Positions 1-64,000 of a stretch of DNA of 64,000 nt are shown one piece after another. This stretch comes from Spirogloea muscicola (taxonomy: Eukaryota). The notes beneath the pieces are model-generated. The model did no database searches. It was not told where the DNA came from and saw only the letters and a program-made list of their open reading frames with translations. The translations under genes were made by a program, and so were the position numbers. The stretch is from NCBI GenBank assembly GCA_009602725.1, contig WELB01000021.1, positions 679,502-743,501 of the forward strand. Direction: 5' to 3'. Within the stretch, counting starts at the first letter, position 1; each line of letters opens with the position of its first letter.

Positions 1-352
1 GCCCGCCGCTTCCATGGGGAGCCGGTGGACTCCCATGCAGCAGGGTCGCTAGCGCAGGTGTACCGCATGCGCTTGGCCGTCTCGCTGCAGAGGTCTATGG
101 CCCGCGCTCTGCACCTGCGTGCAGGCAGAGCCCTCGCTGCTGCCTCTGGCTCTGGCCAGGGGACCCGCTTCCAGGAACCCAGTCTCTCTGACCTGAGGCT
201 GCTTAGCAGGGGTTACTGAGGGCTTCGTAGCTGCTTCGTTTCTTTTCTGTGCTTGTTGTTCTTTGTACTTCCCCTGGCCCCTTCTCGTCCTTTGTTCATT
301 CTTTTCTGGGCTGGCTTTTTCCAGCCCCTATCCTCAATGGGCGAGCCCTTCT
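1..352 (+). mobile_element. 3' end of RLE-type (CRE-like) non-LTR retrotransposon: ORF C-terminus plus 3' UTR stem-loop module
   Basis: The ORF ends ...RMRLAVSLQRSMARALHLRAGRALAAASG...SLSDLRLLSRGY* (TGA 217-219), matching the post-RLE 'RLSVALQR' helix of CRE-like ORFs. It is followed by hairpin GGGCTGG-CTTTTT-CCAGCCC (~308-327) and ATGGGCGAGCCCTT. A near-identical copy lies at ~49703-49880. Confidence 0.8.
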
Positions 353-565
353 TCTTTCTCATAGCCATTGCGTAAATTGATAGAGCTGTTTCGTGCAGAG
401 AGGAAGGCGCCGCTAGATTGATTGGTGGCTGTGCTCTCGCTCCCCTGAGAGTTTCGCCGCCCGGCTGCGGCGCCCCCGTGCTCCTGGGGCTCCCCCCACC
501 GTTCCTTCTTTTCTGAGCTGCCAATCACAGCCATCGCCCTCGTTCTTCTATTGGGAGGCCTAGTC

Positions 566-960
566 AAGTATGACTCAGCCTCAACAGTGGCGTGTCAAGT
601 CAGGTCAGTTTATGGCGGAAAAGGAGCCACCGACGGGATGGGGCGCAACAAACGAAGAACGGGCTCGCCACAACAACAGCGCTGCCGTCCACCGATAGTC
701 AAGCACCGCTCGAGACTGCATTCGGCAAGCTCCCAGCAGCGCAAGAGGAAAAGAGGGGCTGGCAAAGCCAGCCCAAAAAAGAATGGACAAAGTCCAAAGC
801 CAAAGAAAGAGGAGCCGGAGAGAGGACTACTACAACAAACAGCTCTTTCAAGTGGAGGCCATGGCTGTGAGAGGCGAGCTCAAAGGAATGTATTACTACG
901 CAAAGCGGCGGCGCAGGGCAGGGTGGCGGGGGACTCCCGCCACCCCTGCTACTTCTCCCT
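566..960. repeat. Dispersed repeat 'Y' (AAGTATGACTCAGCCTCAACAGTGGCGTG...), interrupted by a retroelement tail
   Basis: The same sequence occurs at ~2787-3060 and inverted at ~12955-13185. Confidence 0.75.
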
Positions 961-1088
961 GTGCTTCCCTCTGCATCCTTTCTGTGTTTTTGCCGTGCTT
1001 TGTCGTGTAGTCCTTTTTCCGGCTCCTCTTTCTTTGGCTTTGGACATTGTCCATTCTTTTTTGGGCTGGCTTTGCCAGCCCCTCTTCT
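751..1088. repeat. Inverted repeat (~88 bp arms) formed by two opposite copies of a retroelement 3' tail
   Basis: 751-840 (AAGAGGGGCTGGCAAAGCCAGCCCAAAAAAGAATGGACAA...) is the reverse complement of ~997-1088 with only a few mismatches. Confidence 0.85.
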
Positions 1089-1796
1089 CTATGGGCGAGC
1101 ACTTTCAGCCTCCCTTTCATCTCATTCGCACCTGTGGCTTCTCCCTTGCAGCTACCTTGAATCCCCTTCTAAGCAACTTTTGACCAAGTGAAATTGGAAA
1201 AGAGCAGCTTGCGGCTTTGTTGGAACAGCTGGGCTTATGTTCGGAAAATCTTAGGGTTGACTGGCAGGGGTGGTGGAACACCTGCACATTCACTAACCAC
1301 TTGTCTGCACATGACAGTAGGTGCGTTAAAGCCACCACCTAACCAAAGCCTACGCAGCTCAAGGAGTCGTTCTCGGGCTGTGGGTCACTGTGAGCTACAC
1401 TTCTCACCTGTTATACAACCATGGGTCCAACATAGCCTGATGTTGGGCTGCCAAACTGGCTAGTGCAGTCTTTTGGCTTTGGCAGTAGCACCATGCCAAT
1501 ATACGACAGGTAAAGATTTTCGAAAGGAATTGCACTGTACAACCAGATAGCCAAACTTCTCCCGCTCGCCTTCCCAGGGCGGGGCCCGGGCGGCGAAGAA
1601 GGAGAATGACGCTTCCAGGAGAGGCGGGAAGTGTGTATTTAATGATGGAGGGCCTTAGAGAGCGGTGGCTGGGAGAGGCCAGCCCAGAGAAAAGAATCAA
1701 CAAAGCCAGCAGTGGAAGAGCTGTTTCTTACAGTGAAAGAGCTGTTTCTTTTAGGAAGAGCTTTCAGAAGAGCTTTTTCTTTTACATCTCTCATAC

Positions 1797-2350
1797 TTGA
1801 CATTGTGGGCGTGCAACCTGGTGGAGGACCACGGGCCTTGGTTGATGTTGTTGTTACGGAGGGTTATAAAGGTCCAGCACCGACGCACATCGTGGCCACG
1901 CAGTGGGCAGTGCAGGACGAAGAAAGCTGCAGCACTACTTCGATTACCCCCAATGCGATCAGCTCCTGCCAGCTACAGTCGACATCTTTGGCTGTTTAGG
2001 TCCTCGTCCGTACACTCCTTCAGAAAATTGCCAATCTAGGCTATGCACGAAGTGCAGATGTGTGTCCGGCTGAGGTGGGCTTGCCAGCTGCATATATGTC
2101 ATTCTTGCGACGACGAGTTTCGGCCTGTTTGCAGCGTGCTCAGGCTAATGCTTTGCACCAGAAAGCTGGGAGAGCTCTAGTTGGTGGCAGAAGGGCTTCG
2201 TATCTGCCATCTAGTATTCAGGCATCGAGTAGCGACCTTTATGTATTGACCCGTGTCTACGGAGCGGGTCAATCTGCTATAGGTGATGTACGTCTTTAGA
2301 TGTGCTTGCCTTTGTACTTGGCCATTTGGCCTTTGTTTAAAATACACGAC
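1797..2350 (+). mobile_element. 5'-truncated CRE-like retrotransposon: RLE domain, C-terminus and type-B 3' tail
   Basis: The frames give DIVGVQPGGGPRALVDVVVT (RLE D...D motif), RKLQHYFDYPQCDQLLPATVDIFGCLGP (KxxHY and P-x-x-V-D-x-F-G) and RRVSACLQRAQANALHQKAGRAL...SSSDLYVLTRVY. The tail is GTGCTTGCCTTTGTACTTGGCCATTTGGCC. A paralogous copy lies at 12530-12950. Confidence 0.75.
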
Positions 2351-2354
2351 AATT

Positions 2355-2590
2355 ACTCCGCCTGCTAGCTATACCGACTTGCACTTACTGAGTAGAGGTT
2401 ACTGAGAGCCCCCTTGCTGCCGTCTTAGCGATTAGTATCTTGCTTTTTACGCCATCCGGCCCCTTCAGAACTTGTCCTATTTATGGGCTGGCCTCTCACA
2501 GCCACCAGTCAATCTGGGAGCGCTGTTCTCATTTCCGGGCTGGCTTCTCACAGCCCTTGCCCCCATGGGAGAGTCACTTCCTTTTCGGGT
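2355..2590 (+). mobile_element. Short CRE-like 3' end with two tandem stem-loop modules
   Basis: SYTDLHLLSRGY* (TACTGAG ~2400-2406) is followed by GGGCTGGCCTCTCACAGCC (~2485) and GGGCTGGCTTCTCACAGCCC (~2537), then GGGAGAGTCACTTC. Confidence 0.75.
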
Positions 2591-2595
2591 TGGTT

Positions 2596-3277
2596 GGCTC
2601 GCTTGCCTCGTTGCGCATCGAGCGCTCATCTGGCAGTGGGGCAAGAGGACGCGCGGGCCTTGCCCCTTGGCCGTATTCTGCTACCGTGATGTCGCATTGA
2701 CAGTCGAGCGCTCGCTTTGACCTTTGACCATTCTTTCTTTCTCTGACCGAGCATGGACCCCCCACCTCGAGTCTGTTCAAAGCAGGAAGTATGACTCAGC
2801 CTCAACAGTGGCGTGTCAAGTCAGGTCATTTTTGGCGGAAGAGGAGCCACGACGGTATGGGCGCAACAAAAGGGCTGCCGTCCTCCTACCGTCGAGCACC
2901 GCTCGAGACTGCATTCGGCAAGCCACCAGCGGCGCAAGACCAGAGAGCACTTTCTTCTTCAGTAGCTGTGAGAGGCGAGCCCAAAGATGCGCAAAGCGCA
3001 AAGCGGCGGCGCAGGGCAGGGTGGCGGGGGACTTCCGCCAACCCCCAGGCCACTTCGCTCGCCACGTCCCACGGGGTGGGGCCCCAGCGCGGAGAAGAAG
3101 GCAGACTCTTCTGTGAACGGAATCGAGGTGGGGGTTCCATGCTCGGTCAAAGCTCAAAGCGCGCGCACGCGACTGAAAATGCGACTAAATGGTGGCAGAA
3201 TACGGCAAAGGGGCAAGGCCCGCGCGTCCTGCCAAATGACCGCTCGATGCGCAATAGCGAGGCAAGCGAGCCCAACG
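2596..3277. repeat. Dispersed repeat 'X' in inverted arrangement (2596-2775 vs ~3110-3277) enclosing repeat Y
   Basis: GGCTCGCTTGCCTCG...GGACGCGCGGGCCTTGCCCCTT...GACCGAGCATGGACCCCCCACCTCGA is mirrored at 3110-3277. A third copy is inverted at ~13195-13350. Confidence 0.75.
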
Positions 3278-3309
3278 GATGAGAGGGAGAAGAAAGTTGT
3301 ATCTGCGAG

Positions 3310-3443
3310 AGAAAGGGCTTCCAGTAGAGGGCGATATCTGAGTGGCCAGCTCAGAAAATATAATGAAGGAAGTTTGAAAGGGCCAGAGAAAGCGCTAAAC
3401 CACACAGTGACTCAATGGCCACGAGGTACTCAGTAACCCCTGT
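3310..3443 (-). mobile_element. CRE-like 3' tail truncated just upstream of the RGY* stop
   Basis: CTCAGTAACCCCTG (reverse of ...AGGGGTTACTGAG) plus a degenerate tail module. It is closely similar to 34803-34885. Confidence 0.65.
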
Positions 3444-3552
3444 GTCTTTGCAATCATCATAAAAAGAGTGCAATAGTGACAAGACAGTACCCTTCCTTTG
3501 GGGAGGTGGCTGTAATAGGACAGCACAGATATTGGCCAAAGTTGGATGAGCA

Positions 3553-3781
3553 GGAGGGGAGGGGGTGAGAGAGCGCGAGCAAGCGCGAGAGTGAGTGAGA
3601 GAGCGCCGAGCGAGCGCAAGACAGACGGAGAGAAAAGAGAGATAGAGAGAGAGAGAGAGGAGGAGCGATGGATAGAAAAGAGGGAGTAAGGAGAGGGGGG
3701 AAGCGGCTGCTGGGGGGAGAGGGAGGAAAGAGAGAGGGGAGGGAGAGAGAGAGGGAGAGAGAGTGAGAGGGAGAGAGAGAG

Positions 3782-3840
<59 letters not shown>
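3553..3840 (+). repeat. Polypurine tract ending in a near-pure (GA)n microsatellite (~3771-3840)
   Basis: Direct reading of the sequence. Confidence 0.95.
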
Positions 3841-3843
<3 letters not shown>

Positions 3844-4092
3844 AGATGAGGCACCTATCATCCTCCAGCGCTCTCGCTCAAGGCCTTCTCATTCTTCCCA
3901 ATGCTGCCTCTTCGCAATGATGTGATGGTGCTGGTAGCTTAGCACCAAGATTGTCGTCATGAGGTCAATCTTGGCCAAATCCTGAAGCCGTTATGGGCGT
4001 GCTTGCGTGCTACCTTATAATCGTAATTGATGGTGGGGAGGCGTGGTGGTAGCTCGTGGTTCAGTATTGCACAAAGATATCACACAAACTAA

Positions 4093-4430
4093 GTGATGGA
4101 GGGCCTGAGTGACAAAGTACAAATGCAACCACATCTATATTACGCAGGACACAGCACAAGCAGGTGAAGATGGGGGAGGCGAAACCAATGGGAGGCCGGC
4201 AATTGTGAGCAGCAGCAAGCCCAGTGGTCAGCCGTGACGTCGGTCGCAAAGTATGGGCTCGAGAAGGTGACACGAGGCTTTACCTGCTGCTTGCCCAGAG
4301 GCAGCCTTCGTCAGCCCCGCCTCGCCGACCATCGGTGCAACGCTTGGCCCATGCGCGCTGCGGATGATGCCGCAGGTGGCTCGATGGCCGCTTGCTTGCC
4401 GCCTGAACGCGTCAGAAGCGACGTCCTTCT
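4093..4430. repeat. Dispersed ~340 bp repeat of unknown class
   Basis: GTGATGGAGGGCCTGAGTGAC...GGGCTCGAGAAGGTG...GCTTGCCCAGAGGCAGCCTTCGTCAG...GGCCGCTTGCTTGC is shared with ~27260-27592. Confidence 0.75.
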
Positions 4431-4559
4431 TCGGCAGCCGCGGAGTCCTGGCAGAGTCCGTCCTCCTCTCCTCCCCACCTCCAGCAATGCACTCCTGCAC
4501 CAGACCCCGCCTCCGAGCGGGTCCCCATCTCCTCATCTACCTCCCCCGCTACTCCAGCC

Positions 4560-5180
4560 GCCTGTGGTGGCTCCCATAGTGCCAGGGCCGCCAGAGGCAC
4601 CCTTGCACAATGCAGGGCTGCTCTCCTCAACAGCGGCTTGCCAACCATGGCCGCCCCGGTGCCCCAGGCTCGCCGGTCTCCTGCCAAGGCTGCCAGTACC
4701 TCTTCAACGTGCGGAGTTTGGCAATCCACTCTGTGCACTGCAGCGAATGCCGGGCTTGCCATGAGCTGGTGGCAGCACCGCTCCTGACAGATGTCGTCCG
4801 CCCCAAACCATCTCCGTAACTGGAAGGCTGGCGGTGGGCAGCCACGGTGGACCTCCTCCGGTTCCTTTTCCCAACAGCCTCCACAACCGTCGGCGATGTT
4901 GCAAAGGCACACCATGAGCGCTGCAAGGTGCTGGCTGCCATCCTCTCACGTATGGTTTCTGCTCTAGCAGACGAGCCCGCCTGCACAAATGTACCTGCTC
5001 TCCTCCAAGCTTGTTCCTGGCCCTTTTTCCTCCTATGGTGGGGATGGCCGCAGCTGCCTCTTGGACAGGCTGGCTCGTTTAGCAGGCGGCAGTGAGAGCG
5101 ACCTGGCTCACCAGCGTGCAGCTCCGCTCGGGCTGCTCGGGCCGTGCTCTCAGAAGGTGGTTTGCGCGTGGCAATGCAGA
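4560..5180 (+). mobile_element. Degenerate N-terminal part of a CRE-like ORF (Zn-finger-like motifs and pre-RT helices)
   Basis: Broken frames give HPCTMQGCS...RLANH, CQGCQYLFNVRSLAIHSVHC, WRWAATVDLL, RLARLAGG and ARAARAVLSEGGLRVAM. The assignment is by motif resemblance only. Confidence 0.45.
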
Positions 5181-5649
5181 CAACCAGCCAATTTGTGTAG
5201 GTCCTCATCTCTACAAACCATTTGAAATGTTTGCCAGCCCTTGTTATGCTCACTATGAGGATGTCTTTCTGGTCGAGATGGGCTTGCTGGCAGCATGTCT
5301 GGTTCTTGAGCAGTCATGTGTCAGTTTGCCTGCAGCGAGCTCAGGCCAGGTGCTCTGCACCAGAAAGCTGGGAAAGCCTTGCACTCACTTGATTCTGGTC
5401 TGTTCCTGTCTTTTTCTTCTTTTATCAAAATGTCTATCGATCTCGATTTTTACCTCTCCACATGGATTCTACTTCTGGCAAAGCCATCACGCGCCAATCT
5501 GACGATACAGAAAGCAAAGACTCCTGCAGCACAACCCTCAGTAGGCGTGGTCACATGTGAACTATTCTCTGCAGTGAAGGTAGCAAAGAAGCACTTTCCA
5601 CAATGAGGCGGCCTTGACGCTTTATCCCTGTCCTCATGGCACGGCCCTT

Positions 5650-6115
5650 GCTGGGCTACTACATTGCGGAGGCGCAGCCTGTCTGCCAGCAGCGTCTCTA
5701 CTCCCTGCCGCTTCTCATGGCGAGGTTGCTGAGGGGAGCTTTTGGGCTTATGGTGGACCAGGAAACTGCACTACACCCTCCTCCACCCTGATTGCAACTC
5801 GCAACTGGGCCGCGGCAGCCCCCTGACAGCAGCCTTGCTCAAGCGTGCCATCCGCTTCGCCAATGCAACCGAAACCTTGCATGCCATGCAGGCCCTCAAG
5901 CCCTCCTCAACTGCTCTGGCATATGACATAGCGTAGCTGGCCCTGCAGGAGCTCCACCTGCTGTCACCTGCCAACACCCCATTGTCCATTGGCTGGCCTC
6001 TAATATCTCCTCGATGGAGGATGACCTTGACTCTGCACGTCTCTAACGGGCAGCATTGCAGCTTAGCGCAGCTGTAGGGGGCCCTTCAGGCATGCCTCTG
6101 GAGTACCTGAAGAAG
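5650..6115 (+). mobile_element. Degenerate CRE-like pre-RT fragment including the RT domain-0 GPSG motif
   Basis: LLKRAIRFANATETLHAMQALKPSSTALAYDIA*LALQELH is followed by RAALQLSAAVGGPSG/MPLEYLK, resembling the 'RA..LA..G....A..AL' and 'GPSG.R.EHL' motifs of CRE-like ORFs. Confidence 0.5.
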
Positions 6116-9100
6116 CTGAAGGTGGGGGGGCGATGCAGCAGACTTTGAGCATGTCTCCCAACACATTGCAAGTGGGCCTCAGCTCCTCCGCAGGCTCGGT
6201 GTGCTTCTCACCAGCCTCCTGACAGGTTTTAAGGGAGGGGGAAATGGCAGCCTCTCAACATGCGCAGTGTTTAAAGTACTGGATGTGTCTTCTATGGTGT
6301 CCACCAATTCCACTTCAAGTCCTGTATACTTGGCACTGGCCTGTACTGCAGCGGCAAGGCTACTACCTTCAGCACACGAGGTGCATTGGAAGCACACCGC
6401 AATCTCCAGGTGCCGTTTGGCAAAACAGGAGATGCTTCCAACACCACCAAGTGCCGCATAGGGTAGGAGCTCAGTGATGCCTTTCTACCCAACCTTGTCA
6501 GAATCCTCTTAGCTATGTAGGGCAAGATTAGTACGCTCTAGTGGTGGCATGGGCATGCTGCATGGCGCTGTTGACCACAGGCACACGGATGCCTGTGTTG
6601 ACTTCTGAATCACTTTGGCGTAACTCTGCATCCTCTTCCTGTCTTCTGCCACCCATCCTTGCGTCCTCCTCTTGGCAATTGCCAGTACTGTCTCCATTGT
6701 TGCCCCCCACCCACCTTGTCCTCACAGCCTATGGCACCTTGCTCTAGGAGTTGGCACTCTGGGCTTAACATGAGACCCTCCAAGTACTTCTCGTGGCTTA
6801 GCATGTGGCTTGCTGGCCTGCCTCCTGCTACCCGAGTAGTGCCAGTCCCTGCACCAGGTCAAATACTTGTCGGACGCTGGACGCCCGTGTGCTTGTGCAG
6901 GCCAAGGTGGAGGAGCATCTCCAGTACTACCTATGTTAACGGGCTCGGCTATCAGGCCTCCAGGGCTTGCAGAAGCCGTTCCCCAAGGCTGGATCGTTCA
7001 ACGCCCGACATTCATCACTTGATTTACTCTCTCAGGGCGTTTCCCCTTACGACGACCTCAGGGATGTCAATTCTGGCTTTGTAAGAAGTTCCTATCGATG
7101 ATTGACTGAGAACTTGTTCGTGGATTTTCCTATTCTTAGCTTCAACCAGACCTACCTTGCTGCAGACCACGAGGAGCTAATGGCTTGCACAACACTGATG
7201 GCCCTCCACCTCAAAGCCTCCTACTATCTGCAACTTCTTCCCCAGCAGCCTCGGGCGGACTTGGATTGACGCTGTCAGGACCAGGCTTGCAGGCCCGTCT
7301 ACCTTGGCAGCTGGACAGCTTCTGCGGCCACAGTCTTATCTTTAATGTTCCAGCCATGGCTGGCGCATCATTGAGGCACTCCTGAATGACATCCGCTGGT
7401 CACAACCGCCTCATGTTGACCTGCCCACCACCAGCTCTTCGGAGCCCGAATTGAGCAGCTACAGATACTTTCACAACAACGGTGTGCACGTGGATGGGGG
7501 AATGCAGCAGCACAATCTCAAGGAGAGAGATCAGGCAGCTTCCAACTAGTAGTCAAGAGCTGTGGTGTTTGACAATTGGAGTCAAAATTAGTCCCTCTTT
7601 GTTTTTCTCTTGGTGCATCGGCATTTCCATCCTGCCACTCTTGTTGCCAACGCCCTGCATGTAGCAGGAATTGCTTACTGACTAGTTGTGCTGCTGCGCC
7701 TGGGCCCTCCTTGAAGCAAGATGGCAGTGTGTACGCAGGTTTCAGTAGGCAGGTGCAGTCTTGATCCTGGTGCACATGGTACGTGTGGCTGGAAGTAGTC
7801 TAATGGCCGTCATGAATTGTGTGAGACAGCAAGTTTGGCATGTTCTCATGGTTGGGGGATTTGCTAAGTATCACTGAGGTGTTGTTCAATTATAGTGCCA
7901 ATATAGGTGCGTGCAGACAACCTCCAGTGTGCAGACGAATCCTACAATGGGAGGTTTTGTCGGGGTACTACTTGGTGGTGACCTTCGCCTCTTGCTCTCT
8001 TTGGATGATCACCAACTGCCAGGTTAATATCTCTGCCACTGTGTCTGCACCAGAAGAGGGCTGAGCACTCTGTGCTGCAAATGTTGGAAGGTAGCTCAGT
8101 ATGCCGAAAACCGCCCCCCTTCGCTGCTAGATACACTCTTCAGCTATGAGCCTCATTGTTCGTTATAAGAAGTTTTGGCTTGCCCTTAGGCTTGCATAGA
8201 GCGGCAGGTCAAGTTTGTGGCCAATACCAACACAACAAGTATTCGAATCTGTACACCCCTCCTTGGAACTCTTGATGTACTTGTCCTGCTCCTCACAGCA
8301 CTTGCAGGCTATGCCCTTGCACTTACACGCTCTGTGTGCATTGGCTGCCACGTCTATGATTGGCTCGTTAAATGTGTGGCTCTGGAGCTATGGTCATTCA
8401 TCCAGCTCCCCTTATCGTTATCAGAAGTGAGGGCCATCATGCAGCCCTCTGCCTTTGCCACTCGTTCTCACCCAACATGCCTGTCAGCTCCACAAGCCAC
8501 GAGCTTCTGGGGAGGGACCTGGTGGATTGAAGAGATGGAGACGTCTTTTGCAGCTCGCCCCTGCCAGTTGCCTTCGTACTCTTTGACCCACCACTATGAC
8601 TATGTAAGCAGCTCCACATATGCATCGCGTATCAGGTGAGCTTGAGAGCTCCACGATAAGACATAGCTGTGAATAGCCACCTTGCTCCTTGCAAGAGGCG
8701 CGTGGAAGCGTGAGGACAAGACAATATGAGCTCCTGAGTGTGTGGCAAGGGCCAGGCTTATGCAGACGAGGGCCTGTTGAAAGGAGTACTGGCATGCGCG
8801 CAGAAGTGACAGGCTAATGACGACGGGCACAGTATTCTGGATAGCTGCCAGGTGGCTGTCTCAGAAGAGCCCGTCGAGCAGCAAGCTAGAAGAGTGGTGG
8901 TGAGACTGATGGCGACGGTGGCATCATGACCGTCACAAGAGTCTGGCCAAGCACTCAAATCAATGGCTAGGGTCATCCAAAAGCACCATTGGTACAGAAC
9001 GGACAGTCCGGCTTCTGATAGCTAGTAGCGATACATAAAAGCACACAGGTGGACAGCAAGGACACAGCATGCAGTGTAGGCGGTCTCCCCCTAGAGACAG

Positions 9101-10146
9101 GAGTGACTGCAGCAGCAAGAACAAGTGCAGACAGTGCATTTGTAATACTTTATTTGCAGGCGTCCAAGGCTTGAGTATACTCTGCACTTGACAATTGGTC
9201 TCAGTCGCAATGTTGAGCCCCTCTTTGATTATTCTGGTATGTTGGATGAATCATCCAAAAGCAAGCGAGAATCACATTCCATTACTTGATCATGTTGGCC
9301 TCCACCTAGCTAGCTTAACTGACATGCAAGGGGATGCAAGCGCACGTGCTCAAGCAAGTCGCAGTCTAGCTCCAACAACCAAGGATGAGACGATGGATGT
9401 GTTGGCACCGTGACAAGCACCTTGCATGCCACTTGCCCACCCTCTACTTAGCACATTCAAAGCTACCTGTGTGTAGAAGTAGAACTGCATTGGGACGCCA
9501 TATCATCACTTGTGACAAGCAGGTGCGCCTTCGTGCACTTGCTGAACACGTGCGGTCAACGACCTCTTCAATGTGAAGGGTGATAATAATGAAAGAATCA
9601 TGCGAGTCAGTAAGGTCCAGCCCCACAATTTGCAGGTCAGAACTCAGGTCGGTGCCAGTGCAGGCAGAGTAGACTAGACTCGCTATCTCGCTATCTCGCT
9701 ATCTGAAGCTCAAGCTTCACTAACCACCTCAACGTCCTCTCTATGAGGTACTTCCATGAGAGGAGGGACGAAATACCAACTTCATACATCGAATGTAAAT
9801 TGACATCCTTAGTAGTCAGTGATTTCTATGGATGTGACAAAGCAGCTCTGTACAATGTTCACGTGCTCATGGTCACCGGTTTTGCAGATCTTTCCAGTCA
9901 AGCACAAGGTCGTCCAGTGACATATTTAGGCAGGTCGTCCAGGCAAAAGGCAGGTCGTCCATGCCAAGTCCGCGCAATGAGACGGTTGAGACAGTTGTTG
10001 CCTGCCAAGTCACAAGCCCTTAGAGGTCAGAAGCCCAATCCTGTGTCGATATCAAGAGAAATATACTTCGACTCGAGAGCTCACTGACAGCGGTAAATCC
10101 TCTCTTTGATCACGAAGCATTTCAAACCTTGGTTTGCTAGGTTTAC

Positions 10147-10995
10147 CTTAGGCGAGGCGCTGAATCTTGAATAGAGATTCCAGCATCCAAAAGCTAGTAG
10201 CATTCCTGTGAACGCCGTAAGGAAAACGGCTGCAATGTGGACGGTACAGCTCCCGGATAAGGGGAGGGGGCCACGAGCAGGCGTCCAAAGCTTCGACAGA
10301 TTCCGGGCTCTTGAAAAGTGGTCCCAGCTGCGGCACTGTGCCCCTTCTTCATGTTCCCGAGGCTGTGAGCAACGCAGTCATGGTAGAATCATGGTCACAT
10401 AGAAAATCTGACCACGGTGGTCTCCACAGATCCACCCATCCGAATTTATGGATGCACAGACGTGCTCAAGGTGTTGCATGCTGGCTCCAACCTGCAGAAA
10501 GGAGATGTTCGCTGGCCCCGCGACGAGCACATCCTGGGTGCTGTGCGGCACTGGAAGAAACACCGTGATGCTTGACCTGCAATGCTGGGCGAGAGCTTCA
10601 GCGAGACATGAACGAAAACGAGATATGGTGCATCATGAAGTTGCAGGATCCAGGGCAAGTTGCGCGTAAGTCTACCCGCTCGTGAAGGAGGTGAAGGCCG
10701 CCGTCGTCGGCGGCGGGGAGGGCGCCACTGCGAGGCACTCGCATGCCTTGAGAGCGGCGCCACAAAATGGGGGTGAGTGGCAGGGGACGGTGGGCGAGGC
10801 GCAGAGAATGAAGCAGCTCTCGGGAGGGGGGGGCTGAAGTGCACTGAGCGCCGGCTTGGAGCGCCCAAGGCATGGCCGAGCTCAGGTGAGTCGCAGTCTG
10901 CCTCTGACCATCCAAAAGACGGTGCTTGACCACAGCGCGGAGAGTGCAGCCTTGGCTTTGTACGGCACCGGCAGGGACGCCGCACGCATGGCCAT
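10147..10995 (-). CDS. Putative spliced gene for a small single-pass membrane protein (3' end not defined)
   Basis: Candidate exons are MAMRAASLPVPYKAKAALSALWSSTVFWM, GSSITVFLPVPHSTQDVLVAGPANISFLQ and an open 216-nt AG/GT-bounded exon 10362-10147 containing the hydrophobic VHIAAVFLTAFTGMLLAFGCWNLY. A CpG-rich upstream region lies at 11000-11750. Confidence 0.35.
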
Positions 10996-11859
10996 CGCGG
11001 GGCTGCTGCGAGACGACGCCGGGCGAGCTGTACGGCGAGCTTGAGCTTGAGCGAGATTGAGCGCGGAGCGGGAGGCGCAGCGAGGAATCTAATGGAATTC
11101 GGCCCGAATCTCGAGCGGGGCGTCGGCCTACCGGCTCGTGGAGGTGGCCGAGAGCAGCCAAGCTGGGCTGCGAGCCGGCGGCGGCGACGGCGCCGCGGCG
11201 AGGGTTCCGCCGCTTGGCGGCGGCCGCGGCCGGGGGGGGGGGGGGCCGGGCAAGGTGGGGAGTCGGGCTGGGCGCCGAGAATCGGAGTATAATGCTGCAT
11301 AGGCGACGCCTCCGCTCCTCAGCCGTCGCCACCCTACGGAGTCAGCGTACAAGCGGGAGCCGTCGTTGCGCAGAAGGCGAGCGGAGGAAGCGTGCGCCCA
11401 GGCGCGAGCAAAGGAAGAGTGCGCCCAGGTGCGCGCGGAAGGAACGGAGGAAGCTGCTGTGAGCTGCGGACGGACCCGTTGCTGGCCCGGCGGCCCGCCC
11501 AAATCCCGCCAAAATCCCAGGGGGGCCCCCAGCTGCCGCGGCGCGTGGCCCCGCGGGGGGCCGCGCCTCCCTCCCCGCCGGCCTTCCATCCGCTGCCCGC
11601 GCGTCTCGCCGCAACCGGGCCGCCCTCCCTCCTCACCACCACCCCGGCCCTTGACCAGGGTTGAACCTGGGCGCCCGCGCCTAATGGGCAGCTACCACGA
11701 TAGTCTCTCAATGGGCAGCCACCACGACATATCACGGCCGCCCGGGCGCGCGCCCTTCTCCCTCTTTATCTCTACATCATAAGTTCTGTGATTCTCTCTA
11801 AAAGAGATGGGCCCCCAGCCGCATACCGCCGACGCCGACTCCCGCACGGGTGCCATCGG

Positions 11860-12335
11860 AACAGCGCTTCCAGATTGACAGCAGTGGCTTTGAGAGGTCA
11901 GCCCACAGAAAGTGGCTCCCCTGATGAGGGCAAGGGCTGTGATAAAACAGGCCACAAAAAGACAAGATTTGAAGGGAAGGGGCCACGAGCCAGCGGCGTT
12001 GAAGTCAGCCGGCTCACCGCGCCTGCGGGACACATTGCGCCACGCACGCCCCGTGCACGTCCACAGCCAGGGGGACGAACTCATCTCCAGCCGGGTGGTC
12101 GGCGTGTTTGGACGCTTGCTGCGAGCGGCCGTCGTCGCAGCGTGGCCAGCCCGCGAGGCAGAGAGCCCCGGGTTGGAGAAAGTGGTTGGCTGGGAGAGGC
12201 CAGCCCAGAGAAAAGAATGAACAAAGTTCGAAGGGGCCAGGGAAAGCGCTAAAAGCACACAGGGAAGCAAGTAGCTACGAAATACTCAGTAACCCGTACT
12301 AAGCAACCGTAGGTCGAAGAAACAGTACTCTGACT
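11860..12335 (-). mobile_element. Nested CRE-like fragments: three tail modules and an RLE piece
   Basis: Reverse tail modules lie at ~11885, ~11935 and ~12187. The minus strand encodes GDEFVPLAVDVHGA and PADFNAAGS, and a GGGTTACTGAG stop motif is at ~12285-12295. Confidence 0.7.
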
Positions 12336-12529
12336 CCTGGAGCCGTGCCCCCCACGGCTCTTCTCCGCCCGAGGGCCCCCGGCCCGGTGAGGTGGCGGAG
12401 CCCTCCTCCACCCCTGCCACTCAGGCCAAGCAGTAGGCAGTACGGAACAAGAGGAAAGATTAGGGCGATGATTGGCTGTTATTGGCCAGCCCAGAAAGAG
12501 ATTGAACGCAAAGAATTAAATCTAAAGAA

Positions 12530-12950
12530 TGCTGCAGCACTGCATCGACTACCCCCACTGCGATTAGCTCCTGCCAGCTGCAGTCGACATCTTTGACTGT
12601 ATAGGTCCTCGATGCCACACTCTCGTCGAGAATTTTGCCAATCTTGGCACGACAAGCAGATGTGCTTCCGGCCGAGATGGGCTTGCCAGCTGCATATCAG
12701 TCATTCTTGCTTCATCGAGTGTCGGCCTTTTTGCAGCGTGCTCGGGCTCATGCTTTGCACCAGAGCTGGGCGAGCTCTTGTTGGTGGCAGAAGGGCTTGG
12801 AATTTGCCATCTAGTTCTCAAGCATCGATTAGCAACCTTTACGTGCTGACCCGTGGTTATTGAGCGGGTCATCTGCAGTGGTAATGTACGTCAATCAGAT
12901 GTGCTTGCCGTCGTACTTGGCCACTTTGGCCTTCCATTGTGACGACACAC
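12530..12950 (+). mobile_element. CRE-like RLE/C-terminal fragment, same family as 1925-2350
   Basis: It is colinear with 1926-2350, ends ...ASISNLYVLTRGY* and has a type-B tail. Confidence 0.75.
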
Positions 12951-13449
12951 ACAAGTCCTGCCCGTGCGCCGCCGCTTTGCGCATTCGTTCCGTACATCAC
13001 TTTGGGCTTGCCTCTCACAGCCATTGCCCTTCTTGACCCGCTGGGTGCTTGCCAATGCAGTCTCGAGCGGTGGTCGACCCTAAGAGGACGGCAGCACTTT
13101 GTTGCGCCCCATCCCGTCGGTGGCTCCTTTCCGCCATGACAGCCTGGCTTGATAAGCAATTGTCTAAGGCTGAGTCATGCTTTACTAGTGTGCATAGACT
13201 CGAGGTTGGGGGTCCGTGCTCGAGCATGGGTCAAGGCGAGCGCTCGACTAAATTGTGACATAACGGTAGCAAAATGATGGCGAAGGGCAAGGCCCGCGCG
13301 TCCTCTGGCCCACTGCCAGACCGCTCGATGCGCAACAGCGAGGCACGCCCATCGGAGGAGAGGTAGAAGAACTTTTACCCAAGAGAAGCAGCTTCTCTAA
13401 TGTACTGCACTGGCTTTGAGAGGCCGGCCTATAAGGAATGTACAGGTAA

Positions 13450-13850
13450 TAAACAGAAAGGAAGGCGGGCTATGCAGTCTGCCAAGCGGCAGGTGCCAAG
13501 GAGTGGAGTACGCTAGTCACCCTGCTGGCGACGATTTTTTTGTTAGAGAGATGCTGGCTCGACCTGCTCCAGCAGCTTGCACTGCATGCTGTATTTCGCC
13601 GTCAAGGCCAGCAGAGCGAGCAGCCCGGCTTCGAAGCCGCCGGGTCGCTCGCTCAATTGTACAGTATGCGCCTGCCATCTCTCTGCAGCGTTCTCTGGCC
13701 TTTGCGGCGCACTTGCGTGCAGGCCGCTCCTTGGCTGCTGGCTCCCATTTTCCACACTTGCGGGCAGGTAGCGCCTTGACAGCTAGCTCTGGGTCTCGAC
13801 GGGGCGACAAAGCTCCTCCTCTTCACTCCGATCTGCATTTGTAGACTATA
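13450..13850 (+). mobile_element. Degenerate CRE-like RLE/C-terminal fragment
   Basis: EYASHPAGDDFF, WLDLLQQLALHAVFRRQGQQSEQPGFEAAGSLAQLY and AISLQRSLAFAAHLRAGRSLAA match the copy at 48900-49260. Confidence 0.75.
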
Positions 13851-15059
13851 GATTATAGTGTGTCCCATTTGCAGAAGTCACAGAAAGTATGTTGGTGGTT
13901 CTGCAACTAGCAGCCCTGTCCAACCTTGTTCAAGGCTTTTGGGCTGATCTATGCAGTTCTAAGCATTTACAGACAAGAAGCACCTTACAAAGGGGATGCC
14001 CAGCCTTCGCTGATGCTGTTGTCTTACAAGAGGTGCACTCTGAAAGCATCAGAAGGCCATGGCTCCCGCAGAGAAAACAAACGCTTTCATGTCAGCTTTC
14101 TCACTCAATTAATGAGCCACTAATGAAGCACCCACCTCGCTTGACCTAAGAGCCTGATATGGACCTGCAGGGGACGCGATTCTTGCTACTGCAGGAGCTC
14201 TTGCTGGCGGCCATAATGTAAACATTGAGAGCTATACACACAAGCATGCCAAAGCTTACCTTCTTGTTGGGCCCATCATGTTGCTGTTGACAATGTTGTA
14301 CATGAATGAGCTCTAGATGGAGCTTACGCCAGCATTCACAACATGGTAATGACGTAGTAGGCTGGAAGTCGTGCCCAGTCAAGCGGTGTACCAGAAATAC
14401 AACGGCTAGAGATGTGGAGGGCTTGGCTTCTAGATGAAGAATCCTGAAAGGTCTGGTGAAGCCTTTGGCTTCGCAACGCCAAGAGGACGGCCAGCCTCAA
14501 CTTGCGGCTGCTGACAGAGATAACAGAGTTTTGATTAGTGATGGAGGGCCTGTGTGGCCAGGTACAAAGACAAGGGGTCATTGAGCAGGCACCCTTAGTT
14601 ATCACTACGATTTTTCGGCTCGTCTAAGTCTTGCTCAATGCTTTGTTCTTATCACAGAGAGAAAGCTCTTCCAATGTAAGGTAGTGGCTGCGAAAGGCCA
14701 GCTCAAAAAGTATGGACATAGTCTTAGGAGCCGAAAGGCGCCTAATCACCGCCCCCCCCCCTACTTGGCGACGATTTTCCGCCCTCTAGTTACTTAATTC
14801 TGCACTTGTTGACTAGAGCTTGTTGAGCGTCCATCCGCAGATATAGTGGAGAGTAGTTTCACGTGTAAGCGCTTTCCAGCCCTCGGGACCTTGTTCACTC
14901 TATATACGCTGGCCTCTTACAGCCATCGCCTCACTTTGGACAAGCTGGTTCTTCTTTCCTTTTGAGAGTGCTTCTTCACTGTTTGTGCTCGGCCTGCCCT
15001 GACTTCTGCCTCCTCTACTGGGAAAAAGAAGAAAGACGCTTCCAGGAGCATCGGCGCAT

Positions 15060-15565
15060 TCCAACCAGGGGCACCCACACCGTCAGTGCCAGGTTGGGCG
15101 ACACAACATGCGGAGAGGAAGAAGGGGAGGCACTACAATGTCCACCCCGGGACGACCACTTCTTCCCATGCGCCATGGACATGTACGGCGGCTACGGAAC
15201 GAAGTGGTCTAGCCTCCTCCATCGCCTGGCGCTGCATGTCAATGCCCGCCGACGTAGTCAGGCGGGTAGCTAGGGCATTCCAGTGTCCCACAAGCCGTCA
15301 TTGCATGCTATAGAATGCCGCTATCAGTGAGTCTACAGCGCTCCCAGGCACTTGCGATACACCAGCGTGCTGGGCGTGCATCAGCCCAGGCTAATGGCTT
15401 CCGTGGTGGTGGTTGCCTCCTCAGCTTGGCTTGTCAGATATGCATGTGCTCACTCGGGGATATGAGTGTCCCCCTTAGCCAGCTCATTACCCCGTTAGCA
15501 GGACATTTGTAAGGCTAGAATTGGCCTCCCTTTCGATTTCATGCGCATTGCGCGCCTTCTTCTTC
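15060..15565 (+). mobile_element. CRE-like RLE/C-terminal fragment of another family, with type-C tail
   Basis: It encodes PGWATQHAERKKGRHYNVHP, DDHFFPCAMDMYGGYG and LSVSLQRSQALAIHQRAGRA. The tail is TTGGCCTCCCTTTCGATTTCATGCGCA, and the 3' 125 bp is duplicated at ~16783-16910. Confidence 0.75.
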
Positions 15566-15569
15566 CAGG

Positions 15570-17310
15570 AGAGGGCGGTGGCTGGGAGAGACCAGCCCAG
15601 AGAAGACGATGAACAAAGTTCGAAGGGAGTTGCCCCACTACTCCCAAAACCTAAATCCCGCAACTCCTTTCCTGCTGCTACTTTTCCTGACTTGCGGCTG
15701 CTGACTTAGGGTTGACTGAGCAGGCACCCTCACTGATCCCTCCACGTCTTTCCCGGCTCCGTTGGACTTTGTTTATTCTTTTGTAGGCTGGCTTTTGGAC
15801 TTTGTCCTTCTTTTAGGCTGGCCTTTCCCAGCCCCTACCCTCTGAGGGAGAGCACTTTCTTTGTAGGCTGGCTTTCGGCAGCCCTCCACCCTTCCGAATA
15901 TATAGCTCTTCCAACGTAAGAAGATGGCTGTGAGCAGCGCTTGCATTCAAGCTGCGAGTTACTCCGACCTGCGGCTGCTGAGGGGTTTGAGCTCCTATTT
16001 GCTGTAGCCCTCTGCATAGTTGTGTGATTTGAGCCCCAGTCAGCCATTTTGATCTCGTCCACACTTTCTTGACTGGCTTTTCACAGCCCTTGCCCCCTTT
16101 TGACGAGCCAATTTCTTTTTATGAGCTGCTTCCTTCTACTTGCTGCCACTTCTCAAACTTTCGGCTGCTAAATAGGCGGCTACTAAGCAAGTACCTCTAG
16201 TGATCTCCATGTTTTCTAACTCGCTTGGCCTCCTCCTCATATCATGCGCACCGCGCGCCTTCTCGGTTTCCTCTGAGCACTATTTCTGAGCAAAAGTAGT
16301 CACGGGGGATGAGTGGCAGTTGTACTGAGAAGTTCTTGCCAAAAGGGGGCTATGGTTGTGACAGGCCAGCCCAAAAGGGATGAACAAGGTCCGAAGAGAA
16401 GTGCTCGCCCAAAAGAGGATAGGGGCTGGGAACGGCCAGCCCAAAAAGAATGAACAAGGTTGTCAGTCTGCTTCAGCGGTCCATGGCCCACGCCTTGCAT
16501 CTGCGTGCCGGCCGTGCTCTCGCTGCGGCCTCCGGCTTTCGTCAGGGGGATAGTTTTCCGGCAGCTAGTCTGTCGGATTTGAGGCTCCTCACTCGTGACT
16601 ACTGAGTGGTCCATCCTCCCCCGTTCTGACATGTCATCGTCAGACTCTTCGTAGCTGCTTAGCGCTGTAGGCCCCTCCGTCATTGGGCCCCTTCGAACCT
16701 TCGTCAAGTTCTTTTCGGGCTGGCTGTTGAAAGCCCTTGCCCCCCTTGGGAGAGCCACTTCTTTCTAATTAGCATATAGCATGTCAGATATGCATGTGCT
16801 CACTCGGAAATATTAGTGTCCCCCTTAGCCAGCTCATTACCCAGTTAATAGGACATTTGTAAGGCTAGAATTGGCCTCCCTTTCAATTTCATGCGCACCG
16901 CGCGCCTTCTCTCTAGAATGAAAGAACAAGATTCGAAGGGGCCAGGGGAAGCGCTGAAAACAAACAAATCCGATAGGGCCGGTTAGATCTAAACCACACA
17001 GCTAAGCAAGTGGCTTCCACGAAGAGCTGCATAACGCCTATTCTGACAGTGGGGGTGCCTCGTGAGGGGTGCCCCTGCGCCTTCCGTCATCTGTATTTTG
17101 CCATCAGGTATTCAGAAACCGCTTAGCGACCTTCGTGTTGTCCCGTGCTTACTGAGCAGGTCAATTTACAGTAGGTAATTTACGTCCAAAAATGTGCTTG
17201 CCTTTGTACTTGGCCATTCTGGCCTTTGATCGTTTCAAATACACAAGGTTTTCCTTCCAACCCTTTCAGACCTTGTTTGATCTTATTGAATTGGCTCTCA
17301 CAGCCATTTG
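15570..17310. mobile_element. Island of mixed-orientation CRE-like 3' ends
   Basis: Tail modules lie at ~15580(-), 15815, 15866, 16071, 16350(-), 16422(-) and 16717. The C-terminus LQRSMAHALHLRAGRALAAASG...SLSDLRLLTRDY* is at 16470-16606, and a type-B tail is at 17192-17245. Confidence 0.7.
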
Positions 17311-17710
17311 CCTTGTGAGTCTATCTTTTGGGGTGCCCTGTCCCTTGCTGGGCCTCGTACGCCGCGACCACGCCGCGACGTGACCAACGCTTACTGAGTA
17401 CCTGGAATTTCCGCGGAAACTCCAGGTGGGTGCACACCAGGTCGTGGCGCAGCCGCCAGAGCGTGGCGGCAGCGGCAGCGGCAGCGGGCCGCCACCGCCA
17501 CCGCCAAACACCCCCATCCCGCCGCCAGTCCGTCAGAAAGGCCCACCTAGAGGCCTGTGGAAGCAAAACAGAGTCATCGGCTCGGTGTTGCGCTCAACTC
17601 AGACCATTTCCACGACTTCTCGCGAGGCCTCCAGTGAGCGCCTGACCAAGTGTGGCTGATCGCCTTCTCATAGCCTGAGTGTTCTGAATACCTAAGTGCA
17701 CTCTTCCAGA

Positions 17711-19850
17711 ATGGGCAACCTCTTTAGCGGACCAGCGGAGATTGTAGGTACAGCTATCACTGACTCTGCTGACCAGCTCAACCGAACAGCGCAGACTGTA
17801 GGTAGAGCTATCATCGACTCTGCTGACAAGCTCAACGGAACAGCCGCATGGGCCGCTGGTAAGGCTGTCTGTCGCTTTCAATGAAAGAGGTTGGCCAGTC
17901 AACAAACCAATCTGCTTTCACTCTGCCTCCACCTTTGGCTCCTAGGTAAACTGACGACACATCTATTACTCACAGAAGCTGCCTTCACTGTGCAGTCCGA
18001 GTCGGAGAATCAGCGGAAGCAGCAAAAGCTACCATGGCACAGATGAATGTTGCGGCCAATGCCATTTCCAGTGCAGCCACTCATGCTGAAGAAGTAGCAA
18101 ATTCGGCTCAGGTTGCTTGCACCAAGGCTGGCGATGCAAGCAATGGCATAGAAAAACTAGCCAACACAACAGCATCTTTGGTGGGAGAGCTTGGACCGAG
18201 GCTTGGCACGACATTTGATCAAGCATCGACAACTCTTGGTGCTGTTCAAGAATCCGTCAACCAGATCACACCACAGGCAGCCTCGACTCTGGAGACGGTC
18301 CAAACGTCTGTCCAGGACTTGACGCCTACTGCACAAAGTGCTCTGCACTCGTTGAGTGCCACAAGCGAGGCTGTGGGACATAACATTCCAGCCTTGATGC
18401 AAAGCTGTCAGGTCATTGATTTGACAAGCCTGCTTTTGCTTGTTGACTCAAGTGCCGCTTGCTGCATCATCGGCACGCTTGGTCTGACATACAGGCTGTG
18501 CTCATAAGAGGCACAATTTGCTGTTTGAAGCAACGGAAACTCATAAATCTCGCAATCTGTATGGTCCTAGCCTTGGACGAACTTTTATCTCCACTCTTGC
18601 AGTTTTTTTTAAGTAGTCGCCTTCTCAGTTTTTCTTGACTAATTGCTATGTTTCTCTTCAGGCTGCAGCTGTAGCAGCTGGCATAGGCGCTGCAGCTCTG
18701 GCTAGTACGCTCATAGTCTGAAAACAATTGCTGTGAACTCTGCGAGAATGGTTGCTACGAAATAGGCCAGCCTGGTCTGCAGAGCATCTGATAGAGTTTC
18801 CGACAGAGCATGCGATTTCTTCAAAGCTTTGAAAGATGATCAGCATGGTGTATTCATCCCCGCCATTGAAGATGCATACTTGACGTGCTGCAACAACTTC
18901 ACCAAAAAAATGCAAGAGCATCACTTGGCTAGGTAAGTTGCAACATCTCAAGAATGGCACACAATGCGTACCAACATTCGTGCTGTGCTTTCAATGCTAT
19001 GCATTACTCAGGAGTCCTGGCCCGCTTCTCCGATCTACGTAAAGGCTTTGCAGCGATACAGTCTAGCTGACATTCCGACACAAACTTCTGTGACGCTTCC
19101 CTGTCGTCTGGCTGGGCCATGGAGACATGGAAGAAAAGAATGGAAAAAGTGTGTCACATGGTGCAGGACACCAAAGGATGCAATAGAGAAGGTCAAGGCT
19201 ATGCGCGAAAGTGGTGTTCTGCTAAAAGAGGAGGTTGTCTACCATCGCGACGTCATTGTTGCCACCTGTGATAAAGACATCATTGAGATGCCAAAAGGGA
19301 TGGGTCGCTTTAAAATCTGCGGCAGCACTGAGTTGCATGGACAGCCTTACATCCAGTTGAAGGGGATAATTTGTGACATGGACCAGTCTGGTGCACCAAT
19401 GGGGAAAATTAAGAATCTAGCATGGCAACCTCAACATGTTGCACTGGAGGTAATCTTCAAACTGCTTACCTTGGTTGCAGTGCCCATAAACATTACAAGT
19501 GTAGTACATCGGATCAGGTGTACGTATCAGTCTGCGCGTCCTACGGATTACTGATCGTATAGATGAGTAAACGTGGACTCCTCAAGGAATATATCTTGAC
19601 CTGACCGCCAAACATCTGCTTGTCGTACTCTTGTGAAGGGAGAACTGTGGTCAGCAGCTGGAGCGTATGTGGAGGTGCCTCACAAGCACTTCCTTTGAAG
19701 TTGGTGGGCATGGGGTTGATCAAGCTTGCATATGGATCCTGCCTTGTTGGTGTACTTCCAGGGTATGGCATTGTAATCACAACCACAACTGTGTTGGGAC
19801 TTACTTGCTGGGCGTGGAAGCATGATGGGTTGTCAGAAGACAAGCAGGTA
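17711..19850 (+). CDS. Spliced gene or pseudogene: N-terminal MGNLFS (possible myristoylation), Ala/Thr/Gln-rich helical repeats, hydrophobic segments
   Basis: Exons 17711-17858, 17996-18411 and 18662- join in frame through GT/AG sites and stop at TGA 18719-18721 (~207 aa). Exon-like sequence continues in a shifted frame with one TAG (18763), then ~19011-19450 and ~19635-19847, suggesting a longer ancestral CDS. Confidence 0.55.
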
Positions 19851-20559
19851 AGGAGAGGGCTGTTCCATGGCGGTAACCCTTTACCAGTATGCATAGCAAG
19901 TGCGAGCTGAGCCATCAAGATAACTCATAATTATGATAACGTAGTAAAGCAGCTGAGCTGGAAAAGCACTGACTCAGCCCAGTGGTCAGTGGAAGGGCTT
20001 GTCTGTACAGTGGGTGCACCAGTACGGCGGGCTCATTCACTTTCAAGCCAAACAATCGTAATGGAAATTGAGGCGAGCGAATCTGCGTGCATGTCCTAGC
20101 CATTGCTGCTTTCCACCCTGAGTGCGAGCAGAGCCTGTGCATGTTCAATCTGTCTGCCGCCATTAACGGAGCTGCATCTGTACCACTGAGCCGAGGGCGA
20201 GCTGCTGGTCTCTTAAAAAGGGAAATTTGCAATGAGTACTTTGATTGGGGAAGACAAGAAGCAACGGTGGCGGCTGTCGACTCCAAACCGGGAGATGCAA
20301 GTAAAAGTGGCCAGCTTTGAAAGGCATCAGATCTGGCCCAACTGGGATGCTCGCAGCCCGTCGTCACTCCCAAGCTGTCGCTGTATGCAAACTAGACAAT
20401 CTGGAGATACCATGCGACAGAGCTGCTTCAGTTTAGGGGCGTATGGGGGTGCTGTAGAAATCCAGCAAGTTCAGGCTTTGTCAGCCGGCCTCTAAGGAGA
20501 ACGCTCTAACTACGACTATTGTAGTAAATCCATCTGAGGACTAGCTGGTCGGCATTGTC

Positions 20560-22880
20560 AATAAGCCACTCACAAGCGAGATATACGTTTGACCTTTAAG
20601 GCAAGTTTGAGAACAGTAGAAGTGACAAGGCGTTCCTTCTTAGCATGGGACTGGCGAATGCAGAGATCAGGAAGACGAGCCTGTACAGGACTTCGTCGAA
20701 TCTGAAGGCATGGCGCTGCAAATTGCGGAAGAATGAAGAGGCAGTTCTATATAGGCATCAGGTGCTCACCAGCCTCATGGGGCTCTCACCTAAATGCGGT
20801 GCTCTGTACGACTCCTTCCAGACCGTAGCTAATGAGCAGTTGACGCTGAACTATGTGCTGGCTCGCCTGCTTCTCAAAGTGAAGCAAGAGAGTTGGAGGA
20901 AATAGGAAGAGCTACCGGACAGCACATCGACCAATCGAAATGGACTGCAACTCAGCGTTAAGGCTTACACAGGCAGTTGTCAACGTATAATCGTCGCAAA
21001 ACAATCAGGCAATAGAAGATGAAATAATATCTGTGATGTAGACTGCCATTTTCCACTTTCCCATGTCTTATTCCCCTGAGTCCTAGGCTTATGCCATAAA
21101 CCACATATTGATACACGAGCAGGTGATGCAGGTGATCTAAATTATGCAGTGAAATGCACGAGGCCACATCATCTTTGGACACGATACAAGCCCACCATTG
21201 CCCATTTTTGGGTGTTCGGCATTTGAGGGTGTATGCGCAATCCAAGGGGAATATAACACGAGTGCATCAAAGACTCGTCAAACTGTTGTGGTAGAGTACG
21301 GTGAGCAAGTGAGAAGAAATTGCTTGGTCATGAGGAAAGGAGGATGGTATACAGCGAAGATGCGCTTTCTTGACGAAAGGGAGGTCCAGACGACTCCGCC
21401 TGTCCCCTTAGGTCTTGAGATAGTTGGTGACCTGTACCTGAGAAATTTTAGCTTTTTGCTAGTGTGAGGGCAGGAGATGAGACGGGCAATTGAGTCAAAG
21501 GAAGTGCAAAGAGTTGACTCAGATGAGGCTGCCGCATTAGTGGGAGACAGACTGTGAAGCTGAAAGGAGGTGGCCAGGTCAGACACGCAAAATCCGGGAG
21601 AAGATTGTGCTCTTGCCCCTGCTGGTTTCATGAGCCTCTAAGCATGTGAAAAGTTATGAGCAGTGCTGATGCTAGCAAATGGAGAATACTTGCAGGAGCG
21701 GAGATGAGCTCCAGTGAGTAGAACAAGATCTGCGTCTCGGTGGACCTGCCAGCTAAGAGGGAGGCCACCTCCAACACATTGAATGTCAAAGTCAAAGCGA
21801 AGAAGACGTTTCTGTCTGTTACGTACACAACACGTCGTGTAGCTAGCGCTTGTGCTCGAGAGGATAGGACCGCTCACAATGAGACGTCAGCTCTTGTTGT
21901 CTAGGACAGTGCTGTGAGACTACACTTTCATGGTGGCCTCGATATTTAGAAGTAAAGCAGGTGCATATAACCACAGCATTCTGACTGTGGAGTCGGAGGA
22001 TGAGTAAACGGTCGTGCAATTCCAAGGCTTTAAGGTTAAGGGAGAAGAGAGAGCAGAGTCTGCAATCTGAAGGGAGCTCTCTCAAGGCTGAAAGAGGCTC
22101 CCAGATCATAGTCACCTTCCTTCTGCTCCAAGCTTTCAGATTTTTGAGACTGATCCTAGCGCGTATGTGACGGAGCAACCTACCAAAACGATCCTGGCAC
22201 TCAAAGTTAATGACTTGGGTCTGATTGAAATTTCGACCGGTTAAGTCAGGAAAGTAACAGCGGAGCTGAGCCATAAGACACAACACGAAATATGGGAACT
22301 TGAAAAATCTCTTGGAGATTCAAGTGAAGAGCGATAGCGAAGCAGGTGGTTTGCTTGGGGTTGTCTCAAGTGCGTCATGAAGCTGTTGAACGGACATGAT
22401 AATGCAATACTGCAGTCCAATCTCCAAGTACAGGCTTTCAAACAAACAGTGAGCAAGGAGCAGGGGCCCAAGAGTGATCGAGACAGGTGGCAGATAGCAC
22501 AGGTGCCTTGTTGAAAGGCCATGGGGTGTTAAATGTATGTGGCTGTGTCAGCGCTGCCAGACAGAGCAGTAGCAGTAGGAGTGGTTGCTCAAATTCTTGA
22601 AGCCCAGATTGAGAACCTTGGAAAGCTGGAAGGTGTTTCCTTGTTTGCTTGAACAAATCCATCCTGGCTGACAATGGAGCGAGTAGGAGGTAAAGGTGGT
22701 GAACTGGTGGGCTTTTGCGACGCAGCTTGGGCAGGAAGCTTGGACCACGGAAATTTGGTGGAAGGCTACATAGTTTTGCTTGGAAGAGGAGCAGTAAGTT
22801 GGAGCAGTAGGAACAGCTGACCGCTGCGACATCGACCACTAAAACGGAGTACATGGCCTCCATAGCTTCAACAGGGATCA
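20560..22880 (+). mobile_element. Decayed, internally deleted Ty1/copia LTR retrotransposon (gag, post-integrase, RT/RNase H remnants)
   Basis: The gag-like segment QVLTSLMGLSPKCGALYDSFQTVANEQLTLNYVLARLL is at 20758-20875, and IFGCSAF...SKTRQTVVVEYGEQV...FLDE at 21200-21380. The RNase H segment GELVGFCDAAWAGSLDHGNLVEGYIVLLGRGAVSWSSR/QLTAATSTTKTEYMA is at 22697-22860. No LTRs were recognised. Confidence 0.85.
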
Positions 22881-23374
22881 TGTCCTGGCAGAACTATGTC
22901 AGCTAGTTGCTCTTGCGTCTACATAGCACACTATGATTGACTGCACACCAAGAAGGCCAATGTACTCAAATTTGTGACAGCTTATGGAACAATTCTGCAG
23001 AGCTTGCTTAAAGTGCTACTCGTCATTGGGGAAATCAGGCAGCTCAGACCTAACAGCTCAGACGTGATGAATGATCTTGACATGCTGTTAAGAGTGGTGC
23101 GCATCAGTTTCCACCAATAAGCGGAAGATTGGACGTGCAATTGATGTATATCAAGATTGGCACTTTGAGAGCATCTCTGAGGCGCTCGAACGTGCCTCAA
23201 AAAACAAATGTCTAATACAGGATTGCCCTTACGCATGGAAGCAATTCCTGTGTGCACTGTACACAGAAAGTGCAACCACATTGTTGCAAGGAAGTAGTCA
23301 GTCACTGGAGTTCGACTACTTATTAAACAGAGTCTGGACATAAGTAGCATCAGAATAGGCCCAGTGAAGAAAAC

Positions 23375-23576
23375 TTTACTGGGCCTTTTCTTCGTGTCAG
23401 TCACCAATCTAGACTGCACATGCAAAGAAGTGCTGGACACCACCCTGTATGCCATTGACATCCTTGCGTATGATATTTACTGGGGCCTTTTCTTCATATC
23501 ATTCACAAAGCTAGACTGCACATGCAAAGAAATGCTAAACACCACCCTGTATGCCATTGACATCCTTGCGTATGAT
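23375..23576. repeat. Tandem duplication of a ~101 bp unit just 3' of the WRKY stop
   Basis: TTTACTGGGCCTTTTCTTC...CTAGACTGCACATGCAAAGAA...CACCACCCTGTATGCCATTGACATCCTTGCGTATGAT occurs twice. Confidence 0.9.
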
Positions 23577-23599
23577 CCTTGCACGTATTGAAGCATAGG

Positions 23600-25533
23600 C
23601 TAGATTCGCATGTTCATGAAGTCTAAGGGATCTAGTGGTGCAAAGCCATTGTCTGCCTCTGCTATTTCTCCAAAAGGCAGACGCCACTCATATTGCGCGT
23701 GCAAGACATGTGCCTTCTCTGGACCTGCTTCTGACTGGGAGCTGAAGAAGGAGTCCACAGCCTCAGGTTTCGGGGAAAATTCCAGGGACTTGCTGGAGCT
23801 TGGTGTAGAACTGTAGTCCTCCATGTCCTCCGCCCCTGAGCCCGCTGCAGCGACATCAGCAAAGCCTGCATCCTGTCCCTCGAAGATTGCTGCGATGTCC
23901 ATGTTGCAATTTACATCAGCTTTGTGTGTGTACTGCTCACATGTGATGCATGGTAAGACGGGCCAACAAGCTGATGCTTTTGCAGTTGCTGGTGCAGGCC
24001 CCAAAGTCTGATGATCTCTGAACTGAGTAAGTGCGGCAGTGCTTGGTCCTCCTCTAGGTGGCGGATCAGGGCCTCTTGGACCGATGTCAATGGGTGGGCC
24101 CCCAGCCTGGCTGATAAGAGAGATCGTGATTGGGTTTGGGGGGGCAGCGTGGTTATGGTAGCCTCGATAAGTGACAACGAAGACATTTTTGTCGTCCTTC
24201 GAAACTTCCACTTGCTTCTTCGCCAGGCATGGCTGGTCAGAGTCCTCCAGACTGCAGCGGAAGTAGTTGCGGGGATTTGGCGAACTCTTGATGGGCTTCT
24301 TGCCGTATTTGCGCCAACTCCAACCATCGTCAGGAATTTGCTTCTCGTCGAAGGTTTCTGGAACTATCACTTGGATCTGCTTAGTGGGCACCTTTGGCCT
24401 GCAGAAGTTAGACTTTGCAGGTGTTAGTACACATGTGGATTGGAAAGTTATCACAGCTAGCTGCTCACACACCGTGGCAGCAATACATATTCGGATGACA
24501 TCCTATGTCGACGCAAGGAGACAGTGTTGTCGTATCGGTGTTGATGAGCTCAGACTTTTTGTGGTGAGCAAGCTCATGCAATGTGGCTCATTGCAATTGA
24601 CCACACCCAAGTCCATGTAGCACTCACTTTCTTGGAGATCGGCGACTGCCATCCATCCTGTCGCCATTGGAGCATCTGGTCCGCTTGACTCCGGCATTCT
24701 CGTCAGAACACTGGTTTAGAACATCAGCTCCCCTGTTGCAGTGTGATTCATTCGACGCCCTCTTGGCACTGGCTTGCATACGGACATCCTCCTCCATCTT
24801 TATGGGTAGCAGGGCTGAGTTTTCATCGAGGTAAGCCGTGCTCTTCTCACTGGAGGTCGTTGATGCAGGCATTGGGATTGGGGGTGCCATATGTGGGCCA
24901 AGGGCGTTGCTGCTGCATGCTCCCAGATGGACCCCTCGATCAAGGGCGAGAGAGGGAGAAGAAGCATGTGTACTGGCAACTCCCAGATGGCCTGCAAGGA
25001 CACGGAACTCCAGTAACTGCTCTTGGGCTTGCAGCAATGTTTTCGTGAGATCCACCAGCTGCCTCTGCCCAGTGCTTGCTGTACTCGTGGCTGCTGATCC
25101 CTTGAAAGACCTGCAACAAGTAGAAGAAGACGAAAAATTGAAGGAACCGCGAGCGCCAGTCATTGAAGCAGGCTCATCGCACAATGTAGCACACTCAAGC
25201 ACAGCAAGGTTCCAGGTAGCAACTGAGCAGATGGGCGCATATGTTCAAGCAGCCGTGTGGAGGGTTTTACAGAAGACTCGCTGCTGCGAAGGGCAGTCTT
25301 GCGCCTGAGTGCGGAGAGCTGTACCTAGCTGCAGCTGCGCATGGTGCCAACTGAGCGAGGTCGTGGCACATCTCCTGCTGGCAAGCAGAGCTCCTCTGAA
25401 CCCACAGCAGCTCGGCGAGAGCCGCGAGGTTGCCGACGGTGAGGCTGAGGGCGGAGGCGGCCTCCATGAGCAGGCGCGCGGCGTGACCTGGGTCCGAGCC
25501 GCCGGCGGGGCTGCCTCGGGGCAGCCGCGCCAT
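23600..25533 (-). CDS. WRKY: WRKY transcription factor, single domain, WRKYGKK variant with C-X8-C-X23-H-X-H finger
   Basis: The domain reads DDGWSWRKYGKKPIKSSPNPRNYFRCSLEDSDQPCLAKKQVEVSKDDKNVFVVTYRGYHNH. The last exon 24398-23600 joins in frame to exon ~25222-24628 via GTGAG/CAG. The join to the first exon (ATG 25533, donor ~25324) appears out of frame, so the 5' model is uncertain. Confidence 0.9.
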
Positions 25534-27259
25534 TCGGGAGACGGCGCAAGGGGCTTGGGAGAAGCGGGGGCGCTAGCTTAGCAATGGCTCGCTTAGCTGG
25601 GCCCTCCGCGACGAGGGGGAGCGGCCGGGGAGACGTTGCGGCGGTAGGTGGGCAATGCGGGCTTGTGCTGCGAGACGCGGCGCGTATGTGGGCGCGGCGG
25701 TGAGGCGGCGGCGGCGGCCCGCGCCGGAGTCTGTCCGGCCGACGGGCTCCGCCACTTAGCCACCGCCACAGCCGTTTATACGCGTCTTGGACTCCGCCTC
25801 CATGGGCGGGGCGCCCCCCGGCCGGGCGGGGGCCCGCCGCCAGGGTCAACGCCCCGCTCGCTAGCCTCCACGTGGAGCAGGCTCGAGGGTCCCACTTCCA
25901 GCCACCGTTCTGTGCGCAGTACCCGGCCCCGCTTCCTGGCCTCCTTCCGATACGCGTCGGGATTGCCACTGCTTGCTCTGCGCTGATAGCAGCCCATCCT
26001 CGAGACGCGACGCCTGCGTAAAATTAAAAGAAAGACTCTTCTAGTAGAGGGCGCTGGCTGTTGTTGGCCAGCCCAGAGAGATAAGAAGTCGGGTCAATTG
26101 TAGACACAGGCTCGCTTATCCTGCCTGGCCACTTGACAGGCTACCCGCGTATCTTGCGCCCACATCTGTGACGTCTTTTCCGCCTCCGAGTCGAGCGCAC
26201 CCTCAATCACGGATTGCAAGCTCCACTTCCATCTTCGCTGTCCATGACCGCCACCAGCACGGCGCTATTTTGAAGCTGGGCTTGCTTTCTATAGCCACTG
26301 CCCCCTAGAAGAGCCTCTTCTGCTTGAGCTAGCAATGCTGATCTTGTCCAAATGAAACTCAATCGACTTGCATGGTCTGAGGTGGCGGCTAATGCATATC
26401 CTCGATCTGGTGGCACGACCAACATTGCATGGAGAATCAAGAGGCAAGCTACCACGCCTTACATGTTCAATGGACCTGCACCAACCAGACCGCTTATTGA
26501 ATGTAGGGAGTGAAAGGATCTGACATAGGACGCAATCCACAGTTACACGGAGCCCGATTTTCTCTCTTATTCAGCAAAGCGAGAATTGTTCCTGTGAGGC
26601 TGGCTCTTGTTGACTGCAGCGTTGACTTGAACTTCATAAAGGCTGGCCCTGATGATCCCTTGCCGACTGCGGCAGTAAAAGAAGCAAGTCATGTGCCTCA
26701 AATGGCCCCATCACGCCTAACATGCGTAGCCTGTTGCATAAGCAGATGTTCACAGTCAAGGATCTGATGGTTTACTCAAGATGATGCACGACGACATTTG
26801 CTGTCACAGCCAAGAACGTCCCCTCAGGTACCGCACATGGAGCCTTACGTTCATGAAGGTACGTTGCTGTCAACGCTTGCATCTATGAGACTAACACTGA
26901 AGAAAAGCATGAGACAGGGAGAGGGAGAGGAGAGTGATGGAGGAGAGAGGGATACAGAGGAAGGAGAGAGGAGGAGAGGGAGAGAGAAGGAAAGCTGAAG
27001 GACTTGAGGCATCTACGATTCTCCAACGCTGCAAAAAGGCACTTGCATTCCGCTTAGTGCTGCCTCCGCCCTCCAGCATTCAACTTCAATGGTGGCTCTG
27101 ATGGGTTATCTGGGTTTTCTCCAAGTGCATGTCATACGTAAATGTTGGCCAATACTTGGGGGTGTATGGGATTGCGTGATTGTTGCCTTCTGAATTGCAT
27201 GCAATGCTGGATAAGCGTCGTGTGAGCTCATGGTTGCAAAGAAGAGTGACATGTATCGG

Positions 27260-27592
27260 GTGATGGAGGGCCTGAGTGACCAAAAACAAAGGGAAGCAAC
27301 ATCATATCGGGCAGGGCAATGCACAAGCAGGTGAAGAGGGCAGGCGTGATACAAAAGGAGCCCGGTGATTGTTTGCAGCAGCAAGCACGGTGGTGCAGCC
27401 ATGACGTCGATTGCAAAGTTTGGGCTCGAGAAGGTGGAACGAAGCTATACCTGCATCAGCAGTATGCTTGCCCAGAGGCAGCCTTCGTCAGAGCCCCGCC
27501 TCGCGCCGGCTTTAGGCACAGCGCTTGGCCCGTGCGCTCTGCTGTGGACGCCGCAGGTTGCTCAATGGCCGCTTGCTTGCTGCCTGAACGTG
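27260..27592. repeat. Second copy of the dispersed repeat at 4093-4430
   Basis: Colinear direct-orientation similarity. Confidence 0.75.
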
Positions 27593-27886
27593 GCAGTCGC
27601 AACAACTCCCTCCACTCTGCGCTGCCGGGGGTGCGCCCTTCTTGGCACCATGCCTCGACCATGACGGGGCGGCCGACTTGTCGCCCTAGGTCAATATCCG
27701 ATCTCACACTTGTACAGCGTTTCCAGCAGCCTGCACTCCGAGTAGACGGCGAACCTGAGATGATAAGTCGAGCCGGCGGCGGCCATGGCCGCGGGAGCGC
27801 GTCGCGACGAGCTTGAAGAAAATGCGGCTGCTGATATAAAAGGTAAAAGCCAGCCAGGTGCATTGAGCAGAGCGCTGCCTGGACGT

Positions 27887-27964
27887 CATAGGGCCCACGG
27901 CCCTACATCGGGCCCACGGCCCCACATCGGACCCACGGCCCGCCATCGGGCCCACGGCCAGCCC
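27887..27964. repeat. Minisatellite: four copies of ~18-19 bp CATCGGGCCCACGGCCC
   Basis: CATAGGGCCCACGGCCCTA CATCGGGCCCACGGCCCA CATCGGACCCACGGCCCGC CATCGGGCCCACGGCCA. Confidence 0.9.
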
Positions 27965-28234
27965 AGCTTGTCGGTGGTGCGTTGACCCCTGCGCGCGGGG
28001 TGAATGCGCGTGATTAGGCGGAAGGTCCTCGCCCGGCCGCCCGTTGACCTCCACATAGGAGCTTGTGGGAGGGAGCTGTTGATTTGACGAAGACTTCGCC
28101 ATCGAAGCTTCAGTTGTGGAGCGCACACTTCTCCAGCTCCTCGGTGCCCTCCTCGGGGAGCTCGAGGCAAGGTGTTCGCCCTTGACTTGGATGGCGCTGA
28201 GTTGAGCAGCTCGCTGCTGCCGCGTGCAGCATTA

Positions 28235-29965
28235 TCGCAGCAGCAGCAGCAGAGAGGCGCAGCTCAAACTCCCCGCCTAGGAGCACACTCCATAGGTCCA
28301 TATGGCGATGTAATAGGCTGCAAGGCTCTGCGTGTGTAACATCACCAGAGGCATTCACTTGGCATCCGACACATTGACCAGAACATTGTACAATCCGATG
28401 CTGAGGACTACAACTGCAGTGGTCAAGCGTGGCTCGATGCTCACGCTTCAGTAGATGCCGTGTCGCTTGATGGTACACCAAGGATGTAAATGACGGCTGA
28501 ATCACCCCTGAGCTTAATCCACACTCCATTCCTGAACAATTGACCACGACAAGAGTACCATACTTTATGGCTGCTCCTGCTTGTGAAGCTTCAAGCGCCT
28601 CCACTTGCTATATGACAAGTGTGAACATTCTTAGAGGCAGCCCATGCAAGTGAGTTACCTTCTTGACAAATCTGCAGCAACTCACATTGGCAAACCACTA
28701 GATGACAGTGTCATTGTTCCAATGGCACACAGAATGCATGATCTAGAAGCATATAGCACTTGCATCCATGCAAGAAAAGCACTTGCTCTCTACGAGAAGT
28801 AGTAACCTTCTTGAAGTCCTGCTCTTTGTTGTGGTATGAGAAGGTTATATTTATCAAGTGCGCACATTCTTAGAGGCAGCCCATGCAAGTGAGTCACCTT
28901 CTTGACAAATCTGCAGCAACCCACATTGGCAAACCACTAGATGACAGTGTCACTGTTCCAATGGCACACAGAATGCATGATTTAGAATCACATAGAACTT
29001 GCATTCATGCAAGAAAGCACTTGCTCTCTACGAGAAGTAGTAACCTTCTTGAAGTCCTGCTCTTTGTTGTGGTATGAGAAGGTTATATTTATCAAGTGCG
29101 CACATTCTTAGAGACAGAAAATGCAAGTGAGTCACCTTCTTGACAAATCTGCAGCAACCCACATTGGTAAACCACTAGATGACAGTGTCACTGTTCCAAT
29201 GGCACACAGAATGCATGATTTAGAATCACATAGAACTTGCAATCATGCAAGAAAGCACTAGCTCTCTACGAGAAGTAGTAACCTTCTTGAAGTCCTGCTC
29301 TTCGTTGTGGTATGAGAAGGTGGTCGTGACTATCAGAAATCTCAGCACCGCCGCTGCAGCAGCGGCGGCGAGGCGCAGCTCACACTCCCTGCTCGAGATC
29401 ACACTCCATACTTTCATATGGCGATGTAGTTGGCTGCAGAGACTCTGCGTGTGTAACATCAACAGAGTAATCTATAAAGCATCCGACACACTGACCAAAT
29501 ACTTGCATTTTTCGATGCTGAGGGACTGCAATGCAGTAGTCAAGCGTGGCTCGATGCTCACGCTTCAGTAGATGCTGTGTCACTTCATGATACACCGAGG
29601 ATGTGAACCACGGCTGGATCACCCCTGACAGTTGACCACGACAAGAGTACCATACTTTGTGGCTGCTCTTGCTTGTGAAGCTTCAAGCACCTCCACTTGC
29701 TGCAATACTCCACTTGCTGCAATACAAGTGCGAACATTCTTAGAAGCAGTCCATGCAAGTGAATCACCTTCGTGACTAATTTGCAGCAACTCACATCAGA
29801 AAAGCACTAGATGACGGGATCACTGTTCCAATGGCACACACAATCCATGAACTTGAATACCACAGAACATGCATTCATGCAAGATAAGCACTTGCTCTAC
29901 AGAATTTAGTAACCTTCTTGAAGTACTTCTCTCTGCGGTGGGATGAGAAGGTGGTCATGTTCATC
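28235..29965 (-). repeat. Compound tandem amplification A-B-B-B-A'-B' of a probable gene segment
   Basis: A ~238 bp unit B occurs at ~28616, ~28855 and ~29093, and diverged at ~29726. A ~380 bp unit A occurs at ~28235 and ~29355. On the minus strand B spans a GT...TGCAG intron-like segment. Confidence 0.9.
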
Positions 29966-32469
29966 AGAAAACCACATGGCCAGCTTAGATGCAAATTTCG
30001 CTGAGAGTTGGTGATAAATTCTTGCCTTTCCTGATTTGTGTATAATATGCTTCTGCAGACAAGAGTTCTGACCAGAACATAATAAACGTCTATCAGGAAG
30101 TCACGTCAGCTAGCACGTCTTCTGACAGTACAAATGAGTCATGGAAGCTGGGGTGCATGATTACATCGCTAAAACAATTGCAGAGCTTACTGTTCTTCTT
30201 CTTGCTTCAGGCCTGGAGAAGCAAACAGCACCATTATTGTTCTTGGGTCACTTCTGTTGTTGCAAGACAAGGTGGAGCCAGCTGTTCGCAAGTCTTTTGA
30301 CTGCAGCTGCTGTGAAAGCTCGCAAACGATTAGCTGTACCTTAAAACCTTAAAAATCCCCCAAACTCAACAGTACTGAAGGGCACTGTCGACCAGATTTG
30401 TAATGACCCGCAAGGCATTACACAAGAGGTTAAAGTCTGTCTGACAACAGTCGATGTGTTCTTGATACAGAATGCTTTGCTTACCGCACAGCAGCACAAG
30501 GAACAGTCGTTCATCAACCCTCCAGATTCCAGCCTACCGTAATGCACTCCGACAATCTTATGCAATCTACTGTCAATCAGTAGATGATGCTTAAGAGGAT
30601 GAAGTTGACATTGCATAGAGCCACAACTACCCGGCAACGAGCTCTATGGAACTCTATGGTAGGTGGTGGGACGTGCTAGGCTGCTATCTGGCACCTTCCA
30701 ACGAGCAGCCTTACCTTCGTTGGGTTCGGCACCGCAAGCTGTTGTCTGTGTGCGACACATGCTGTGAGTTGCAGTGTGGTGACGATTTAGGAGCTGCTGA
30801 AGCCAGATTGGCGAACACCAGGGCCAGCATATGTTGGTTGGCCATGCACAAGAATATTGTCACGTCCATGTATTGTTGCATACTCACCTGCACACTCTTC
30901 GTGCAGATATCTCCACAGGTTCGCTACACGCAACTGCTCGGACCTCGCTACACTTTCAAAGCAGAAGCAGCGGACCCAGCAGTCTCTGGCCAGACTCCTC
31001 TCAGCCGAAGGGGCTGCCCTTCAGACCTGTGATGACAAAGACGCGAGCTGTCTGCTCTGCTCCAGTAGCTGAAGAATCTGAATGTGAGCACATGTGAGCA
31101 TGTGTAAGCTGGGCTGCAGGTCTGGATGGCATATTGTGTGCTGGACGTAAGCATATGTCTTGAGACTCCTTGACTACGAAGTGCTCCGGCACAACTGCTT
31201 AGTACTGGCAGACTTCTTGAGCAAGCTGGGTGACTGCAGCATGTGCTGAGCAGGATGGCTGTGTATTGCCGCTGGCAGTCACCTGCAGTTTGTGGCTCTT
31301 AAGAGACAGGTAGTCAGAAGTTTCGGCCCTCTTCCTAGGACACGCTGGATGCCCTCAAACAAAAGGTGAAGGCACTGGCAAGCCTGCTGGCGGTGCTTGC
31401 AGATCTGGCTACGACCGCAATCAGCACATGTCTGGGTGCTTCTGCAGGCGGGCCAGTCCTTGGACGGCTGAATCAGCTTGTGCACCTGCAGTGTAGGCGA
31501 GGCGAGGCTGGCTTTTCCATCTGATCACCCACAAGCAGGAGAGGTGCATAGGCACATGCGAGCCTTAAGAGGGAAGGTTCTTCTCTGCAGAAGGCGGTGG
31601 CTGAGGAGAGCCAGCCTGAAAGCATGGACATATGTCTGCAAGGAGACCATAACAAGTGGACATAACCTCTGCATAGCGTGTGGCTGTTGCAGTAGCCACT
31701 TATGCCCTCGAATCACGACTGCCAGTCAGATTACAATTGCAGCAGGGAAGAGAGTTGCCACGCGAGTCCCAGAGGCGGCAGTCAAGGACAGAAGCTGCCA
31801 TGAAGATGCAGAATGCCAGCTTGTGAAATTCAAGAAGGGCTGCGTACGATACGAGGAGCGTGGATGCTGGCAGAGGCGCCGTGCACGCCGGAGTAGATGT
31901 GTGCATAGTAGATGCATGATGGAAATGGGCAAAAGGCCGTTAGCATCGGGAATTGCCCCGCGAATTGCCTCGAGACAATTCTCGCAGCCAATTGCGCACC
32001 CGCCTCACCACCAATCAGTGAGGGACTCACACTGTTGTGAGACTGAAGCGGCTGGCGGCAGCGCATGTGACTGCCATGTATGTGCGTCCATCCTCTCTCT
32101 TTCCTTCTCATAGCCTCCTCTCACAAGCCCAGTCACTCGCGCGCTTCAATCCATGCCGGTCCTCAGACTTGGTGAGACGTGCCTGTATCCGCAGTAACCG
32201 AATGGTGGTCATGACTGCTTGTTGGTACACGTCGCATGACCACCCCGATCGAGCTCAAACTGCTCAGCGAAAGCGCGGGAGGCTCCAGCAACCCCCCGTC
32301 CGGGCAACGACCGCACGGCAAGCGGCTGTGGGCGGTGCTGGCGCAGCAGGAGCCGGGAGGGACCCGCTTGGCCCGGCCGGCCGGCGGGCTGGCGGAGGCC
32401 CTCTCGCCGTGCAGGAGCCCGCCCGCCTCTTGGAAGCAGCTCTTTCAACGTAAGAAGTGTACAAGGTCT

Positions 32470-33480
32470 AGAAGGGCCGGCCTTGGATTCTTGTCGGGAC
32501 GACCGCGGAACGACCGCCGAAGGACGACCCGGCCTTGACGACCTCCAGAAAGACGGCGAGCATGAGCGGGTGCTCCTTTCTCTCTGCGCCATCCGGCTCC
32601 TTCAGACCTTGTCCATTCCTTTGGGCTGGCCTCTCACAGCCACCAGTCAATTGGGCCGCGCTTTCTTTCTCTCGGCCCCTTAGGACCTCTGTCGATCCCG
32701 TTTTGGGCTGGCCTTTCACAGCCATCGCCCCATCCTGGTTCTTGTAGTCTTGGGCTGACCTTTTCAAAGCCGTCGCCTTTCTCCAACTTACCTCTCCCTT
32801 TTCCGGTGCGTTTCCAGATGCATGACTCCAATGCTGAGTGTCGGTCATCGAACACCCATTCTGAAGTCACTCGCAGAGCTTGTGAAGTGAGCGCATCTTG
32901 GCACTTTGGCCTGTGTCCATCCTTTCCGGGATGGCTTTTCACAGCCCTCGCCTCCTTTGGTTCATTTCTTTTCTGGGCTGGCCCTTCACAGCACTTGCCC
33001 TCTACTGGAAGAGTCTCTCTCTCCCTTTGGAAAAGTCTACTTCTTCTCTTCGCTAAAAAAATTGATAGATGCTGTCCCAAAGGGGGAAGGCTGTGAACCA
33101 GCCAGCCCAACACAAATCTGACAAGGTCCGGTGGGGCCAGAAAGCGCTTTTCCAGAGCTTTCAAGGGAGGTTATACAGAGGACTGAGAAGGGCAGGCTTA
33201 AAAAAAGGTCTGTAAGAAGTGTCTGCGAGGAAGCCGCAACGAGGACAAACCCCTCAGCCTTGCGAGCGGCCGCTCTACAGTGAGAGGGCCGGAGCGGGCA
33301 TGTACAAGGCAAATGTAGTCGCGAACGCACGTTGTCGAGGTCCACTGCGATCGTTGGCTACCTGCTGGATGCTGAGCTGGCGTCGCCGCTCCCTTGGGCG
33401 CGGCGCAGCAACATGGCAGCAGGAGTGTGATCGCTGCCCCTGTCGCGGCTCCGCTCGTGCTGCCGCCGGCTGAAGCCCAA
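32470..33480. mobile_element. Island of CRE-like tails and a minus-strand C-terminal fragment
   Basis: Tail modules lie at ~32623, 32705, 32927, 32975 and 33088(-). The minus frame ...HCRAAARKAEGFVLVAASSQTLLTDL resembles the C-terminal SDL motif. Confidence 0.6.
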
Positions 33481-33659
33481 CAGACATGCCCAGGCCTTTG
33501 TCCTCGGGCTATTGTTCGCGGGTTCAGGCCCTGAGTGCAGTTACTGGGCGCCCAGGAGTTTGTATGCACATCTTGTCTAGTCTGCCTTTGATGTTCGTTA
33601 CCCTTTCCCTCCTGCTGCCTTAGGCATCTCTTCATCCTCTGCAACCTGCGGGGAGACTA

Positions 33660-34800
33660 GGCAAGCCCGTGTTTAATGATGATAGGTGCTGTCGAGTGAA
33701 GCGAAATACGACTCAATGTCCATCTTGAGCCCGCCCTTCAAGGCCAGGCGTGGGGTGGTAATTACTGTGATTAGTGATTGCACGCGCTCACAGCCATGCC
33801 GGTACTGACTTAATTACACTTGATGACAATTGAGGTGTGAACTTCGGCAGAGGGCAATATCCTGCTTCGGACTCGTTCATGGGAGGCCGCATAGCGCACA
33901 AACGATGTCAGCCTGCACTTGTGAAACATCTGGCAAGCTTTCCGCGTATGGTCAGTCGCTTATGCACCGTAGCTTCTTGCGCAGGAGGGGCACGGACTAT
34001 GACTGGAGAACCAGAGACATGGAAATCTTAGTAATCAGAAGGAAAGCTTCGACCCACCTCTAGATGAAGCCAATCGACGACTTCTCCAGGACGTAGGAAA
34101 TTTGACGAGTGTAAGCCCTTCACATTCTGGCAAGGTTGGAGAAGCATCACGTCAAGCATCATCAGACAAGCATCCTTGCAATCAGGGGCAAGACGCGCTT
34201 GCAAGCATGCTATGCGGTTGACAGCTTAGCAATGTCTAGGCTGATGTATCTCCTACTCATTCATTGTAATCGTACAAACACTCACAGCCAAGAGACAACT
34301 CATATGCTGGCTGTCTGAAGTACCTATCAAAGAGGAAGAAGATGCTCTGTGCAGCTTGCTCAATCTTACGGCAGCTCATATTTTTAGGATTGTCGGTATG
34401 GTCTTGTCTACAGCTTTGCCAATAAGAGACAGACTTGGATGTGAAAGCGGAGTAATTGCAGTCTCTTTTGTCATTCAGCAGACGTCCAACCAGGATAGTG
34501 GCGTGAAGCTCATTACACGCCTTGTTCAGTCAAGTGATGAAACATCCAAGCAAAAGCACGAAGACAGGATATCAGCACAGGCAGGGAGGGACACGCATGA
34601 CCCAAGAATAGCTTCCTCCGTATCATCATGGCACCCACACATCATGGGCTGTACTGGGGGTGCCCTGAGAATGCGAGCATAAGCTGCAACGGAGATCCTC
34701 AGTTTCCCGTGCCAACTTAGCACATAACTGCCATATCCTCCCGACTATGAAGGTCTGGTGAGGTAGTCAATTACCTGCTGTGAGATGGTGGCCTTCAGAA
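33660..34800 (-). pseudogene. Decayed paralogue of the divergent NAC gene at 42586-45549
   Basis: ISQQVIDYLTRPS*SGGYGSYVLSWHGKLR aligns to INDATLIEHLDAK...GGTGYTAEMHARLK, and PTSWRSRRLASSRG aligns to ATGWTMSEYRLTSSNG. Nucleotides 33846-33918 match the acceptor and ADIVLCAIRP exon at ~44000-44076. The 5' end is cut by a CRE-like insertion. Confidence 0.6.
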
Positions 34801-34802
34801 GA

Positions 34803-35000
34803 TTGACAAAGGTCGAAGGGGCCAGAGAAAGCCCTAAAAGACAGTGACTCAAGTGGCCACGAGGCACTCAGTAACCCCTGTTGGCAGCGGCTGGTCATAG
34901 AAACTAGTTCCTGGGTAGCGGGTCCTCTGGCCAGAGCCAGAGGCTGCAGTCAATGCGCGACCGGCCTTCAAGAGGTACTGCACATGGTGCCCGCTTGCAT
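34803..35000 (-). mobile_element. CRE-like 3' end (same family as 1-219) with tail truncated before the hairpin
   Basis: The minus strand reads LKAGRALTAASGSGQRTRYPG...RGY* followed by GGCCCCTTCGACCTTTGTC. Confidence 0.7.
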
Positions 35001-35534
35001 ACAGACGCAATGAATTCCTCCTTCTCACTTATTGTTGTTCTCCATTGATTTGCAGCTTGAGATGCTGCCTCAACGACTTATATGATAGACGCCAAGAAAA
35101 GAGACGACTTATGAAGCAAGCCTCTTACCCATTGCTATTCTTTCACTCTATTGTACTCCTTTTCACCTCCATTTATTTCAAGCCAGTGCAAAACCACGTA
35201 TAGTGATTGGATCTGTACTGCAGGCATGCTGGCAAGAGCATGTAGTACCACGCTCTCCTGTGTACTGCAAGGTGGTGTGTAAGCATAGACACGCTGACTT
35301 ACAAGTAGGCCACATATATGATGCTCAAGAAGGGAAGATAGGACTACACTGCTTACTTTCTAACAAGCTTCCTGTTCTACTGAGTTATCCTCTTCTTGCA
35401 ATTGCTTTGCTGAGACGTTGTCTTGCTAAGATGTGGTCAGCTTTACTCCACTCGCTGTTGCTTACATCATGGCACTCATAAGAAACAAACACGTCTATTT
35501 GTTGTAGCAACGCTCTAGAGAGACATCCTCTTCA

Positions 35535-35692
35535 AGGCAACAGCTGTGAGAGGCCAGCCCAAAAGCAATGGACAAGGTAAACGCGGCCGGAAGGCACAAT
35601 AGCAGGAACCTCTGTAATTTCTGCAAATGGGCGCTTACTCAGTTTCGAGTCAACAGATCTAGATCCGTATAAGCAGTGGGCGGGAATGCTCC
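35535..35692 (-). mobile_element. Short CRE-like 3' end
   Basis: FPPTAYTDLDLLTRN* is followed by CCTTGTCCATTGCTTTTGGGCTGGCCTCTCACAGC. Confidence 0.7.
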
Positions 35693-37383
35693 AACAATGC
35701 TTAACAAACGCTTCAAGAAAAGTGTGCAAGCAACAATAAGAGCATACTTGTATACTTGTAAGAGCACACAACTTGCTTGGTGCCCGTCACATGCAAATGC
35801 TAGCTGACCGCAGCAGCCGTCCATGGCCTCTTTGAGAGTGCGTGCTCCAGTTTTGAAGGAATTATTGACACAAGATTTGTTGCGAAGCGTCAGCAGACGA
35901 GGCTAGCGACAACGTCCATTTATATGCTTACGACCAACCTGAGGATGCGGTCTTCAGACAGCTTGAGGTCCTTCAGTAATTGAGATAAAGATCAATGGTG
36001 ATGCATAGTCCATGGAGACTTCGAGTTACTGCAATGCTCAGCACCCACGGCCAAATTCTGTACCTATATTCTGGCGGCTTCTTCCAAACAAAATTGAAAG
36101 ACCAAGCAGACCTTCGTAAGTACCTTGCAATATTACTGGCTCCAATGTGAGTGCGACTTGCTTATGGTGTTATCTTACATTATGACTACTTTGTCGACCT
36201 ACGATAATATGGCAATTTAGTGTGCTACTCTGTGAATCTTGCCTTATGTGCTTGAGCAGCACAAGTATAGCTGACACCGGGCTTGCTTAGAACATTCAGA
36301 AGCAAGTGCCCTTCAAGAGTACTCTAATAGAAAACGCGTGCGGTGCTTATGATTTCAAAGGGAGGCCAAGCTAACTGATTATACACAAAATCGTCAGACC
36401 TTGCTACTGCAGAAGAGTGTATTGGACATTCGGTCTTCTATCTAGAAGGTGGAAGGTATATCGTCTTAAACCAGATTATTCCGGTGGCAGCAAAAAGATG
36501 GTCGGATACGTACGTTAAGTGCTGTACTAGCTGGTGTCTGACTATCCTAGTGCACTTATATTCAGTACACAACCTCATGCAGCCCTACCGCTGAGGCTAA
36601 AGCATGTTTGTCACTGAGAACGACTGGCCAGAGCAATGAGTGCCATCATGACACTGAGAAGGCCCACAATAACAGGTCCAATGTATTGCGCGTGCCTGCG
36701 GAACAAACATAATCAGAAATAATCTGGGTCAAAGTAGCTCTCTGAACAGCTAGATAGCTGCGAGAGACTCAGCACAGGCAATTGGCAGCACAGATGGTGA
36801 AGCACACAGAATGTCTACTGGACAGGACCGGATTGCTAATTTTTCACATGTTTCTAGAACCCTTCTACAGAAGATGAGATCCAGGTTGTGCACAGCTACA
36901 GCATCCAACCTTATGAGGACGTTGTAAAAACAAGCCTGCCTCTCACCAGGACGGAACTTGCACTTGATGGAGAAAGGGCTCAGGCAAGAAGTACTGCTGA
37001 TAAGCTTTTGCCTCAACGTCAAGGATACGAAGAGCTAGGAAGAGTTGCACAGCGTAGTCATTTCGTGCTGCTTTCAGAGTTTCCGACGGCCCCCATGACA
37101 AGCTAAGCGTCTGCTCACACTAACAGTACAGCATCAGCAGCTCACTAACTTACTCAAGACTTGACTCACTTTAACTTACTCAAGACTTGAAGCTCACTGA
37201 CTTCAAGTCTTGAAAGCGTTGAAACGTTGAAAGCGTTGCCAAGAAGGTTGTGCTTGAGGTATCTGAAAAGGTTGAGAAGCTAGACTGCTGGAAAGCTAGC
37301 ATTTGAGAGCAAGTCTAGCACTAGGTAGTCGTCTGTGGCAGCACACAGAGACTTAGCACATGTACACAAAAACATGAATACAT

Positions 37384-37983
37384 ACCTTACTGCACGCGTA
37401 ATTTGCAGCATAAGTAGCTGCCACAAAATTCTCAACCCCAATCTTGATTCCAGTGGAAGGAGCTTTGTCTCTTCTACAGGATTCCACTACATTTTGTAAA
37501 ATCGATCTGATAGCCTGCAACACGAGCTCTCTGAAGTTTTCTGGTGATTGCTGGCGACTGGCGTCAGGCCAATTTTTCAAAACCTTTTCCCCGGCTTCTT
37601 TGACGGACAAGTACAGCTTCGCAAACAAGCATAACAATAGATTTGTCAGCTCAAGTGTGCTGTCTACAAGCAGTCCAGTAAGTCGCAATCATAGAAATGG
37701 TGTCGTTACAAAGGACATCAGAATCAATCTGTCCTGTGACTCGGCCGACCAGCAACAAGATGCAAACGCATGAAGGTGTGGCGGTCTCTTGTCACGTGAC
37801 TGCCACCACTTGAAGTGGCAACTCGGGTATGGAGCCTTGTCGCGGACATCTGTTCAGAAGTTGCATCCTGGAAGTCTCACTTACTGTGGGCGGCCTATCG
37901 GAAGCGCTGTTAAGAGGGGGTTGACCGTCAGCCACACTGCTTGTTCTTGACGAGGGTGGCTGCTCTGAGATCACGGGCGTCAT
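37384..37983 (-). pseudogene. Unidentified spliced gene or pseudogene fragment
   Basis: Exon-like ORFs MTPVISEQPPSS...ELPLQ and DRLILMSFVTTPFL*LRLTGLLVDSTLELTNLLL...NYACSK end at a GTATG donor, with one in-frame TGA. A TATATAAG lies on the minus strand at ~38325-38332. Confidence 0.3.
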
Positions 37984-38534
37984 GTGAGGGCCTCGCCGGA
38001 TCGCCAGAGGCACCCGTGCAAAGCGCCGACTGCGATCTGCGGAGCCGTCAGAAGTCAGAAGTCAGGAGTCGAACGCCGTCAGCGAGCCGTGCGCGCGCGG
38101 ATGAGCCGAGGGCAGAGCAAGGGGCGCAGGAGAGCGAGGGCGCACGAGAGGGCGGGCCTCTGGCGGGAGAGGGGGAAAGGCGTGGGCTGCCTACCCGTCG
38201 CCTGGGATGGTTGTGGCTGCTGACGTTGAAAGAGCAAGGCGCCGCCGCCGCTGTGCAAGCCGCAGCCGCCGTGTCTGCGCCGCCGCCGCCACCGTGTGGA
38301 TATAGAGAACAACCCGTCAACTAGCTTATATAGTGGCGCGTCAGAGTAGCGCGTGCATGGTGTCGGGCCCGGGCAGCCCCCGCCGCCGCGCCTGCCAGCC
38401 GCCGCTATCCTCTTCCCCCCCTCCCCTGCACCCCGCCTCACCTCTCCCCCGCCCTACCGGCCACCCATCTCGGTCCCCTCACCCTCTCTTCTAGCTCCCC
38501 CTTCTCTCCCCCCCTTTCCTCCTCTCTCTCGCTT

Positions 38535-38680
38535 CGTCCGGAAGCTGTCGGTTAGGACGACGACGTCCATGGGAAGCCGCGTGGCTCCCACGGGGACGCC
38601 GACCAGATCGACACGCCGCGTCCGAGGGACCCCGTTGCGGAGCTGGACGGGCGTCACCCCGGTGCTCTCCAGCGCCACTT
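38535..38680 (-). mobile_element. Isolated RLE catalytic-motif fragment
   Basis: ALESTGVTP...RTRRVDLVGVPVGATRLPMDVVVLTD matches the E...R-x-D...D-V pattern of RLE endonucleases. Confidence 0.55.
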
Positions 38681-38833
38681 AATATTCCGCCTCCTTGATA
38701 TCCCGCCCTGATGGTGTTCCACCCTGGCATTCCTCCCCCTCGCCTCCCTGGTCCTTCTCCTGGTTGCGGCGCCACCAGCGGCCGCAGGCGGCGGCAGGCC
38801 TGCCTGCGGTGACGCCCGCTGTGGCGCTGGAGG

Positions 38834-41800
38834 ATGGCGGCGGCGGCGGCGGTGGTGCCGGCGGCCGCGGGGCCCCAGCTGTGGCTGCCGACAGGGGGCC
38901 CCACCTGCGCCCGCCTGCTGGCCTGCGCCGCGCTGGTCGTCATCGCTGCCGCCACCGGCCTGCCCTACCTTCTCGTCGGCGACGGCTTGCAGGTGCCGCC
39001 GCAGACGACTACCGGCCACCCTGCCAGCCTCATCCCATCTCGGGCGCAGCAGCTCATGCTGAGCAGAAGGAGGCCCCGTCCCGCAGGCGAGCCGCGCGGC
39101 GTCGCTGGTGGCGGCGGCGCGTGACGCCGCAGGACCGCCTTCCCCGTCTTCCGAGCCCACGCTGTTGGACGAGGAGCGCATCTCCACTGTGCACAGCGCC
39201 AAGGTGGGCGGCGCATCCTGCCGTTGCCAGCGCCTGATGATAGCATGGCAGAAAGGCCTGCGTGCTGCCGGCGTGTCAGCTCGGATCGTCTGCAGCGTCT
39301 GCAATGCTAAACTCTAAACCCTAAACCTTAGAGCCTACTAGCATCCCGCAAGCATTGGTTGCCTAGTACAGAGTGCAGCTCTCGCCTAGTCTGCAGCGTT
39401 CCCAAGCTTTAGCTGTACATCAGTGTGCTGGGCGCCCATACAGTCAGGCGACTGGCTTAGGGCTGGCTTTCACAGCCCCAGCCCCCTCGTCGGGCCCGCC
39501 TTCCTGAAGGTGGGCCTTGAAGCGAGCCTGCTTGAAGATCATCTGGGGAGGTGGCAGGTGAAGCTCTATAATTGTGCGCTTAGACCAGACGCGGGGGGGG
39601 GGCTTCAATTTGAAGTAGTGAGGCCCACAGAGAGATAGAGGCCCAGCCCTGCTGCTGCCTGCTGCTGCAGCCCGTCTTTGCAGCCCGTCACTGCAAATCA
39701 TCGCCGGCTTTCTGTGAGTAGTCTGGGGCTGCTCCTTGGGAAGACACTTGCTGGCTTGTGCCCGTGAGGTAAGTCGCCGCATGTCGGCGGCACCTTGGGC
39801 AAGGTATTTCTGCTGCGTTGTGTGCGTAGTGCTTTACTGTGTTGGGGGTCGTTTTCTAAATTCCCAATGACCAGATCCATGAGGACGTTATCAGTCTTAC
39901 CTCTTTAATTAGTGGTGAACTGTCACAGGGGCGGATTGCTGATTCTCTTCGACGGTATTATTACGGTAAGAAGCAACTTGGGCTGGGAAAGCCTTCTTGT
40001 GAAATGTGCTAGTTTGAACAAGCGGGGAGGGGGAATCTCGGAGTGGGAATCAAACTTTGAAAGCACAATGCGCTCAACCAACCAACCTTTTGGACTACAT
40101 CTACACAACGCTGAGCTGCCATTCTACGTGACAGCAGGCCAGAGCGACCAAGGACAGATCTGCGGATCAAAGTCGGGTCAGTAGCCGTCGGTCAGCACGT
40201 GAAAGATTCTACATAACATCGTACATGGACCGGCGGATTCCAAGCCTTCCTGCCAAAAACTAAAGGTAGCCAAGCTTTCTGGAGCAAAGCAAGGGCCTAA
40301 GCTCGCGGCAGACAGTGTAAGAGAGGCTTGCGAACATCCAAGCCCAGGCGCGCAGGCAAGCAAGAAATATCTGGAAGGCAATGGGATGTGGCTGCAACGA
40401 ACACAGCTATAAAGCTGAAGGGCTAGGTCCAGATAACAGGAGTTTCTCCCAATAGGAGGCGATGTCTGTTAAAGGCCAGCCCATAAACGAATGGACAAGG
40501 TCTAAAGAGGCCGGAGAGTGGAAAATTAGTGCTAAACCAATGCCCACGCGAGTGGCTGTGACTTTTGTCCTCAGTCAGTCCTAGTCACAAGTCGCAAGTC
40601 AGAGTAGCTTGCAGCCGGGAAATTGTCAACGTGGCTGCTTCTGAGAAGAAATCAGTTGCAGCCAAAGCACGGCCTGCCCGCAAGTTCCACCGGAAAGCCT
40701 GAAAACGCTGAAGCGAGACTGATAGCACCTAAGAGCGACCCAGCGCACAGTGGCCGGGCTGTTTCACCTTGCGGGCCTTGGCCTTGGTGGGTTGCACGCC
40801 TCACAAGCTGCCGAAGAAGGTCACGTCCTTGGGTACAGTAGGCACAAATCCTTTAAACACCTAGACTTGGCTAGCTTCGTGACAGTAGCAAAGATAACGA
40901 GTTTATGAGTTGAATTTGCGTACATTCACTTTGAAGATGACCACACATGGCAATGCACTGGGTTTGCAAGGCTCAATCCTACGGAGAACCAAAAGACTAT
41001 CAAGGCATGTTGTACTGGCACTCTTCCAGGTTCTTCTCAAAGGGAAATGCCCCGCTGGCGGTTGGGGCTCGACCTCCACCAGCAGCTTGCACTACAAGCA
41101 GTGGCCCAGCGGCAGGATCAGCGGGGTGAGCTGCCACAAACAGGGCTGCGGGCTTGCTGGCTCAGTTGTGTCCTATGGCAGGCCCCTCCGTCTTGCTCTA
41201 GCGATCCCATTGCATCTACGTGCTAGCATGCCTTGGCTACCGCCTCTGGGTACCGACGAGGCTACTCTTTTTCTGCGAGCTCCTGGTCTGGACATTCATT
41301 GGTTGACAAGGGGTGCTGTGCGCCATCTTTAGTAATACTTGCTATTGCTGAGTGTTTTGGGGCTTCTCCAAGATCCCTGTCCAGCCTTTTGTGCTAGCCT
41401 TTCACAGCAAACCTTGTCTTTGCAAGGCTCTTTCCTTCACAAGTCATGACGAACAAGCAAGGAGAGTAAGGCTCCATTGTTGAGTCTTCTCTCTTTGTCA
41501 TGCGCACCAAAGGCCTCAGTGATCTCGATGCTTACCGACTTCAGGTCGTCGTTAAGCTTTTGATGGAAACGACATATTTAAGCGGCTCATATGCAAGGAG
41601 GGTGTCATTGCCAATTGGATATTAAATCTCGTGAGGCTTTTACACGTCTCATTTCCTGGCACTTCGTTTCGGTCTACCAGACGCTTATGAGCAACACAAG
41701 AAGATGCATAACACCAACTCTATCACAGACACCTTTTGTTGCCTCGCGTCAATCTCCTTACTCTTGCCAAAAGCCGCTTGGAAAACACTTACTCGAGAAC

Positions 41801-42120
41801 AGTTTTTGATGATTGTGTACAAGAAGATGGTTGGTCCCTTCCGTTGCACATGACTTCATTGCCGAATCCGAAGTACGGGAGGGGCTTGTCTCTCTGTACC
41901 TCGATGAATCATATCCAATATGGGATTTTGCACGTCAACTACCTCTCTATTCAATTCTAGCACTAAGGGTAAAACTCCATGGGCAGCCACATGGCCAAAA
42001 AACAGAAGTGGCATTTTTTACCTGTTTTGTCTTAGCCATTGTGTTGAACATTTATACGGCTTACGACCGGACGTGAATGGAAGACCTTTTCCTTATCAAA
42101 GGAGTACTTCTGCCAACTGA
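38834..42120 (+). pseudogene. Possible type II membrane protein gene, fragmented; product unknown
   Basis: A GC-rich first exon MAAAAAVVP...ARLLACAALVVIAAATGLPYLLV (TM-like) is followed by exon-like pieces at 39912-40380 and 41813-41970 with stops and frameshifts. Their linkage into one gene is unproven. Confidence 0.25.
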
Positions 42121-42585
42121 GCTACGTTGGCCCAAAACGGAGGACATCAAGATTCAAGCGACTGCACTGCACTGCACTGCAGAGCAGAAGCAGGGAGATT
42201 CTCTGTCTTAGTCGTTATCTCTCTATTTTGCTATCTCGCTATCTCGCTATGTCGCTATGTCGAGGCGAGAGGACCTAAAAGATCAAATTAACGAGATGAA
42301 ATATATACCTGTAATTTCATACGTCAAAAGCATGTGCTTTATTAATTGAACTACGCCCCCGCGTGGAGGAGATCAATGTCTGGACGAACGACTACAGCAA
42401 TAGCAACGTTGAAGGCAATCATTAATTACGTTCTTTTCGTCTTCGATATTGATGTCAAAAGTTTCAGGTGGTCGACCCAAATTGGAACATGCAAAAGTAG
42501 CAAACTTTGGGGTACAGAAGATTTTCTCGACAGCTTTGTCGACAAGCCCGCTTGCAACACTTTGGTATAGCTACAGCAAGCAAAG

Positions 42586-45549
42586 CTACTTTCCTCGTTC
42601 AGCTTGACTATTTTTCCAGGTCTGTGATATTTGACCTGGATCACTATTCAAGGCCTCGTTGTTATGGAGAATTTGGTAGTCAGCCATCAATGCCTCTGTG
42701 TCTGCGAACACGTTGCTGTCGTTGACTTCTGACCCTGTAAGCAAGTTCTCAATCCAGGTTGTTGTTCCAGCCAATGACATGCTGAAGTCTTCTGCATAAT
42801 ACATATCTCCTACTGCCTGCAAGAACTCGACAATTGTCTTAGGGTTCAAAGGAAATTGGACGCTGTCATGGCAGGCATTTGAATCCTGCAGAGCTCCGTG
42901 AAGCCATCAAAGCAGAAGCTCAAGCATGGAAGACTTGATTGGATATACTTATTGACGAAAACGAGAACCGATAGATGCAGATCATGCACTTAGTCAATCC
43001 GTGACTGACTCTGGTCGATGTTACCTGAGGCGCAAAAAGCTGCGAATAAAGTCTGTGATCGCAAGTGCTTACAGGATCCTCATGTCGCGGTTGATCTTGG
43101 CAAAAGCTAGACATCCCCATGACCTTGGCCACTAGAGTTCCTTCTAGAAGTGCTTCATAGTGACTTCCCTGAAAAGCAGCAGAAGGAAACGGCCATGTGA
43201 AATCGAAGTTTACATGCTTTCTCCTGTAACAGACCCTGCATGTTGACATACAAGCTAAGGATGCTTTGCAGCACCTTTCTGAAGCATTTAATAATTGTTT
43301 GCCTTGTTGTGGAAGAGTGAACGTTGATATCGATGATAAGCTCACAGATAACATACACACATAATCGAAGTAAAAAATGCTGTTGCATATGAGGAGGTCA
43401 CATTTTGAACCTGCAGAATGTGGCTTTCAATCTCACAGGCACTCATCGTCCACCTCATCAAGGATGAGCCTTGCTGATCCTGTCACCACAACAAGCGATG
43501 AAAGTCTGAGGAGTGGCAGGTCATTTCCGGTGTCGTCCCCCTCCACGTAGCATTGAGGCAGCACAGCTGCATGCTACTTCATATACATCACCCCAGCAAG
43601 ACCGGTACATCACAATAGCTGTCCGGAATCAGCATCCACTAAGACAAGGTCTTCAGCTGCTTATTATCTGTGCAAGCCCAGTTGTTGCAGCCATGCAGGT
43701 TACAGTGCACAGCTCATGCTGACAAGAAGATGATTTAGTTAGGACATCGCGCTTACAATTTGAGCAACATGTAGGCAGAAATTGAAGCTCACCAGATTTA
43801 TGCTGGGCGAAGCAGCTGCTTCTGTATCTTGCAGCTTGCACTTTCCTTTGTCAGCCACTCCATCGGCTGATGATGAGCCTGTATATGATGACCCTACATC
43901 ATCGCACGTTCTTGTGCAGAAATTTTCAGCAAGCCCCGTCTTGGTTGATCTCTCGCATTCGACTTGTGCTTCTGTCACAAAGATTGCAGGTGTTGTTGTC
44001 GGCTGAGGGCAACTCTCATGTGCTTCAGACCCGACCATACGAGGCCGTATAGCGCACAACACGATGTCAGCCTGCAAAGCAACCGGCAAGCATTTCATAC
44101 GTGATCGACTGCTGAGCCTTTTAACCTACAACTTTGCAGCACAAGGCGTATGTTACGCCTGAAGAAACACAGGGCTTGCACCTTCTCAGCATTCAGATGA
44201 AGAATGCCTGTATTGGGGCTCTGACTAGGAGAAGCTAAGCGGCACTTCGTAAGGCTTCCCTAAGAAGCTAATGAAGCTCTTACAATTCAAACCCTACACA
44301 GCCTAATGGGAAACAAGAGAATCACAATATAGTCAACAAGCGTGAGCTAGTGGATTGCAGACATGTGAGACGAGTTAGTAAACTGGAGTGTACACAAGCT
44401 GTGAGCTTGCTTACTTCTGCACACAGAGGATAAGCAGGGTACGTGGCATACCGAAAATGCTGCTGAATGATCGCCGTTGGAGCTTGTCAGTCTATACTCT
44501 GACATCGTCCATCCAGTTGCGACCTCTTTCACGGTGTGGGAGTTCTTGGTGCCGATCACTTCATCACTATTCGTGATGTAATACTTGTAAGTTTTCTTTG
44601 TGCCCGTCACTATGTTCCTGGCACATGCTACTCTTGTTGGCGCTCCTCCTGTGTCTCTCCAGCGGCCATCTCCTACGGTGCGATTTACATGCTCCACGCG
44701 CTCTTTGCTATTCAGCCACTTCCTGCTAGGAGCAGGACTGAAGTAGAAAAATGGATGACCTCCTTGGCAAGCTTGGGCTGCGCAACTCAAGCCGAAGGGG
44801 TTGCGTGAGAGGAGAAAGCTCACTGAAGCTGAGAAATGTTATGTTGTTGCAGCTGGAAATTGATGAGAATCAAAAGACCACGTTGAACGAGGGTCTCTAC
44901 AGATGTGTGGAGGAGATGATGGAGAAGGTGGACATTCGAGCATAAATGAGCACAGTAGTTGCTTGAAGGAATGTCATGGAAGCAGCTGGGTATATTGCTC
45001 GCATTGGACGAGTGGAAGGGTCATGACATTGTTGTGATAGGAGAGGAGATCATCAATTAGTTTGTGGTGCTTGGGCTAGACTGCAAGCCTATGACAAGTA
45101 TGACTGTGGCAGTGTATGTCAAGGTCCTCGTTGACGCACTAGCAAGCAGTTGCAAGTTGCTGAAGCCATATCACTGCCTTGATGACTTAATCACTGAAGC
45201 AAATCTCCTATTAGCAAGAAAAGATACACGCAAATGTGATGGTCTGAGGACCTGATGGTGGGAGCTTCCATGGGGGTTCCATGTAGACATTTCTGTCTGG
45301 AATGAATGGTGCAAGTGCTTTAAGCCGTGCGTGCATCTCCGCAGTGTAACCAGTCCCACCCTTTGCCTGTCTGTCCTTTGCATCCAAGTGCTCAATCAGG
45401 GTTGCGTCATTGATGGTCAGCTGTAGGCCAGGCACACGTTTGCCTTCAAAGTCTGGGTGCGATGATTCCAGCTGTTTGCAGCTCCAGCACACCTCTACTC
45501 GGTTGGTCGTTCGAGAATTCCTTGTGCCCATGCATTGGGCCCTGGCCAT
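42586..45549 (-). CDS. NAC: Divergent NAC-domain transcription factor
   Basis: In-frame GT/AG exons are 45549-45252 (PGLQLTINDATLIEHLDAK...FIPDRNVYMEPPWKLP), 44777-44452 (FFYFSP...VNRTVGDGRWRDTG...GTKKTYKYY...TGWTMSEYRL), 44071-43793 (ADIVLCAI) and 43718-43653 (stop). An acidic exon-like ORF ending at 42586 suggests a longer form. Confidence 0.85.
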
Positions 45550-47209
45550 CTGAAAGAAGGGGGGGTGGGTCCATGTGTTGACAACAGAAACCCACTTCGT
45601 CAAAGAAAAGACGTGCACAACTACAGTTTCCACTTGCAGATGTCGCTGTTCAGGTGTTGTCCAAATACTTGCTAGCTCCACACGAGATGGAAGAGTGATG
45701 TTCAATTACTTGCTAGCTTCAATTTACTTGCTAGCTCCAATACAAGGGATGGAAGCGTGTGCTGTTCTCCGGCACATGTCTTTGCAAGACAATGCTTGAT
45801 GTAGCAACATCAACGGCCAGCAGGCTATGCGCAAGTCCAGCACGAACTCAGTACATCAAAGATTTGACACTTAATCAGCATGAGATCAGGTGTGGCTCAC
45901 CCGTCAGCAAAATTAGCAAACCAAAAGCTCATGTGCAGAGTCCCTCCTGTGCTCCATGTTTCACCACTTGCCAGTGGTCACGGTGTGAAGTGAAGGTTGT
46001 AAACGCTTTGAAGGACCTCTAGCGTTTCTTCTGGCTTGACATGCTAGCTAGCATGCTCAGCAGAGAGCAGCCAGTAGTCGGTATAGTGAGAGGGTCAGGC
46101 GCTTACATGAAACACCTGCACGTTCTTGTGAACATCAGGCGAGGCCACTGTGCTTGACACGGGAGGAGGTCAACATGCACGTATTGCACATCCAGGGGCT
46201 CTGCTGTCAATGAATGATCAGATTGCAGGATCATCGAACCAAGGCAGCTAGCTCAGCTCGCAAGTGCCTGCATTGACTTGCAAGAAGTGCTACCGGCTGG
46301 AGCCAGCAGGATCAATTCGTGGCGGTTGCCGCAGGCTTGTTGTGCAGCCTTGGCGATCAAGCGTAGGCAGACATCAGACGAGCACTTACTTTGAGAAAGC
46401 ACGCCCACTCCAACGTTAGCAAAGCAAGGCTGATGCAGCACAAGGCGCGTGGCGGCCGACTCAGGGCCGACTCAAGCCAGCTGCAGCGCCGCGCTGCAGA
46501 GCAGACCGAAGTCAGCACTGGCTGGGCCTCGCCCGCGCTGTGTATGCCAAGGCCGCAGGTTTGCCGCTGCTGGCCTCGACCAGTGGCGGCAGCTCGCCGA
46601 GGGGGACTTGTCGAGCCGCGGGATGCGGCAGAATGCTGGAAGAGTAAGAGGAATGAGACGTGGGCTCTTCTGGCTGCTGGACAGCAGCGTATGAAGATAG
46701 CAGTGGGCAGAGGGACGGAGCCAGGCGCCTGCTTGGCGGGCAGCCCCCGCTGGCCTGTGGCGGACGACGTCCGCCAGGACGGCGGGGACGCCCAGCCACG
46801 CCACTCGCAAGCGGGTGGCGCATATGTGCGAATCTTGTGTATGGCGAGGGAATTGCGAGCTCCAACATTGAGAGTCATTTGCTCAGGGGGGCGAGCCATT
46901 CCCATCCACATCGATGAGCAAATACTTGTACTTGGAAAGAAGACAAGTTTGGCCTCTTCTCATTCCAGCAACTGGGTCCTGCTTCGGCAAGGGGGGGGGG
47001 CACCGGCGCGTGTCACTACCACAGTTGCGACCGAGCAGCCTCGGCACACTTGCATGCAATTTTGGCTGGGCCCGGGCGAGCGCGAATGGAGGGAGCGGGC
47101 CCACTGCTCGGACCTTGTCCAATTCTTTCGGACTCGCTTTTCGCTGCCCTCGTTCACTTTGTTCTTTTTGTTGGAGGAGCTTACTTTCGCTTGCCACAAG
47201 GCCGTCCGT

Positions 47210-47830
47210 GACATTTAGTGATTGTTCTGGGCTGGCATTTCACATTCCTTTTGGGCTGGACTTTCACGGTCACTCCTTATATTGGACGAGCTGTTCCTTT
47301 TCTGTAAGACGTCAGCAAATGGGCTCTCAGTGACCTTTAATCATTACGTGCAAGTTCCCCGCCTCCTTTGTCCCCCCCCCTCCATTCCTCCTGCCACTGC
47401 TACTGCCTCACTCCTCTAGCTTCAGAAGCGGACGCATGAAAGGCCCCCGGGGGCTCTGCCGGCCCTCCTTTCCCTATTTTCAGAAAGCTGGGCGAGCTCT
47501 AGTTGGTGGCAGAAGGGCTTCGTATCTGCCATCCAGTATTCAGGCGTCGGATAGCAACCTTTATTTTTGACCCGTGGTTACTGAGCGGGTCAATCTATTG
47601 TAATTATGTAGGTCTTAATATGTGCTTGCCTTTGTACTTGGCCGATTGGCCTTCGCTTGTTTCAAATACACAGAATCTTCCCCCCCCCCTTACCTTTGCC
47701 TGCCACTGCTGCTGCTCTACTCCTCTAGCAGCTCCAGTAGCTGCTAGATGCTAGCTGCTACGTCATTTGATGTGCTTTGCCTTCGTACTTGGCCATATTG
47801 GCCTTCAATTGATTCAAATACACGAAAATT
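47210..47830 (+). mobile_element. CRE-like tails (type A degenerate; type B twice) and C-terminal fragment
   Basis: CAGAAAGCTGGGCGAGCTCTAGTTGGTGGCAGAAGGGCTTCG...CCGTGGTTACTGAG matches 2160-2265. Type-B tails lie at 47620 and 47770. Confidence 0.7.
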
Positions 47831-48469
47831 TTCTTAGGAAGATGCTCATTTTTCAAACTTCCGAAAAGAAGGCGAAAACGACAATATGCCTGGAAGCACT
47901 TTCTTAAAATTAATGGAAAGAGGGAATGGGGGACGCCGATGGGAGCCTCACGCGGCCCCCTTCCTTGGTTGACCTGAGGAAACCCGTTGACTATATTACA
48001 ATGGACTCTTCCGGCTAGGCGCCCCTTGCGCAACGAATACAAACAGCTCTGCGCACACAAACAGCAATGAAAGCAAGCGTCTGAGTCGTCCGCCAAGGCG
48101 GTAAGTGAAATTTGCAATATTGGCAGCGCCTGCCAGCCAAGATGCAGCCAGCTAAGTGGCGGTGCAAATGTGAGCCTGACAGAAAAAAGAATTGGCGATC
48201 ACAGCAGACTGTGGATGCTGCAATTATTTGCCGCTTCCCAGGTGTTCAATGCCACGAAAAGCTCAGACAAGACAACAGATGCGCAACTAGTGGGGCTGCC
48301 CTGCTCACTGCAGTACGAAACCGCAACTTATATTTTACCATTTGCACACAAAGACCACCCAGATAGTGTCCCGCTTCTGGTGTGAGTGGGCGTCGCTGCT
48401 TGTGAATACGCCTAAAAAACATGCCGACTTGTCAGCGCCATGGTCCTCGGCACTAAGATGAGAGAAGCG

Positions 48470-49410
48470 CGTCCAAATTGAGAGCAGTGGCTGTGAGAGG
48501 CCAGCCCAAAAGAATGGACAAGGTCTGAAAAGAAAAAGGGCCGGAGGGCACAAGAAGCAAGATACAAACCACGAAGTCAGCAAGTGGGCTCTCAGTAAAC
48601 TCTAGTCAGTAAATGGAGGTCGGAGTAGCTAGAGGGCGGAAAGACGTCGCCCTGACAGAATCCGGAGGCAGTAGCCACGGCGCGACCTGCACGTACGTGG
48701 ACGGCAAAGGCAAGGGACCTCTGCAGGGAGATGGCCAGGCGCATCCGGAGCGCTGATCCTGGGCCTAGCCTCTGCACAAGCAACAGCGCTGCCAAATTGA
48801 CTGGAGGCTGTGAGAGGCCAGCCCAAAGGAATGGAGAATTCTGAAGGAGCCGGATGGCGCAACAAGCAAGGTACGAAGTGCTAAGACGGCAGCAAGGGGG
48901 GTCTCAGTAACCTCTAGTCAGTAATTGCAAATCGAAATAGCTAAGCAGGCGGATAGACGTCGCCCTGTCGGACCCCGGAGGCCGCAGCCAAAGCGCGGCC
49001 TGCACGCAAGTGGACAGCGAAGGCAAGGGACCGCTGCAGGGAAATGGCCAAGCGCATCCGGAATACTTGAGCAAGGGACCCGGCGGCATTGAAGCCAGGC
49101 TGTTTGCTCTGCTGCCCTTGGCGGCGGGCCACTGCACGCCGCGCAAGGCGCTGGAGAAGGTCAAGCCAGCGAGTCCAAAACGCCCCGTGCACGTTGACGG
49201 CGACCGGGACGAACTCGTCCCCCACTAAGTGATCGGCGTGTTTGCGTTCCTTGACGCCCGCCGCTTGGCAGAGAAAGTGCGCGCCCATAGAGAAGATGGC
49301 TGGCAGAGGCCAGCCCGAATGGACAGAATCCAAAGAGCCAAAAAGACACCTAAAAGAAATGACACAGCTAGACACAAGACGACGCAACGGAAAGCTCAGT
49401 AACCCCTGCT
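48470..49410 (-). mobile_element. Three CRE-like 5'-truncated copies in head-to-tail array
   Basis: A tail-only copy (49410-49270) is followed by an RLE copy VKERKHADHLVGDEFVPVAVNVHGAF...RLAISLQRSL...LLTRGY* (49265-48790) and then RMRLAISLQRSLAF...SYSDLHLLTRVY* (48765-48470). Each ends in the hairpin module. Confidence 0.85.
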
Positions 49411-49514
49411 ACGCCGCTCCGCGGACTGCGTAGTCCGCCTCCTCCGACGAGCATTGGGCGCTCCGAGAACCGACGCAGTCGAGTGGTGACGACGTCGGCA
49501 ATTAGCCGGGGCTG

Positions 49515-50220
49515 CTTGGTTTCTTCTTGTGCTTATTTTTCGTAGTGCTTCCCCTGGCCCCTTCGTTTCAATGCTCCCTAGCCTACGCCGTCCACACGCG
49601 AGCAGGCCGTGCTATGGCTGCCGCTGGGTCTCGGCAGAGTGCCTCTTTCCCTGCAACGAGCTACTCCGACCTGATGTTACTGAGCTTCCCTTTGTATCGT
49701 CGGGGTCACTAGCGCAGGTGTACCGTATGCGCTTGGCCGTCTCGCTGCAGAGGTCTATGGCCCACGCGCTGCACCCGCGTGCCGGCAGAGCCCTCGCTGC
49801 TGCCTCTGGCTCTGGCCAGGGGACCACTTCCAGGAGCCTAGCTTCTCTGACCTGCGGCTGCTTAGCAGGGGTTACTGAGTAATTCGTATCTGCTTTGTTT
49901 CTTCTTGTGCTTGTATTTCTTAGCACTTCCCCTGGGCCCCTTCTCGTACTTTGTTCATTCTTTTTTTGGGCTGGTTTTTCCAGCCCCTATCCTCGATGGG
50001 CGAGCCCTTTCTCTTGTGTTTTGTAGTGTTTTGAGGTGTAGTACTTTTTCGGCACCTCTTTCTTTCGCTTTGAACATTGTCCATTCTTTTCGGGCTGGCT
50101 TTGCCAGCCCCTCTTCTCTATGGGCGAGCACTTTCTCTTTCTTTCTTCTTGTCCTTTGTTCATTCTTTTTTGGGCTGGCTTTTTCCAGCCCCTATCCTCA
50201 ATGGGCGAGCCCTTCTTCGC
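49515..50220 (+). mobile_element. CRE-like C-termini followed by three tandem tail modules
   Basis: FPATSYSDLMLLS is followed by a copy of 43-219 ending GGGGTTACTGAG. Hairpins at ~49968, ~50092 and ~50172 are each followed by ATGGGCGAGC. Confidence 0.85.
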
Positions 50221-51795
50221 TGGGGCCCCCAGCCCAGCGCGGTGGCGAGGAGATTGGCGCGCCGGGTGTAAAGGCGGCCATCCGCCCCAGCAGTCAGGGG
50301 CGTGACGCCTCTGCACAAGACGACAAGCGCCGTCGGCCGGTCAACATCACCGGCAGCTCTTGCCCTGATTGCTTCCGACCAAAGTAACCGCGATCTGTTG
50401 TGGGGTAACCGCCGTCGCTGTGGGCCCGCTTTCTCCAACACCGCCCGCTAGAGCCTGGCGCGCGACGTCCGCCTGCTACTCCGATCTCTAGCCTCGGTGC
50501 ACCCGGGCCTGGTGTCAGCCCACGACACCTCATCAGACTCGTCGCGCTTCTCTTTGAAAGCGCCTCTTTCTACTTGCCATGACTCGGCTCAACGAGTCCG
50601 AAAGAGAGGAGCGGAGCATGTTAAAAAAGCATAGAAAAGAAAAAGAGCATGAAAGCATTGGAAGCCAAGCCGAGCCAGGACGTATTGCAGATGAAGTAGT
50701 AAAGAGTGGGGCAAAAGCCTTAGGCTAACAGGGGCTAAGGTGACAGGGCGAAAGCACAACTGAAGGGGGATAATCAGCACTCACGACTGATCACGTACAG
50801 ACTCAAAGGACTAGCCGGAGCACCGCCACAGCTGTCAGTTGCCTGGCTAAGTGCATGCCAAGTGCGCAGACTAATGTAGAGCCACGACAACAGCATGCAT
50901 TTCTGTCCTTGATGCAGCTTAGAACCACTGTACTTCTGATGCGCTTCCATGGCTTCTAAGACTGCAACCATGTGAGGAAGATTGACAAGTATGATGACTA
51001 GCCAGTTTCACTATACTCAGATTTGCGCCATCTTTCAGTAGTACATCTTTGTGTCAATGCTGGCCAAATTTCTGGAATGAAGTGCTGCACATGCTTACTT
51101 AGCGCACCTCATAGGCAGCTAAGGCTTCCTTGTGGCTTCCTTGTATACGCACAGATGACTACTTAGAACCCTACTGTAATCACTAACAATGAAAAGTCAC
51201 CGGTGCACTCTTACATAATGGGGCGCAACATGGACAGAACAATCAAGCAGCATTGGAGCATCGACTTGTCAAATTGCCAGGAGGAAGGTACTTTACTGCA
51301 AGCATCTGCCCCATGACCACTTTCTCAGAGTGAACATAACAGGAAGGACATGTACTCGGCTGCTGCATACAAGTTGTCCTTCGGCTGTCCCAGGACTGGT
51401 GACATGAGCTAACAGGAGTAGTCGTAACTGGAAAAATTTGATCAAAGAGAGTAGCAAACACTCATCAATTACAACCTGGTTACTTCATTGATAAAAGAAG
51501 CACGGCTGAGCTTTGCCGAACAGACTCAAATGTTGACAACTTCCATCAGACATTTTTACGGTACTGCCAAAGCTTCTGCCATACCTGGTCAGCTTAGATC
51601 TACAGAAAATGGCTGTCTTGAATATAAGCTTCAAATACAGGCATCATAACATAGGCAGAAGCAGCAGAAGCTTCTATTCTGTAGTAATTACCTGGCCCCA
51701 ATCAGCTGTATTGACATCTCATTCATGACTCTGCAGATATGACTTGCCCTCTTCTGTACCTTGGATAAAGCAAATGAATGTGGAAAAGATACTGA

Positions 51796-53850
51796 CTAAG
51801 ATATGTCTGCAGAGGCTGGGCAGAATTCAGTGTTCTGACGGTCATCTTCAGGAATGTGGAAATGGCACAAGATCCTGCGGCAGGTTACCTTGTTCTTGGT
51901 GCAGAGGAACTCATGGCTCCACTGCCACTCGATCTTCTTTCCATGTCATGCACCAGGGCATCGACTGCACCAGGGGTCCGACGATTGTGTGCAAACAGCG
52001 AAGCCGTGAAGATGGAGGTCATGCGGCCAGGACTAAGCGTTGCATATCCCACAGGAGCATCAACCATGATCACATCCCAGTCCACATCATACAGCTGGCT
52101 GCACTGACAGAGGACAGTGTCATGGCCCAAGGACAGGTATAAAATCTGGGATGGGTGCAAGGTCTGATCATGACATGGCAAGTGCTACAACACAGAACGA
52201 GGTGTGACAAGAGAGAAGTACAGGAGGCACAATTGAGGAGACATCTATCAGTGACAAGGACCGCTTAACATCGAGATGCTTGTCTGATAGATTACTTGGG
52301 TAGCTGTGTCAAGGTGATGTTGCACTTGCTTGACCCCACATCCTGATGGGGTGCACAATCACCACGTTTGGTTGCCTTTGCATGTTGCAGGAGCATGTTT
52401 GCTTGATGAAGTTCTGTCATATAAGAGACGTAGTACATCTCCAGGTAAAGTTTGGCCTTTGCCAGTTTCTGAAGCATAATTATGGAGACAATTGTTAATC
52501 TCTACCGAGTTGACCAGCTTGAGTGCTTTGCATCCAGTGTAAGTAGTACATATGCTTGCAGTGACTGCTAGGAGCTTGGCATAGGAATAACCTTCTCAAG
52601 ATTGACCATCCAAGATGATCATCCTCCAGGAAGACTGTACGACCATCCACATTCAGTGATGCCCACATTGGGCTGTCCAGCCCAAAGACGAGCATGTTGC
52701 ACGGTCCCCGTGGCTGGAGAATGTCGATCGTGATCAAGATCAGATCATCTCCTAGTACGCAAGCAAACACACATGACAAGCACTTATAGCTCTAGCTTTT
52801 GACAAGCTTGCAACCTTCTATTATGACATTAGTGAGCACTCACTGATTTGGACACCCCTGCATGCTTCTCGACTAGTCATAGGGCTGCCAGCAGGTGTTG
52901 ACTGCATGTTTGCGCAAATCTGACAAGCTGCAGTAAGGAGGTTCTCACCAAAGATTGCTGAGGCGTGACTTTGGAGGTGGCATAGTGAACAAGAGCCCTA
53001 GCGGCTTCTTTTGGAGGGCAGATCCCTTTCCAGCCTGCCCTTGTAACCTCTTGGAAGCCAGGCTGTATGCAGAATGTGACAGAGAAGATTTGAAATATCG
53101 TGGACTGAAATTAGGCTCTGAGAATAACATGGGGCAGGGCAAATGGAGCAATCTCTTCAAAGGCACTGCATTAGCTAAGATTGATGAAAAGCTGCTGGCT
53201 AGACATTCCTTTGAATCACATGAAGAGCAGATTGCAATGAGCTCTGTGACACTGCCAAAGCACATTGCAGGCAAGGCACCTAACACGCGATGCTATGGCT
53301 CATGACATGGTTCTGACGGCCCTTCCAGCTTCCAAGTGCTCGTGTCATGTAAGGCAATGCCCTCGCTGTTGGTTGCTCGAGCCCGCCATGGATAGCTCAA
53401 ACTCGCCAGAGGTGCATGGAGCTAAGTAGCCCAATGCTGAGGGAGGTCAAGCATCACACCGCAGAAGTACGATGGCTTACTCGGTGAGATTGACCTCGAG
53501 CGTCGCGCGGTCAGCCCTCCAGATGCCTCTGCTGGTGGGACCGGCGTAGAGAATGGCACAAACGACTCTGTGATGGCAGAAAAAGGCACGAGCTCGAGCT
53601 TGAGTCGAGGAGAGGGGAAGCTCAGTCGCAAGCTATTCTGAGCAACCGACTGCCCCTACGCTGTCATGTCCTTGTCATGCGTCCTCTCAGTCACGACGTT
53701 CGTGTATGTACGCCAAGTGCCGGGCAGCAAGATTGCCTGTTAAGCCGTCAACTGGCGACTCAGGCTCCTAGGGCAGCGCGTCGCTAAGCCGGCCAGGATG
53801 AAGGCGGCGGCCAGCCCCACGAAACGGCCGACGGAGCGCGACGAAGACAT
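51796..53850 (-). pseudogene. DUF579 polysaccharide O-methyltransferase (GXM/AGM/IRX15 family), disrupted
   Basis: The signal-anchor-like MSSSRSVGRFVGLAAAFILAGL is followed by PKEAARALVHYATSKVTPQQSL, RGPCNMLVFGLDSPMWASLNVDGRTVFLEDD, CNITLTQLP and LYDVDWDVIMVDAPVGYATLSPGRMTSIFTA...DALVHDMER. After a frameshift at ~51935 it reads IEWQWSHEFLC...LCHFHIP. A further frameshift lies near 52740. Confidence 0.85.
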
Positions 53851-54247
53851 CGCCGCGAGCGCAGCGCCCACGCCGACTGCACGTCTCTCCCACGAAGCTG
53901 GCAGGCCGCCGAAGGAGGGGCGGCCAGCTCCGAGCTTTCCGGCCCCTCTGCAGATTGGTCCAGTCTTTTCTTTCTTCCTTTCATGACCGCTGGTCTGAGC
54001 TGGCCCAATGTACTAGCTCCTAAAGAAGTGGCTCTCCTAGGAAAGAATGGCGCGCCATGAGAGAAGAGGGGGCTGGCCAAGCCAGCCCAAGAGTCGAGTT
54101 GACAAGGTAAACCCAAGATTTCAGCTTCTGTTTTTTTTTGGGTGTTGGCCTGCCTGTCTCGTCACGCGGTGCTGGAGAATGCTCACTGGGCAGCTCGAGG
54201 CTTTTCACAGCCCTTGCCGCCTTCTAAGCACAGAAAAGAAACGAAGC

Positions 54248-54524
54248 CTCCAACTCGTTCTCGACGAGGAAGCGGCCCGCTTCTCGACGCCGACGACGAC
54301 GCCGCTGAGGCCAACATCCTTGGTGAAGGTGGTGTCGGTGACGCGGGCCTTGAGCTTGAGGTCCTCGACGCGCCAGGCGGCGGTGGCGATGGCCTCCTGG
54401 GTGTACGAGTTGAAGGCGGCCTTGACGGACGCCCGCCCGGGGCCCAGGTACCGGTCCGTCTGGCCCTCCGACGGGAACGCCTGCAAGTCGTAGTCGTTGC
54501 CCGTGCGGAACGACTTGGCGGCCA

Positions 54525-54525
<1 letters not shown>
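54248..54525 (-). pseudogene. OEP24: OEP24-like chloroplast outer envelope pore, first-exon fragment with frameshift
   Basis: ASVKAAFNSYTQEAIATAAWRVEDLKLKARVTDTTFTKDVGLSGVVVGVEK continues as (P)GRFLVENE after adding one base at ~54278. This matches the OEP24 N-terminal pattern DxKLRAxxTDxT...LxGLxLxVEKPGxFxV. Downstream exons were not seen. Confidence 0.65.
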
Positions 54526-54558
<33 letters not shown>

Positions 54559-54592
54559 NCGGCGGCGGCAGCGGCGGCGGCGGCGGCGGCGG
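54526..54592. repeat. (GGC)n trinucleotide tract containing an N (likely assembly join)
   Basis: Direct reading; N at 54559. Confidence 0.9.
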
Positions 54593-55017
54593 GCGGGGCT
54601 GGCGGGGAGCTGTTTGCCGCCTCCCCCGCTCTGCCATAGCATCTTCAGGCCCCGCAGTCGCTGCTTAGCTCGTAGTTTGGCCCCTTCAAACCTTGTCATT
54701 CATTTCGGGCTGGCTTCTCACAGCCCTGGCACCCATTGGGAGAGCCACTTCTTCTTTCTCGTTGGTGCACCCTAGACCGAGCCTATTTCCTCTCCCTTGG
54801 CTGGGATTCACGCAGCTACGACGGCGGAGGCGTCGACTTCCCGGGTCTCGCTTGCCGTTGGCCCGCGGCCTGCCGGTCGCCCAGCCCTACCGAACCATCT
54901 TGTCAAAATTCCCTTTTGGGCTGGCTTTTCACAGCCCTTGCCGCCACTGGGAGAGCCACTTCTCTCACAATTGCAAGCGCGGCCAGAATAACTGGTGGCT
55001 GGGAGAGGCCAGCCCAA

Positions 55018-55592
55018 ACCGCGCCACAGTCGCCGAGGAGCTCCATGCGGCCTTCCCCACCCTGCTGCCGTTCTTTCGGCTGGCCTACGGCCAGCCCAGT
55101 GATCTCCTATAGCGGCATGGAGCCAGAGGGGTGGAGGTCCTTCAGTCTTCCACGGGCACGCGTCAGGGGGACCCGCTGGCGGGGTTTTTCTACGCGCTGG
55201 CCCACGACCGCGCCCTGAAGGCCACGGCAGCTGCTCACCCGGGCGTCCTCATGCCCACGTATGCCGACGACACCACCCTGGTCGGGCAACCAGACGAGGT
55301 CTTGGCTGCCTTCGCCACCCTCGAGGAGCAGCTGAAGAAGATCCGCCTGGACATCCGAGCGTCGAAGTGCAGCGCTTGGTCTCCACAAGGGTTGCCAGCC
55401 CTCCTCCACCTTCCCTCCTGCTGTCAGACACCAGCCGGGGGCCTCACACTCCTCGGGGTTCCATTGGGCTCACCTACCTTCGTGGACGAGCAGCTGCGCA
55501 GCAAGCTGCAGGAGCACCTCAAGCCGGCGGCCCGCCTCCCTGAGCTGCACGATATGCAGCTAGGGCTTGCCATGCTGACGAGCAGCATAAAC
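55018..55592 (+). mobile_element. CRE-like reverse transcriptase fragment (from just after domain 3 through domain 7)
   Basis: NRATVAEELHAAFPTLLPFFRLAYGQPSDLL*...SSTGTRQGDPLAGFFYALAH...MPTYADDTTLVG...LDIRASKC...GLTLLGVPLGSPTFV. Confidence 0.9.
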
Positions 55593-55783
55593 CTCTTGAT
55601 AAGACCATGGTAAATGGGAGAGCTCTTGCGATGCACCATGTCATGCCAGATAGATTTTATATGTGCAGGGCAGGAAGAGAAGCATTGCAAGTTGTCCCGG
55701 TCCTTTAGTCTGTCATTTCTGCCAGGCCACGTTGCAGTGACATGTATGGATTGCCACTGAGCTGTTTTGTGTGCTTACTCCAG

Positions 55784-56739
55784 GAAGAGATTACAATCAT
55801 GCTCGACATCCTCCAGCAGCGGGGTCCTACCCATGTGCTTGCTTTTGGGTTGGCCCAAGTCAGCCCACTTTGGGCAGCACTGAATGCTGGTGGTCGCACA
55901 GTATTTTTGGAGGATTCACTCGATTGGATGGCGGCCACGAATCTGGTTGGTGACTTTTTACCAACTTCCGTCCTTTTGTTTGCTGCAGCATGCATGCGAC
56001 TTGCTGCGTGCACACTACTCAGCAGAGCCATCAGCTTGAAGTCGTCTAGACGGGAGAGTGACTGACATGCCCAATGTCATGCTCATAGAAAGTGATGAAG
56101 GCTGGCATCAACTTGGAAATGGGCCATACTTGTCTACAAGACAATACTCTCTCAAGCACACGAGCTGATGAGTTATGCATGCGAAGGCGGTGAGGACGGG
56201 GGTCTGCAAGCCGCATCAAGATCTGGAGTCAAGCGAGTGCAACCTCACTTTGACTCAGCTCCCTAAGTACGACCAGACTTGACACCCAACAGGCCATCTT
56301 CCTACTTCTTGAAGGCACAAATTCATTGTTCAGCTGTGCATTCCTTCTTACACAGTTGTTGTTGGTATTGTGTTGACACCATGTATTCCCTTGGTGCTTT
56401 CCTTGAGCCATGACCTTACCGATGCGTCAGTGCAGGCAACTCTTTCACGTGGATTGGGATGTTATCATCATTGATGCTCTTGTGGGCCAGCGACACAGCG
56501 CTCGTGGGCGGATGGCTCTCATCGTCACAGCTGCGGTCTTTGCCCACAACAGACAGTCACCTGGTGCAACTGACGTGCTGGTACACGATGTTACCAGGAA
56601 TGTGGAGCAAGATTGGAGCGATGAGTTTCTTTGTCTTTAGAACAAGGTTGCCTGCTCAGGGCGCTTGTGCCACTATAATGCATCTCGATATTTCAATACC
56701 ACGTCCTCCCTTTTGACCTTTCCCCATGTAGTGATTTGA
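55784..56739 (+). pseudogene. Second DUF579 (GXM/AGM-like) copy, 5'-truncated and disrupted
   Basis: It reads EEITIMLDILQQRGPTHVLAFGLAQVSPLWAALNAGGRTVFLED, then a frameshifted middle exon ending ECNLTLTQLP, then LFHVDWDVIIIDALVG...GRMALIVTAAV...TDVLVHDVTRNVEQDWSDEFLCL* (premature TAG 56638-56640) NKVACSGRLCHY. Intron positions are the same as in copy 1. Confidence 0.85.
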
Positions 56740-57274
56740 CGTCGTTGACTCATGAGCACTGGCAGGGGTGAATCATCTGCATGCCAGGCAAGTAAGCCCC
56801 ACTGCACTTGAATGTGCCCAATATGCCATGATGAAGGGACTGTACAATGGTGACAAGCGACCTCATGGAGACTCTGGAAATTGCTTGTGTGGGTTGGTGT
56901 TTGCTCAATAGGACCAGCCTAACACCTTGCTTCATGAGCTGGCATTATGCCACTTGGGCCGTTCACTTTGCAGTTTGCTCAGCTCCATCCGTCCTTGCTC
57001 CACGTATCTGCAATTCTAGGCTGCTCTGGTGCTGGAGAAGTTGCTGGATCAGTGTGGGCAACTGCTCTGAAATTTGTCAGGCTAGATGGTGGGCAGGCCG
57101 CGGCAGGCCAAGGCGACCAAGGACGCTGACGGCCACCACAGGCTGCTCTGTGAATCATTGCTTTTGATGCAAACAAGTCTCGTCCATGCAGTGGCTGAAC
57201 TTGCTGCTGAGGCTGGCATGCTGGGCGAAGGTGACAGGCAAAAGCAGCGAGTAGTGAGGTATCCATGTCGTAAG

Positions 57275-59321
57275 CTTTTTCGACTTCTCCCACCACTCTA
57301 TCGCCTTCTCCCACCACAAGAGTGGTGGCAGATCTCCCACCACAAGAGTTGTGGGAGAACGAATCTTCTTTTGTCTTCTTGAAGGGATCGCAGACATGCG
57401 CCGTAGAGTCGATGTGCGCCAGGAACCTGCACAAGTAGCAGCCTCGGTTTTAAGAGTGAAAGACGCTTCCAGGAGAGGGCGGTGGCTGGGAGGGGCCAGC
57501 ACAGAAGAAAGAACGAACAAAATTTGATGGGGCCAGGGAAAGCGCTAAAGCTAGCACACATGGTATCAAGCAGCTACGAAATACTCAGTAACCCCTGCTA
57601 AGCAGCCTCAGATGTTTAGGGCCCCTCTCTTACCTTTAGCCTCGAGCTGCCCACGTGTCCGGCACCGCGTGATGGGACAGACAGCTAAAGGCTGAAAGCT
57701 TGGGGTTGCCTTCAATACTTGATCCATTCTACTGGGCTTGCCTTTCGTCTACTTCCCTATGGACCCGGGAAGTGGACGCCTCCGCCGTCGTAGCTGCTCA
57801 AATTCCAGCTAAGGAAATGTCAAAGGGAGTCGACTCGGTCTAGGGTGCAGCCCCAAGAGAAACAGCCCTTCCAATTTTCGGCAATGGCTGTGAGAGGCAG
57901 AAGGCGCGCAGTGCACAATAGTGAAGCGGAGGCCAAATCACAGCACGGCCAGCACCTGCGTGCTGGCCGTGCCGTGCTCTACCCGCAGCCTCTGGCTTTC
58001 GTCTGGGGGATTGCTTCCCGGCTGCTAGTCTTTCGGATTTGCGGCTCCTCACTCGTGGTCACTCGTGACGCCTAGTATCTGCTTTTTGCGGCATCCGGGC
58101 CTTTCCTAACCCGTCCAGTCCTTTGGGCTGGCCTCTAACAGCCACTGCTGTCAATTCGTAAGAGCTGTCTCCTTCACTGTGTCATCCATCCTACCCAAGC
58201 TCTGAGAGTCCTTTTCGGCCCATTCTGACCTTGCTCATTTTTTTCGGGCTGGCTGTTCACAGCCCTCGCCCCCCTTAGGAGAGCCACTTGTCCTTTTGGA
58301 AGAGCTCACTTCTTTTCTCAGTCTAGGGCATTGGCTGTGAGAGGCCAGCCCAAAGAATTGAACAAAGTTGATAGGGCAGGAAGGCGCAGACGGACAGATG
58401 ATTTTCAGTGACTTCTGCCAAAACTTGGCCGCAGACCAGTGCATAAGCTCCGCTTGGCCTCCATTATGGATTATGCCCACCGTGCACAGTCTCCCTCTCT
58501 TAGCTATTGTCCCTTAGCATAGGGCTTCGCTTAGTTCAGGCCCATCGTTTGCACTAGCTTCTGCCTGAATAGAGCATTTGCTCCACATGGCCTCCCTTTT
58601 GTTTCATGTACACCGCGCGTCTTCTCTCCTGGAGAGGAGCAGGTGGTGGTCGAGAACATCCACCCACTTTAAGAAGGTGGCTGGGTCGAGAAGATCGCCG
58701 AACAGCGGATTCACAGGCAGAATGTAATGTGTGGCTTGGGCAAGCTGTGCGAGTATGAGCAAGTAAGTGGCTTGTACTCCGTTGGGCTGGCCTCTCCCTC
58801 TTCTCATAGCCATTGCCCCCATTAGTATAGCTTCTTCTGTCCGAGGTGGGGTGAAGGTTTCTATCTTGAGGGTCTCCTGGGATCGCGGAAGCACTGTGGG
58901 AGATGTGCTAGCAACAGGCACACCGCCACTCCAGTGGAATTATTGTTGGCCGTCAGCAAGTCAGAATTATTTTGACAAGGTCAACAAGGGGCCGGAGAGC
59001 GACTACCACGAAGTTACATCCAAGCGGGGGCGAGAAAAGCAGCTCTCAAAGGGGTGAGGGCTGTAAACAGCCAGCCAGCTTAGACTGTACAAGGTAAGGC
59101 GAGGTGGAGAAGAAGTGACGAGAGGAGAAGCGACTGTTGTCAAGACCACAGCAGGCACCCAAAGGCGAGAGGAGAAGTGACTGTTGTCAAGACCATAGCA
59201 GGCACCCATTGTGGTCTTCAACAAATTGTCACCGGCGCCTTTGGACCTTGTTCATTCTTTGTGGGCGAAATGGCTTCTTCCCAGCCCTCGCCTTTGCACC
59301 TGAGCTGCTTCTCCTCGGCTT
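57275..59321 (+). repeat. ~2 kb direct duplication, copy 1 (mosaic of CRE-like tails and fragments)
   Basis: It is colinear with 61615-63605 from CTTTTTCGACTTCTCCCACCAC to GCTTCTCCTCGGCTT, with scattered substitutions and small indels. Confidence 0.95.
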
Positions 59322-60354
59322 CTCCTCGGCTGCACTTTGATGTCATTGCGTCTCGTTGAATGCGGTCATAGTTGAGATTCCTTGGACTGCACAAGTGCTT
59401 TTTGCTCTGTTCAATGAATCTATTGAGGTTCTCGCTGGAAACCAAGCCTGCATAAGATCACGGGCATGTCTCCTCAGTCAGTGCGACTGCCATTGTGTGA
59501 ACTACTTAGCTTCCAAAATTGCTTTTCAGTTGTTACAGTCTGCCAGTTGACCAATTTCAGTCTGTGGCTTCAGGCCCTTGAGATACAGCAGCCTCATATG
59601 TTGCCGAGGAATGTTGTCGCTGACTAGTTCCCTTCAGAGACAAGACGTGCTACATTCAATGCCGCAAATATCAGCAGTGTTGCTTGCGTGTCTCACCTGA
59701 ATGATTTCATGGCATGCACGTTGTGCATCATCCACTGCTTGCAAGAATCTTGACACAGAATCTTGCACAAGGGCAGCATTGACAGGAGTCTGCCTGTGCA
59801 TCTCCTGCATCACTGATTGTATGATTTTTCCGCTCGTTGCAACATGGGAAGCAGCAACAAGGCCGCCTGTCTTGGGTGTTGTTGGCTGTACGCTGGCCAA
59901 TGCTGCAACAGATTCGTCATTGTTTTGATGATTACGTCTCGAGCAGCCAGAATGACCTGCGACCACAGAGCTAGCAGGTGCAAATTGGTCAAGCATGTGT
60001 ATTCACACTTGACTACTTCGGAAGTCAGTTCAAGTCAACGTAAAGTGATTATGGAAGCCTCTAGAAATACCAGTCTTGCTCATGAAAATGCTAGCTGTAG
60101 CCTCAAGATCCTGGCACTTAGGGTAGTGAGAGGCCTGACTACATCTTTGCTTGTAAGACTATCCTTGTCTAAGTACAAGGAGTACATCGAAATCTCTATG
60201 CTGCTTGGTGCAATTAGCAAAGGCGGAGAGAAGTGGCAATGCTGCAATCAGAGGGTGGCATGCTCACAGGCTGTGCTTGTGACGGGGTGAGGATAGTCGC
60301 ATATCCAGTTCCACCATATGGATAGTGGCCAAGACGAAGATTGGAAGCTGTGTC

Positions 60355-60645
60355 GAATGTCGGCGGAGTTCTCCGCTGCCACCGAGAAGCCAGCCTCCAC
60401 CAGGATGCCATGCATCGCATCCCGGAGGCGGTCGTGGGCCGCTGTCCGCTCTCCGCCGTGGGAACAGCGCAGAACAAGAGTGGCCAGCTCCCCAGGCTCG
60501 GCCCCTCGCTCGCCACCTTCGCACTGACGCACACCCTGGAGGAATGGCGGCGGCAGGCCCAGGAGCCGGTGGACGGCACTGCGAAATACCTCGTCCGGGA
60601 GAGTGAGGGCGTCGTTGAGGGGGAGGGCCACGCCGCGGCCCCCAC
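60355..60645 (-). mobile_element. CRE-like post-RT CCHC region fragment
   Basis: GAAAW / ALPLNDALTLPDEVFRSAVHRLLGLPPPFLQGVRQC...VLRCSHGGERTAAHDRLRDAMHGILVEAGFSVAAE matches the C..GG.R..RHD.LRD motif preceding RLE. Confidence 0.8.
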
Positions 60646-61614
60646 AAAGGTCTGAAACGGCCGGAAGGCGCAAGAAGCAAGCAATCTGCAGTGCCGCGGT
60701 TTGCCGCGGGGCCGCACATTTGCGGCCGCGGACGCGGCGCGGTGGCGCGGCACGCTCGGCTGCGTTGTCGTCTCATCGTGGTCGGGAGCGCGCTCCGTTG
60801 CGTCGGGGGTCTCTTCAACGCGCGCGAAGGGCGGGAAGGTGACGCGTCGAGATTCTGTCAATGCCTCCGCTTTGCACGCAGTCAGCCGCTCAAGTCGCCC
60901 GCCGGATGTCCGACGTCGATTCCTACTTATGGTTGTATACCAAAAGGAAGGGTCTTTCTCCTCGTTTCCTCGGCTTTGCGCTTTCCGCCTGATTTGGCCT
61001 CATTTGGCCTCCATTATATTTGAGTGGAAGCGCACGGCTTCCTTCTGTCCCCTTCATCGCTGATTAAAGAAGAAATGAGCGCCATTGTATGCCGGTGGGG
61101 GTTGGGGGCCTGTAGTGTTGACACTTACTGAAGTACAAGGTTCACTAAATCAGACCAATCAAGCTTAGCGGCAAGGTTCCACTTCATCTTGCACACCCTG
61201 CACAATACGATTTGCAGTTTGTGATCTGGTGCTCACAAATAGGCGACTATTCAGGCCAAGTACTGAGGCAAGTCCGTCCTACTACTCGCTCGAGAATGAG
61301 GATGCCCACTGACAGCTTCCATAGGGTCCTACTGACCATTCTAGTACTTGCCCACGCCCGCTAAGTTGGCAAATCTCTTCCTCCCCCGGCGCTACAAGAG
61401 ACCCTTACGTAGTGGAACCTCCACTTGGCAGAGGCTTTCTGCAGCTTAACGTTTTCGAGTTCATTCAGACTACTCAATATGAAAAGTCCCCCGGAATTTA
61501 ATCAAAGCTATGGCGTTGGCCTTAATCGATCCTCTGCAGCAGCTGCAGCACAACTCTGGTCTTGAGAGAGGTAGGCTATGGAGGCTGGGAAGTGACCTTG
61601 ACATGATCTTGACT

Positions 61615-63605
61615 CTTTTTCGACTTCTCCCACCACTTTATCGCCTTCTCCCACCACAAGAGTGGTGGCAGATCTCCCACCACAAGAGTGGTGGGAGAAG
61701 GTATCTTGTTTTGTCTTCCTGAAGGGATCGCAGACATGCGCCGTAGAGTCGATGTGCGCCAGGAACCTGCACAAGTAGCAGCCTCGGTGTCTAGAGTGAA
61801 AGACGCTTCCAGGAGTGGGCGGTGGCTGGGAGGGGCCAGCACAGATGAAATAATGAACAAAGTTCGATGGGGCCAGGGAAAGCGCTAAAGGCAGCACACA
61901 TGGTATCAAGCAGCTACGAAATACTCAGCAACCCCTGCTAAGCAGCCTCAGATGTTTAGGGCCCCTCTCTTACCTTTAGCTTCGAGCTGCCCACGTGTGC
62001 GGCACAGCGTGATAGGACAGACAGCTGAAGGCTGAAAGCTTGGGGTTGCCTTCAATACTTGATCCATTCAACTGGGCTTGCGTTTCGTCTACTTCCCTAT
62101 GGACCCGGGAAGTGAACGCCTCCGCCGTCGTAGCTGCGCAAATTCCAGCTAAGGAAATGTCAAAGGGAGTCGACTCGGTCTAGGGTGCAGCCCCAAGAGA
62201 AACAGCCCTTCCAACTTTCGGCAATGGCTGTGAGAGGCAGATGGCGCGCAGTGCACAATGGTGAAGCGGAGGCCAAATCACAGCACGGCCAGCACCTGCG
62301 TGCCGGCCGTGCCGTGCTCTAGCTGCAGCCTCTGGCTTTCGTCAGGGAGATTGCTTCCCGGCTGCTAGTCTTTCGGATTTGCGGCTCCTCACTCGTGGTC
62401 ACTCGTGACGCCTAGTATCTGCTTTTTGCGCCATCCGGCCCTTTCCTAACCCGTCCATTCCTTTGGGCTGGCCTCTCACAGCCACTGCTGTCAATTCGGA
62501 AGAGCTGTCTCCTTTACTGTGTCATCCATCCTACCCAAGCTCTGAGAGTGCTTTTCGGCCCATTCTGACCTTGCTCATTTTTCTCGGGCTGGCTGTTCAC
62601 AGCCCTCGCCCCCCTTAGGAGAGCCACTTATCCTTTTGGAAGAGCTCACTTCTTCTCTCAGTCTAGGGTATTGGCTGTGAGAGGCCAGCCCAAAGAATTG
62701 AACAAATTTTATAGGGCAGGAAGGCGCAGACGGACATGATTTTCAGTGACTTCTGCCAAAAGTGCGCCGTGCATGAGCTCCGCTTGGCCTCCCTTATGGA
62801 TTATGCGCACCGTGCACAGTCTCCCTCTCTTAGCTATTAGGTCCCTTAGCATAGGGCTTCGCTTAATTCAGGCCCATCTTTTGCACTAGCTTCTGCCTGA
62901 ACAGAGCATTTGCTTCACATGGCCTACCTTTCGTTTAATATACACCGCGCGTCTTCTCTCCTGCAGAGGAGCAGGTGTTGGTCGAGAACATCCACCCACT
63001 TTAAGAAGGTGGCTGGGTCGAGAAGATCGCCGAATAGCGGATTCACAGGCAGAATGCAATGTGTGGCTTGGGCAAGCTGTGCGCGTATGAGCGAGTAAGT
63101 GGCTTGTACTCCATTGGGCTGGCCTCTCCCTCTTCTCATAGCCATTGCCCCCATTAGTATAGCTTCTTCTGTCCGAGGTGGGGTGAAGGTTTCTACCTTG
63201 GGGGTATCCTGGGATCACGGAAGCACTGTGGGAGATATGCTAGCCACAGGCACACCGCCACTCCAGTGGAATCATTGTTGGCCGTCAGCAAGTCAGAATT
63301 ATTTTGACAAGGTCAACAAGGGGCCGGAGAGCGACTACCACGAAGCTACATCCGAGCGGAGGGGGGCGAGAAAAGCAGCTCTCAAAGGGGTGAGGGCTGT
63401 AAACAGCCAGCCAGCTTAGACTGTACAAGGTAAGGCGAGGTGGACGAGGCGAGAGGAGAAGTGACTGTTGTCAAGACCACAGCAGGCACCCGTTGTGGTC
63501 TTCAACAAATTGTCACCGGCGCCTTTGGACCTTGTTCATTCTTTGTGGGCGAAATGGCTTCTTCCCAGCCCTCGCCTTTGCACCTGAGTTGCTTCTCCTC
63601 GGCTT
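61615..63605 (+). repeat. ~2 kb direct duplication, copy 2
   Basis: See 57275-59321. Confidence 0.95.
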
Positions 63606-63699
63606 TGCAGTAAGACGGCGTCAGCCATTTCAGCTGGAGACGAGGCAGCCCAACCAAGTTGGCAAGTTGTGCCCGGCGAGAGTCGTAAGAAAGAAAGAC

Positions 63700-64000
63700 T
63701 CTTCAGTAGAATGGAATGTGGCTCTCCCAATGGGGGCAAGGTTTGTGAACAGCCAGCCATAAAAGATTGACTATCTTCGAAGGGGCCAAAAGCGCTCTCA
63801 GAGCTTGGCCGGTAGGATGTATTACTCAGTAAGCACGAGTGAGGGCCGCAAATCAGAAAGACTAGAAAGAAAGTGGCTCTGCCAAAGAAAATGGGCGAGG
63901 GTTTTAGGGTAGATGACGACGGCCGTGATTGGTCAGCCCAGTAAGGAATGACAATGTCCGAAGGGGCCAAAAAAACATTAAAGCATGAGAAAGTCAAGCT
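63700..64000 (-). mobile_element. Two head-to-tail CRE-like 3' tails
   Basis: Reverse tail modules lie at ~63740 and ~63930, and the minus strand reads SLSDLRPSLVL/TACTGAG at ~63826-63865. Confidence 0.65.

Follow-up and report, generated by a model that had tools for sequence, protein, structure and literature searches.

A 3′-terminal module repeated throughout a 64-kb window

The window (the whole 64-kb stretch of Spirogloea muscicola DNA analysed here) contains host gene remnants (WRKY, NAC, IRX15/GXM) and, on both strands among these host genes, a short module at a density of about one copy per kb. A module profile, trained on 27 window copies, gave 66 matches at E<0.01 and 87 at E<=10 in the window; in block-shuffled windows (n=10) there were no matches at E<0.01 in nine and 1 in one. 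One copy of a 2-kb duplication (57275-59321 vs 61615-63605, 92.6% identical) holds 8 module matches, and when the duplication is counted once, 58 independent copies are left (28 on the + strand and 30 on the - strand). These counts agree with a preliminary description of this DNA, which had claimed some 50 or more copies, and the 19 copies it had placed individually all show the GGCTG...CAGC(C) element in the claimed orientation. Many of the copies are partial. The exact module pattern had no match in metagenome or viral contigs, and the best E value of the profile on 80 metagenome loci with related RTs was 1.7, the ORF end being reached in just 8 of these loci.

In its full order the module consists of an A-box, a B-box, the element GGCTGGC..CAGCC and a terminal box, as in the family-A example at 265..356 (+). 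The copies and the element remnants around them are arranged as follows.

265-356, +: module forming the end of the family-A tail 28-356 (profile match, family alignment)
755-958, -: family-F module 830-891, then a family-G tail of ~95 nt (to 755), missing in the two other X+F copies
1039-1151, +: family-G module, with an E-like terminus directly after
1604-1722, -: K-variant module interrupted by a 29-nt C-type tail end (1628-1656), with 9-nt imperfect direct repeats on either side
1706-1784, +: four terminal boxes (GAAGAGCTGTTTCTT-like) head-to-tail, likely from repeated re-priming
1781-2587, +: chain of family-C RLE tail, family-B UTR and modules 2485 and 2537
11858-12332, -: chain of A tail with module 12206, RLE core fragment and modules 11953 and 11904
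12472-13037: head-to-head join of module 12492 (-) and C tail with F module 13004 (+)
13381-13946: module 13430 (-), joined head-to-head to a B-like tail (+) whose module is degenerate
14656-14953: head-to-head join of module 14704 (-) and module 14906 (+)
15136-15560, +: RLE tail of family E, lacking the hairpin and meeting module 15598 (-) tail-to-tail
15755-15900, +: older module containing a 61-nt module stub (15799-15859)
15780-15798 and 15860-15878: 19-nt direct repeat around stub 15799-15859 (18/19 identical)
16322-16914: tandem modules 16442/16372 (-), head-to-head with D tail and module 16717 (+), then E tail 16779-16914 (+)
17097-17314, +: C tail, then a partial module
32584-33149: four + modules and one - module piled together, RLE sequence being scarce or absent
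34799-34988, -: A-like tail ending at the B-box, stem absent
40438-41436: back-to-back pair of degenerate, module-bearing B-like tails
47366-47729, +: C tail (47481-47672) with ~54-nt imperfect direct repeats on either side and a pyrimidine tract at the repeat start
48459-49416, -: head-to-tail chain of three tails with modules 49316, 48824 and 48507; RLE C-terminal coding at 48971-49264
49553-50223, +: chain of module-less tail, A tail with module 49968, G tail with module 50092 (terminus 50136) and A-type module 50172
54666-55018: modules 54707 (+), 54918 (+) and 55015 (-), with 54918/55015 tail-to-tail
55017-55592, +: RT fragment (RVT_1, one in-frame stop), beginning at the 5′ edge of module 55015 (-)
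57275-59321, +: first copy of the 2-kb duplication, 8 module matches
60359-60670, -: decayed zinc-knuckle region of the RT-RLE ORF type, without tail
Within 61799-62731: A tail with K module 61842 (-); module 62244 (-), with an E end joined into its stem
Within 61799-62731: D tail with modules 62465 and 62586 (+); module 62691 (-)
63114-63972: further partial modules 63116+, 63413-, 63551+, 63759- and 63939-

The module follows the ORF end of RT-RLE elements

The module stands in sense orientation behind a common ORF end, SDLxLLTRGY*, at a distance of 56-144 nt (mostly 76-110). The preliminary description had expected an RGY* C-terminus upstream of it, and this holds beyond the random rate (6%): the stop-region motif was found sense upstream of the module, compared with 5 antisense-upstream and 3 downstream cases, but in just 17 of the 58 copies. 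The copies lacking the motif are probably stubs too short to include it. Families A-E terminate in a similar peptide, SDLxLL(T/S)R(G/V/D)(Y/H), and alignments between tail families A, B and D reach 63-87% across 100-160 nt, contrary to the earlier statement that the coding DNA does not align. Divergence between families is confined to the ~40-60 nt from the stop to the A-box. Since the coding ends of the main families align, we regard the families as diverged members of one radiation, and a shared tail is therefore expected by descent. Overall, likeness in the upstream sequence goes only weakly with likeness in the module (Mantel r=0.11, p=0.14, 25 copies), and the copy at 62465+ looks like a tail swap between subfamilies.

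Only element fragments are present in the window, where no full-length element and no element 5′ part was seen; on a profile of 16 long relatives, these fragments fall in the RT, the knuckle and the C-terminal part. An RT-CCHC-PD..D motif pattern matched 3 of 10 relatives, and an N-terminal zinc-finger-like motif was found in 5 of 10. The closest named RTs are S. muscicola gene models (81-93%), with which the window RT groups in a tree of 50 rows (support 100/99), and the named rows in a 43-row set around the window RT are Closterium, Riccia and Spirogloea. The RT, knuckle and RLE C-terminal remnants have matches in full-length RT-CCHC-PD..D relatives, which supports reading the module as the end of an RLE-type non-LTR element in a streptophyte genome. 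R2 is a distant RT match only (E ~1e-6), and the ESM Atlas returned just unnamed RVT_1 clusters. "CRE" here denotes likeness to that clade, the RT tree rows including no named CRE, R2, R4, NeSL or HERO element; the window-type RT has QGDPLG and QRxSxxLQR motifs, which we take to be CRE-like. The cross-mobilisation of SINE-like tails proposed earlier is unsupported: no SINE head was found in the 64-kb window, neither a tRNA nor a credible Rfam match being detected there.

The 3′ end is fixed and the flanks are unrelated

A GRARAGC-like terminal box was detected in 36 of the 58 copies, and its spacer is 11-15 nt long in 34 of these 36; the other two spacers, of 23 and 24 nt, are probably false matches. 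In the 36 copies the 10 nt past the box are mostly pyrimidines, and AAAAA does not occur within 25 nt past the box in any of them. The ordered module with a GRARAGCY end holds for the copies with a box; the claimed lack of poly(A) holds as well, and the loose-end consensus of contigs likewise begins with pyrimidines. In whole-run contigs the module stops sharply at GAGCACTTTCT, with unrelated flanks beyond. At 50136, 197 and 212 contigs diverge from the stretch, with a flank agreement of 0.37 and a flank consensus beginning TCTT (one DNA sample), and for E tails 40, 95 and 189 contigs diverge at 16912-16914 (agreement 0.33-0.36). Overall, the flank agreement of 0.33-0.41 indicates no single fixed insertion site, as judged from contigs of one sample (shares 0.35-0.41), which may be the source of the window and hence are not independent of it. 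No Rfam families were found at module flanks in the window and three module-rich stretches.

Copies are variably truncated at the 5′ side, the 71 chains being 19-958 nt long. Summed depth in family B falls from 214k to 83k to 7k across ~200 nt 5′-ward, which is a relative hint only; it reaches 1.26M in the module vs 24k in the neighbouring UTR bin, summed contig depth not being equal to copy number. These results support the module as the fixed 3′ terminus, ~90 nt long and without poly(A), of LINEs encoding an RT and a restriction-like endonuclease (RLE). Rfam gave no credible match for the window at E<=1 or for three module-rich stretches at E<=10, and a likeness to a histone 3′ stem-loop with purine box, or to the P3/L3 of HDV-like ribozymes, was unsupported in these scans.

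The module is probably conserved mainly as primary sequence

It is possible, if doubtful, that the GGCTG/CAGCC hairpin is conserved as a structured RNA handle which the RT must bind, like a stringent-type LINE tail; the preliminary description had proposed such a hairpin as a common RT-recognition signal. The near-constant spacer to the terminal box and the far wider sharing of the module than of the adjoining UTR are consistent with a handle, as are the five stem pairs (92% intact in 34 copies), and stem-loops are reported to be common among stringent LINE tails (PMC3747384). However, the 34 clean copies contain no double changes at stem pairs, and no consensus fold of the module was found. 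In 46 copies 1 of 6 pairs had a double change, which was equalled by 472 of 500 shuffles, so that the covariation proposed as a check on the stem brought out no compensatory changes. The stem forms with p>0.5 in just 15 of 50 copies, and the mean fold z-score in the sense direction (-0.83) is not beyond that of the antisense (-0.87). By themselves, invariant stem pairs say nothing either way. The sister tail of families C and E lacks the hairpin, retains the A-box and the pyrimidine end, and is apparently as abundant as the module tail; these sister families would not need the hairpin. Nor does the loop vary around a kept stem as had been described, three loop positions being nearly fixed (G 44/46, C 42/46, T 44/46). 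The element protein probably recognises the module for the most part by its primary sequence. A loop-to-terminal-box pseudoknot (67% paired) was not above shuffles, and an apparent covarying pair at columns 32/39 was set aside as probably an alignment-register effect.

Stubs are chained, nested and joined

A same-strand stub abuts 13 of 47 termini vs 11% at island-matched random points (p=0.0013), and opposite-strand abutment was found at 6 of 47 vs 10% expected (p=0.35); compared with each other alone, 13 and 6 do not differ significantly (p=0.17), one pair being counted twice. No recognised neighbour lies within 30 nt of 28 of the 47 termini; since, in addition, genome-wide flanks are near-random, nesting is a preference at most. 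Short direct repeats bracket two stubs that lie within older modules (19 nt at 15780/15860, 9 nt at 1619/1657), an E end enters a stem at 62238 and an A end enters a loop at 357. A G tail follows the F terminus in one of three X+F copies. An E end is joined to a short same-strand C tail in 10 of the 15 joints listed, and several joints have module pieces between their sides. Head-to-head joins within 40 nt number 8 vs about 3.6 (Poisson p=0.03; the expectation is rough, with edges taken from the profile) and have no flanking duplication. There are three to four TSD candidates (9, 19, ~54 and possibly ~73 nt), with systematic scans barely above the null: flanking direct repeats reached the null's 95th percentile in 8 of 71 chains and 5 of 41 clusters, and in a second scan at 10 of 52 termini, several of which are other module copies.

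We consider it fairly probable that the module makes up the final ~90 nt of the RT-RLE (CRE-like) LINEs of one radiation, copied through target-primed reverse transcription (TPRT) from a fixed pyrimidine-rich end and usually stopping within 50-400 nt. The position behind the ORF end, the fixed terminus, the unrelated flanks, the short copies, the same-strand chaining and a few intra-module insertions are directly observed. TPRT would begin at the pyrimidine-rich end of the module, with the YTTCT end of the RNA pairing to a short run of pyrimidines in the nicked target; in the copies seen here, an untemplated pyrimidine tail would look the same as such microhomology priming. Older modules carry three same-strand pyrimidine tracts (B-box, loop and terminal tract) as putative landing sites, and because they supply such tracts, new stubs would land in them. 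Having reached the end of one template, the RT may jump to the next one at its 3′ end, serial template jumping having been demonstrated for a modified R2 RT (PMC8594491), and such jumps would produce head-to-tail chains of mixed subfamilies and tail swaps between subfamilies. Heavy 5′ truncation and same-strand nesting would then give piles of short stubs.

More tentatively, and with somewhat less likelihood than the hairpin handle, the ~90-nt end may be RNA handle and DNA landing pad at once, the whole radiation having given up an external target in favour of old tails of its own, and the head-to-head joins may be two-RNA fusion scars. If so, each join between subfamilies would record a pair of RNAs that were primed at separate DNA ends and became fused by their truncated 5′ sides. 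Such joins would be the germline equivalent of two-L1 bridges and could reshuffle the genome.

Active targeting of old 3′ ends, in which GGCTGGC-N-CAGCC would also be a DNA site bound by the element protein, appears unlikely. It would fit conservation at the sequence level that includes unpaired positions, the insertions within modules (with direct repeats, or by E and A ends in stem and loop) and the report that most RLE clades are target-specific, with transposons among the targets (PMC4640811). However, flank agreement is just 0.33-0.37 across hundreds of contigs, landing positions differ across the module, and there is no opposite-strand excess. An equally improbable explanation is that these are ordinary dispersed LINEs with a conserved UTR, piled up by selection against genic insertions and by random nesting elsewhere. 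Modules are spaced at <=150 nt in 22 of 57 gaps vs 8 expected, but should no more than ~20 kb of the window accept insertions, this clustering is not significant (p=0.82); the module-free gaps are occupied by the host gene remnants, and the flanks are heterogeneous. Same-strand abutment above the island-matched null argues against passive piling, and serial terminal boxes and E-to-C joints are unexpected under random nesting. That the module is the TIR of a MITE or another kind of DNA transposon, beside which RLE stubs have inserted, is highly improbable, since the repeat X (~400 nt, two copies with inward-pointing modules at both ends) and many inverted module pairs are outweighed by the sense orientation at a near-constant distance behind the RLE ORF end, by a sharp boundary to unrelated DNA at the 3′ and not the 5′ edge, by distal modules of X that vary between copies, and by the lack of a consistent TSD overall; a MITE TIR, which the preliminary description had itself set against its reading, is not the case, and this explanation is already largely refuted. 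Helitrons end in a hairpin followed by a terminal CTRR. A Helitron 3′ end was rejected here, the terminus being GAGCACTTTCT behind an RT-RLE ORF end.

Comparison with known elements

RLE LINEs are described as mostly low-copy and site-specific (PMC4640811). CRE1/CRE2, SLACS and CZAR of trypanosomatids encode RT and a C-terminal RLE in one ORF, carry zinc-finger-like motifs and have TSDs of variable size, and they occupy one spliced-leader gene position, generally with a poly(A) end (PMC12278014). Relatives of the window RT, including Closterium, resemble them in an N-terminal C2H2/C2HC finger and a CCHC..PD-like..D region, whereas the window elements have unrelated flanks and a pyrimidine end in place of a fixed site and poly(A). 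Nested arrays with many 5′-truncated copies are reported for Cnl1 of Cryptococcus (PMC9942834), and the REL motif order with truncated copies exceeding full ones for the fungal FoTeR/MoTeR (PMC12857005). The window elements share the arrays with the former and the motif order and truncated copies with the latter; however, Cnl1, MoTeR and FoTeR are subtelomeric or telomere-inserting, and the window elements lie among host genes on both strands. In stringent-type LINE tails (L2, CR1, RTE, maize-type L1) and their SINE partners, a common 3′ block follows differing upstream UTRs and the stem letters vary with compensatory changes (PMC3747384). The module is likewise a conserved 3′ block under differing upstream UTRs, but its stem letters are constant and do not covary, and a SINE head was not found with it. 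Serial end-to-end copying of several templates would resemble R2 RT jumping (PMC8594491), and the inverted joins at truncated 5′ sides resemble tumour L1 bridges, in which two 5′-truncated, inverted L1s are joined at their 5′ breaks (10.1101/2024.08.27.596794). As reported, those events are in vitro or rare and somatic, whereas the window structures look common in an assembled genome.

No description of the element was found in the literature among titles and abstract openings, and supplements may hold repeat libraries; the concatenation of element stubs is new here. In the window one RLE LINE radiation is present at roughly one copy in each kb, interspersed with host genes, and the DNA is likely that of a conjugating green alga, from a likely sister lineage of land plants. 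If the ~90-nt end suffices for priming and one protein takes several tails, the module would be a compact natural template handle, and its copies a large natural archive of template jumping and nesting, with a bearing on the loss of target specificity in RLE elements and on RNA-templated insertion tools. Even if the piles are merely passive, the repeat is a major unannotated one, and fragments of module elements have been incorporated into gene models.

Copies and anatomy of the module

A nucleotide profile trained on 27 copies from the window returned 87 matches to the module, the ~90-nt 3′ end piece of these restriction-like endonuclease (RLE) LINEs, at E<=10 and 66 at E<0.01, and ten block-shuffled windows gave 1 match at E<0.01 altogether. 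Eight matches are due to a segmental duplication, and 58 copies remain after its removal.

57275-59321 and 61615-63605: the two copies of a direct 2-kb segmental duplication (92.6% identity), mostly tail stubs (short 5′-truncated copies)

The GGCTG...CAGC(C) element was found at all 19 coordinates named in the preliminary description, each on the strand given there. From 5′ to 3′, the ORF end is followed by a variable UTR of 40-60 nt, the A-box GGCCCCTTC, the B-box (CTTGTYCAT plus a T-tract), the stem element GGGCTGGC-YTYTCM-CAGCC and, 11-15 nt later, a GRARAGC-like box with ~7 pyrimidines. AAAAA within 25 nt of the end was found in 0 of 36 recognisable module ends. The module is a real and very abundant variant of RLE LINE ends that is apparently undescribed; a search of paper listings and abstract openings showed no description of the element.

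A fixed terminus with varied flanks

The terminus was tested with contigs from two runs of a single DNA sample, which may be the window's source. Directly behind 50136 (GAGCACTTTCT), 197 and 212 contigs depart, with an agreement of 0.37. At the upstream edge of the B-box several hundred contigs depart with an agreement of 0.47-0.55, and therefore many different UTRs are present there. Summed depth, which in contig runs is no copy number, was 1.26M in the module bin, 24k in the adjacent UTR bin and 163 in the flank, and in family B it drops steeply toward 5′. Merged chains in the window (n=71) are 19-958 nt long. The terminus is constant; the flanks differ between copies.

The hairpin and the sister tails

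One alternative to the mechanism proposed below, close to the earlier reading of the hairpin as a structured recognition signal, is that the hairpin is a required RNA handle. Pairing across the stem is 83-92%, and 15 of 50 single-copy folds form it at p>0.5; z-scores are equal on both strands, and three "loop" positions are almost invariant. With covariation at the shuffle level, no consensus structure returned by RNAalifold and a sister tail lacking the hairpin, the reading as a structured handle lacks proof and is contradicted in part. Described stem-loop tails (PMC3747384) show compensatory change, whereas the module does not.

That sister tail, E, still has an A-box-like GGCCTCCCTTTC, a TCAT and, at its terminus, GCGC plus CTTCTCT. 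At 16779-16914 its summed depth (again no copy number) is 0.4-2.0M, its end is as sharp as that of the module and its flanks are random. Several upstream sequences share the E-type terminus, whose abundance apparently equals that of the module; a third kind of end is seen in family C.

16779-16914, 15429-15560, 16208-16264, 36331-36373, 62762-62958: E-type hairpin-less termini

Module and E tails have the A-box and a pyrimidine terminus in common. Among metagenome RT-RLE relatives, other tail types were seen: telomere-like (CCCTAA)n (L010 4229-4483) and (TTA)n (L018 2829-2889).

Kinship of the tail families

The families carrying the module had been described as having upstream UTR and coding DNA that do not align. 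Across 100-160 nt, however, tail groups A, B and D can be aligned at 63-87%, which makes them one radiation and not unrelated families. The E tail is alignable to several of these groups, and groups A-E have a similar peptide end (SDLxLLTRGY-like). The last of the alternatives, that the module is a TIR, meets a stop-region motif that lies sense and upstream in 17 of 58 modules (antisense 5, downstream 3, random 6%). The closest UTR pairs have module variants in common (2485/48824 and 308/49968); overall, module similarity follows UTR similarity only weakly (Mantel r=0.11, p=0.14). Copy 62465+ joins D-type coding sequence to a B-type UTR end and module, and this combination suggests tail swapping between subfamilies.

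Chaining, nesting and the proposed mechanism

We found chaining and nesting more interesting than the structured-handle reading. Within 30 nt of 47 termini, the neighbour was a same-strand stub at 13, an opposite-strand stub at 6 (one pair counted twice) and absent at 28; island-matched random points gave 11% for the same strand (p=0.0013) and 10% for the opposite strand (p=0.35). E-to-C joints make up 10 of the 15 joints listed.

48459-49416: three-tail chain
1706-1784: four serial terminal boxes

Two insertions are nested within modules, a 61-nt stub with a 19-nt direct repeat and a 29-nt C-type end with a 9-nt imperfect repeat. In addition, a C tail is flanked by ~54-nt repeats that begin in a pyrimidine tract, and of the three X+F copies one has a G tail behind its F terminus. 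Head-to-head neighbours at most 40 nt apart (8 of 21) are in marginal excess over a rough null.

Position, terminus, truncation and chaining of the tails are direct observations. The most likely mechanism, which we favour with moderate confidence, is as follows. The RLE would nick the target, and the pyrimidine end of the RNA, which in this model ends at GAGCACUUUCU without poly(A), would pair with a short target tract. Reverse transcription would terminate early, with frequent jumps onto the 3′ end of another RNA. New copies would land same-strand in older modules, as proposed because modules are rich in short pyrimidine tracts. We infer the priming chemistry and the landing preference; template jumping is suggested by likeness to a modified R2 RT (PMC8594491).

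The module might instead be a DNA target bound by protein, a reading in line with the nested insertions. Against strong targeting stand the 28 termini without such a neighbour, flanks that are near random genome-wide, and the disappearance of module clustering if insertion-tolerant DNA is only ~20 kb; TSD scans were near null. Passive accumulation of stubs is a further alternative; the same-strand excess speaks against it, and the loss of clustering at ~20 kb of tolerant DNA speaks for it. The RNA-handle, DNA-target and passive-accumulation explanations can in part be combined with the nick-and-jump mechanism.

Coding remnants and relatives

The gene content of the window includes pieces of WRKY, NAC and IRX15/GXM and a single RT fragment. 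Long RT relatives have RT, a CCHC knuckle, a PD-like..D nuclease and a QRxSxxLQR C-terminus, onto which the remnants map.

55017-55592: RT remnant, RT part
60359-60670: knuckle remnant, CCHC knuckle part
4-162, 1879-2194, 15136-15389, 39349-39450, 48971-49264, 49703-49822: C-terminus remnants, C-terminal part
23603-24502, minus strand: WRKY domain piece
44350-44838, minus strand: NAC domain piece
55709-56062, plus strand: IRX15/GXM domain piece, ~120 nt beyond the RT fragment

A diverged repeat of the IRX15/GXM piece was seen at 51863-52734. The closest relatives of the window RT are S. muscicola gene models (81%, 93%, 69%), followed by Closterium proteins; in a 50-row tree it joins two S. muscicola models (100/99), and the named members of the surrounding set are streptophytes. 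These relationships point to S. muscicola or a near relative as the likely host. No named CRE, R2, NeSL or HERO sequences were among the RT relatives returned by sequence searches. Fragments of the element's ORF appear as S. muscicola gene models (proteins P0001, P0003, P0008, P0011, P0036).

The window element behaves as an RLE LINE whose tail is of the stringent, non-poly(A) type. Trypanosomatid CRE elements (PMC12278014) have poly(A) and a fixed target, and the window element has neither. Unlike Cnl1 (PMC9942834) and MoTeR and FoTeR (PMC12857005), it is not telomeric. Tumour L1 bridges (10.1101/2024.08.27.596794) are a precedent for inverted two-element joins.

Other repeats in the window

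54208-54699, minus strand: coding-looking exon behind a (GGC)n tract, modules on both sides; no credible Pfam match for the exon
28236-29970: repeated units of ~238 nt in an array (three copies at 95%, the others older), with no relation to the module
4093-4415 and 27260-27596; 3554-3872 and 26911-27030: two-copy repeat (79%), with GA-rich tracts nearby at both places
560-748, 2592-2954, 3106-3294, 13029-13371: repeat X, ~400 nt
54758-54847, 57762-57856, 62102-62196: repeat Z

Repeat X, in which no RLE coding match was found, may represent a 5′ UTR or a different mobile element. Its distal end, at which three different modules point inwards, begins with a module-like TTGGGCTCGC; the other end has an F-type module, plus a GC-rich hairpin in two copies. 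Repeat Z has the same start point (TGCACCCTAGACCGAG) directly behind two different modules, which may mark either a preferred site or a 5′ end that is natural to the repeat. A string resembling it was found behind module 61842.

Follow-up and report, generated by a model that had tools for sequence, protein, structure and literature searches.

Non-LTR elements of the restriction-like-endonuclease (RLE) type integrate through target-primed reverse transcription (TPRT), a process that leaves 5'-truncated copies and target-site duplications (TSDs). Zepp elements insert into older copies, and tandem Alu insertions lie as same-orientation neighbours since the tail of an Alu is similar to its target site. 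Nested tandem arrays of truncated copies are described for Cnl1 of Cryptococcus in passages of PMC9942834, and part of another account groups Cnl1 with MoTeR, SLACS, CRE1/2 and CZAR (PMC12857005). In Drosophila, tandem-looking junctions arise through separate insertions with a TSD between the units, or through nesting, according to the portion of 10.1101/158386 drawn on here. ZeppL, as presented in excerpts of PMC9940879, is an L1-type algal LINE that is centromeric and forms clusters of 51-320 kb.

The locus described here, in a 64,000-nt stretch of Spirogloea muscicola DNA (the window), works like a Cnl1-type nest of truncated copies. Cnl1 arrays consist of one family and are subtelomeric, whereas here several diverged families with one module lie between host genes (WRKY, NAC, GXM); no telomeric repeat was seen in the window. 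The placement of copy D2 beside copy D1 (Table 1) has the form of a Drosophila double insertion, although the Drosophila cases concern other clades (jockey, R1, P element) and mostly one family per tandem (10.1101/158386, cited portion). Zepp and ZeppL are comparable as algal LINEs forming local clusters, and the precedent that the initial annotation saw in Zepp holds as a behavioural analogue only, Zepp being an L1-clade LINE (PMC9940879, in excerpt). The elements here carry an RLE region, and no apurinic-endonuclease domain was found in nine relatives. R2 resembles them in RLE-type priming and provides the nearest solved RT structures; it is fixed to one rRNA site, whereas here no fixed site was found and the locus holds no demonstrable product of an RNA-to-RNA jump. 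Alu differs in its A-rich tail and its use of the L1 endonuclease, against a T/C-rich tail and an RLE here. No published account of RLE/CRE elements in Zygnematophyceae or green algae was found in a search that lay outside Repbase, Dfam, most subscription journals and supplements. The families seem undescribed, though they may already figure among the repeats catalogued in supplementary files of algal genome papers.

We read positions 48456-50306 as a nest of six 5'-truncated RLE-LINE copies, four of them inside an older copy, that arose from separate insertions (probability about 0.8). The initial annotation, made from the letters of the DNA, had recognized 5'-truncated copies of different families with a shared 3' module, which the RLE profile matches and 68 module matches bear out. 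Its description of three minus-strand copies and a plus-strand stack is right as to the modules, three per strand (minus: 48468-48528, 48785-48838 and 49277-49332; plus: 49945-50008, 50071-50132 and 50154-50213), but these belong to one nest and not to two arrays. The proposed concatemer architecture gives way to a nest in which host halves resume in register. The parts of the nest and the related sites are collected in Table 1.

Table 1. Parts of the nest at 48456-50306 and related features elsewhere in the window.
Feature	Positions	Strand	Evidence
D1, D-family 3' end (last ~50 codons, 3' UTR, module), separate insertion	48456-48748	-	RLE C-terminal match
D2 TSD copy at 3' end, 13 bp	48768-48780	.	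exact repeat of 50307-50319
D2 3' part: RLE C-terminal coding, 3' UTR, module	48781-49272	-	RLE profile 36-39 bits
B3, 148-nt B-family 3' end in D2 coding region, same strand	49273-49420	-	collinear with unsplit B
D2 middle part: second acidic motif of the RLE with its surroundings; one frameshift	49421-49510	-	RLE score gain
C 5' half (A family), in D2 on opposite strand	49511-49564	+	matches positions 201-255 of A copy 30-352
B 5' half (B family), in C's 3' UTR	49565-49701	+	RLE C-terminal match
A, 310-nt A-family 3' end in B's 3' UTR	49702-50011	+	91.8% identity to copy 30-356
B 3' half with module and tail	50012-50144	+	B minus A collinear across join with unsplit copies
C 3' half with module	50145-50218	+	matches positions 252-323 of A copy 30-352
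D2 5' part, truncated end	50219-50306	-	TSD-bounded; adds to RLE score gain
D2 TSD copy at 5' end, 13 bp	50307-50319	.	from 50322 on, summed contig depth is that of the flank
Second nest: D-like copy of ~110 nt (about 58074-58182) within an I-family host	57940-58296	+	expected host-left at 58032-58063, z 9.1
D-family copy 32585-32664 with 9-bp T/C direct repeat around it, module remnant after	32576-32738	+	direct repeat
Likely third nest: D-like host split by H-family copy (about 12330-12170)	12040-12440	-	halves collinear with D2 freed of inserts
RT fragment, likely same element class	55020-55590	+	RVT_1 E 1.2e-8 at 55113-55610; relatives P0001 71%, P0002 40%
Zinc-knuckle/RLE region fragment	60365-60670	-	RLE profile 45 bits
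Family E copies	1790-2350, 5194-5377, 12525-12933, 17099-17245, 40232-40315, 47481-47830		RLE coding end, no module

Judged by their sequence, the copies are 5'-truncated 3' ends of RLE-type non-LTR retrotransposons belonging to several families. Upstream of the module they carry the end of a reading frame, which was matched by a profile built from the C-termini of distant RT relatives; this profile scored 36 bits at 49273-48974, 45 bits at 60670-60365 and less at several other places. The RLE pattern, as set out in part of PMC12857005, lies C-terminal to the RT and consists of a zinc knuckle, HD/HN, E, R/K-x-D and D/E. Read by eye, the C-terminus of relative P0003 follows it with near-matching spacings, and the RLE region of D2 has N at the first acidic position and a slightly longer spacer. 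RVT_1 was found in eight of the nine scanned relatives and the apurinic-endonuclease domain in none, and the solved structures nearest to the relatives' RT profile are those of R2 (9nl3, 9dou; E about 1e-20, best 5e-21), against E 0.006 for L1. The RT fragment in the window is not physically joined to any module-bearing 3' end; as the window holds no full-length element that joins RT and module, the link between them is by homology only. From the RT motifs we take CRE clade membership to be likely. Protein searches with the RT returned no named CRE protein among the relatives; those with names are mostly Closterium hypothetical proteins, and the closest WRKY and RT proteins stand under EukProt SM ids. 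A fixed target of the CRE type, in repeated host sequence, was not seen at the eight reconstructed insertion sites, a small sample that shares none.

Copy lengths run from about 80 nt to 665 nt with variable 5' truncation. The 3' ends are sharp, with unrelated flanks at 50136 and 50218 in 66-151 contigs per run and place (agreement 0.36-0.40); the contigs come from four DNA runs of one sample. In run X1, 30,765 contig records matched 4.5 kb, a figure that shows abundance and is not a copy number. A Helitron or rolling-circle array was ruled out by the 13-bp TSD, the variable 5' ends and the RLE coding remnants, and no Helitron-type (HUH-helicase) Pfam family occurred among the 150 of 180 frames scanned. 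Identity with Zepp/ZeppL was likewise rejected, given the RLE region, an RT profile far closer to R2, and short copies lying between genes.

The shared 3' module is about 64 nt long and gave 68 matches at E<=0.01 in the window, compared with 0-2 weak matches in each of five Markov-resampled windows (best E 0.037) and none in the reversed window. It comprises a T-rich run, a GC-rich hairpin, a weaker second stem and a purine-rich end, and is followed by a T/C tail; TTCT follows complete modules in 24 of 40 flanks, against a background of 14%. Between stacked units of different families, module identity is about 80-93%. The layout suggests that the module may have an RNA structure: the named two-hairpin form is paired in 78% of cells with a nearly invariant first stem, while a slid control gave equal or higher covariation, and RNAalifold returned no consensus structure for 34 modules. 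Two weak matches came from an Rfam scan, both away from the modules, and none from ARAGORN; the module pattern had no match in metagenome contigs or in 80 loci of distant relatives (396 kb; best-segment identity 23-39%). In family E the coding sequence ends in the same RLE region, but the 3' end differs and has no module, which shows that not every RLE family in the window carries one. At 1700-1780, four copies of about 20 nt, each of the module's last bases and tail, stand in a row, possibly as repeated false starts of reverse transcription.

The outer boundary of the nest is given by D2, which runs from 50306 to 48781 on the minus strand and is bracketed by a perfect 13-bp TSD while being split by two inserts (B3 and C). 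This 13-mer occurs exactly twice in the window when both strands are searched, and a repeat of such length appeared in 3 of 3000 random position pairs. The D2 codons directly upstream of B3 correspond to those of an unsplit copy at 13447-13482, and none of 5000 random windows gave as good a match; once B3 is removed, the D2 frame runs on across the join and D2 is collinear with unsplit copies. With both B3 and C taken out, the RLE match becomes longer and its profile score climbs from 39.8 to 49.8 bits, a value that 1 of 300 shuffles of the added parts equalled (one frameshift being read as X). The 3' part of D2 has homologs at 13553-13745, 2357-2527 and 12110-12046. For its 5' part, a targeted test against 12440-12335 found weak collinear homology, at a level reached by 4 shuffles and by 30 GC-matched windows out of 3000 each, and in a blind scan of the window the two 5' pieces of D2 had no significant DNA homolog.

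The plus-strand inserts show the same register. The halves of C continue each other along A copy 30-352 with a 4-nt overlap, although 580 bases lie between them, and C without B is 92.5% identical to that copy. B without A aligns across its join with the copies at 930-1110 and 49420-49273. Contigs carry the joined form 49699>50012 in four runs of one sample, and also the joined form 49560-49564 to 50145-50161; these are unsplit family members at other loci and not an empty allele of this one. Of the tails stacked on the plus strand, the first belongs to A, the second to B and the third to C. D2 precedes B3 and C, C precedes B, and B precedes A.

D1 is a separate copy, and D2 landed right beside its 5' junction. 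The gap between them is 33 nt and holds D2's own 13-bp TSD; the two copies are 82.8% identical (227 of 274 aligned bases). D1 is flanked by a degenerate repeat of about 20 bp (48749-48767 and 48434-48455) that may be a decayed TSD of about 20 bp; 83 of 19,921 random 35-mers were as good or better, with flanks chosen post hoc. At 48749-48780, in otherwise unique DNA, the end of D2's TSD abuts the start of this candidate. D1 was also tried as the outermost host and rejected, as its RLE match did not improve when the DNA beyond 50320 was added, and the depth there equals that of the flank. A 6-nt repeat considered as a TSD around the minus-strand trio falls within D2's coding region.

The inner inserts have shorter flanking repeats: 5 bp with one mismatch for B3 (49425-49421 / 49272-49268), 4 bp for C (49511-49514 / 50219-50222), 4 bp for B (49561-49564 / 50145-50148) and 2 bp for A (49700-49701 / 50012-50013). 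Taken by themselves, the 2-5-bp repeats of these four and of the insert at 58 kb lack significance: other 4-6-mers came out of an unbiased scan (p 0.06-0.63), and the short TSDs thus rest on the homology-defined junctions. The comparison put forward in the initial annotation, one TSD per array against one per unit, is answered in part: a 13-bp TSD surrounds D2 with its inserts and separates D2 from D1, but the inner repeats do not reach significance. Its suggested reading of divergence within the array brought out no age gradient, the inner A and the outer C being 91.8% and 92.5% identical to a third copy.

The initial annotation had taken each downstream piece as a new 5' end. Instead, at three of the four same-strand junctions of the locus (B3>D2, A>B, B>C) the host resumes after the insert, and the fourth (D2>D1) holds an internal TSD. 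The signature of a template jump, one TSD around the units with none between them and no upstream host half, fits 0 of the 4, which leaves the proposal of multi-template jumping in one TPRT event without a case here. Across the window, 7 of 18 junctions represent serial insertion, namely these four and those at 58.2, 32.7 and 12.2 kb (the last two less firm). At the other 11, including both at 2350-2530, neither a host half nor a TSD was found; at the junction at 63865 the upstream part runs out of the window.

For placement statistics, the eight module matches of a duplicated twin were removed (68 to 60), and a uniform null that ignores genes was used. Neighbouring modules lie within 100 nt in 10 pairs against 2.2 expected, within 200 nt in 17 against 7.7 (p=0.0004) and within 500 nt in 38 against 21.4. 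Same-strand pairs number 8 of 10 at 100 nt (p 0.055), 11 of 15 at 150 nt (p 0.055) and 13 of 17 at 200 nt (p 0.024), and at larger range the bias is not significant (18 of 31 at 300 nt, 22 of 38 at 500 nt). The clustering is strong and the same-strand bias modest. Random distances, one of the outcomes that the initial annotation had held against its own reading, do not fit this clustering; as to orientation the departure from randomness is modest and is lost at 300-500 nt.

Among the reconstructed insertion sites are some within the RLE coding region, some in 3' UTRs (roughly 10-80 nt above the hairpin) and some in unique DNA; that of C is G/C-rich and C lies on the opposite strand to its host. 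No fixed target sequence is common to the eight sites. A pyrimidine comes first in seven of the eight, a count that is partly circular since the start of a TSD is indistinguishable from the tail. A CTTG/TCTTG target motif was considered and dropped, as the flanks that follow module ends show no excess of it (CTTG in 7 of 40, p 0.5-0.6). In five 3' UTRs, tail-like trinucleotides occupy 12-34% of positions on the sense strand and 0-4% on the antisense strand, against 7% window-wide.

Several other accounts of the stacks were weighed. In template jumping, the RT would within a single event leave the RNA of one family for the 3' end of an RNA from another, laying down head-to-tail units under one TSD. 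RNA template jumping is established for R2 (PMC2912911, in the passages cited), and the 11 junctions without a host half or TSD are compatible with it. So is a segment of about 95 nt that starts at the same point after two modules (54755+, 57862-), like a natural RNA 5' end. Among the contig joints listed, moreover, 8 of 15 connect a B tail to a short D-like module remnant at other loci, 1-23 nt above the hairpin. These joints, however, fit nesting equally, and they are favoured by the alignment of contigs to the conserved module. With the host's upstream half present at three of the four junctions, an internal TSD at the fourth, and no array with one TSD around two unsplit units found in the window, we regard template jumping as very unlikely. 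Tandem duplication or misassembly might also have produced stacks: the 58-kb array does have a second copy owing to a 2-kb duplication, the repeats occur in very large numbers, and none among the contigs listed bridges the inner junctions, which tells nothing either way. Yet the stacked units come from different families, and zero-mismatch contigs span D1's 3' junction (47889-48494) and D2's 5' junction (50190-51500). The exact resumption of the host halves and the unique 13-bp TSD make misassembly unlikely, and we hold this account to be the least credible, with hardly any weight.

Two further explanations concern where new copies land. An RLE protein that binds module DNA and cuts at a set distance would agree with the conservation of the module across otherwise diverged families, with several sites within about 30 nt above the hairpin, and with a 10-nt stretch, noted by eye, that is common to the sites of A and D2; four of the five RLE clades are mostly target-specific (PMC4640811, cited in part). 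Against such sequence-specific self-targeting, the sites spread from the coding region to the inside of the hairpin and unique DNA, the candidate motif is not enriched after module ends, and the 60 modules are divided evenly, 30 per strand, with many of them solitary. We consider it unlikely. Of the initial annotation's proposal of targeting next to the element's own 3' module, insertion into older copies is retained, but not a fixed spot beside the module. Random insertion, with nests persisting only where old repeats tolerate new copies, is compatible with the nest structure; compared with the explanation that we prefer, it lacks nothing but a priming bias. About a quarter of the window (16,643 of 64,000 bases) is self-similar repeat, no orientation bias is left at more than 200 nt, and neighbours often lie tail to tail or head to head. 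On the other side stand the 13 same-strand pairs among 17 close ones and, at the locus itself, three same-strand inserts among the four nested ones, two of them in 3' UTRs. Random insertion is therefore a serious contender, if still the less probable one.

Under the preferred reading, separate target-primed reverse-transcription events over time would have built the nest. In each event the DNA would be nicked, the U/C-rich tail of the RNA would anneal to the nicked strand, and reverse transcription would stop early. Because the 3' UTRs are T/C-rich on the sense strand only, older copies would offer priming sites mostly in their own orientation, just above the module. A new copy landing there would displace the old tail downstream, where it gives the impression of one more 5'-truncated unit behind the end of the inserted copy. 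The module is a likely RNA signal that may be bound by a shared reverse transcriptase, and tolerance of insertions in old intergenic repeats probably adds to the clustering. Whether there is a tail-priming bias or none, we put at about even odds. More tentatively still, we propose a swarm of very abundant RLE-LINE families, in a zygnematophyte alga, that lost site specificity and kept the one shared module and a U/C-rich tail, with its 3' UTRs acting as cross-family, strand-specific landing pads away from genes.

The locus reflects an ordinary process, nested arrays being already known from Cnl1. Its value lies in showing that stacked retrotransposon tails are here nested insertions, which corrects a tempting concatemer reading. 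The nesting also gives an order of family activity, D, then the A-type copy C, then B, then A again; with one A-type copy older than B and another younger, the activity of the A family overlapped that of the B family. Should the same-strand bias prove true of the whole genome, these elements would be a testable group of RLE LINEs whose targeting works by pairing of the tail with DNA and not by a fixed site. Such a target choice, if true, would bear on the change of early site-specific retrotransposons into dispersed ones, in a likely close algal relative of land plants. The cross-family landing pads, if real, would be a sink that pulls new insertions into old copies and off genes.

The initial annotation reported the same pattern at four further places. 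The nest at 57940-58296 and the 9-bp repeat at 32576-32738 uphold this; at 2300-2590 no host half or TSD was found, and 63700-64000 is cut off by the window end. The nest at 57940-58296 is repeated at 62280-62635 within a duplication (57275-59321 and 61615-63605) whose two units are 92.6% identical and 4.3 kb apart, with an RLE fragment between them. The 2-kb unit starts with a short tandem of a 26-nt unit and contains about nine module-bearing fragments in both orientations; it is either a local duplication or a composite mobile unit. The site at 32576-32738 is likely a nest: 9 of 3000 random pairs reach the length of its 9-bp repeat, a figure that is optimistic as the repeat is of low complexity, and the left part of the host can be aligned weakly. 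A third nest is likely at 12040-12440, where 4 shuffles and 30 GC-matched windows, out of 3000 each, did as well as the left half. At 16397-16966, an H-type minus-strand copy seems to be split just above the hairpin by a plus-strand I copy and another repeat, as a further nest in opposite orientation. The segment of about 95 nt occurs at 54755-54847 (+), 57862-57762 (-) and 62202-62102 (-), with the same start base right after different modules. It has no RLE match and no tRNA or Rfam match, and different LINE tails follow it. The segment could be the head of a SINE whose 5' end is natural, and is the best local candidate for true head-to-tail joining.

The window has a GC content of about 53%, and a Pfam scan of 150 of the 180 stop-to-stop frames of at least 100 aa found coding pieces of WRKY, NAC and IRX15/GXM. 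The nearest relatives of the WRKY piece at 23603-24502 (-) are at least eight close paralogs of 58-99% identity under EukProt SM ids; from these identities the piece and its paralogs appear to be a lineage-specific WRKY expansion. At 54208-54600 (-), the 5' end of a gene, which we assume to resemble the chloroplast outer-envelope pore OEP24, comes after a GGC repeat with the window's single N, and LINE tails start directly upstream. The region 28236-29970 contains a 238-nt unit in three copies and a diverged 600-nt repeat, unrelated to the LINE module. A further element, at 2596-3272, 12957-13371 and 560-946, has inverted ends of about 190 nt (2596-2785 versus 3272-3108) and a LINE module inside; at 2596-3272 it looks like a non-autonomous DNA transposon with a captured LINE piece.
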